Below, piece after piece: positions 1 through 64,000 of a stretch of DNA of 64,000 nt. Where the stretch lies: positions 8,680,001 to 8,744,000 of the forward strand of contig CM059452.1 of the NCBI GenBank assembly GCA_030390025.1, read 5' to 3'. The notes beneath the pieces were generated by a model. The model had not been told where the DNA came from and did no database searches. It saw only the letters and a list, made by a program, of their open reading frames with translations. Made by a program: the position numbers and the translations under genes. This stretch comes from Squalus acanthias (Eukaryota). Positions within the stretch are counted from its first letter, which is position 1. Every line of letters starts with the position of its first letter.

Positions 1-167
1 CTGATTGATGTTTCTGTCGCTGTAAGTGTTGATGTAAAAGGCTCTACATTCGCCATCAGCATCACCGCAACACATCTCGCTATAGATGAGCCCTGGAAAC
101 TGCCCATAGATACACTGACTGTCTGTTTTCACCCAGGATCTCAAAAGTGTAAAAGTTCCCATTATAT

Positions 168-182
168 CCGCCAGAGGGCGCC
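168..182 (+). promoter_or_regulatory. CTCF-consensus motif in a duplicated intergenic block
   Basis: CCGCCAGAGGGCGCC; identical at 27752-27766 and 44900-44914 in paralogous blocks. Confidence 0.6.
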
Positions 183-542
183 GTGCTCATATGTTTCTCG
201 CTGCTTCCTCCGCACTCAGTCCCATGTTATTCATGATAGGTCGAAAACCATCAACATTTCAAACCTGTTCATATTTGTGTTGTGTTCCTGGTGTTCAGTA
301 AAATACCTACCCTCCCTCTTGTTCTGTCTTGTTTTCACCGTCACAATCTCTCTCCACCACGCTTACGAATGATTTCCTTATATTGCAAATCTTAAAGCAA
401 CTGCTAAGTGACATTTTTGGTAGTTTTGTAAAGCTGCAGTTTGAAAAAAAAAGTCTTATATATTAAAATATGTAATGGGCGACACATTCAGAGAGACAAG
501 ATTGTAACCCGAGTGAGGAGTTTCTCCCGTGTCTCAAACCAC

Positions 543-1209
543 TGTTGGACAGCCTCGAGAGATGTATGTTGGACATCTTGGGGAGTGACGGGTTAACAGT
601 CGAACTTCTCGGTATCTTGGATTAACAAGCTTCCAGGCTTTCAATATATAAACAGGATGACTTTGAAGTGTCGTAAAAAGAATGCACTGCTTGTTTTCTG
701 AGATGTAAAGTGCTTGTGTAAGGGAATAAATGATAGTAGTGACGTCACCCATGAGTGATTTAGTTTTAGGGTAATAAACATGGTTAGAAGGGAATCATTA
801 GCTACAGAGAGCAGTTGGTACAGCTGTTACTTCAAAGATGCTAGCTAACTGTTCTGTCAGGAAGTCTTGTTTAAGGGACGTAGTTATGAATTAAACAAAC
901 AACAAACTGTTTAGATGAATATTCCGTTTTCAAAGGGTCTGGGAATAGATACGTCATACAGGCTTATCTATGACATTCTCCTTTGATGTAGTCAAATATG
1001 GTGTATAAAGGATCATGGTTTTCAACAGTATCTCAGCGTGTACTCGAAAGATACTGAAACCGAAACAGTCACTCTCTGTATACAGTTAAAGACCGATCAC
1101 CTTCACTGTGCATCAATAAGGTCTGTTCCGCATACTCCACTACTGAGTCTCGTGCTTACTGGAAACGTGTTGCTGTGAACCAGAGGAGAAAGGATGTTGA
1201 CTGCTAACA
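543..1209. mobile_element. Solo LTR-like insertion
   Basis: Starts TGTTGG and ends CTAACA (TG..CA). Flanked by ACCAC (538-542) and ACCTC (1210-1214). Absent from the paralogous block near 45260, which reads ..TAACCACCATTT. Confidence 0.65.
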
Positions 1210-2041
1210 ACCTCCATTTCCCTCCCCGTGTGATTAATTTCCGCGCCTCCTGTTAGTTTCAGGCAGACTTTAATCTAACGGGTTCAGCAGATATTTAGGG
1301 AAGGGGCTCATATTCCCCTCCGAGCTATTGCCAACATAGTCGGATGATGGCGGTAAGATATTATCTCGAAGTGACAATATATCGGTTTGAATGTAGATGA
1401 AGATGTTCAGTTTATTTCACTCATTCTCAGTAATCAGACTGAGGTGGTTGATGGGGGTCGGGTTTAATTAACCTTCTGATGGGGTCACACAAGGGGAAGA
1501 TTTCCTCTGCTTTCTCTGTGGAATTCTCCTCTGAAAGTTGTTTTAACGAAATCGCAAGCTTATTTTGTTTTGTTAGAAATAGCGACCAGAGGAAATCTCA
1601 ACCACAGTGTGGACACCTCGGTGTAAACACGAATGTTACAGGAGAATGAAGTTAATGCTCTCGATGAGTCGTCACACACCAGCATAAAATAAACACTCAG
1701 TGTGACCGATTCGGCCCCGGTGAATATAATCCCACAATTAAGCAATGCTGAAGTTTTCCTCACACCAAGGAATGCACTCACTGAGTGACGGCTCCACAGG
1801 CCGATACTTTATGCTGTGACTGTCAGTATCTCTGATCAAACCCGCTATCAACTGGAAATTGTAGAGACAACACTTGCGGTAACACTGCCTGCGGCAGCCC
1901 CGCCCACAGCTTCCGTTCGCTGCTCTCGCTCTGACCCGCCTTGCCCGCCCTGTGTTTTTGGAGAGATTGCTGCAGCTGTTACGGGACTGTAAACAGGAGG
2001 GAGGTTTTTGTACAGTGACTGCCGCGTTTCCTCTCAGTGTG

Positions 2042-2469
2042 CGGCTTTATCGCACAGTAATACACCGCGGTGTCCGCGCTCTCCGTGCTCTCAATGACCA
2101 ATTGGCCGCGTTTGTCCGCAGTGGAAAGATCCAATTCAAATCGGTCCCTTTTCTCTTTGCCAGCTGATGCCCGCTTTATTATCCACTCGAGTCCCTGACT
2201 GGATTTCTGTTTGTACCAGTGCATGCCGTAAATGCTGGACATGTCATAGCTGCAGTTTATCTGCACCGAATCCCCGCTCCGGACTGTTATCGCAGTGGGA
2301 GACTGCAGCACTCGGTCCGAGAAACATCGACCTGTAAAAACATTCAGATAATAAAACACAGGAGCAACGTGAAAATAAACACTGCGGGTTATTGAGCACA
2401 GCTCCTGTACCTACATGGTAGCAGCACCAGAATAACGAGTGATACATTCACTTGTACCGAGTAATACAT
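2042..2469 (-). CDS. TCR alpha/delta-type V segment, intact
   Basis: Leader 2469-2415 (MYYSVQVNVSLVILVLLP), intron 2414-2332, V exon 2331-2042 (..INCSY..WYKQ..DTAVYYCAIK). RSS CACACTG(2041-2035)-23-ACAAAAACC(2011-2003). Confidence 0.9.
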
Positions 2470-2749
2470 CCTTGTAATTAAAATGTCAAGAGGAAAGCGG
2501 CAGACAGCTCGTATCAGAAGACCCCGAACCGAGTGACAACATTGAACAGGCGGCTGATTAAAGTCAGCGCCGCCCAGTTAAAGTCTCAGTCACGTGGGTT
2601 TGCTGTGCTTGGATTGGCTGGAAATAGACATTGTTCACCCGCGGTTCACATCCGGACATGTCAGTTGTCCAATGACCAGCAAGTTCCTCTCCTCCTTGTG
2701 GAGGGAAGTGAGGTGAACCCCATCCCTTTGTGATAGTGACTCACTAAAA

Positions 2750-3790
2750 CACGTACTGTGGAGGCTGCCCTGGGTGCTGACTGCACCAGTACACATCATG
2801 GGTAGTAGCGGCTGTTTTCAAGGCGCAGTTTAGTCTTCAACCGTTATTTCAGGAACCGGCTGTTCCACTGCGTCTTGCTGGCTCCATTCTAATGGGCCGA
2901 AAATTCATCCCGGGACGCGAGAGTACGCACTGCGTACTCTCGCGTATTCCCACTCCAATTGCCGGTTTTCTGCATGCCCTGCGCATGCGCTGAAAACCGG
3001 CAATTGCTCTTTTGAAAAGGGGGCGGCTCCTCGGTGCATCGCGTGCGCGCTACAGGCTGCGCGCACGCTGTGCACTTCATGCTTTGGACGCGCAGGTAAG
3101 TACGGAAGATTTTGGAAATGGAAAAAGGAGTAAGACCCACTTTTAAGAAGGTAAGTAGTGAATTAAGTATTTTTTTGAATTTTTTTTAACAGGTATATCT
3201 TTTTTAGAGACTTTAAAGACAGGTAAGTTTATTTTTATAACTTTTTAAAAGATTTTAAATTTTTTCAAAAATTTAATTTTTTATTTAAAATGGTTAATTT
3301 AATTAACTATACTTATTTTATTAATGTGATGGTTTTTTTTTAATTTAATTGAGGTTTAGCTGTTATTTTGGGGGGGTGTAAGATTCATAGATTTCACAGC
3401 ACGTAGGTGAAACTTATGAATGGAAGATGGTGTGCTGCCATTGGCTCTAACTGAGTCACGTGATCCCACAGCTCGCACGAATTCACTACGCCGCTGGGAT
3501 ACGCAAGCACTGCCCAGCTGATGTCTGGAACATCAAGTTCGTGCGAGCTGGATCTGAAAAAGCACAAGCGAGGTGAGAGATCGCGGGGAAGCCTTACCCC
3601 CGCCGGAACAGAGCGAGATCAATTTCTGGGCCTATAGTAATATTCATCTCCATCACAATCATCATCAGGATGATTTAACCATTTATCACAGCTGGGTTAC
3701 AGCCGTCAGGGGGAGAATGGATTTTAACTGGGGAGGAAATACTTACTGAGAAGTGATATAATGATGAGGAGCGGTGCGAGGCGGTTGCAC
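2750..3790 (-). pseudogene. Family A V pseudogene, 3'-truncated, intron interrupted by a DNA transposon
   Basis: FR1-FR2 relic at about 2750-2888 homologous to the 50226-50535 V exon, with an internal deletion. No FR3 or RSS. Leader relic at about 3747-3790 lacks its start. Confidence 0.8.
2894..3632. mobile_element. Non-autonomous DNA transposon with GGCC-type terminal inverted repeats (TIRs)
   Basis: Ends GGGCCGAAAATT / AATTTCTGGGCC with an AT-rich core. Homologous, inverted, to 19407-20133 and to the partial copy at 49300-49820. Splits an intron that is contiguous near 50540. Confidence 0.75.
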
Positions 3791-4544
3791 ATTCTACAGT
3801 CCTGGAAAACCTCTGTAGGAGCAGAAATACAGATCCCCGCCGCACTGCACTGCTGATCCAACCAATGCCAAAGAAGTAACAGAGGCAGTAATCCCTCCGA
3901 TAACAGAAGGCGGGTCAGAGCGAGAGCAGCAAACGGAAGCTATGGTCGGGGGTGCCGCGGGCAGGGTTACTGCAAGTTTTGTCTCCATCATTTCCAGTTG
4001 GTAACGGCGAGAAACATGTGACCACGGCGCCCTTTCGCGGTCACTCTGAGAACTTTGCACTGTCAGGATAATAGTTTGAGTAAGGTGTGAGTTTATCTAT
4101 GGCGAACTTTCCAGCGTCCGAGTTTTGGGAGAGGCGGTTCAGACAATTTAACAATTTTTGAATCTCTTTCTTTATGGCTTTCTCTTACCTTTAAGATTTA
4201 TGTTTCTCACTCGTTGTTTCTCACTTTCTTTAATTTCTCTTTCCCTCCTTTCCTAATTTGCTGTCCACTACACGTATTATTACGTTGATTTTTCCCTTTC
4301 TCTCATTCTTTCTTTAGTGCCTTCGCTTTGTTTTCCTTTGACTGTGTTGCAAAATTTCTTCATTTCAGAATTTCTTTAAATCTCTCTCTTCTATATTTCC
4401 TATTATTTTTCTGTGCTCAGTCCCTCTGCCCTCCGATTATTATAACCGGGCACCTCCCAATCCCGTTGCTCCAAACACAGCAGAGCGGCGCTGCCCCTCG
4501 GGGCAGGTTTCTGTGCGGACTCTCCGCCTGTTTGTTACACTGTG

Positions 4545-4878
4545 GGCTCACGGCGCAGCGATAGGTGGCGCTGTCTGTCACTCGCGCGTCTCTCACAATC
4601 AGGGCACTGAGTTTATTGCCTCCCCCGATTGAAGCAGTGATCCTCCCGTGTTGATCGGCCCCGCTTGTGGTCATCACCAGGTGCTGGAGGGTCTGATCCG
4701 GGTGCTGTCTGTACCAGTGCAGGACGGTAAACGCAGCGCTAGCGGAGCAGTTGATGGACACGATTCCCTCTTCACTGACAACCACCCGCCGAGGGAGCTG
4801 CTCCACCTCATCTGCACCGCTCAAATCCGTGCAGATCAGAGTGTAAATCAGCAGGGAAACTCTGTAAATCAGGAGCAT
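4545..4878 (-). CDS. TCR V segment, family B, leader and V in one exon
   Basis: Continuous ORF MLLIYRVSLLIYTLICTDLSGADEVEQ..INCS..WYRQ..DSATYRCAVS. RSS CACAGTG(4544-4538)-23-ACAGAAACC(4514-4506). Confidence 0.85.
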
Positions 4879-5899
4879 TCTCCGATCAGATGAAGAGGAG
4901 GCTGAAAGAACTGTACACAATGCTCGGGTTAGAACTAGGACACGGATATTATATTCAGCGTAATTAACAAAGAGACAAATTCTCGCTACTTGTCCAACGC
5001 AACGGTTTCTTCCCGTCGAACGAAGGAAACCAGCTGTATCTCTGGGTTTACCCACCCCGGGATGCCCACACTCTGTTTCTCACTGGCACCAGCTCACACT
5101 GTCTCTGAGCTCACACCGGGCCGCTCACACTCAGTGTTTCTCACTGACACCAGCTCACACTGTTAATGGTGAGCCCTATTTTAGACATATTATTCGGTAT
5201 CTTTTTAACACAATCTGACAAACTATTAAACAGCAATGTTGGTTCACACTGCCCTCTTGTGGCTGTTGGCTGATTCACATTTCAACTTTCGGTGCAATGA
5301 ATGTAACGTGGATTGGTCTGTCAGGTCACCGCGAGTTTTATTTTGGGTAGTTTCTACGTGTCGTGTGAAAGACAGAATGGAGACATTCTTCAGGAATTCA
5401 TTCTCAATGAATCTTCATATATTAAAACACAAAAAAGGTGATTAAGCCCATCAAGTTTTTACTTCCGTTCTCGCATCCTGTTCTTTAATAATTCTCTCAG
5501 TACCCAATAGGCTTCTTTATAAAAGAATAATTGATGAAGTCTGCGTCACTAACAGTGTCTGGCAGAGAATTCCAGCTTCTCACCTCCCTTAAATAGGAAT
5601 CTTTTTGAAGAATGAACTTAAGTACGAAGGTTTTTTCCCTCTTTCCGAGTAGTTCCGGGATGTGTCCAGGTATTGTGGGTGAGGCCGGTTACGGTCAGAC
5701 AGAATCCTCACCCATTCCCGGGATCGGATGATCAGATGTCCGGGACAAAGCTGAACAGCACACGGAGCCTGTGTGCCGGGGCCGCGGGCAGTGATGATGA
5801 ACACAGACAGCGACAATGGTTTATTTATTTATACATCTGTGTCTGTCTGTCCATTCCACTATTGACACAAGTGTCCTCTGTTCATCGATCCCCAGGTCT

Positions 5900-6180
5900 G
5901 CCCACCTATCTGTCTAATTGTCTATCCACCTGTCTCTCAACTTGTCTGTCTGTTTATGTGTGTATCTCTCACTGTCTGTCTCTCTCTCGCTCTCTGTCCT
6001 TCGTCTGTCTGTATATCTGCCTGTCGGCCTGTTTTTCTCTTTGTCCCCCTGCTGTCTGTCTGTCTCGCTGCCTCTCTGTCTGTCTTACTCTCTGTCTAAC
6101 TGTCTGGTAATCCACCTGCCTGTCTATCTATATCTAGTCATTTATCTGATGCCTTCTCTTTCTTTCTCTTTGTCACTGTG
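5900..6180. repeat. (TCTG/TC)n low-complexity tract
   Basis: Degenerate TCTG microsatellite; inverted paralog at about 37380-37710. Confidence 0.8.
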
Positions 6181-6279
6181 TACACACAGAGAGATAGTCA
6201 GATGTATTGTTAAAGAAAGAGAAACGGGAGATCTGTTCTTCTCTCTGCATGCATGGGTAACCAGGAATGTTTTCTACAG

Positions 6280-6574
6280 GACTGACTTCTGGAGACTCCG
6301 TCGGGCAGTGGCCAACAGAAGCCCAATATCCTGAAGGAACCTCGATGAGTATTAATTGCAACTATTCAACCTCCGAACCCAACTACTACCTCGAGCTTTA
6401 TCGTCAGAATCAGAACAAGGCTCCCACTATCATAATTCGAGTACATTCCTTTGGAAAGGAGGAAGTCAACGGCCGTTTCTCTGTCATTCTGGAAAAGTCG
6501 AAAACTGTCGCTGTTTTCACCCTGACTGAACTGCAGCTCGCTGACAGCGCCGTGTACTACTGTGCACTGAGGCC
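6280..6574 (+). CDS. TCR V exon, family C; open frame, conserved Trp replaced by Leu, leader not resolved
   Basis: Acceptor ..tctacag at 6279. GLTSGDSV..INCNY..LELYRQ..DSAVYYCALR. RSS CACAGTG(6575-6581)-23-ACAGTAACC(6605-6613). Confidence 0.8.
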
Positions 6575-6654
6575 CACAGTGAGAAGGGCCTCGGGACACT
6601 TCGTACAGTAACCGTGTTCTGTGAGATCAGCTCATAGAAGCTGCATAAACCCGG

Positions 6655-6669
6655 CCACCAGGTGGCGCT
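6655..6669 (+). promoter_or_regulatory. CTCF-consensus motif downstream of RSS
   Basis: CCACCAGGTGGCGCT, about 41 bp 3' of the nonamer. Paralogs at 36870-36884 (-) and 23901-23915 (-). Confidence 0.7.
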
Positions 6670-7049
6670 GACAGAGCGCAGACTCTCAAAGCCGGTCACT
6701 TTCCATCAACCAATACTGACAGACAATTCCTCAAAATAAATTAACGTGAAAATTCTTTTTATTTCATATTTCTGCTCATTAATGTTATCCAATCCCTTAC
6801 AATTGAATAATTTCACAAGTTAGTTAAGTGTAAATGAGATGTGCACCTGGTTTTAACCCACTTCACTGATGAAGATTTCCGTGACTATTGAATAACATAA
6901 TAATTCTGCAATTCCTGTCGCGAGCCTACTTGTCCCGAATTTGTAATAAATGTGAAAGTAACGCAACTCTTATAGAGAGGCAGAGTTATAACATTTCGGA
7001 ACGGGACGTTGTTATTGAATTCAGTTCCTCACAGGTGGATCCCACATGT

Positions 7050-7258
7050 GACAACACCGCCCGCGGCAGCCCCGCCCACAGCTTCCGTTTGCTGCTCTCG
7101 CTCTGACCCGCCTTGCCCGCCCTGTGTTATTGGAGGGATTGCTGCCGCTGTTCCCTGTTTGGCGTTGGTTGGATCAGCAGTGCAGTGGGGCGGGGATCTG
7201 TATTCCTGCGCCGACAGAGGATTTCCCGGACTGCAGAGTTACAGACTCAGGGAGCATC
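7050..7258 (+). promoter_or_regulatory. Conserved family A V promoter / 5' region
   Basis: GC boxes (CCCCGCCC, GGGGCGGGG) and ETS-like CTTCCG. Conserved upstream of every family A copy and as an orphan at about 1880-1980. Confidence 0.6.
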
Positions 7259-7721
7259 ATGCGGATCCCTCTCGCAACGCTCCTCGTCATTATATCACTT
7301 CTCAGTAAGTATTTCCTTCCCAGTGAAATCCCATTCTCCACCTGACTGCTGTAACCCAGATGTTAATGTGGTAAAATGCTGGTGATGATGATGACTATTA
7401 CTATTATTTTATGTTAGAATGGAGCCACCAAGACACAGTAGAACAGCCGATCCCTGAAATGACGGTTGAAGAGGAAAGTAATGTCACACTAACCTGCACC
7501 TTGAAAACAGGCTATGCTGACCCTTCTGTGTTCTGGTACAGTCACCACCCCGGTCAACCTCCACTGTACGTGGTTTATCACTATGTAGGGATAGTAAACC
7601 GGGGCCCCGGCTTTAGTGACAGATTCTCTTCTACATTCAATCAAACAACCAAGATTACTGAGCTAACGATCAGCAACGCCTTGATCTCAGACACCGCCGT
7701 GTATTTCTGTGCCATGGACCC
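7259..7721 (+). CDS. TCR V segment, family A, intact
   Basis: Leader 7259-7304 (MRIPLATLLVIISLL), V exon 7418-7721 (..LTC..FWYSH..DTAVYFCAMD). RSS CACACTG(7722-7728)-24-ACAAAAACC(7753-7761). Confidence 0.9.
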
Positions 7722-7785
7722 CACACTGCAGCAGAGATACAGCGGATCCCGTACAAAAACCCACACTGAGAGTTACAGTTAGTGC

Positions 7786-7800
7786 TCACCAGAGGGCGCT
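7786..7800 (+). promoter_or_regulatory. CTCF-consensus motif downstream of RSS
   Basis: TCACCAGAGGGCGCT, 24 bp 3' of the nonamer; same position in the other family A copies. Confidence 0.65.
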
Positions 7801-7867
7801 CTCACACCGATAAACAGAAGCGACAATTCAGCCTCCAAAGGTCGACAAAACACAACACGCAGCAAGA

Positions 7868-9088
7868 TTGCAGCCTCATTACAGCCTCGGTCCAAACATG
7901 GACAAAAGAGCTGAATTCCAGAGGTGAGGTGACATCAAGGCAGCATTTGACCGGATGTGGCCTCAAGGAGCCCTCGTAATTTCGGAGTCAATGGGAACCG
8001 GGGGCGGGGGGCAAATTCTCCACTGGCTGGAGTCATACCGAGCACAATGGAAGATGGTTGTGGCTGTTGGAGGTCAATCATCTCAGCCCCAGGACATCGC
8101 TGCAGGAGTTCCTCAGGGCAGTGTCCTAGGCCCAACCATCTTCAGCTGCTTCATCAATGACCTTCCCTCCATCATAAGGTCAGAAGTGGGGATGTTCTCT
8201 GATGATTGCAGTCTGTTCAGTACCATTTGCAACTCCTCAGATAATGAAACAGTCCATGCCTGCATGCGGCTAGACCTGGACGACATTTAGGCTTGGGCTG
8301 ATAAGTGGCAAGTAATATTCGCACCACACAAGTACCAGGCAATGATTATCTCCAACAAGCGAGAGTCTAACCCCATCCGCTTGACATTTAACGGCATTGC
8401 CATCGCCGCATCCCCCACCATGAACATCCTGGGGGGTTCACCAATGACCAGAAACTTAACTGGACCAGCAACATAAATACAACAAGAGCGGGTCAGCGGC
8501 TCGGTATTCAGCGGGCAGGTATTCTCCTGTCTCCCCAAAGCCTTTCCACCACCTACAAGGCACAATTCAAGAGTGTGATGGGATACTCTCCACTTGCCTG
8601 GACGAGTGCAGCTCCAACAACACTCAAGAATCTCGACACCATCCAGGACAAAGCAACCCGCTTAATTGACACCCCATCCACCACCTTAAACATTCGCTCC
8701 CTTCACCACCGTCGCACCGTGGCTGCAGTGTGTACCATCTACAAGATGCACTGCACCAACTCGCCAATGCTTCTTCGACAGCTCTTCTCAAATCCGCGAC
8801 CTCTACCACATAGAAGGACAAGGGCAGCAGGCTTATGGGAATAGAATCACCTGCAAGTTCCCCTGCAAGTTAGACACCATCCTGACGTGGAAATATATTG
8901 CCGTTTCTTCATCGTCGCTGGGTAAAATCCTGGAACTCCCTCCCTAACGGCACTGTGGGAGTACCTTCATCACAGGGACTACAGCGGTTCAAGAAGGCGG
9001 CTCACCACCCTCTTCTCAAGGGCAACTAGGGATGGGCAATAAATGCTGGGCTTGTCAGCGTCGCCCACATCCCGGAACGAATAATAAA
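7868..9088 (+). mobile_element. 5'-truncated, frameshifted CR1-group LINE
   Basis: RT motifs GVPQGSVLGP..FINDL..FSDD in broken ORFs. 3' tail GGATGGGCAATAAATGCTGG.. also seen at about 60970-61200. Confidence 0.85.
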
Positions 9089-9718
9089 AAAGATCCAATT
9101 CAAGAATTATATTAGTTTGTGCTTTCATCTCGCATTTATAACAAAACTTAACTCCCCTTTTGTCTTTCGACGCCCTTTCCGTGCCTGCCTGCAATATTGT
9201 GCAGCCCTTTGCACATATCCCCAGTCATTTTCCCTGACCCTTTGATCGCGGCCTGTACACAGGGTTTGTTTGATCAGACTATGTTCCTGGGTCAGAGACA
9301 GATTATTCACAATGAACAGGTTTCACAAGGTAGTGATTTTACTCTTTAAAACAGGCCCCAAGCACAGAGTTCCCCCAATGTCCATTGTCCTTCAGAATGT
9401 CTCTTTAATGCTGGAATGTTTTCTGTCACCATTAACAATCGCTGAGCTTCCGGGTTACAATAACCAGACAAGAGTTTCGTTCCCACCCCAGTCTCTAAAA
9501 GCGGAACCATTCCCCTATAAGGACACTGACTGTAGCCCAGCTCGGGGTGTTTCCATTCACGGGCAGCCAGCTCACCACCTACCGGTCTCACAGCACCACT
9601 GGGGACAAAAGGAAGTGAGGTGAGAGCATCCTGAGACACGACAGCAGATTATTGAGGCCGGGGATTAGAACGGATGTCTTCAAATATCCAACCCCCTTTT
9701 AAAGAGCGGACAGCGACA

Positions 9719-9763
9719 ATGCGGCTACTCAGCATCTGGGCTGTTTGGGGGCATTTCTGACAG
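9719..9763 (+). pseudogene. Orphan family D leader exon; V exon absent
   Basis: Matches the 57993-58038 leader but lacks one G (frameshift). Followed by an L2 fragment instead of a V exon. Confidence 0.75.
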
Positions 9764-9799
9764 GTAATTATGGGCCAAACACATTACATCTTTTCTTTA

Positions 9800-10150
9800 A
9801 TCTCCAAAAACTGAATTGGAGGCGCACAGAGATCTCGGAGGGTTGTGGGGCTGGAGGCAGTTACAGAAATAGGGAGGGGCGAGGCCATGGAGTGGGATTT
9901 GTATACACGGATGAGAATATTGAAATCGATGCGTTGCCTTACCGGGAGCCAAAGAAGGTCAGCGAGCACAGGCGTGATGGGCGAACGGGACTTGGAGCGA
10001 GTTACGATACGGGCAGTAGAGTTTTGAATGAGCTCAGGTTTACGGAGGGTGCAGTGTGGGAGGCCGGTCAGTCGAGCATTGGAATAGTCGAGTCTCGAGG
10101 TAACAAGGACGAGGGTTTCAGCGGAAGGTGAACTGTGGTAGGGGCGGAGT
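9800..10150 (-). mobile_element. L2 LINE ORF2 C-terminal fragment
   Basis: LADLLWLPVRQRIDFNIL resembles the L2 LHWLPV..RI.FK motif. Confidence 0.7.
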
Positions 10151-10336
10151 TAAAATGCTGTTACCCAGTTAAAGCATTCGGTCCATTTAATCAGGGATAG
10201 AATTGCACGAGATAGTCCCTCACCTTCTGTTATACCTTCCAGTCGAACAGTTTCTTACTTTACTCCGTATAACCGATTGCAACAGGAAATAGAACTGCTG
10301 TTCCAAGGGGTTGTTTGTGAAGATATAATAGAGCCC

Positions 10337-10777
10337 ATGTCGTACCGTCACCTCGTTATATTGTGCCTGGTGTTCGGTAAGTATGACCATGCATTGTGTC
10401 TGTGCACCAATGTGAGGTTAATAGACTTTCTATCTCAGTATTGTATTCAACCCTCAGTTAACTTTTATTTCAGGGGAGATTCGGGCCGATTCGGTGTCAC
10501 AGCCTCAGACCGCGCTCTATGTCACTGAAGGAGATGTTGTGAAAATAAACTGTAGCGACACAACAAGCCACGGTAACCCCGATCTGTACTGGTACCAGCA
10601 GTACACGAACCAGGCTCCGCGATTTATTTTGTACCAGGATAAAAACAGCAAAGACGAGGCGGATTTTGCCAAGGGAAGGTTCGAGGCCGGCCAGACCAAC
10701 GCAGAAACGAAGTTTCCTTCAACAATCACTCGAGCGGAAATCCAGGACACCGCCGTATATTTCTGCGGGCTGAGAAT
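10337..10777 (+). CDS. TCR alpha/delta-type V segment, intact
   Basis: Leader 10337-10376 (MSYRHLVILCLVF), V exon 10474-10777 (..INCS..LYWYQQ..DTAVYFCGLR). Perfect RSS CACAGTG(10778-10784)-23-ACAAAAACC(10808-10816). Confidence 0.9.
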
Positions 10778-10875
10778 CACAGTGTCTTAAAACTCATCTG
10801 TCGCTGTACAAAAACCTCAGTGAAATAAAACTGCCGCATATAGTGCCTCCAGTTCAAGGGAACATATCAGCAAGT

Positions 10876-10990
10876 ATCAGCCGTGGTTGAGTGAGTAAGA
10901 TTTTTGCCTCTGAGTCAGAAGGTTGTTGGGTTCAATTCCAACTCCAGACAATTGAGCCCATAATCCAGGCTAACAATCTCGGTACCAGTA
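10876..10990 (+). mobile_element. 5' fragment of a tRNA-derived DeuSINE
   Basis: Homologous to the head of 63462-63920. Confidence 0.6.
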
Positions 10991-11099
10991 CCGATCCTAC
11001 TTCACTATTTTGCTGGTACCAATTTATCTTGAGTGATTAGCCGATACAAACATGTTTCTCGGGTGGTGCAGGACCCCCTTAAGAGACCCTGGCTGACAC

Positions 11100-11590
11100 C
11101 CCGGTGTCACAGCCCTGAGTCAGAGGTCACAGGCTGCACCAACTGGGGCTCTTTCGCGCTGAGCGGAGGCTGGAGGAGGCGCGTGACGCCCTGACCCTGA
11201 ATCAATGGGAGAAACAGCCAATCACGGTGCTGTGACGTGCGGAAAAGGTTGTGGCGTCATCCACTGCAGGGCAAACCGGCGGCCACCTCTGTGTGACGTA
11301 CAGTTGGCCATGTTTGTGTGACGTAATACGTTGCGCAAGTCTGCCGTTTATTTACAAAAAACACCTCGATTAAAAGGAAAAGTGACTTCAGTTTGCACAA
11401 ATAACCGCCCCATCTTAATCCATAAAAGTGAAAGTTTGGCGCGCGAGAGACTTATAAAGTTGTCGTTAAAACGGTTGGTGACGTGCGCATGTGCGAAAAG
11501 TTCTCTCAGTGTGACAGATGGGGGCTTCTCTCTGCCTTTGTGAATTGTGGGACCCGCAGCCCTCCATGGCCCAGTCATTAACCGAGTGAA
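11100..11590. promoter_or_regulatory. Orphan CpG-rich promoter-like block, copy 1
   Basis: CCAAT boxes, several TGACGT/TGACGC sites and TGCGCATG. Direct paralog at about 62690-63175. Confidence 0.45.
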
Positions 11591-24237: not shown

Positions 24238-24830
24238 ATGAAGCTGAGATTCACTTTAGTGATTATCTCCCTGGATTTCTTATTCTCCCCTCCGTGTGAG
24301 TGTCGTCACAATCGCTGTTTATCGGGAATATTTTACATCTTATATACATAATATTTATTTATATATTATTATATTCTGATAGATTAAGTTATGCTATGTT
24401 ATATTGTATTTTATTATATTGTATTATATTCTATTACGTCAGATTATATCATGTTATGCTATATTATACACTATATTATATTGAATTATATTGTATTAAT
24501 TATAATATAATGCACTGTATTAATCATATTATATTAATATCAACATACTCTTCTCAGGTGCCACTGGCAGTGAAGAGGTATCGCAGTCTCCCGAGTCAGT
24601 GGTTGTTACCGAGGGAGACACTGCACCGTTGACATGTTCCACCACAGTCGCAGGACGGATCCTACAATGGTACAGACAATTCCCGAGGCGAACCGTGCAG
24701 CACCTGGCGACCGGTAACAGCGATCAGAGCAGGATCACGGCTCGCTTCAGTTCAGTCGAGAAGCGCAGTGCTCTGAATGTTAGCGACGCTCGAGTGACAG
24801 ACACCGCCACCTATTTCTGTGCGGTGGAGA
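24238..24830 (+). CDS. TCR V segment, intact, short CDR2 region
   Basis: Leader 24238-24295 (MKLRFTLVIISLDFLFSPP), AT-rich intron, V exon 24558-24830 (..LTC..QWYRQ..DTATYFCAVE). RSS CACAATG(24831-24837)-23-ACAAAAACT(24861-24869). Confidence 0.9.
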
Positions 24831-25048
24831 CACAATGCAGCAAAGATCAGCAGAGACCGTACAAAAACTGTAGGCTGTGCCATTATCAGAGCGCTGGGTG
24901 TTTTATAACACTGTCCCTGGGAACCGCCCCCAGTCTCCCAATAAGTGAAGTCTGCTCCTGATCTCAGTTTGCACTTTAATATCAGACGAGAACGGTCAAC
25001 ATATTATAAAAATCTTGCTATTTTCTGTCGAACTCCAAACCAGGCATC

Positions 25049-25460
25049 ATGTGCTCCCCAAGTTCCTTACTGATAATAATGGTCGTGCTGCCCGGTGAGT
25101 CTATGTTTAAATGGTCAGTGCGTGTTTCATGGGTTATATTTACTGCCAGACTTTTCACACAGTCTGTGTTTTGTTATAGGAACGAGTGGCGCAGACTCAG
25201 TGTCCCAGGATCCGTCTGAATTAACGGTTGTGGAAGAACAGACCCTAATACTGAGCTGTAGTTTCACCACATACGATAGGTTTCCCCACCTCTACTGGTA
25301 CATCTAGTATCCCTGGTAAGCTCCGAGATATTTATTGAGGAGATATTGCTCAGGACAGGGAGACAATTCTCCAGATTTCCCAGATCGGTTCTCCGCTGAT
25401 TTGGACAAAGACAAAGACAAGAATATCCTCTTTGATATAGAAACCTGAGAGTCTTTGGTC
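25049..25460 (+). pseudogene. Family E V pseudogene
   Basis: Leader 25049-25094, exon from 25180, TAG at 25305-25307, truncated in FR3, no RSS. Paralog of 40508-40945. Confidence 0.85.
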
Positions 25461-25536
25461 TCTGTGGGCTTGGGATCAAAGTAACCCACAGATAAAAACA
25501 CAAAGAACACTTAATGAAGCTGTTAATACTCGCTGA

Positions 25537-26065
25537 GGTTTGTGTACGGGGCCTTTGCTTTTATCTGACGCCTCACTGCACAGTAATAGACCGCCCCGCC
25601 CTCCACACTCAGGCCGCTTATATTGAGTAACCGTACTTTCTAGATGTGTTAGCAGCCGCCGGATATTCTCCTCAGACTTCTTCACCTACTAGTTTGCTAA
25701 TTATCCAGCTTGGAGGCTGTGCCGGTTTCTGTCGGTACCTTTGCATGTGGACAATATCCGCGGTTGTATATTCACAATCTAATTGCACCGAACTCTCTTC
25801 TGAAACGGCTATTGTCACCAGAGACTGTCTTGCTGGATCTGCACATAGTCCTCCTGTAAAGATAGGGAACAAAAGAGCAGACGGTTAAACAGGATCGATC
25901 TAAACTTGTGTCTCTAACCTCCCATCTACCCATCATTTGGATACTTCTAACGAGTAATTGCATTAAATCCTTCCACAAGATCTTTGCATCCATCGGTTAA
26001 CGTGTGTTATTTGATATAATCCAGCACTTACTGTGCAACACAGCCGCCAGTATTATTAGCAACAT
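25537..26065 (-). pseudogene. V pseudogene with stops, frameshift and missing heptamer
   Basis: Leader 26065-26032 (MLLIILAAVLH), exon from 25853, premature stop, ..AVYYCAVR in another frame. Nonamer ACACAAACC at 25545-25537. Confidence 0.85.
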
Positions 26066-26791
26066 GAGTGACTCGATCCCTCGCAGTAACTTGGAATGGA
26101 ATGAGGCAGAGATTGAGAAGGAGAGAGGAAACCCCGGCTGTTCAGCTCATTATTCCGCCCACACACTGCAGGGGGCTGACTTCGATATGACGTCACTCAG
26201 ATACCGATTGGCTTTGGTGTTTGCATCACGTGACTTTCTAAGCCCCCTGCTTGAGTTTGGTGCCCTCTGCTGGCGGATTCGGATACATCGCTTTAGCATG
26301 AGGTAATTGAGGGGATTTAGGGTTTGTTAATCATATATAAAAACACTTGTGTCAGATATTGTGTCTCAAAAATCTATATTATAGCTGAATAAACACGGTC
26401 ATTATTTCTTATGCTTCCTTCATTTCCCTCTCACTCTGTTTGGTCCCAGTCACATTCAGTGAGCAATAGCAGTTTTACCACAGGCTTCTCGAGACCCAAT
26501 CATCGCTCTTTCCGTTCCATTTGCTCCGAGTGTAGCTGAGCGGCGCCGCGAACTTTCTGCGGTTACACAAAGCCCTGAACACGCTCAATATTTAGTCTGA
26601 GGCAGCCCCACCCACAGCTTCCGTGTGCTGCTCCCGCTCTGACCCGCCTTGCCTGCCCTGTGTTATTGGCGAGGTTGCTGCCTCTGTTCCATGTTTGGCA
26701 TTGGTTGGATCAGCAGTGCAGTTGGCGGGGTCTTTATTTCTGCTCCGACAAAGGATTTCCCGGACTGCAGAGTTACAGACTCAGGGAAATC

Positions 26792-27275
26792 ATGCAGAAC
26801 CGTATCTCACCGCTCCTCATCATTATATCACTTCTCAGTAAGTATTTCCTTCCCAGTAAAAGTTCATTCTCCCCTGACTGCTGTAACCCCGATGCTATTA
26901 TTGGTGAAATGACGATGATTATGTTGATTGAGGTGATGATGATGATGACTATTACTATTATTTTATGTTAGAATGGAGTCACCAAGCCACAGTGGAACAG
27001 CCGGTCCCTGAAATGACGGTTGAAGAGGAAAGTAATGTCACACTAACCTGCACCTTGAAATCAAGCGGCAGTAGAACTTATGTGTTCTGGTACAGTCAGC
27101 ACCCCGGGCAGACCCCACAGTACGTGGTTCGTATTATCGGCGAGAATGTAAAAAGGAACCCAGACATCACTGATCGATTCTCTTCTACATTTAATACCAT
27201 TACCAAGATTACTGAGCTAACAGTCGGCAATGCCCTGATCTCCGACACCGCCGTGTATTTCTGTGCCATGGACCC
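26792..27275 (+). CDS. TCR V segment, family A, intact
   Basis: Leader 26792-26837, V exon 26972-27275. RSS CACACTG(27276-27282)-24-ACAAAAACC(27307-27315). CTCF-like motif 27340-27354. Confidence 0.9.
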
Positions 27276-28919
27276 CACACTGCTGCAGAGATATAGCGGA
27301 TCCCGTACAAAAACCCACACTGAGAGTTCCAATTAGTGCTCACCAGAGGGCGCTCTCACACCGATAAACAGCAGCGATAATTCAGCCTCCACAGTGAGAG
27401 TCACAGGAACCTTCTTAAAAGGGCAAGAAGCACAACACGCAGGTAAACTCCACTTGCTGAATTGTATTAGTTGGTGATTTCAACTCGCATTGATAATTAA
27501 AAAAAAATTCACAAATCCATCTGTGGTGCATGAACTCCCCTTTTATCTTCGATGTCCTTTCCGTGCCTACTTGTCCCTTCTCATCCCTTGTCTCCACTCT
27601 TTACCCAAAATCATATATATTTTCTTCTTCCAGTCTTGAGTTTAACGATGTAAAACGTTTGCTGCTGTTCGACGTATTAATTCGGAACCGCTCCATCGCA
27701 GTTAAGCATAAAGAGGAACTGGAGACAGCTCATTGACTAAACACAGAATATCCGCCAGAGGGCGCCGTGTTCACGTGTTTCTCTCTGCTCAATTGTGCAA
27801 AACCATCAACATTTGAAACCTGTTTATGTCTGTGTTTGTGTTCGTGGGGTTCAGTAAAGTTTCCCCTCACTGTTGTTTTTACAGCTATTCATCGTCACAA
27901 TCTCTCCCCATCACACTTATGAATTATTTTCTTATCCTGCAAATCTTAAAGCAACTGCGAGTGAAGTTTTTGGTAGGTTTGTAAAGCTATCGTTTGAAAA
28001 ATACCTGGAATGTAGGACATACCCATGGAGACAGGACTGTAACCAGGTGAGGAGTTTCTCCCGTGTCAGGAACCACCGTTTCCCTCCCCATTATATCAAT
28101 TTCAGCACAGTGTTAGTTTCAGGCAGACATTAATCTAACGGGTTCAGTGATATTCGGGGAAGGGGCGCATACTCCTCTCCGAGAAATTGCCATCACAATC
28201 TGATGATGACAGTAAGATGTTGTCTCAATGTGGCAAAGATAGGATTTGAAAGTAGATGACAATGTTCACTTAATTTCACTCACTGTCGCTAATCAGACTG
28301 AGGTGGTTGACGGGGTTCGGGTTTGATTAACCTTCAGCTGGGGACACAAGGGGATGATTTCCTTTGGTCTTTCAGTTTTAGTGACATCGCAAATAGAGTG
28401 GCAAATCTTTGGTCGCTGTTTTAGAATATTTCGTGCTGCTCCTGTGGGACTCCCAATCGAAAGTGCTTTCTTTTAGAAAGCGATCAATATTTAATTAGAA
28501 ACAGAGACCAGATGAAATCTACCCCACAGAGCGGGTACCTCGGTGTAAACACGAATGTTACAGGCGATGCTCTTGATGAGCCTGCTTACATCGGCAGAAA
28601 ATAAACCAGCACTCAGCAAACTGACTGATTTGCGCTCATTAAATAAATCCCCAAAACTCAGCAAAGCTGAAGCTTTACTCACACCGAAGACTGCGCGGAG
28701 TGACGGACTCCACCCTCAGGTATGTTAAGCTGTGGATCAAAGGGCTTCAACTGACACATGACTCTCATTCGAATCCTATTTCAATATATGGCGGGATTGG
28801 ATATTACATCATTAGAGGGGAACAATGAGACCAGGAAGTGACCTTGAACCAATAGGAGCCGCTGACGAGGTCTATTTTGGTCCTGGATTGGGCTTTTAAC
28901 GGGACCGACAGTTTCGGAC

Positions 28920-29042
28920 TCGGCAGCGGCTATTGAGCGCCTGGGTTGTGTTTGGGGTGTTTATTGTCGGTAAGGATGAGTCCAATCATGTAGTGTTCAA
29001 ACTAAAGTGATACTATTATTTCACTGACACTTTTTAATACTC
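28920..29042 (+). pseudogene. Orphan leader exon and intron start (46229 type); no ATG, no V exon
   Basis: Matches 46220-46340, then switches abruptly to the inverted 3' flank of the 29359 V. Confidence 0.7.
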
Positions 29043-29358
29043 AATCCATAACTTTACGGGAAAACAGCTAATCAGAGGCAGAAAGGACAGTTTAACCGGT
29101 CGGTTCATTCTGTGATCGATCTTTTGGGCCGATTGGATTCTGCAGTTTGTTTCTCGGCCGCTCCTGGAAATAGTTGGGTAACAGTTTGATCCGAGGTTAA
29201 TTTGGTTTCCTCTCGGTGTGTGTTTGAGCGCCTGACAGCGCGCTGCACATTGTGGCTGCATCTGCCCGCGATTCCACAAAACCTCAACAGACAGGAGCTC
29301 CGCCCTACAGTCCAATAGCAGTTTTTGTACAGGGCTGAGACTGCTTTCCATCACTGTG

Positions 29359-29822
29359 AGTCTCAGGGCGCAGTAATACACGGCAGCGTCAGTCAGCTGC
29401 AGCCCGGAGATGGTTAAACTGATGAATTTAGTCGAGGTCTGGAGATCAGCAGAGAAACGGGTTTTAGCAAAATCTGCTTTATGTTCAGAACCGCCCGAAA
29501 GTTTTCTCAGTATAAACTCGGGCTGTGTGTCTGGGTGTTGCCGGTACCAGTACAAATCATAGCCGCTCTGTGTAGTATCATAGGTACAGCTTAAAGTCAC
29601 CGCTTCTCCTTCTGTCTTAACGCCTGGGGACAGCGGCTGAGTGACAGAATCTGCAAGACTCAGATCTGAAAAACATGTTTAAACAGGAAAAGATCAGACC
29701 GGCGGGTGTTTCAAATTCAGATTCAAACCATGTTAGAAATGAGAGAAAAGATGAAATGTGGTTGGTCCACAATTACCTGTCAGAAATGCCCCCCACACAG
29801 CCCAGATGCTGAGTAGCCGCAT
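29359..29822 (-). CDS. TCR alpha/delta-type V segment, family D, intact
   Basis: Leader 29822-29777 (MRLLSIWAVWGAFLT), V exon 29665-29359 (..LSCTY..LYWYRQ..DAAVYYCALR). RSS CACAGTG(29358-29352)-23-ACAAAAACT(29328-29320). Confidence 0.92.
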
Positions 29823-31098
29823 TGTCGCTGTCCGCTCTGTAAAAGGGATTTGGATATTTGAAGACTCCCGTTCTACTCCCCGCCCTCAATAATCTGCTGT
29901 CGTGTCTCAGGATGCTCTCCCCTCACTTCCTTGTATCCCCAGTGGTGCTGTGAGACGGGTAGGTGGTGAGCTGGCTGCCAGTGAATGGAAACACCCCGAG
30001 CTGGGCTACAGTCAGTGCCCTTATAGGGGAATGGTTCCGCTTTTAGAGATCGGGGTGGGAATGAAACCCTTGCCTGTTCATTCTGAACGGAAATCACATG
30101 ATTGCTAATGGGTTTGTTTTATTCCAGGGGCAATTCATTCTCCAGAACGACGTTAGTTTTACCGACTCCAATGAGCTTTCCCTCACGGGTCAGTGAACTA
30201 ATGAACAAACAATGATCCCGTCTGTTCTCGGAGTGATTTATAGAGCCGCGACATTAGAACGATGACGTCTGCTGTTACTGAACAAACAATTGAACAGACT
30301 TAATGAATTAACTCTCCCTGTAATTTAAACAGCATTTCGAACAACCACCCCTTCTGTGGCTTGCATTTAAAATGCTGTTTAATGTCTATCTGATGATTTC
30401 TTTGCACCTGTAATGATTTATTTACTGATCCATTATCTTCAGATTTTGGATTTGCAATGAGAGAATGGAGGGGCGGCGCATTGACGTTTTTATGCAATTT
30501 ACCGCTCATCTGCTTAAAGTGCCCGGTACCCGAGGAGGGGTTGGGGCAGAGGGTTGAGAGCCTCCAGGGTGAGGTTTCGGGCGGGTTCTAGTTAACAAGA
30601 GCTCAACACCAGCAGGACATGAGAAACTGTCCTCACAACTTTCACTCGTATTAGAAATGGATGTGGCGCAGAAAAAGAAACACAATACAGGCGGTTTCGG
30701 TTTGTCTTTCGCCCCTTTAACATCGATCTCCACCATCGGTACAGTTAATGGGTTCAGTAATCAGATCTCAGGGTGTGTCCTTCACTCACATTTTAATATT
30801 CCTTTCCCCATCTTCCACACCCTTCCACTTGTCCTGCCCACTGGTTAGTATCAGAGGTCAATCCTTTGATATGCAGAATGTCTTTTTATGATGATTACAG
30901 CCAGTTGTACCGTCCCAGCGCATTGTGGATTTCAAATATTAATCTTCAATTCATTCCAAAATTGACACAACTGTTGGAAAAACGTCATGAACTCACTGCC
31001 CGGGGTCGCAGCCAGAAAAGGAATATTGTGACCTGACGCCCTCTGGTGGATATTATGAGAACTATTCAGATGTCAGTGCAGAGGGTGAGAAATTGTAT

Positions 31099-33458
31099 AA
31101 AAACAGAAAATGCTGGAAAAACTCAGCAGGTCAGGCCGCATCTGTGGAGAGAGAAACAGCGTTAACATTTCAGGTCGATGACCCTTCGTCAGAACTGGCA
31201 AAAGTTAGTGATCTAACAGGCTGGGGCGGGAAAGGGGGAAGCAAAGAACAAAAGGGAAGGTCTATGATAGGATGGAAGGCAGGAGAGATTAAAAGACAAA
31301 CGGGATGATGTGAAAGGCAAAAGGAGATGGTAATTGGACAAGTTAAGATGATTCTAGATGAGGTGTAAATGGCAATGGCAGAATCATCAATAGCTGCCAT
31401 GTGAGAGAATTTTTAAAAAAGAAATAGGGACCGAGGCGAAAGGCTGAATTTGTTGAACTCGATGTTGAGTCCAGAGGGCTGCAAAGTGCCTCATCGAAAG
31501 ATGAAGTGCTGTTCCTCGAGCTGACGTTGAGCTTCTTTGGAACAGCGTAAGGCTGAGGACAGAGAGGTCAGAATGGGAGTGGAGCGAAGAAATAAAGTGA
31601 CAGGCGACCGGAAGCTCGGGGTCACTTTTGCGGACTAAATGGAGGTGTTCCGCAAAGCGATCACCCAGTCTGCGTTTGATCTCCCCAATGTAGAGGAGAC
31701 CGCATCGTGAGCAGCGAATACAGTATACTAAATTTCAAGAAGTACAAGTAAATCGCTGTTTCACCTGGAAGGAGTGTTTGGGGCCCTGGACAGTGGGAAG
31801 GGGGGAGGTGAATGGACAGGTGTTGCATCTCCTGCACGTGCACGGGAAGGTGACGTGGGAAGCAGGTTGGGTGTTGGGGTGACAGAAGAGTGGACCACGG
31901 TGTCGCAGAAGGAGCGGTCCCTTCGGAATACTGAAATGGTAGGTGAGGGGAAGATGCGTTTGGTGGTGGGATCACGCTGGAGGTGGCCAAAATGGCGGAG
32001 TGTGGTGGGGTGAAAGGTAAGGACAAGGGAAACTCTATCGTGGTTCTGGGAGGGAGGGGAAAGGGTGAGAGCAGAAGTGCGGGAAATAGAATGGACGCGG
32101 TCAAGGGCCGTGTCAACCACGGTAGAGAGCAATCCTCGGCTGAGGAAAAAGGAAGACATGGATGGAATAGAGTCCTTACAGGAAGCGGGCTGGGAGGAAG
32201 TGTAGTCCATGTAGCTGTGGGAGTCAGTAGGCTTATAGTTAATTGTTCCATTCTCCCAGTTTCTCCATCTCTGCCGCATCTGCTCTGACGATGCCACCTT
32301 CCATACAAATGCGTCCTATAAGTCTTCCTTTTTCCTCAACTGAGGATTCCCATCTACCATGGTTGACACGGACCTACACTGTGTCCGTTCCATTTCCCGT
32401 ACTTCTGCCCTCACCCCTTCCCCATGGTCCCAGAACCACGATAGGGTCCCCCTTGTCCTCACCTTTCACCACACCAGCCTTTATATTCAATGGATCATCC
32501 TCCGCCATTTCCACCACCTCCCGTGTGATCCCACCACCAAACGCATCTTCCCCTCCCCTCCCTTTCAGCATGCCGAAGGGAACGCTCCCTCCGCGATACC
32601 CTGGTCCACTCCTCAATCACCCAAACACCCCTTCCCCTTCCCACGGCACCTTCCCGTGCACGTGAAGGAGATGCAATACCTGCCCTTTTACCTCCTCCCT
32701 TCCCACTGTCCAGGGCCCCAAACACTCCTTCCAGGTGAAACAGCGATTTACTTGTACTTCCTGCAATTTAGTATACTGTATTCGCTGCTCACGATGCGGT
32801 CTCCTCTACAAGGGGGAGACCAAACGGAGATTGGGTGACCGCTTTGTGGAACACCTCCTTTCAGTCCGCAAGCCTGACCCCGACCTTCCAGTCGCCTGTC
32901 ACTTGAATTCTCCGCTTCAATCCCCACACTGATCTCTCCGTCCTCGACCTCTTACACTGTTCCAACGAAGCTCAATGTAAGCTCGAGGAACAGCAACTCA
33001 TCTTTCGATGAGGCACTTTACAGCCCTCTGGACTCAACATCGAGTTCAACAATTTCAGACTATATCCTCAGCCCCTTTTTAAAAAATATTTTCTCTCACA
33101 TTGATCATTCTGCCATTGCCATTTACACCTCATCGAGAGTCATCTTTTGTTTCTTAACTTGTCCCATTACCATCTCCTTTTGCCTTGCACGATCATCCTT
33201 TTGTCTTTTAATCTCTCCTGCCTTCCATCCTATCACAGACCTTCCCTTTTGTTCTTTCCTCCCCTGCTCCCTTTCCCTGCCCCTACACTTGCTTAAAACA
33301 TTGTTACATCTCTAGCTTTTTCCAGTTCTGCCGAAGGGTCATCGACCTGAAACGTTAACTCTGTTTCTCTCTCCAGAGATGCTGCTTGACCTGCTGAGGA
33401 CTTCCAGCATTTTCTGTTTTTATTTCATATTTCCGCAGTATTTTGCTTTTGTTTTTGT
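31099..33458. mobile_element. Penelope-like retroelement: two 5'-truncated arms in inverted orientation
   Basis: GIY-YIG fragment LVYCIRCSRCGLLYKGETKRRLGDRF (32735-32932) and RT-end motif YKPTDSHSY. Arms meet near 32240. TSD GTGAGAAATTGTAT at 31085-31098 and 33459-33472. Confidence 0.88.
31161..31198 (-). ncRNA. Minimal hammerhead-ribozyme-like motif in the Penelope terminus
   Basis: CTGACGA-AGGGTC ATC GACCT-GAAA-TGTTA. Related copies at 33322-33360 (+) and 34878-34916 (-). Confidence 0.55.
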
Positions 33459-33901
33459 GTGAGAAATTGTATGTTTACTCACTAACCTGTCTGCAGTTTC
33501 TGTTTTTGGGAAGCTGGGTTGAAGCGGATATCCCTAAAAGAAACACAGACTTCACATCTGGTGAAACTAAAGACTGGAAAAAGGAAGTTCATATGATTAT
33601 GGGTAAAGCGTGGAGACGGGGGATGAGAAGAGACAGGGAGGCAAGGAAAGGGCATTGGAAGAAAGAAGTTCGTTAAGGCGGCACAGATGTAGTTGCAAAG
33701 TATATTTTTTTATCATAAATGCGTGTTGAAATCACCAACTAATATAATGGCGCCAGTGGACCTCTCCTGTTGTTGCTGAGTGTTGTGTTTTGTCGCTCAT
33801 TTAGAATCTTCCTCTGACTCTCACTGTCGAGGCGGAATTGTCTCCTCTGTTTATCGGGTTGAGAGCGCCCTCTGGTGAAACTAACTGAAACTCACAGTGT
33901 G

Positions 33902-34064
33902 GGTTGTTGTGCGGGCTTATTTCTAACATAAAATAATCGTAATCGTCATCTTCGCAATTTTTCCAATAATAACATCTGGGTTCAAGCAGTCAGTTTTCAT
34001 TGGGAAGGAAATCCTTCTTGAGAAGTGATATAGTGATGAGGAGCGGTGCGAGACGGTTCCACAT
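33902..34064 (-). pseudogene. Family A relic with the whole V exon deleted
   Basis: Leader (ATG 34064, donor mutated) and acceptor (33924-33923) run almost directly into the spacer end and nonamer ACAACAACC (33910-33902). CTCF-like motif 33864-33878. Confidence 0.8.
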
Positions 34065-34384
34065 GATGTTCCCTGAGTCTGTAACTCTGCAGTCCGGGAA
34101 ATCCTCTGTCGGAGCAGAAATACAGATCCCCGTCCCACTGCACTGCTGATCCAACCAATGTCAAACAGGGAACACCGGAAGCAATCTTTCCAATAACACA
34201 GGGCAGACAAGGCGGGTCAGAGCGAGAGCAGCAAACGGCAGCTGTGGGCGGAGCTGCCGCGAGCAGTTTTGTCACAGGTAGGATTCTCCTGTTAGGAAAT
34301 GAATTCAATAATAATGTCGCCTTGTGAATTGTTTTGCTCTTTTAAGAATCTCCCTGTGACACTCACTGTGGAGGCTGATATATT

Positions 34385-35606
34385 GGCCCGTAATTTCGAT
34401 AGGAGGCTTCCTGCGTGCGGATGCCTCCTATCGGAAAGAAATCTACGCGCTTACCTGAGGGCTCCCGAGGTGCGTACACTTCCGATACTGGGCCTCTGCA
34501 CAGTTGAAATGCGCAGGTCCCACGTATCCCAGGGGCGCATGTAGTTCGCAAGCGTCCCTGGGATCACGTGGGCCAGGTGAGCCAATGAAAGAAGGGATTC
34601 CCTCTTCATACTGTTGACAGATAGACCCGTCAAAAGTATGAATGGGATCAATGAAAAAACACGCTAAAATATTAAATAAATTAATAAAAACCATCACGTT
34701 TTTAAAATCATTTAAAATTACATTAAATTAAATATTTTAAACAAAAATATAATTTTTTGACAAAAATAATTAAAGTTTTTTACGGGGCTAAAAATAAAAC
34801 TTACCTTTTATAAAATAAAAATAGAAAATGCTGGAGACACTCAGCAGGTCAGGCAGCATCTGTGAAGAGAGAAACAGAGTTACCGTTTCAGGTCGATGAC
34901 CTTTCGTCAGAACTGGAAAAAAGCTGGAAATGGAACAGATTTTTATGCAATTGTAGTGGCTGGGAAATGGGGGAGGGGATGAAAGAACAAAAGGGAAGGT
35001 CTGTGATAGGATAGAAAGCAGGAGAGATTAAGAGACATTGAGAGACATTAAGAGATATTCAAGGCATAAGGGGATGGTAATGGGACAGGTTGAGGAACAA
35101 AGGATGGCTCTAGATGAAGTGTAAATTGCGCTCGCAGAATGAAAGACAGCTGCCATGTGGGAGAGAAGAACAGAAGGCCAAAAAAATTGTGGAAAAAAAA
35201 TATATATGTTAGGGTTATGATCTGAAATTGTTGAACTCTATGTTGAGTCCGGAAGGCAGTAAAGTGTCGAATCGAAAGATGAAGTGCTTTTAAAATTATA
35301 AATGAGTGAAATTTTTTTTTACTTTTTCAACTCTTATGCTGGTAAAAGCAGGCCTTACACCTGCTTTTACCAGGCGTAAGATTTCTAACGGTTTTCAGCG
35401 ATCGGAGGTTCTGCAGAAAGCGGAACTCTCCACCCGCTGAGGCCCTTTTCCAGTGCAAGCATCCGATCTGTCAAAGGCATTCTTGACAGATCGGAAATGC
35501 CGGTCTTAAGCGCATGCGCTTCGCATGCCTGAAACCGGTATTTCCGATGTCCCTACGGGTGTGTACACAGCTCGAACACACCTGTCGGCATCGGAAACTA
35601 CGGGCC
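34385..35606. mobile_element. Non-autonomous DNA transposon, 3-bp TSD (PIF/Harbinger-like), with a nested Penelope fragment at about 34815-35287
   Basis: TIRs GGCCCGTAATTTCGAT / GGCCCGTAGTTTCCGAT; ATT duplicated at 34382-34384 and 35607-35609. Confidence 0.8.
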
Positions 35607-35708
35607 ATTGCTTCTTGTTATCGGGGTGAGAGCGCCCACTGGTGAGCACTAACTGGAACTCTCAGTGTGGGTTTTGTGCGGGAGCCTCTGTATCTCTGCA
35701 GCAGTGTG

Positions 35709-36225
35709 GGGCTCATGGCACAGAAATACACGGCGGTGTCGGAAATCAGGGCGTTGCTGATCGTTAGCTCGGTAATCTTGGTAGTTTTATTAAACGTAGA
35801 AGAGAATTGGTCAGTGAAGTCGGGGTTTCGGTTTACTCTCCCTGCAATAATATAAACCACGTACTGTGGAGGCTGCCCGGGGTGCTGACTGTACCAGAAC
35901 ACATAAGAGTTAGTGTAGCTTGTTTTCAAGGTGCAGGTTAGTGTGACATTACTTTCCTCTTCAACCGTCATTTCAGGGACCGGCTGTTCCACTGTTTCTT
36001 GGTGGCTTCATTCGAACATAAAATCATAGAAATAGTCACCATCACCGTCACCATCATCATCATCATCATCATCTCAATCAACATAATCATCATCATCACC
36101 ATCATCATTTCACCAATAATAACACCTGGGTTACAGCAGTCAGGGGAGAATGGATTTTTACTGGGGAGGAAATACTGACTGAGAAGTGATATAATAATGA
36201 GGAGCGGTGCGAGACGATTCCGCAT
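35709..36225 (-). pseudogene. Family A V, probable pseudogene
   Basis: Acceptor AG changed to CG and TGG changed to TGA (36010-36008); rest of the exon is open. RSS CACACTG(35708-35702)-24-ACAAAACCC(35677-35669). Confidence 0.8.
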
Positions 36226-36926
36226 GACGCTCCCTGAGTCTGTAACACTGCAGACCGGGAAATTCTCTGTGGGAGCAGAAATACAGATCCCCGCCCCACT
36301 GTACTGCTCATCCAACCAATGCCAAACAAGGAACAGCGGCAGCGATCTCTCCAATACAACAGGGCAGGCAAGGCGGGTCAGAGCGAGAGCAGCAAACGGA
36401 AGCTGTGGGCGGGGCTGCCGTGGGCAGCGTTATCATAGCTGGGATCCCCTGTGAGGAACTGAACTCAATAATAATGTCCCCTTCGGAAATTATAGAACTC
36501 TGCCTCTCTATAAGGGCTGAGTTACTTTCACATTCATTACAAATTCGGGCAATCAGGCTCGCGATAGGAATTGCAGAATTATTATATTAATCAATAGTTA
36601 ACAAAATATTCGGCAGCGATGTGGGTTAAAACCAGGGGCTGAAACTAGCGGAGAGAAGTCGAACAAAATGGCAACTGATCCAAATGTTCTGGAGATGCAC
36701 ATCCCGTTTACACTTAACTAACTTCTGAAATTATGAAACTGTAAATGAATGTAAAACATTATGAGCATAAATCTGAGCTCAAAAGCAATTTCACGTTAAT
36801 TTATATTGAGAAATATCAGTCAGTATTGGTTAATGTAAGGTGCGCGGCGGTGGGAATCCGCGCTCTGTCAGCGCCACCTGGTGGCTGAGTTTGAAGTATC
36901 TCCTTTGAGCTGATCTCACAGAAAAC

Positions 36927-37246
36927 GGTCACTGTACGAGGTGTCCAGAGACCACAGTAGTACACAGCAGTACACGGCACTGTCAGCGAGCTGCAGCTCA
37001 TTCAGGGTGAAAACACTAGTAGTTTTAGACTTTTCCAGAATAACAGAGAAACGACCGTTAACTTCGTCCTTTCCAAAGGAATGTGCCTGAATTACAAAAG
37101 TCGGAGCCTTGTTCTGGCTCTGACGGTAAAGCTGCAGGGAATAAATCGAATCTGAGGTTGAATAGTTACAATTAATGCTCATCGAGCTTCCTTCCGGATA
37201 TTGGGCTTCTGTTGGTCACTGCCCGAAGAGTCTCCAGAACTCAGTC
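36927..37246 (-). pseudogene. Family C V pseudogene
   Basis: 1-nt deletion near the exon start, 10-nt duplication at YYC, heptamer deleted. Nonamer ACAGTGACC at 36935-36927. Confidence 0.85.
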
Positions 37247-38329
37247 CTGCAGAAAACATTCCTGGTTACCAATGGAAGCACAGAGAAGCACAGATCACAC
37301 GTTTCTCATTCTTTAAGAATATATCTATCTATCTCTCTGTGAATACACAGGGAGACAAAGGGACAGAACGAGACAGAATCGGTTTAATGGCTAGATAAAG
37401 ATAGATGGACAGGTTGCTAAACAGACAGACAGACAGAGAGGCATATAGACAGACAGAAAGGCAGAAAGATAGGGAGAGGGACAGACATAGATACAGAGGG
37501 ACCAACAGAAAAGCAGGCAGATAGACAGGTAGACAGACAGTCAGAGAGACGGACAGAGACAGACAGACAATTAGACAGACAGATGGATAGACATAGAGAT
37601 CGATGAATAGAAGAGAGGGAGGGAGACCGAGAGAGAGAGGCAAAGAGAAAGACAGAGAGAGAGAACGAGAGAGAGAAACAAAGAGAGAGAGAGAGAGAGA
37701 GAGAGAACTAGGCAGACCTAGAGGTCGCTGACGAGCAGACAGTGGTGTCAATAGTGGAATGGACAAAGAGACGCAGCTCTGTAAATAAATAAACCAACCG
37801 AATAACAACGTCGTTAGGCTCCAAACAACGAAAAGCCCAAACTCCGTAGTCTCCCCACACTGGGAGCCCGCACTTCACCCGGTGCCTCCTCCTAGTTGCA
37901 GCTCTCGGACTGAAGCGGAGAATTTGAAGTGTTTCTGTCAACACACGGAGTCCCGTCATTTCCTGAATCAAACCAAGAGCCTGGTTTCAATGAGTTGCCG
38001 CTGATCATTGTCGCTGTCTGTGTTCATCATCACTGCCCGCGGCCCCGGCACACAGGCTCCCGGACATCTGATCATCCGATCCCGGGAATGGGTGAAGATT
38101 CTGTCTGACTGTTACCAGCCTTGCACACAATATCCTGGACACATCCCGGAACTGCTCGGAAAGGGGGGAAAAACCTTCGGACTGAAGCTTATTCTCATTT
38201 TAACCGTGTTTTGAAACCGACGCTCAATCGATTTTACGGTTTTCTTGTTGATAGAACATGTTCCATTTGATAGAAATGAAAATCAGACACGATGTTGTGG
38301 CAATGTCACAACCTCGGAGTTTAAACTCG

Positions 38330-38820
38330 AGCCTTTTTGTCTGTGTGTTTTTCTGTCTGTATTTTTGAGTGTGAATGTATGTGTCTGTATGTGTGGTTAT
38401 GTGCTTGTGTCTGTGTGTGTTTATCTGTCTGTCTCTGTTTATCTGTGCATGTTTGTCTGTGTGTCGGTATGTGTGATTCTCTGTGTTTGTGTTTGCAGTG
38501 CTCGAAGTGAGGCTTGTACAGGACACAGGAGGGCGCATTCTGATCATTTGTTAAAGATCTTTCATCTTAAACAACACAGCTGAATATACATAAGTATCCT
38601 CCACAACATATCAACTAGTTGTGTGCATCTCGGTTTATGTCGTGTGTGTATGTGTATGTGTGTGTATGTGTCTCTATGTATATGGTGTCTGTGCGTGTGT
38701 GAGTGTGTATATGAAGGGTATGTGTGTGATGTATGTGTGTGTGTGTGTGTCTATCTGTGTATGGGTGTCTGTGTGTGTATGTGTATGACTGTCTGTGCAT
38801 GTGTGTATGTGTATATGGAT
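38330..38820. repeat. (TG)n-rich tracts
   Basis: Degenerate TG microsatellites, each followed by a CTCF-like ACAGGAGGGCGC (38523-38537, 38867-38881). Confidence 0.8.
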
Positions 38821-39069
38821 ATCTATTTGTCCTTTTTGCGAATATGCTACACCATGCTTGTACTATCCACAGGAGGGCGCTCTCTGATCACTTTATAAAG
38901 ATGATGATCCCAACATAAAGGAAGTGGCTGTTCAGACCTATACAAATGGGCGGGGAGCAGAAATCCAAACCGATCTGATGAGATCCCTGCGCTGGTTCAG
39001 TTGATCCCATTCCAAGCCCGGTATAGGCAATGATCACAGTCTCTTGTTTCTGGAGTTCAGACTAAAACC

Positions 39070-39541
39070 ATGGAGGTGAAACTCTGCCTGACTCTGGTTA
39101 TTGTCCTGATCACAGTTCGGTGATATTGGAACCATCCTATAACATTCTCCAATCCCCCTCTACATCTCCGGGAGATTATTCTCTTTCTGTTACTCCGTCT
39201 AACCCGGTGTGTGCCCGCTGTTTATTTTCAGAGATGAGTAACAGAGACTTGGTGTCCCAGTCAGTACAAGGAGTCGGATCAGAAGAGGGTGCAGATTCAG
39301 CAATAACCTGCAGTTACTCTGTATCGGGTTCAGCTACAAGCTATGGCCTGTTCTGGTATCGCCAGTTTCCCCACAAAGCCCCTCAGTATCTGCTCAGAAC
39401 CGATAGTTATGGGAATAACGAGACGGCTCCGGGCTTTGAACACTTCAGCGGGAATCTCAACCGGACACACGGCACTTTTCACTTATCCATGAAAGGCTTG
39501 AAGATCGCAGACAGCGCCGTGTATTACTGTGCCCTGAGACC
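39070..39541 (+). CDS. TCR alpha/delta-type V segment; open V exon, splice donor ambiguous
   Basis: Leader MEVKLCLTLVIVLIT from 39070, V exon 39232-39541 (..ITCSY..LFWYRQ..DSAVYYCALR). RSS CACAGTG(39542-39548)-23-ACAAAAACA(39572-39580). Confidence 0.8.
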
Positions 39542-40507
39542 CACAGTGAATAAGGGACCCTCTATCCTCATACAAAAACATGACACATCGGCAACAAGGG
39601 TGGGCTCCGGGAAAATACCAGGGATTGAATCCCAGAGAGTTTGTCGAGGAAATAAATGTGAAAATACTGCCTGATCCGAGCGGTTTTCTCTCATTAAATT
39701 CATTGCTGTCAGTGTTGGGGTAAATGACGTCTCGCTATCATTTTAATGCAGCGTCAAATTGAGACATTTCCAGCTCCCTGTTAGCTCAGACATGCAGATC
39801 TCTGGGATGAATAACAGGATCAATCTGTACAAGTAAGAATCCTGGATATGGTGCATATCTGCCAAGTGACATCTTTCAAAAGCGATCTAATCTCAGAGTC
39901 GGCCTCGGGGGCGTCACACTTCCAAACTTCTGGGATTCCAGTGGTAAAACATAGTGACTGACTGAAATCAGCACTTTACTGGAACAAGTTGAGCCTCAGT
40001 GGTATCACATCCCGGTGTGACTATTTAACATGCCCGCGTGGCTTTAGGACTGTAACTATTAATGATGTTGATGGATTGGAGGGTATTCTTTAATACCAGG
40101 GCTTGAGACTAATTTGGAATTATTTTACTTTTCACCTTAATTAGAGAGAGATCTACCTATCTATATATAGAGACATTGAGTTCCACAGAAAGAGAGACAA
40201 AGCGAGAAAGAGACAGAAAGACTGACAAAGAGACACAGGGCAAGAGAGTGAGACAGGGAGAAAGACACACAGACACTGACAGGAAAGGAAAGTGTTTGGA
40301 GAGAGCCAGGAGTAATTGGTCCTCAACTAACACTGATTGGTCCACAGCTGACGTCAGTTCTGTATGACCAGCCAATCCGGGCCCTGAGAAACGCCCCTCG
40401 GTTTCCAAATAGGTGAAGCCTGCCGCTGAGTTGGGTTTACTGTTTAGTATCAGACTACAACGGTTCAAAACATCCTGCTATTTTCTGTCGAACTCTAACC
40501 AAATACT

Positions 40508-40945
40508 ATGTGCTCCCTATGTTCCTTACTGATAATAATGGTCGTGCTGCCCGGTGAGTCTATGTTTACAGGGTCAGTGTGTGTTCCATGGGTTATATTT
40601 ACTCCCAGCATTTTGTCACATTCTTTATTTTGTTACAGGAACGAGTGGCAAAGACTCAGTGTCCCAGCATCCTTCGGAGTTAAGGGTTCAGGAAGGACAG
40701 ACCATAATACTGAACTGCAGTTACTCCACAACCGATCCCCTTCCTTACCTCTTCTGGTACATCCAATACCCCGGGGAAGCTCCGAGATATTTACTGAAGA
40801 GATACGGCAAGGGGCAGGGGGATAAGTCTCCAGATTTCCCAGACCGGTTCTCTGCTGATTTGGACCAAGACAAGAAAACGGTTCCTTTAATTGTCTCCGG
40901 GGCTCTTGTCTCTGACTCCGCCGTGTATTTCTGTGCGCTGACCCC
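40508..40945 (+). CDS. TCR alpha-type V segment, family E, intact
   Basis: Leader 40508-40553, V exon 40639-40945 (..LNCSY..LFWYIQYP..DSAVYFCALT). RSS CACACTG(40946-40952)-23-ACAAAAACC(40976-40984). Confidence 0.92.
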
Positions 40946-42055
40946 CACACTGTTACAGGGGCGCAGTCACTCCGTACAAAAACCAGCAAAGGACTCTCAC
41001 TCCCTCTCACTGAATCAGATCTGGGACCTGGATTGTGATAATACAACAGAACCAAACTATAAAAATTAAACGATGGATAAATAAATAGGTGAATAGATAA
41101 CTAAGTAGGTAGACCGTCAGAGAATACATAGTCTCCCTCTCTTAACCTCCTCTCCCAATGATCCCTTCCTCCTTTGTTTGAAAGTATCCATCCCATGGCG
41201 ACAAAACCCAGCCCGTGTGAATTGCGGCTGCGGCGTCTGCGAGTGTAAAACGCGATGTGTTTCACTGCTCAGTCAGGGGTTTGTTATTATTAGTTTAGGA
41301 GCTGAATGATGAGATAGTTGGACACTAGCGCTGTTCCAATCATCACCCGAGTTCCGGACTGCAATTACACCAAGAGATTGTTAAGCTCGCGAAGTGTATA
41401 AAAAAGTTAACTCTGAATATTACTTTCAATGAAACTGTGGAAGTAGAACCAGGGGACGCAGGTTCAAACTATGAATAGTCAGCTTAGGACTGAAATCAGG
41501 AAATTCTTCAGACACATTATGATTTACCTCTTGGTGTTCGCACCGTCCCATTCTGCTCAAACCTGCCAGTCACTCTCCATTTTATTCATGTTAAAAGTAG
41601 CATTCGTCTAATTTACCGCATCGTTGTGTTCAAATCCTTCATGACCCCCCTTTATATCGGCTGTGGTTAGTTCTAATGGTCAGTGAGCAGCTTCTTTGAT
41701 GGGAAGCTCCGTCACTGCTGCCAGAACAACATTAACTGTTTCCCTTCACTGCTCTCACTTTACAGATGGACCCTGTTAAAGAGCCAACATTGGGTTTAAT
41801 CCCCTCCCTGTGAGAAAAAAACATTTCACCCCGTTCTTTGTTCCCCGCTCTGACGCCATGAATTGGAGCTGATTGGTTGAATTGGGAACAAAGGAACTGT
41901 GAGCTGATTGGTTGACTTGGAGAACAAAGGACTCTCTCACGAATGAACCAATCGGCAGAGAGGCCGGATATTACTCAAATGATTCCCAACACTTGATTTA
42001 AAAAAATTCAGGTTCAACCTGTTCTGTTCAAATCTGTCATCAACTCTTTGCAAAC

Positions 42056-42694
42056 ATGTCGGGTGTTACATTTTATTTATTCGTCACAGCTGCAGCTCTC
42101 TTCACTGGTAAGTTCACAAGTTACACAACATTGTGTTTCACATCTGCATCATACATTATATTTAATCGGTCAGTTCCCAGAACACAAGAATATCAATAGA
42201 TTGATCCAAAGTGAAGAAAACCATCCGGATCCACCTTGACTCAACACTGAACACTGTTTGGGGAAACTGGACAATCTCCCCCAGTGAATGAAAGCGGAAG
42301 AGTTGTGGTTATATTACAGGCGAACGGCAGACAGATAGACACAGTGAAGTGACATTGTTTAATTTAATATTACTCTGGGCTCTTGCAGGACATTGTCGAG
42401 GAGACTCCGTTTCACAGACACCGGCTACAACCACAGTCAGTGAAGGAGACGATGTCAGTTGCACTGTAATTATACAGCTACAAGCAGCAGCGATCCTAAC
42501 CTATTCTGGTACCGTCAGTATCCCAGCGGATCCATAGAGTATCTGCTGAAGAGAAGCAAATATGGCGAGCAACAAGAGACACGTCCAGGAGTCCGTTTTT
42601 CAGCGAAGCTCAATGATTCGAGCCGAACCGTCCCGCTGAAAGTGTCTGAAACACAACTGACAGACTCCGCGGTGTATTACTGCGCACTGAGCCC
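42056..42694 (+). pseudogene. TCR V segment with a single 1-nt frameshift in FR1
   Basis: Leader 42056-42107, exon 42389-42694, frame break at about 42459 (AGT TG CAC TGT). RSS CACAGAG(42695-42701)-23-ACAAAAACT(42725-42733). Confidence 0.8.
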
Positions 42695-42849
42695 CACAGA
42701 GACACGGAGCTGGGCTGGACCTGTACAAAAACTGTCAGAGCGTCGCTCAACATATCAGCGCGTCAGGGGACATTGTGATCAGGGGCGAGTCTCAGCTGGT
42801 CCCTGTATTTGTGATTAGACATTGTGCTGTTAATTCTAATATATAGGTG

Positions 42850-43105
42850 TCTTTATTCCTGCAATTTGTCTCTTTTTAAGTATTTATCCAATTCCCCTTT
42901 GAAAGTCATTATTGAATTTGCTTCCACCGCCCTTTCAGGCAGTGAATTCCAGATCACAACAACTCACTGAGTAAAAAAACAAATCTCCTCATCTCCTCTC
43001 TGGATCTTTTGCCCAGTATCTTCAATGTGTTTGTCCTCTGGGTACCGACCCTGCTGCCAGTGGAAACAGTTTCTCCTTATTTACTTTATCAAAACTCTTC
43101 ATATA
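42850..43105 (-). mobile_element. Degenerate CR1 3' fragment
   Basis: Similar to 13370-13590. Confidence 0.55.
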
Positions 43106-43253
43106 TTTCTGTTTGGATACAGTCACTCTGAGAACTCCTATTCTGAAATGCTATCCCGCTTTTGTTGTGTGAGCGACAATCTCACCGCCTGTTGGGATTT
43201 ATTACTCACAGTTATTTGAACTTTATCTAAACGTTTAACTCTCTGTCCATTAG

Positions 43254-43558
43254 ACAGCGTCCTTGGATGGATCGCTCATTGGCCAATGGGAGAGGTGACC
43301 GCTCAGGAGGGAGAGATCGCGACAATAACCTGCTCCTATACAGAGGTGACCAGGGTTTGCCTGTCCTGGTACCAGGAGGGTCGGTCCGTGGGCCCGGAGA
43401 ATATCCTCATCCGCTGCACCGACCGGTTCAGTGACGATGCGAACTTTGCAAGACGGCGCTTCACCTCATCTTTGGCCAAAACTTACAGAGCCGTCAGTTT
43501 AAGCGTTTCACAGCTGACAGCTGCGGATTCCAGGAAATACTTCTGGGTCATAACACCG
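43254..43558 (+). pseudogene. Family F V exon; second canonical Cys replaced by Trp, extra Cys pair
   Basis: ..ITCSY..VCLSWYQ..IRCTD..DSRKYFWVITP. RSS CACACGG(43559-43565)-23-ACAATAAAC(43589-43597). Leader relic contains a stop. Confidence 0.75.
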
Positions 43559-43890
43559 CACACGGTGCTGTATTTAGGGTAAGAGCCGACAATAAACTAC
43601 AGGTGCTCCGCGGCAGACTGCGACAGTGAATTCTCTGGTTTATTGTATCTCATGGTCCAATGTCACTGTGTAGTCTGACGGAGAAGGACAACAATTCTTC
43701 CATTCAAAATGTATCCTCAACTTGTCATAAACAGACAGACCGTTGTGTGGGCGAATGATGTTGTTATTGTTGACCACAGATTGAAAATCTCTGGGAAGTC
43801 CCTGGATTCTCAAATCCCTTTGACCCTCCACAGGAATCTGAGCCAACAACACTTTCTACAGAACATTCCACATTCTCGCTTCCCTTTGAA

Positions 43891-44337
43891 AGAAAGACTT
43901 GCATTTCTATAGCGCCTTTCACAACCAGCGGATTCCCAAAGCGCTTTACAGCCAATGAAGTACTTTTTGAAGTGTAGTCACTGTTGTAATGTAGGAAACG
44001 CGGCAGCCAATTTGCGCACAGCAAGCTCCCACAAACAGCAACATGATAATGACCACATAATCTGTTTACTAATGTTGCTTGAGGGATAAATATTGACCAA
44101 GATAACTCCTCTGCTCTTTTTCGAAATATTGGGATTCATTACGTCCTCCTGAGTGGTCAGAAAGGGCCTCGGTTTAACATCTCATCCGAAAGACGACACC
44201 TCCGACAGTGCAGCACTCCCTCAGTACTGACATCGGGAGGGTGCGCCTAGATTTTGTGCTCAGGTCTCTGGAGTGTGACTTGAACCCACAATGTTCTGAC
44301 TCAGAGGCGAGAGTGCTGCCAACTGAGCCAAGGCTGA
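43891..44337 (-). mobile_element. tRNA-derived DeuSINE (SacSINE1-like)
   Basis: Inverted homolog of 63462-63920, with the core GTCTTTCGGATGAGA. Confidence 0.8.
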
Positions 44338-46228
44338 CCCCCGAGTACTTGTAGATTAGACCTTATTCTGTTCATTATAATACATATGTACCTTTATTAA
44401 TAATAAATGTATAATATTTCTATACAAATGTAGCTAGATGAGCGAAATGCCTTTATTGAGGTAACCAGGCTGATGACTGACAGACAGATGGACAGCGGCC
44501 TCTCTGGGCCTCGCTCACTTGTTCTCCCTCAGCAGGGGGGTGGGGCAGCTTGTATCAGGGTTTCCCCAGTGCAGACACAGAACAATGATCACGGGCATCC
44601 GGCACCAGTTGAACTGAAAGGAAATGAAAGTCAGTTGTTATGAATGCGGATTGCGGGTTGTTGTTGTTTGTGTGCGGATCAGAAAGGGTCAAATCTCCCA
44701 GCGGAAACTGTGAATTTCCAAGCTCCACTTCATCTAATTAATTTTTGTCCTTGTAAGTGTTGATGTACAAGGCTCGACATTCGCCATCAGCATCACCGCA
44801 ACAGACCTCCCCATAAATGGACACTGGGAACTGCCCGATACACACACTTATTGTCTGTTTTCACCCAGTATCCGAACAATGTAAAAGGTCTCGTCGTATC
44901 CGCCAGAGGGCGCCGTGGTCCCAAGTTTCTCGCTGCTCCCTCGGGACTCGAACCATTGTTCTTCCTGATTTGTGTAAACGCATCATAATTTCAAAGCCTA
45001 CTGCGTTTGTGTTCGTGCGTTTGTGTTCGTGCGATTCAGCAAAGTTTCCCCCCATCTCTTTTAATTGTCAGCTATTCATCGTCACAATCTCTACCACGCT
45101 TATTAATTATTTCCTTATACTGCAAATCTTAAAGCGACTGCGAGTGACATCTTTGGTAGGCTGCCGTTTGAAAAAAAAACCCTTACATATTAAAATCTGC
45201 AATGAATGACACACTCAGAGAGACGGGACTGTAACCCGGGTGAGGAGTATCTCCCGTGTCAATAACCACCATTTCCCTTCCCATGTGATTAATTTCAGCA
45301 CAGTGGAATGGCGCCTCCTGTGAGTTTCAGGCAGACATCAATCTAACGGGTTCAGCAGATATTTGGGGAAGGGGCTCATATTCCCCTCCGAGCAATTACC
45401 AACACAGTCGGGTGATGGCGGTCAGATATTATCTCGAAGTGACAATATATCGGTTTGAAAGTAGATGAAGCTGTTGTTTATTTCAATCACTGCCACTAAT
45501 CAGACTGCGGTGGTTGACGGGGAGTCGGGTTTGATTAACCTGCTGGGGACCCATAGTGGGAAGATTTCCTCTGGTCTCTCTCTGGAAATCTCATCCACAA
45601 GTTGTTTTAACGAAATCGCAAGCTGATTATTTTAGAATGTGTTCACTATTTCGTTAGAAGTAGCGACCAGAGTAAATCTACCGCACAGAGCGGATAGTTC
45701 AGTGTAAACAAAATTGTTACAGGAGAAGGAAGTTAATGCTCTCGGTGATCCGTCACACACGACATAAAATAAACAAACACTCAGTGTGACGAATTCGGGC
45801 CCATTAAATAAATCCCCAAACCTCAGCAAAGCTGAAACTTTCTTCACACCATAGGCAGCGCTCACTGAGTGACTGGCTTCACCTTCAGATACTTTATGCT
45901 GTGGTTCAAAGGGTTTCAACTGAGCCATGAGCCGCAATTGAATCTCATTTCAATATATGGCGGGTGTATTGGAGAAGGTGTCATTGGAGGGGGACAATGA
46001 GAGCAGGAAGTGACGCGTGGACTATGTCACTGGAAGTAGCGACCAGAGGAAATCTGCTGCACAGAGCGGACACCTCGGTGTAGAAACGAATGTTGCAGGA
46101 GCATGACATTATTGCTCTCGTTGAGCCGTCATACACCGACAGGAATTAAACCAACACTCTGACGAGGTCGATTCCGGTCCGGAATTGGGATTTTCAAGAG
46201 ACCGACAGGTTCGGGCTCGGCAGCGGCC

Positions 46229-46683
46229 ATGCGGATATTCAGCGCCTGGGTTGTGTTTTGGGTGTTTATTGTCGGTAAGGATCAATCCAATCATGTCGTA
46301 TTCAAACTAATGTGTTAATATTATTTCAGCTTTTAATACTCGGTCTTATCTTGTTCCTGAACACATGTTACAGATCAGAGTGATGGAGATTCTGTTACTC
46401 AGTCCCAGACTTCAGTCAGCAGCAGAGAAGGTGAAGCAGTGACTATAAGATGCACCTATAGTACCACAGCCAACGACTATTATTTATATTGGTACCGGGA
46501 ACAACCAGAGAAGCAGCCCCAGTTTGTATTAAGGAGATGGTCTTCGGACACAGAGGTTCGGAGACGAGTGGGTTTCGGAATCCGTTTCTCTGCTGAGCTC
46601 CACACCTCGACTAAATTCACCAGTTTAACCATCTCCGGGCTGCAGCTGACTGACGCTGCCGTGTATTACTGCGCCCTGGGACT
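46229..46683 (+). CDS. TCR alpha/delta-type V segment, intact, chimeric 3' end
   Basis: Leader 46229-46274 (MRIFSAWVVFWVFIV), V exon 46374-46683. RSS CACAGTG(46684-46690)-23-ACGAAAACT(46714-46722). Confidence 0.9.
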
Positions 46684-47034
46684 CACAGTGATGGAAAGCA
46701 GTCTCACCCCCGTACGAAAACTACCATTGGACGGTAGGGCGGAGCTCCTGTCTGTTGGGGTTGTGTAGCATCGCGGGCAGATGCAGCCACAATGTGCAGC
46801 GCGCTGTCAGGCGCTCAAACACACACCGAGAGGAAACCAAATTAACCTCGGATCAAACTGTCACCCAACTGTTTCCAGGAGCGGCCGAGAAAACAAACTG
46901 CAGAATCCAATCGGCCCGAAAGATCGATCACAGAATGAACCGACCGGTTAAACTGTCCTTTCTGCTTCTGATCAGCTGTTTTCCCTTTAAAATCATGGAT
47001 CGATGTTCAGATTTGCTCCGAGAAAGTGGTCGCT

Positions 47035-47205
47035 TACACTCAAACGTCACTCAAAAATCGCCGAAACAAGTCACCCAATCATGGCCGACGGCACGTCACT
47101 CAAACATGGCTGACGGCACATCACTTCAACATGTCCGACAGCACGTCACACAAACATGGCCGACCCGCGTCACACAGACTGCAGACTGACGTCACGCAAA
47201 CACAG
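47035..47205. repeat. Degenerate tandem repeat of about 25 bp, rich in ACGTCA
   Basis: Unit approximates CACGTCACTCAAACATGGCTGACGG. Confidence 0.65.
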
Positions 47206-48019
47206 AGCGGGAGAGACTAACGCTGACTGAAGCTCAATGTTACATTACATATTCTTCAAGTGGATTTTTTTGTGATTATGTAGATGAAGATGTTCAGCGT
47301 GTTTCTCTCACTGTCAGTAATCAGGCTGAGGTGGTTGACGGGGCTCGGGTTTGATTAACCTTCTGCTGGGGGCAAAGAAGGGAAAGATTTCCTCTGGTCT
47401 CCCTGTGTTAGCGAAATCCCAAACACAGCGGGAAATCTCGTCTGATTGCTAGTTTAGTAGAATCGTCATTCATTCTTTTAGAACGCATTCACTATGTCAC
47501 TGGAAGTAGCGACCAGAGGAAATCTGCCGCACAGAGTGGACACCTCGGTGTAGAAACGAATGTTACAGGAGAATGAAATTATTGCTCTCGTTGAGCCGTC
47601 ATACACCGACAGAAATTAAACCAACACTCAGAAAAGGGAAGGTTCAGAGCCCTTTCAATATAATCCCAAATCTAAGCAAAGCTGCACACTTCTGTGCTGG
47701 TTTAAGGGGTGTGAAAATGAAACAAACACAGCGGCAGTGAAGAGGGAAACTTGAAATTGAACACACATTACACGGTACATTGGCCTATTAAACCTGCGCG
47801 GGTTTCTTCCTGTTCATCCCTCATTATAGAGTGAATGAAATCTAAAACCATACTCCTTTATTCAGAGCTGTTGGGAGCTGCCCTGTCGGAATATTCTGTC
47901 CTGACAGTAACTGTCCTAATCAGACCATCACAGGCGGGTATTCCGGCCACACACGGTTCTATTTAAACACGGTGTGCTGCAGTTTTTGTACAGGACGAGC
48001 ACAGAGCTGTGCAGCTGTG

Positions 48020-48463
48020 GGTCTCAGAGCGCAGTAATACACGGCGCCGTCTGACAGCTCCGCCCCAGAAACTGTCAGCCGAACCGCGCCCTCCTCTGCG
48101 CTCAGCTCTGCTGTAAAACGGTCCTTGGCGAAGTGGACTGGCAACGTGTTGTATTTGGTGATAAGCAAGACGTTTACCGGAGGCCGACCGGGAATTTGCC
48201 GGGACCAGAAAAGCTCAGGGTTTGTATCTGTTGTTGTAAAACTACAATTCAGCGTCACCGCTTCTCCTTCCCGCACCATCCTGGTCGAATAGTCTTGGTG
48301 CACGGAATCGCCGCCAACGCTGTTGGCTGGAAGAGAAATTGATCATTTATAAATATCCGCCCCTCTAACCGGACCTATTGGTGTGTTTTCTACTCGGATT
48401 CCACATGTACTTACACAGCACAGAGAGCGCCAACACCACACTGAAATAAACAGGGAAACACAT
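48020..48463 (-). CDS. TCR alpha/delta-type V segment, intact
   Basis: Leader 48463-48415 (MCFPVYFSVVLALSVL), V exon 48326-48020 (..LNCSF..LFWSRQ..DGAVYYCALR). RSS CACAGCT(48019-48013)-23-ACAAAAACT(47989-47981). Confidence 0.88.
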
Positions 48464-49299
48464 CGCTGTCCGCGGGTCACAATATGAGCATCGACCCTTT
48501 CTCTACTGTCAGCAAAAACTGCCACCAGTACCGGACCAGGCTGAGCTATTTAACCCTGTGACAAGCATAGAAAGGGAAGTGACCCTGTAACTATGTCACA
48601 TCCGTTTGTGATAATTTCACACCATCAGGGAGCGGGGAGAATTGCTCTGGTCACTGTGTGTGCAGCAACATCCGAAATGTTTCAATGGAGGTTCCTCTGG
48701 TCGGTATTTCTAGGGAAATCATAAACTCTTCCTTTTTGAATAACTGAATTTCACAAAAAACGTATTTAAGTTTCATTTAGAGGGAGACCAGAGGAAATCT
48801 TCGTGAAACAATGTACCATTCCCTGCACTCAGTGAGCAGAGAAACTATCCCCCTTCCTTAGTCATTTAGGTCATTGCATGTAGCAGTGGCATTTTACATA
48901 GACAGTGTTGAGCTGCCCTTAGCGTTACCCGGGGACAATAAATGATGTTTGATATAGCAAATAACGACCGAGAGACTATGGAAATTCACTCCACGGCGCC
49001 ACCAATTGGACGGAGCCAGAAACTACATGCTGACTGCTCTCCTTGGTCACTGTTACCGCCCAGTGTCTCTTTAACTCTCCTGAGCTCATTTCATAGACAC
49101 ATAGAATCTTACAGCACGGAAGGAGACCGTTGCCCCGTTGTGCCTGTGCTGTTAGTACCACTGCCCGGCTCTTTCCCCATAGCCCTGAAAATGTTTCCTT
49201 TTCAAATAAATATCAAATTCCATTTTCAAATTTATTTTTATAAGGAAGGCAGCATCCTACACAAGAGTTGCACCAATATATAGAGAGATAATGAAAAAA

Positions 49300-49820
49300 G
49301 GAGGCGTAAGACCCCCTGTTAACAAGGTAAGTAGTTAATTAAGTATTATTTTAAATTTTTTTCAACAGTTTTATCTTTTTTAGAGACTTTAAAGAAAGGT
49401 AAGTTTATTTTTATAACTTTTAAAAAGAATTTAAATTTTTCAAAAATTTAAATTTTTGTTTAAAGTGGTTAATTTATTTAACTATAGTTATTTTATTAAT
49501 GTGATGGTTTTTAAAAAATGTAATTGAGGTTTAGCTGTTCTTTTGGGGGCAAGTTGTATTCATAGTTTTGACAGTTCTCATGTCAAAACTATGAATGAAA
49601 GATGGTGTTCTGCCATTGGCTCTAACTGGCCCACGTGATCCCAGAGTTCGCATCAACTAACTGCGCCTCTGGGACACGCACACACTGCGCGCCGGCAACA
49701 GGGAGAGGTCCAGGAGCAGAAGTTCGTGTGGGCCCGAACCATAAAGGCAGGCGCGGAGTGCGACATCGCGGGGGATCCTTACCCCCGCGCAAACCTTTGA
49801 TCCTCGGAAATTGCTCGGAG
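49300..49820. mobile_element. Partial copy of the GGCC-TIR DNA transposon
   Basis: High similarity to the inverse of 19430-19910; termini not evident. Confidence 0.75.
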
Positions 49821-50225
49821 CGCCTGTGTGTGTGTGTGTCTCCCCCAATCTCTATATAAAGATGAGAGATAATTATATAGAAAAATGAATAAAAGGAAGA
49901 CAGAAGGAGGATGTAAAGTTTGGTTTGTAATATTGGAAAATAATGACTGGTTGAAGCTGTTCCCGGTAACCTCGCCACAAGCAGGCTGTTTAAAATCGAT
50001 TCAATATACCCATTTGAGTTTGTTGTAAAGTGTTTGTGCAACAGAGCAGCAGCAGGTTATTGGGAAAGAGACGGACACACGTTACTCGCAGGTCTCTGTC
50101 TCTCACTGTGGAGTCTGAATGATCGCTTCTGTTTAGCGGGGTGAGAGCGCCCTCTGGTGAGCACTAACTGGAACTCTCAGTGTGGGGTTTTTGTACGGGA
50201 TCCGCTGTATCTCTGCAGCAGTGTG

Positions 50226-50725
50226 GGGCTCATGGCACAGAAATACACGGCGATGTCGGAGATCAGGAGGTTGCTGATCGTTAGCTCGGTAATCTTGGTA
50301 GTTTTATTAAATGTAGAAGATAATCGGTCTGCGTCAGTGAAGTCGCGGTTCCTGTTTACTATCCCTGCAATAATATAAACCACGTACTGTGGAGGCTGCC
50401 CGGGGTGTTGACTGTACCAGAACACTGTAGTTACAGTAGTGCTTGTTTTCACGGTGCAGGTTAAAGTGACATTACTTTCCTCTTCAACTGTCATTTCAGG
50501 AACCGGCTGTTCCACTGTGTCTTGGCGGCTCCATTCTAAAATGACATAATAGTAATATTCACCATCATCATCACCTCAATTAACAGAACCATCATCATCA
50601 CCATCATTTCACCAATACTAACACCTGGGTTACAGCAGTCGGGGGCAGAATGCATTTTTACTGGGAAGGAAATACTTACTGACAAGTGATATAATGATGA
50701 TGAGCGGTGCGAGACGGTTCCGCAT
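50226..50725 (-). CDS. TCR V segment, family A, intact
   Basis: Leader 50725-50680, V exon 50535-50226 (2-aa insertion in DFTDADR). RSS CACACTG(50225-50219)-24-ACAAAAACC(50194-50186). CTCF-like motif 50146-50160. Confidence 0.9.
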
Positions 50726-51569
50726 GACACTCCCTGGGTCTATAACTCTGCTGTCCGGGAAATCCTCTATCGAAGCAGAAGTAAAGACTCCCGCGCCACT
50801 GCACTGCTGAAACAACCAATGCCAAACAGGGAACAGCGGCAGCAATCTCTTCAATAACACAGGGCAGGCAAGGCGGGTCAAAGCGAGAGCAGCAAACGGA
50901 AGCTGTGGGAGGGGTTGCCGCGGGCAGTGTTACCGCAAGATTTGTTTCTACAATTTCCAGTTGATAACGGCAAGAAACATGTGACCACGGCGCTCTCTGC
51001 CGGTGACTCTGAGAATTTCACACTGTCAGGATAAAGGACAGAGTAAAGTGTGAGTTAATCGGTGGGGCAGTATCCAGAGGCCTGTTATTGGGAGACAATG
51101 TGTATTGTTTCAGACAATTCAGCTTTGTAAATAGGGGGAAGGGAGATGTGAATTAATTTAAAGGAAAGGACATTTTACTTTATTCCTGAATCTCTTTCTT
51201 TATGGCTTTCTCTCACCTTTTTGCTTTGTGTTTCTCACTCGTTATTTCTCACTTTCTTTCATTTCTCTTTCCATCCTTTCCAAATTTGCTGTCCTCTACA
51301 CTCTCGTTATTTCACCGCTTTTTCTCTTTCTCTCTCTCGTTCTCTGCTTTCTCTTTCTTTTCCTCTGTCTCTGTTTCCAACTCTCTTCATTTCTCACTTT
51401 CTTTAAATCTCTCTCTTCAATATATCATCATTGTTCTGTGCTCAGTCCCTCTGCCCTCCGATTATTATAACCGATCCCCTTCCCAATCCCGTTACTCCAA
51501 ACACAGCAGAGCGGCGCTCCCCTCGGGGCAGGTTTCTGTGCGGACTCTCCGCCTGTTTGTTACACTGTG

Positions 51570-51903
51570 GGCTCACGGCGCAGAGATAGGTGGCGCTGTC
51601 TGTCACTCGCGCGTCTCTCACAGTCAGGGCACTGAGTTTATTGCCTCCCCCGATTGAAGCAGTGATCCTCCCGTGTTGATCGGTCCCGCTTGTGGCCATC
51701 ACCAGATGCTGGAGGGTCTGATCCGGGTGCTGTCTGTACCAGTGCAGGACGTTAAACCCAGCGGTAGCGGAGCAGTTGATGGACACGATTCCCTCTTCAC
51801 TAACAACCACCCGCCGAGGGAGCTGCTTCAACTCATCTTCACCGCTCACATCCGTACAGATCAGAGTGTAAATCAGCAGGGAAACTCTGTAAATCCGGAG
51901 CAT
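51570..51903 (-). CDS. TCR V segment, family B, leader and V in one exon
   Basis: MLRIYRVSLLIYTLICTDVSGEDELKQ..DSATYLCAVS. RSS CACAGTG(51569-51563)-23-ACAGAAACC(51539-51531). Confidence 0.85.
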
Positions 51904-52081
51904 TATCCGATCAGATGAAAACGCTACTGAAGGAATTGTACACGGAGTGCGGGTTAGAACCAGGACACGGATGTTATATTCAGGATAATTAACAAGGAGA
52001 CAAACACCCGCTTCATGTTGAAATCAGAGGCTTCTTCCTGTCGAAATAATTAAACAAGCTGTGTCTCAGGGTTTACCCAAC

Positions 52082-52475
52082 CCGGACCGCCCACACTCAG
52101 TGTTTCTCACTGACACCTGCTCACACTGTCTCTGAGCTCACACCGGACCGCCCACACTCGGTGTTTCTCACTGACACCAGCTCACACTGTCTCTGAGCTC
52201 ACACCGGGCCGCCCACACTCAGTGTTTCTCACCTACACCAGCTCACACTGTCTCTGAGCTCACACCGGGCCGCCCACACTCAGTGTTTCTCACTGACACC
52301 TGCTCACACTGTCTCTGAGCTCACACCGGACCGCCCACACTCGGTGTTTCTCACTGACACCAGCTCACACTGTCTCTGAGCTCACACCGGGCCGCCCACA
52401 CTCAGTGTTTCTCACCTACACCAGCTCACACTGTCTCTGAGCTCACACCGGGCGGCCCACACTCAGTGTTTCGCA
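52082..52475. repeat. 61-bp minisatellite, about 6.5 copies
   Basis: Unit starts at 52082 and 52143; fewer than two copies in the paralog at about 5060-5163. Confidence 0.95.
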
Positions 52476-52479
52476 CAAA

Positions 52480-53335
52480 TTTATCTCTCTCCCTCTGTTG
52501 GTGTCTCTGTGTATCACTGTGCTCAGTCACACCTTTATCTCTCTCCCTCTGTTGGTGTCTCTCTGTATCACTGTGCTCAGTCTCACCTTTATCTCTCTCC
52601 CTCTGTTGGTGTCTCTCTGTATCATGTGCTCAGTCACACCTTTATCTCTCTCCCTCTGTTGGTGTCTCTCTGTATCTGTGTGCTCAGTCACACCTTTATC
52701 TCTCTCCCTCTGTTGGTGTCTCTCTGTATCACTGTACTCAATCTCACCTTTATCTCTCTCCCTCTGTTGTTGTCTCTCTGTATCACTGTACTCAGTCTCA
52801 CCTTTATCTCTCACCCTCTGTTGGTGTCTCTGTATCACTGTACTCAGTCTCACCTTTATCTCTCTCCCTCTGTTGTTGTCTCTCTGTATCACTGTGCTCA
52901 GTCTCACCTTTATCTCTCTCCCTCTGTTGGTGTCTCTCTGTATCATGTGCTCAGTCTCACCTTTATCTCTCTCCCTCTGTTGGTGTCTCTCTGTATCACT
53001 GTACTCAGTCTCACCTTTATCTCTCTCCCTCTGTTGGTGTCTCTCAGTAGCACTATATTCTGTCACACCTTTATCTCTCTCCCTCTGTTGGTGTTTCTCT
53101 GTATCACTGTACTCAGTCTCACCTTTATCTCTCTCCCTCTGTTGGTGTCTCTCAGTAGCACTATATTCTGTCACACCTTTATCTATCTCCCTCTGTTGGT
53201 GTCTCTCTGTATTACTGCGCTCAGTCACACCTTTATCTATCTCCCTCTGTAGGTGTCTCTCTGTATCACTGTGCTCAGTCACACCTTTATCTAGCTCCCT
53301 CAGCTGGTGTCTCGCTGTATTACTGTACTCAGTGC
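52480..53335. repeat. 54-bp minisatellite, about 16 copies
   Basis: Unit TTTATCTCTCTCCCTCTGTTGGTGTCTCTCTGTATCACTGTGCTCAGTCACACC. Confidence 0.95.
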
Positions 53336-54068
53336 TACGATCCCTACCATGAGAACGAAGGTTCTTTTTTGACACAGAGGATTGTTGGGACATAAATTTC
53401 CCAACCAAAAGCCGCGAGGAAGCTGAATCCATAATAACGTTTAAAACGTAAATAGGTTAATATTTGAAAAAGAAACTCACGTGTGTAGTGAAAGAGGAGA
53501 AGAATTGGACTGAGCGAACAGTTTCCTCGGAGAACTGTCACAGGTCCAATGTGGTCCTTCTGATTACGGGAGTCAGCTGGGCAAATCAATCGATATATTG
53601 ATGACCGATTGAGTTTCAGCTGAAGCAGAAGATGTGAGACTGTCACGGACATTAACTCTAGCAGATCTCGTATGACTGACAGCGAAACTGAGGTGAGAAA
53701 CCGAGGCCTTCTATCGTGATGTCTCCTGGCTCCTGAACCATTGCAGGGAAGTTATGCAGAGGCAGAGAGCGCGGTCTCATGGAGTCTGGGCAATTTGCAG
53801 CCTCAATGATCACCGCCAGCTTTAATACAGAGTGAGACGGAGCTTTGAGTAAACAGTATAAATCAGTCATGGGGGATATTCACCTCTTCCTGCTCTAATT
53901 ATCATGTGCGTGTTACCTAACTGGTTTTAATCATTCTGCTCTATAAACTGCTGTTTTTCAATGTCAATGGAGTTGGGAGGAGACTCGTGTGGAGCATAAA
54001 GACAGGTATAGACCAGTTGGGACGAATGACCTGTTTCTGTGCTGTACATTCTGTGTAATTCTTAAATT

Positions 54069-54353
54069 GTGTCCAATGATGCTCCGAGTTTGGCCCAGAT
54101 TTCTCAACCTGCCCGAGAGTTCGCAGTGGAAGGAAACCCCGATAGGATCCAGTGCGGGTTCAGCAACACCGACAACACCTGTTGGTACAGCCGACTGGTG
54201 AGCGAGGCCCCGGGATACATCTATTGTAGATTCAAAGGAGAGCGCCACCAAGGCCGGTTTAAGATCCACACCGACCGGGATCAAAGTCTGAGCACACTCG
54301 GCATCGACCAGGCAGAGTTGGTGAATACCCGAATCTATTACTGTGCCGTGGGC
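54069..54353 (+). pseudogene. Divergent V exon; open frame, no clean leader or acceptor, extra Cys pair
   Basis: ..IQCGF..TCWYSR..YIYCRF..TRIYYCAVG. RSS CACAGTG(54354-54360)-23-ACAATATCT(54384-54392). Confidence 0.7.
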
Positions 54354-55009
54354 CACAGTGTGGGGGAAAGGCCCCGCTCTCCTACAATATCTCCTCTCTG
54401 AGCAAAGCCTTGGTAGATTGGGTGACAGTCAAATCGGTCCCGAAATCGACCAGTTCAGGCAAAGGGCGGTGGTCAATCCGCAGTTATATTTCTCAATATT
54501 AATTAAGGTGAAATTCCTTTTTATTTCACATTTCTGCTCATTAATTTTATAATTTCCTTACAGTTTTTTTTTCTATTTCCCACCGCTAGTTTCAGCCCCT
54601 GGTTTTAACCCACTTCACTGCTGAAAACTTTGGCAACTATCGAATAATATAATAATTCTGCAATTCCTGTCGCCAATCTGCTTGACCCGAATTTGTAACG
54701 AATGTAAAAGTGACGCAGCCCTTATATAAAGGCACAGTTGTATTATTTCCGATGGGGACATTATTACTGAATTCAGTTCCTCACAGGTGGATCCCACGTG
54801 TGACAACACTGCCCGCGGCAGCCCCGCCCACAGCTTCCGTTTGCTGCTCTCGCTCTGACCCGCCTTGCCTGCCCTGTGTTATTGGAGGGATTGCTGCCTC
54901 TGTTCCCTGTTTGGCATTGATTGGATCAGCAGTGCAGTGGGGCGGGGATCTGTATTTCTGCTCCATTGAGGATTTCCAGGACTGCAGAGTTACAGACTCA
55001 GGGAGCGTC

Positions 55010-55484
55010 ATGTGGAACCGTCTTGCACCGCTCCTCATCATTATCTCACTTCTCAGTAAGTATTTCCTTCCCAGTAAACATCCATTCTCCCCTTGACTGC
55101 TGTAGCCCAGGTGTTATTATTGGTGAAATGATGATGAAGATGATAATGTGATGATGACTTTTACTATTATTTAAGCTTAGAATGGAGCCACCAAGACACA
55201 GTAGAACAGCCGATTCCCGAAATGATGGTTGAAGAGGAAAGTAATCTCACACTAACCTGCACCTTGAAAACCAGCGATCCTAACCCTTCTGTATTCTGGT
55301 ACAGTCAGCGCCCCGGGAAGAATCCACAGTACATGCTTTATCTCTATGGAACGATAGTAAACCGGGATGCTGGCTTCACTGACCGATTCTCTCCTACGTT
55401 CAATCGAACTACCAAGATTACCGAGCTAACGATCGGCAAAGCCCTGATCTCCGACACCGCCGCGTATTTCTGTGCCATGAGCCC
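55010..55484 (+). CDS. TCR V segment, family A, intact
   Basis: Leader 55010-55055, V exon 55181-55484. RSS CACACTG(55485-55491)-24-ACAAAAACC(55516-55524). CTCF-like motif 55549-55563. Confidence 0.9.
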
Positions 55485-55958
55485 CACACTGCTGTAGAGA
55501 TATAGCGGCTCCCGCACAAAAACCCACACTGAGAGTTCCAGATAGTGCTCACCAGAGGGCGCTCTCACCCCGATAAACAGCATCAATAATTCAGCCTCCA
55601 CAGTGAGAGTCACAGGGACCTTCTTAAAAGGGAAATAAAACACAACTCTCAACAAGAACCGGTGAGGCTCACCGGCGGAATTATATTAGTTGGTGATTTT
55701 AACTCGCATTTATAGTAAAAAAATACATTGCGCAAAGGCAACTGCGGCGCCTTTTGTCTTTCGATGCCCTTTCCGTGCCTCCCTGTCCCTTCTCGTCCCC
55801 TGTCTCCACTCTTTACTTGTAATCTTATGAATTTCCTTCTTCCAGTGTTTAGTTTAACGATGTAAAGCCTTTGCTGCTGCTCGGCATATTAATTCAGAAC
55901 CGCTCCAACCTAGCTTCCCAAAATAGGAATTGCAGACAGGGCAGTCAATAAACGCAGT

Positions 55959-56070
55959 GGCCTAGAGATTCGTCTCGGTCCATGGAGCTGAATATCAGGC
56001 GCTGCGTATAACCGGCGGCCGATCCGATACCGCCCGTCTTGCGCCACTGCCCGGGACGAATTTCTGGGCC
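55959..56070. mobile_element. 112-bp MITE with GGCC-type TIRs
   Basis: GGCCTAGAGATTCGTCTCGG versus inverted GGCCCAGAAATTCGTCCCGG (17 of 20 match). Confidence 0.7.
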
Positions 56071-56321
56071 GAAATTTCTCACACCCTGTGCACCGGCATC
56101 TGAACAGTTCTAAGATTATCCACCAGAGGGCGTCAGATCACAATATTCCTTTTGTGGCTCAGACCCCGGGGCTTTGAGTTAAATGTTGTTTCTCGAATTG
56201 TTGTGCAAATGTTGGAATTAACATTTGAAACCACGTGCCACAATGGTCTGGGTCGGTACGTCGGGCAATAATCATCACAAAGGTCATCCATCACATCGAA
56301 GGATATAATTCTGAAACTAAC

Positions 56322-56749
56322 ATAGAAACATAGAATCTAGGAGCAGGAGTAGGCCATTCGGCCCGTCGAGCCTGCTCCACCATTCAATACGATCATGGCT
56401 GATCATCCAAATCCAGTACCCTGTCCCTGCTTTAATCCCCACAGTACACATATCCCACCCGACCCCCGTAACCCCACGTATTTAATTCCCCCTAACATAT
56501 CCCATCCTATCCCCATAACCCCACATATTCAATCCCTCTCTAACACTAAGGGTCAATTTATCATAGCCAAATCAACCTAACCCGCACATTTTTGGACTGT
56601 GGGAGGAAACCGGAGCACCCGGAGGAAACCCACGCAGACACGGGGAGAATGTGCAAACTCCACACAGACAGTCACCCGAGGTCAGATTCGAACCCGGGTC
56701 TCTGGCGCTGTGAGGCACCAGTGCTAACCACTATGCCACCGTGTTGCCC
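56322..56749 (-). mobile_element. HE1-like V-SINE with a CR1-derived tail
   Basis: tRNA-like head, V-domain GGGTTTCCTCCGGGTGCTCCGGTTTCCTCCCACAGTCC, and a tail matching the CR1 3' end at 60800-60884. Confidence 0.85.
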
Positions 56750-56762
56750 ATTGCCATTGTGA

Positions 56763-57391
56763 CCATCTTTGTGCCTGTAATGATTAATTTTAGGATCCCT
56801 AATTTTCAGATTTTGGATTTGCAATGAGAGAGAATGGAGGGAGCGGCGCTTTTCAGCAACTTACCGCTCATCTGCTTAAAGTGCCCGGGAGCAGAGTGGT
56901 GGGACCGGGGTCAAACCCCCAGGGTGAGGTGTCGGGCGGGATCTCGTTAACCAATGGGCAGGACAAGTGAGTGGAAAGGTGTGGAAGATGGGGAAAGGAA
57001 TATTAAAATGTGAGTGAAAGACACATCCTGAGATCTGATTTCTGAAGCCATTAACTGCACCGATGGTGGAGATCGAGGTTAAAGGAGCGAAAGACAAACC
57101 GGAACCGCCTGTAGTTTGTTTCTTTTCCGGCGCCACATCCTTTTCTAATATGAGTGAAAGTTGTGAGGACAGTTTTTCATGTCCTGCTGGTGTTGAACTC
57201 TTGTTAACAAGATCCCGCCCGACACCTCACCCTGGAGGCTTGACCCCGGTCCCGTCGCTCTACTCCCGGGCAGTTTAAGCAGATGTGCGGTAAGTTGCTG
57301 AAAAGCGCCGCTCCCTCCATTCTCTCGCATTGCAAATCCAAAATCTGAAAATTAGGGATCCTAAAATTAATCATTACAGGCACAAAGATGG
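56763..57391. repeat. Long inverted repeat, arms about 190 bp
   Basis: 56763-56951 is the near reverse complement of 57203-57391. Confidence 0.9.
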
Positions 57392-57992
57392 CTCCAATTC
57401 ACCAGATATAACTAAATTTTTTGAATGCATACCACAGAAGAGGACGGTGCTTGAAACACTGCTGAAATTACAGGGAGAGCTTATTCTTCATGTCCATTCA
57501 ATAGTTTGTTCAGTAACAGCTGATATCATCGTTCTAATATAACGGATCTATAAATCACTCCGATAAAATGCCGAGTCATTGATAGTTCACCAGTTAATGG
57601 ACCCGTGAGGGAAAGCTCACTAGAGTCACGGTTACCGGTGTCCTGACGGCAAAACTAACGGAATTATGGAGAAAGAATTGACCTCGGAATAAACCATAAT
57701 TCATTAACAATCCTTGAGCTTCCCGGTTACAATAACCTGACCAGGATTTTATTCCCACCCCCGGTCTCTTAAAGCGGAACCATTCCATATAAGGACACTG
57801 ACTGTAGCCCAGCTCGGTGTGTTTCCATTCACTGACAGCCAGCTCACCACCTACCGGTCTCACAGCAACACTGGGGACACAAGGAAGTGAGGTGAGAGCA
57901 TCCTGAGACACGACAGCAGATTAATGAGGGCGGGGGATTAGAACGGGAGTCTTCAAATATCCAACACCCCTTTTACAGAGCGGACAGCGACA

Positions 57993-58458
57993 ATGCGGCT
58001 ACTCAGCATCTGGGCTGTGTGGGGGGCATTTCTGACAGGTAATTGTGGTGAAAACTCATTTCATCTTTTCTCTCATTTCTCATATGTTTTGATTCTGAAT
58101 TTGAAACACCCGCCGGTCTGATCTTTTCCTGCTTGAACATGTTTTTCAGATCTGAGTCTTGGAGATTCTGTCACTCAGCCGCTGTCCCCAGGAGTTAAGA
58201 CAGAAGGAGAAGCGGTGACTTTAAGCTGTACCTATGATACTACACTGAGCAGCTATTATTTATACTGGTACCGGCAACACCCAGACACACAGCCCGAGTT
58301 TATACTGAGGAAAGACTCGAGCGGTGATGAATATAAAGCAGATTTTGCTCAAACCCGTTTCTCTGCTGAGCTCCAGACCTCGACTAAATTCACCAGTTTA
58401 ACCATCTCCGGGCTGCAGCTGACTGACGCTGCCGTGTATTACTGCGCTCTCTGGGACT
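57993..58458 (+). CDS. TCR alpha/delta-type V segment, family D, intact
   Basis: Leader 57993-58038, V exon 58150-58458 (..LSCTY..LYWYRQ..DAAVYYCALW). RSS CACAGTG(58459-58465)-23-ACAAAAACT(58489-58497). Confidence 0.92.
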
Positions 58459-58744
58459 CACAGTGATGGAAAGCAGTCTCAGCCCTGTACAAAAACTGCC
58501 ATTGGACTGTCGGGCGGAGCTCCTGTCTGTTGGGGTTGTGTGGAATCGCGGGCAGATGCAGCCATAATGAGCAGCGCGCTGTCAGGCGCTCAAATACACA
58601 CCGAGAGGAAACCAAATTAACCTCGGATCAAACTGTCACCCAACTGTTTCCAGGAGCGGCCGAGAAAACAAACTGCAGAATCCAAGCGGTCCAAAAGATC
58701 GATCACAGAATGAATTCTCTTTTCTGTTTCTGATCAGCTGTTTT

Positions 58745-59180
58745 CCCTGTCTCAGTTATTACTGCACCAGACCATGTCTCTGTTTATATTACACAAGGCC
58801 CTGTCTCAGCTATTACTGCACTAGACCCTGTCTCTGTTTATATTGCACTGGGCCCTGTCTCAGTTATTACTGCACTAGACCATGTCTCTGTTTATATTAC
58901 ACTAGACCATGTCTCTGTTTATATTACACAAGGTCCTGTCTCAGCTATTACTACACTAGGTACTTTCTCTGCTTATATAAGACCAGACCCTGTATCAGCT
59001 ATCAATGCACTATACCTTGTCACTGTTTATTTTTCACACGGCCCTGTCTCAGTTGCTACTGCATTAGACAATGTCTCTGTTTATATTACACTAGGCCCTT
59101 TCTCAGTTAGTACTGCACTAGATAATGTCTCTATTTATATTAAATTAAATCCTGCCTCTGTTTACGTTGCAGGAGACCAT
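58745..59180. repeat. 27-bp minisatellite, opposite strand to 12185-16400
   Basis: Unit GACCCTGTCTCTGTTTATATTACACTA. Confidence 0.9.
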
Positions 59181-59461
59181 GTTTGAGTGATAACAGCACC
59201 ACACCTTATCGCCTGTTTATCCCTCTATCCACCTCATCAATTCCTTTCAACATTTTCAACACCTCAATTATATCACCCCGTAATCTTCAATATTCAAGGG
59301 AATATAAACCCAGCCTATGCGCCCTGTCCTCATAATTTAACCCTGGCGAATCAGCGCTGCACCCCCTCCGACGTCAATGTGTCTTCCTGAGGAGCGGTGC
59401 CCAGTACTAAAAGCAGTCCGCTAAACAGAGTCTAACCAGAGATGTATATTAATGTCAGGGT

Positions 59462-60884
59462 GGTAGAGAGAAAGCGGGGAATTATAGATCAGTAAGCCTG
59501 ACATCGGTAGTGGGGAAAATGCTAGAGTCCATTATAAAGGATGTAATAGCTGAGCACTTGAAAAACAGTGACAGGATCGGACAAAGTCAACATGGATTTA
59601 CAAAAGGTAAATCGTGCTTGACTAATCTACTGGAATTTTTTGAGGATGTAACTGGGAAAATAGATAAGGGAGAACCAGTAGATGTGGTGTATTTGGACTT
59701 TCAAAAGGCTTTCGATAAGGTCCCGCATAAGAGATTAGCGTGTAAAGTTGAGGCACATGGGATTGGGGGCAAGGTATTGACTTGGATAGAGAACTGACTG
59801 GCGGACAGAAAGCAGAGAGTAGGAATAAATGGGTCTTTTTCCGAGTGGCAGGCAGTGACTAGTGGGGTACCGCAGGGTTCGGTCCTTGGACCCCAGCTAT
59901 TCACAATATACATTAATGATCTAGATAAGGGAACTAAATGTAATATCTCCAAGTTTGCAGATGACACAAAGCTGGGTGGGCGTGTGTGCTGTGAGGAGGA
60001 TGCTGAGAAACTCCAGGATGATTTGGACAGGTTGGGTGAGTGGGCAGAAGCGTGGCAGATGCAATATAACGTGGATAAATGCGAGGTTATCCACTTTGGT
60101 GTCAAAAACAGAAAGGTAGACTATTATCTGAATGGCAATAGATTGGGAGAAGGGGAAGTGCAACGAGACCTGGGTGTCCTTGTGCACCAGTCGCTGAAGG
60201 TAAGCATGCAGGTGCAGCAGGCGGTGAAGAAGGCAAATGGTATGTTGGCCTTCATAGCGAAAGGGTTTGAGTATAGGAACAGGGATGTCCTGCTGCAGTT
60301 GTACAGGGCCTTGGTGAGACCACACCTTGAGTATTGTGTGCAGTTTTGGTCGCCTTATCTGAGGAAGGATGTTCTTGCCATGGAAGGAGTTCAGCGAAGA
60401 TTCACAAGGCTGATACCTGGGATGGCAGGAATGACATATGAGGAGAGATTGGGTCGATTGGGCTTATACTCGCTGGAGTATAGAAGAATGAGAGGGGATC
60501 TCATCGAAACATATAAAATTCTGACAGGTCTGGACAAACTAGATGCAGGAAGAATGTTCCCGATGGTCCGAGAGTCCAGAACCAGAGGTCATAATCTAAG
60601 GATAAGGGGTAAGCCATTTAGGACAGAAATGAGGAAGAATTTCTTCACCCAGAGAGTGGTGAACCTGTGGAATTCTCTACCACAGAAGGTAGTTGAGGCC
60701 AAGTCATTAAATATATTCAAGAATGAGTTAGATATATTTCTTAAAGCTAAAGGTATCAAGGGATATGGGGAGAAGGCAGGTATAGGGTACTGAGTTTGGA
60801 TGATCAGCCATGATCTCATCGAATGGCGGGGCAGGCTCGACGGGCCGAATGGCCTACTCCTGCTCCTATCTTCTATGTTTCTAT
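59462..60884 (+). mobile_element. CR1 LINE (HER1-like), 5'-truncated
   Basis: RT ORFs 59510-59797 and 59855-60793 separated by one TGA; tail TTCTATGTTTCTAT. Confidence 0.95.
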
Positions 60885-60969
60885 ATAAGATAACTTCTAC
60901 CCCTTTTTTATTCCAGCCCCCTACAGATAAAGGCCAACATTCCATTAGCCTTTTAATTAATTACCTCTA

Positions 60970-61205
60970 GGTTCCCCTCCAAGTCACACACCATCCTGAC
61001 TTGGAAATATATCGCCGATCCTTCATCGTCGCCGGGTCTAAATCCTGGAACTCTCTCCCTAACAGCGCTGTGGGAGAACCTTCACCACACAGACTGCAGC
61101 GGTTCAAGAACGCAGCTCACCAAAACCTTCTCAAGAACAACTAGGGATAGTCAATAAATGCTGGCGTTGCCAGCGATGCCCACATCCCAGGTAGGAATAA
61201 AAACA
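60970..61205 (+). mobile_element. 3' fragment of the 7868-9088 LINE family
   Basis: Matches 8855-9085. Confidence 0.75.
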
Positions 61206-61479
61206 AAATTGCATACCAGTCCTGACCACTATCTTTTAGTGATTTCTGTACTCGGACACCTAAATCTCTAGGGTTTTATTTGCCCATCCCTAGGCGCCCT
61301 GATGATATTAGGAGTCAAGCACGATAAGTGTGGAGCAGATTCCCTACAATGAAGGACATTCATCAACCAATTGTGGTTTTTAACAACAATCCGACAGCTT
61401 TCATCCTCATTTCCTGAGGAACTTTGCCACATCGAATGCTTGAGGCAGAGAACATTGCGCCTTATAAGTGTTGCAGATG

Positions 61480-61915
61480 TGTTGTCGTTATGTTACTCGA
61501 TTTGTAATCCAGAGGCCTGGGCTAATAATTTGATTGCACGAGTTCAAATGATACCAGGGTAGTTTTGGAATTTGAATTCAGATTTTTTTTAAATAAATAA
61601 GAAGCTGGTATCAGTAAAAGTGACCATGATATTGGATTGTGGTTAAAAACTCAACTGGTTCACTAACGTCTCTTCAGGGAAGGAAACCTGCCGTCCTTAC
61701 TCCGTCAGGCCTATATGTGACTCCAGTCCCATACTCAACGTGGTTTAACTGACTTTTGATGTGGCCTTGCAAGTTCCTCAGTTTTATCAAACCCTTGAAA
61801 GCAGCAGAACTGCAGTGGTTCGGGAAGAAGACCAAGCTCTCAAGGGGCAACCAAGCTCCCAAGGGATGGGCAATAAATGCTGGCCTTGACAGTGAAGTCC
61901 ACATCCCGAGAATTA
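61480..61915 (+). mobile_element. SINE-like repeat sharing the 3' tail of the 7868-9088 LINE
   Basis: Degenerate tRNA-like head; tail GGATGGGCAATAAATGCTGGCC..CACATCCC. Confidence 0.6.
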
Positions 61916-61974
61916 ATAACAAAGGGAAAGGTTTAAGATGCAGTTGCATTAACTTCAGATTGTTGTCCCGACAG

Positions 61975-62215
61975 GCCGCCGAGATCTCTCTGCTCCTCCA
62001 ATTCGGCCTCTTGTGCATTCACTATTTTAATCGCCCCACCATTGGCGGCCATGCCTTCAGTTGCCTAGGCCCCACGCTCTCGAATTCCCTCCCTAAACAT
62101 CTGTCCTAATATCTCCTTGTGTAGCTCGGTGACACATTTTGTTTGATAACGCTCCCACGAAGCACCTTGGGACGTTTTACTACGTTAAAGGCGCTGAATA
62201 AATACAAGTTGTTGT
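61975..62215 (+). mobile_element. L2 LINE 3' fragment
   Basis: GGHAFSCLGPTLSNSLP-like coding end followed by an L2-type tail. Confidence 0.6.
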
Positions 62216-62689
62216 TGGGATTGATTGAAAGTTTTCCTATTAGGAAAGGATAAGAAGGAATACGGAACCAAGGCTGGTAGATGGAGTTAAGATACAGATC
62301 AGCCATGATCTAATTGAATGGCCGAACAAGCTTCAAGGGTTGCATGGCCGACTCCTATATTCCTACTTCTTTACTAAATTAGGATCCAGAAATAAACGAG
62401 ATCGAGATTGTCTGTATTAGCAAATAAAATTAATTAAATAATATGTTCTCTTTTAAAATTACTGATCCTATTTTACAATATTGCTTGAAGGAAATTATCT
62501 TTAGTTATTAGTCAATATAAACACTTGCTGTTTAAAAACATTGCTGAATACATTAATTTAATTTTCTTCCAATCCTTATTCAAAATCCTACTGACTCCAC
62601 CTAAGTAATAAAATTCAGAAACAACTCGGGCGGTGCAGAGCGCATTTAAGTGGCCCGGTCTGAGCCCACCGCCCCCCCCCCCCCCGCCC

Positions 62690-63175
62690 CGCCTTGGCCA
62701 CAGCCCTGAGTCAGGGGTCACAGGCTGCACAAACTGAGCCTCTTCAATGCCGATCGGAGGCTGGAGACGACCGTGACTCTCCGATCCTGAATCAATGGGA
62801 GAAACAGCCAATCACGGCGTTGTGACGCGCGGGATGGATTGTAGCGTCATCCACGGCAGCGCAAACGTGAGTTTGTGTGACGTACAATTGGCTATGTTTG
62901 TGTGACGTAACACGCTGCGCATGTCTACCGTTTATTTAAGGAAAGGTGACTTCCGTTTCCACAAAAATAAGCGCTCGATCTTAATCAATAAATCTGCAAG
63001 TTTGGCGCCCGTGAGAATAAAAACGTTGTCGTTGAAGCGGTTTGTGAGGTGCGCATGTGTGAATAGCTCTCCCAGAGTGCAGAGCGGCTCCTGTCACAGA
63101 TGGGGGGTTTTCTCTGCCGCTGTGAATTGTGGGAGTCGCAGCCCTCCATGGCCGAGTCCTTAACTGAGTGAATCT
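62690..63175. promoter_or_regulatory. Orphan CpG-rich promoter-like block, copy 2
   Basis: Paralog of 11100-11590 with CCAAT and repeated TGACGT. Confidence 0.45.
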
Positions 63176-63461
63176 ACACCCAACCTCCTTCCAGCCCGGT
63201 TATTGGTCCGGACAGGCTGCGGTGTCCTGTTGAGCGAAGAGAATCTCTGAGCAGATTGGACATCGAATCCGGGAAATCCAGGAGGTGGTGACCGCTCATC
63301 AACCCAATCGGTGAAAGAGGAATTCAACCAAAGAATAGGAGAGAATAAACTCTACTGGTCCCTGTGGAAACAGGCGGCAAATAAATTTAACCTTCAGGGT
63401 GAAATATGACAAACCAAAAGATACATTTTTATGGTTAGAAAACGTTATTTGGACAGATAGT

Positions 63462-63920
63462 GTCAGCCGTGGCTCAGTTGGTAGCACCCTCGCCTCTGAG
63501 TCATGAAGGTTGTGGATTCAAGTCCCACTCCAGAGACTCGAGCACAAACATCTAAGCTAACACTCCAGTGCAGTACCGAAGGAGTGCTGCACTGTCGGAG
63601 GTGCCGTCTTTCGGATGAGACATTAAACTCAGGCGTCGTCAGCTCCCTCAGGTGGACGTAAAAGATCCCAGGCATTATTTTGAAGAGCAGGGGAGTTCTC
63701 CCCGGTGTCTTGCCCAATATTTAGCCCTCAATCCACATCACTAAAACAGATTATCTGGTCATTCTCACATTGCTGTTTGTGGGAGCTTGCTGTGCTCAAA
63801 TTGGCTGCGCGTTTCCTACATTACAACAGTGACTACACTTCAAAAAGAACTTCATTGGCTGTAAAGCGGTTTGGGACGTCCGGTGGTCGTGAAAGACGCA
63901 ATAGAAATACAAATCTTTCT
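63462..63920 (+). mobile_element. Full-length tRNA-derived DeuSINE (SacSINE1-like)
   Basis: A/B-box head, Deu-domain-like core GTGCCGTCTTTCGGATGAGAC, and an L2-like tail. Confidence 0.8.
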
Positions 63921-64000
63921 TTCGTTCAAAGGGAGGTGAGAATGTGGAATTTTCTGTGGATAGTGTTGTTGACTCAGATTCCTGTGGAGGATCAAAGGGA

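What the first reader, a model, noticed from the sequence alone, without database searches (positions are those of the whole stretch)
168..56134. CTCF-consensus motifs sit just downstream of V RSSs and flip with their V
Seen: family A has TCACCAG(A/T)GGGCGCT about 24 bp past the nonamer at 7786, 27340, 55549 (+) and 33864, 35631, 50146 (-). Family C has (C/T)CACCAGGTGGCGCT about 41 bp past it at 6655 (+) and 36870 (-), plus a V-less relic at 23901 (-). Further motifs lie at 168, 27752, 44900, 56120, 38523, 38867 (+) and 26259, 31035 (-). Known: these fit the CTCF core, and RSS-adjacent CTCF elements promote use of proximal mouse VH genes during cohesin-driven RAG scanning. Inference: a comparable RSS-CTCF module exists in a cartilaginous-fish TCR locus, in two unrelated V families, but in mixed orientation. 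Many copies come from duplication, so they are not independent observations.
Basis: partly seen in the sequence, partly recalled or inferred. Interest (0 to 1): 0.72.

Follow-up and report, generated by a model that had tools for sequence, protein, structure and literature searches.

The report
CTCF sites across shark TCR genes
The variable gene pieces of this shark T-cell-receptor locus are studded with conserved DNA motifs matching the genome-folding protein CTCF, some just behind the recombination signal and more upstream of the genes, so sharks likely fold this locus for gene assembly much as mice do, although binding is untested.

Summary
The motifs are real: 18 matrix hits of 15 bits or more in the window against 0.67 in shuffles. 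The window lies in a multi-megabase TCR alpha/delta V array. Of 266 V segments with a recognisable RSS, 56 carry a motif within 80 bp of the nonamer, all in V sense. They descend from two ancestral modules (gaps 20-22 and 38-40 bp). The core changes 2-3 times less than its flanks among paralogues, and in module A mostly at CTCF-tolerant positions. RSS adjacency itself is not enriched: 2 of 32 motif lineages, P 0.08-0.18. Twelve lineages lie upstream of V genes, as in mouse Tcra/d. Flipping with the V is best explained by block inversion. Three listed sites are relics or lack a heptamer; 38523 scores below threshold. An unplaced contig shows J-pointing motifs in proximal Vs and one strong reverse motif between C-delta and J-alpha, where mouse has its TEA site. 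TCR beta has a third RSS-adjacent module. No binding or V-usage data. This scan noted the same thing before on other DNA of this genome. New variant of a known kind.

The parts
6575..6613 (+). RSS, 23-bp spacer, of an open family C (G07) V segment
6652..6670 (+). Module C CTCF motif, 25.9 bits, 38 bp past the nonamer, V sense
7722..7761 (+). RSS, 24-bp spacer, of an open family A (G01) V segment
   Evidence: V domain matches TCR alpha/delta and antibody V domains
7783..7801 (+). Module A CTCF motif, 17.7 bits, 21 bp past the nonamer; T instead of C at matrix position 4
   Evidence: covered in three other organisms with one tolerated change listed in the core
27276..27355 (+). Family A RSS (24) plus module A motif at 27337-27355
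55485..55564 (+). Family A RSS (24) plus module A motif at 55546-55564
35630..35708 (-). Family A RSS (24) plus weakened module A motif at 35630-35648 (12.8 bits)
50145..50225 (-). Family A RSS (24) plus module A motif at 50145-50163
33863..33881 (-). Module A motif (15.1 bits) on a relic without V exon or heptamer
36869..36887 (-). Module C motif (24.3 bits) behind a broken family C V whose heptamer is deleted
23900..23918 (-). Module C motif (20.3 bits) on an old V-less, RSS-less relic lineage (3 copies seen), about 960 bp upstream of the nonamer of an oppositely oriented V at 24831
26258..26276 (-). Upstream-class motif (23.1 bits, lineage 2), 731 bp upstream of the nonamer of the G04 V at 25575 (-), V sense
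38864..38882 (+). Upstream-class motif (15.3 bits, lineage 11), 708 bp upstream of the nonamer of the G12 V at 39542; the listed look-alike at 38523 scores under 11 bits
5247..5265 (-).
165..183 (+). Intergenic motif, 19.3 bits, lineage 6
27749..27767 (+). Intergenic motif, 19.3 bits, same 19-mer as 165 and 44897
44897..44915 (+). Intergenic motif, 19.3 bits, lineage 6, about 1.8 kb upstream of the nonamer of the G00 V at 46684
31034..31052 (-). Intergenic motif, 18.8 bits, lineage 3, about 1.7 kb upstream of the nonamer of the G00 V at 29358 (-)
56117..56135 (+). Intergenic motif, 18.8 bits, lineage 3
16692..16710 (-).

Best explanation
The V array of this shark TCR alpha/delta locus carries many conserved CTCF-type motifs, mostly facing the same way as the neighbouring V gene, which likely bind CTCF and would stall cohesin loops so that V segments meet the D-J end of the locus, as in mouse. 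Shown: motif match, density, conservation of the core, co-orientation, two RSS-adjacent modules among 32 lineages, a larger upstream class, and one strong reverse motif between C-delta and J-alpha on contig C911. Inferred: occupancy, loop stalling, and that C911 is the D-J-C end of the array that holds the window. Each motif was copied and inverted together with its V. A consequence (inference): any V that faces the recombination centre for deletional joining also has a convergent site, while inverted Vs would need Igk-like diffusional or inversional capture. The RSS-adjacent modules are one placement of this general grammar; an extra RSS-specific effect as for mouse proximal VH is possible but not shown.
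For: Density: 18 exact matches of a strict pattern in 524 kb of contiguous array against 364 in 3.71 Gb; 2 hits of 14 bits or more in 510 kb of C911 beyond the TCR V array and 0 in six V-poor C29 tiles plus one NAR-TCR tile. Constraint: in stretches not chosen for the motif, core changes 6 of 78 (expected 14.6, p 0.006, 28 copies) for A and 4 of 70 (expected 10.7, p 0.013, 13 copies) for C. Changes in the A 19-mer cost less score than random ones (p 0.0009; C p 0.06). Three other organisms cover module A with one listed core change, a tolerated one, against 6 varying positions in the 21-bp gap. Orientation: 56 of 266 V with a sense motif within 80 bp, 0 antisense; 27 of 32 lineages in V sense (p 1e-4); 42 of 53 proximal motifs on C911 point to J. 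TCR beta has an unrelated module, 31 hits, all facing a J cluster. Skate TAD borders carry oriented CTCF sites (PMC10115646, passages). Mouse Tcra/d has 129 of 144 sites pointing to J-C and a reverse TEA site (PMC5859386, section 20).
Against: No binding, chromatin or usage data. The matrix was recalled, not read from a database. Module A has an invariant T at a position where the matrix prefers C. Copies behind broken Vs keep the motif about as well as intact ones, which fits recent duplication or RSS-independent selection. Parsimony counts assume equal mutation rates and no gene conversion. In the contiguous distal array motifs are 48 plus and 41 minus, unlike Igh or mouse Tcra/d. The physical link and direction between C29 and C911 were not shown. 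No INT1/INT2-like forward site of 14 bits or more lies between the V array and J-delta. Nearest-V assignment is ambiguous in a dense array.
Confidence: 0.68

Rival explanations
1. A dedicated RSS-CTCF module as at mouse proximal VH: CTCF bound right behind the RSS stalls RAG scanning and opens that RSS, raising use of families A and C. It would have been recruited at least three times in shark TCR loci.
For: Three unrelated modules (A, C, V-beta) all lie 17-40 bp past the nonamer in V sense. Gap length is tight in A (20-22 bp, 46 copies) and C (38-40 bp, 11 copies). Module A, with its RSS, moved onto a second V family and persists in 7 of 14 members. Families with modules have RSSs that depart from consensus (24-bp spacer, non-consensus nonamer), so they might need help (inference). 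Mouse sites lie 17-19 bp and human sites 19 or 48 bp past the nonamer (PMC6746451).
Against: 2 of 32 lineages is compatible with chance placement (expected 0.46-0.77, P 0.08-0.18). About 3 of 35 alpha/delta families carry one; the largest family (G00, 0 of 50) does not. V-beta gaps are 17, 27, 31 and 34 bp, so no fixed helical phase. RSS-less relics keep the core (0, 0 and 1 differences in 14, against 13-16 in about 94 flank positions). IgH-like Vs inside the locus have none (0 of 30), so no continuity with mammalian VH is shown.
Confidence: 0.33
2. Neutral hitch-hiking: a few motifs arose by chance next to ancestral V genes and were multiplied by tandem duplication and inversion without function.
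For: All 76 exact family A motifs lie on the five contigs that hold these V arrays and share flanks. 225 hits collapse to 35 lineages. Paralogues are young, so absolute numbers of changes are small.
Against: Core is 2-3 times more conserved than the flanks and changes follow CTCF tolerance. 32 separate lineages in the V arrays against 2 hits in 510 kb of neighbouring D-J-C DNA. 27 of 32 lineages share V sense.
Confidence: 0.1
3. The sites bind CTCF but act mainly as local insulators or promoter organisers between closely packed V genes of mixed orientation, not in recombination loops.
For: 12 of 32 lineages lie 600-1400 bp upstream of a nonamer in V sense (expected 4.0-6.8, P 0.0003-0.025, zone chosen after seeing the data). 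Module C often lies about 1.1 kb upstream of the next V's nonamer. PMC6746451 (Discussion) raises this role for upstream Igh sites.
Against: Does not explain the J-pointing bias in the proximal array, the lone reverse site before J-alpha, or the uniform D-J-pointing sites of TCR beta.
Confidence: 0.2

Closest known systems
RSS-associated CTCF sites of mouse and human IGH VH genes (PMC6746451: abstract, first third of Results, Discussion, supplement Tables S1 and S3 rows; bioRxiv 10.1101/2020.01.01.891473: passages)
   Same: CTCF core a short, family-typical distance past the V nonamer; confined to some V families; one orientation relative to V transcription; core more conserved than the intervening DNA.
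   Different: TCR rather than IgH; distances about 22 and 40 bp in the paper's mouse frame (my alignment of the motifs) against 17-19 in mouse and 19 or 48 in human; spread through the whole array, not only D-proximal; half of the distal Vs and their sites are inverted; IgH-like Vs in the same locus lack sites; binding untested.
Mouse Tcra/Tcrd CBE architecture: V-promoter CBEs, INT1/2, TEA-CBE, EACBE (PMC5859386: passages and section 20; PMC10516640: passages)
   Same: Many sites upstream of V genes, mostly pointing to J-C in the proximal array (42 of 53 here, 129 of 144 in mouse); one strong reverse site between C-delta and the J-alpha array; motifs downstream of C-alpha.
   Different: Mouse Tcra/d sites are listed as upstream or intergenic, not RSS-adjacent; no INT-like site was found here; the 3' motifs here are weak (12-13.6 bits), tandemly duplicated and point into the locus, whereas the mouse site beside E-alpha is described as pointing away; the distal array is mixed about 50:50.
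Mouse Igk locus with Cer/Sis (PMC13190342 and PMC12820099: abstracts only; PMC5859386 section 20)
   Same: Multi-megabase V array with deletional and inversional V clusters and CTCF sites in both orientations.
   Different: In Igk site orientation does not correlate with V orientation and sites are mostly intergenic; here it does correlate (27 of 32 lineages) and two modules touch the RSS.

Membership tests
RSS-associated CBE (Igh type) | Match to the CTCF core motif | tested here: met
   17.7 bits (A) and 25.9 bits (C), p below 1e-6 per position under the recalled matrix; A has T at matrix position 4
RSS-associated CBE (Igh type) | Fixed short distance downstream of the nonamer | tested here: met
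   20-22 bp in 46 copies and 38-40 bp in 11 copies; distances differ from mouse and human
RSS-associated CBE (Igh type) | One orientation relative to V transcription | tested here: met
   56 sense, 0 antisense among 266 V
RSS-associated CBE (Igh type) | Core more conserved than the RSS-to-site spacer | tested here: met
   Unbiased sets: core against gap p 0.031 (A) and 0.036 (C)
RSS-associated CBE (Igh type) | All sites point to the recombination centre | tested here: not met
   Module A copies are 25 plus and 22 minus on C29; met only in the sampled TCR beta
RSS-associated CBE (Igh type) | Enriched next to RSSs beyond the locus background | tested here: inconclusive
   2 of 32 lineages, P 0.08-0.18
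RSS-associated CBE (Igh type) | CTCF occupancy in rearranging lymphocytes and effect on V usage | not testable with these tools
   No ChIP data; no RNA holder listed
Tcra/d CBE architecture (mouse) | Many V-upstream sites pointing to J-C | tested here: met
   12 of 32 lineages upstream in V sense; 42 of 53 proximal sites point to J; motif level only
Tcra/d CBE architecture (mouse) | Reverse site between C-delta and the first J-alpha (TEA position) | tested here: met
   22.8-bit reverse motif at C911:664,092, between a C exon at 583 kb and J segments from 681 kb; TEA promoter identity not tested
Tcra/d CBE architecture (mouse) | INT1/INT2 forward sites between V array and D-delta | tested here: not met
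   No forward hit listed at 14 bits or more from 350 to 860 kb of C911; best are 13.4-14.0 bits, three of them in repeat-derived DNA
Dispersed repeat carrying a CTCF motif | Copies spread over the genome | tested here: not met
   All 76 exact family A motifs are on C29 (6.5-10.3 Mb), C449, C559, C911 and C3620

The most novel reading that the evidence does not exclude
The CTCF grammar of antigen-receptor loci (V-sense sites plus a reverse anchor before J-alpha) predates the split of sharks and bony vertebrates, and sharks recruited RSS-adjacent CTCF sites at least three times in TCR alpha/delta and beta, one as a mobile RSS-plus-site cassette swapped between V families. Tying each site to its V makes every deletionally oriented V convergent with the recombination centre, even in an array scrambled by inversions.
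Probability: 0.33. Interest if true: 0.72.

Novelty: new variant of a known kind. Interest (0 to 1): 0.48.

Why it matters
CTCF control of V(D)J joining has been worked out in mice. If these sites are bound, loop-extrusion control of TCR assembly is as old as jawed vertebrates, and the shark locus gives natural controls: V family G06 with and without the cassette, inverted and direct copies of the same V, and IgH-like Vs without sites. These make the open question of how inverted V segments are captured over megabases testable by repertoire sequencing and Micro-C.

Tried and rejected
First conservation run was contaminated by other V families; redone with membership decided on flanks only, dropping 10 of 61 (A) and 3 of 22 (C) rows. 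Twenty tiles were partly chosen around exact motif hits, so results on stretches of 40 kb or more are given apart. A dispersed-repeat origin was rejected. Homology between modules A, C and V-beta was rejected (p 0.17-0.93). A weak 11.1-bit match directly after the nonamer of family G03 and 12.8-bit matches 65 bp behind two G09 Vs were not counted. A strict genome-wide RSS-plus-motif pattern and a D-beta pattern gave 0; a looser pattern found TCR beta. No RNA holder listed. Run X9 laid nothing; X8 gave thin cover. One search showed only 40 of 447 differences, so it was not used for conservation. No downstream marker gene was recognised in C911 784-860 kb, so C911 could not be placed against C29. 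Jain 2018 is not held; one search fetched an unrelated paper. The Pfam check was not completed. Paper searches for CTCF with shark TCR gave 0; two searches were uninformative; PMC12227049 has 0 occurrences of CTCF. Subscription papers and bioRxiv supplements were not searchable.
Full report
Locus. The window is G000:C29:8,680,001-8,744,000. It holds 26 called V segments on both strands; the family A domain matches TCR alpha/delta and antibody V domains. Family A modules run from 6.5 to 10.3 Mb of C29 and onto four small contigs. One of these, C911, carries IgM constant exons, V segments of the same families at 23-347 kb, IgH-like Vs at 377-519 kb, a D and J cluster at 558-576 kb, a C exon at 583 kb, a long J array at 681-778 kb and a C exon at 782 kb. 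I read this as TCR alpha/delta from the layout; the C exon alone matched only generic Ig constant domains. That C911 is the D-J-C end of the window's array is inferred from shared families; link and direction were not shown.

Observation. An exact pattern finds 13 of the 17 listed sites (chance 0.03). A CTCF matrix recalled from memory scores 16 of 17 at 12.8-25.9 bits, and 38523 below 11. The window has 18 hits of 15 bits or more against 0.67 in 100 shuffles. The site at 33864 has no V exon or heptamer, 36870 has no heptamer, and 23901 is V-less. A strict pattern occurs 18 times in 524 kb of contiguous array and 364 times in 3.71 Gb (the tool warns that repeat counts can be lower bounds).

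Independence. In 1.66 Mb of fetched DNA I called 305 V segments. Of the 266 with a recognisable RSS, 56 have a hit of 14 bits or more within 80 bp of the nonamer, all in V sense. They belong to two modules. Module A (gap 20-22 bp) lies on family A and on 7 of 14 members of family G06, which took over the family A 3' end by a crossover at the end of FR3. Module C (gap 38-40 bp) lies on family C. Their flanks are unrelated. About 32 other families have none, the largest 0 of 50. All 225 hits fall into 35 lineages, 32 near a V; 27 of these are mostly in V sense (p 1e-4). The 60 bp behind nonamers make up 2.9% of the non-repeat, non-coding array, so 0.46-0.77 lineages are expected there and 2 were seen (P 0.08-0.18). 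Twelve lineages lie 600-1400 bp upstream of a nonamer in V sense (P 0.0003-0.025; zone chosen after the fact). RSS adjacency is therefore a minority placement in a motif-rich array.

Constraint. With membership decided on flanks and trees built without the motif, the 14-bp core shows 0.43 changes per site in module A against 1.05 in the gap and 1.25 downstream (28 copies from stretches not chosen for the motif, p 0.006). Module C shows 0.29 against 0.76 and 0.93 (13 copies, p 0.013). Heptamers show 0.57 (10 of 61 and 3 of 22 rows dropped as other families). Changes in the A 19-mer cost less matrix score than random changes (p 0.0009); for C p is 0.06. Contigs from three other organisms cover module A; the only core difference listed is a tolerated one, against six varying positions in the gap (1 of 4 runs laid nothing; how distant these organisms are is unknown). 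Against an RSS-specific role: broken Vs keep the motif about as well, and three RSS-less relics of module C keep the core while flanks differ at 13-16 of about 94 positions.

Architecture. In the proximal array of C911, 42 of 53 motifs and 63 of 82 Vs face J. In the contiguous C29 stretch motifs are 48 plus and 41 minus, Vs 53 and 57. From 350 to 860 kb of C911 only two hits are listed at 14 bits or more, both reverse; the strong one (22.8 bits) lies between C-delta and J-alpha. Nine weak reverse motifs lie in a duplicated unit past C-alpha. Following a lead from earlier scan notes, a genome-wide RSS-plus-motif pattern gave 31 hits, all in one TCR beta V family on C3311, each facing a J cluster, with gaps of 17, 27, 31 or 34 bp in the 30 loci read. 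In 50 kb of TCR beta read whole, 4 of 12 Vs belong to that family, and an upstream motif lineage is also present on the same strand. IgH-like Vs (0 of 30) and three TCR gamma-like Vs lack RSS-adjacent motifs.

Mechanism. Most likely CTCF binds these sites and stalls cohesin extrusion, pairing V-sense sites with reverse anchors at the D-J end (inference; the direction convention for the motif is recalled). Skate TAD borders show oriented CTCF sites (PMC10115646, passages). Motif and V were duplicated and inverted as blocks, which accounts for the flipping. Because the site follows its V, a V in deletional orientation always has a convergent site. Inverted Vs would need diffusion-type capture, as described for Igk, where inversional joins also turn upstream Vs into deletional orientation (PMC13190342 and PMC12820099, abstracts). 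An added local effect on the RSS, as for mouse proximal VH (bioRxiv 10.1101/2020.01.01.891473, passages), stays open.

Comparison. Mouse VH sites lie 17-19 bp and human sites 19 or 48 bp past the nonamer, with over 98% of mouse sites in one orientation; that survey covered mouse, human, chimpanzee and rabbit (PMC6746451). Mouse Tcra/d has 144 bound sites, many upstream of V promoters, 129 pointing to J-C, and a reverse TEA site; in Igk site and V orientation do not correlate (PMC5859386; PMC10516640). The shark locus works like a blend of these but fails Igh-type membership on uniform orientation and is untested on occupancy. Searches for CTCF with shark TCR found no paper, and a recent shark locus paper does not mention CTCF (PMC12227049); subscription journals were not searched. 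The scan had noted the same motifs on other DNA of this genome; those notes are not independent support.

Verdict. Real and probably functional CTCF sites; the locus-wide grammar is better supported than a dedicated RSS module. New variant of a known kind, interest 0.48.

Noticed in passing
window 7722-7761, 27276-27315, 35669-35708, 50186-50225, 55485-55524: Family A has a 24-bp RSS spacer in 37 of 40 copies, outside the usual 23; whether it rearranges efficiently is unknown.
   Followed up: partly
G000:C29 7,707,203; 8,185,629; 8,673,223; 8,762,411; C911 51,035: Chimeric V genes: family G06 body with the last 30 nt, RSS and CTCF motif of family A (identity switches from about 0.45 to 0.92 at the end of FR3); 7 of 14 members.
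   Followed up: yes
G000:C911:664,074-664,092 (L001): Lone strong reverse CTCF motif (22.8 bits) between C-delta and the first J-alpha, at the place of the mouse TEA site.
   Followed up: partly
G000:C911:808,500-820,500 (L123-L125): Nine weak reverse motifs (12.1-13.6 bits) in a tandemly duplicated unit 26-38 kb past the C-alpha exon; possible 3' anchor array.
   Followed up: partly
G000:C3311: TCR beta looks mirror-duplicated: plus-strand Vs to 946 kb, D and J at 960-979 kb, minus-strand J at 1.096-1.099 Mb and minus-strand Vs beyond 1.107 Mb, from sparse tiles.
   Followed up: partly
G000:C911:1-10,000 and 377,000-519,000: IgM constant exons at the contig start and 29 tandem IgH-like V segments before J-delta, with no CTCF motif of 14 bits or more among them. 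More than 100 J-alpha segments lie at 681-778 kb.
   Followed up: partly
G000:C3:187.4-190.6 Mb and C7:139.9-146.5 Mb: Clusters of one identical strict CTCF 15-mer in both orientations, perhaps other gene arrays.
   Followed up: no
G000:C8:145.10-145.16 Mb (L209, L210): Co-oriented TCR gamma-like V cluster; 3 of 3 Vs inspected lack an RSS-adjacent motif.
   Followed up: partly
window 6614-6632 and 6671-6679: Further conserved blocks in module C beside the CTCF core, possibly other factor sites.
   Followed up: no
window 29246-29358 and 46684-46796: A second, oppositely oriented RSS-like element lies about 70 bp behind the family G00 RSS.
   Followed up: no
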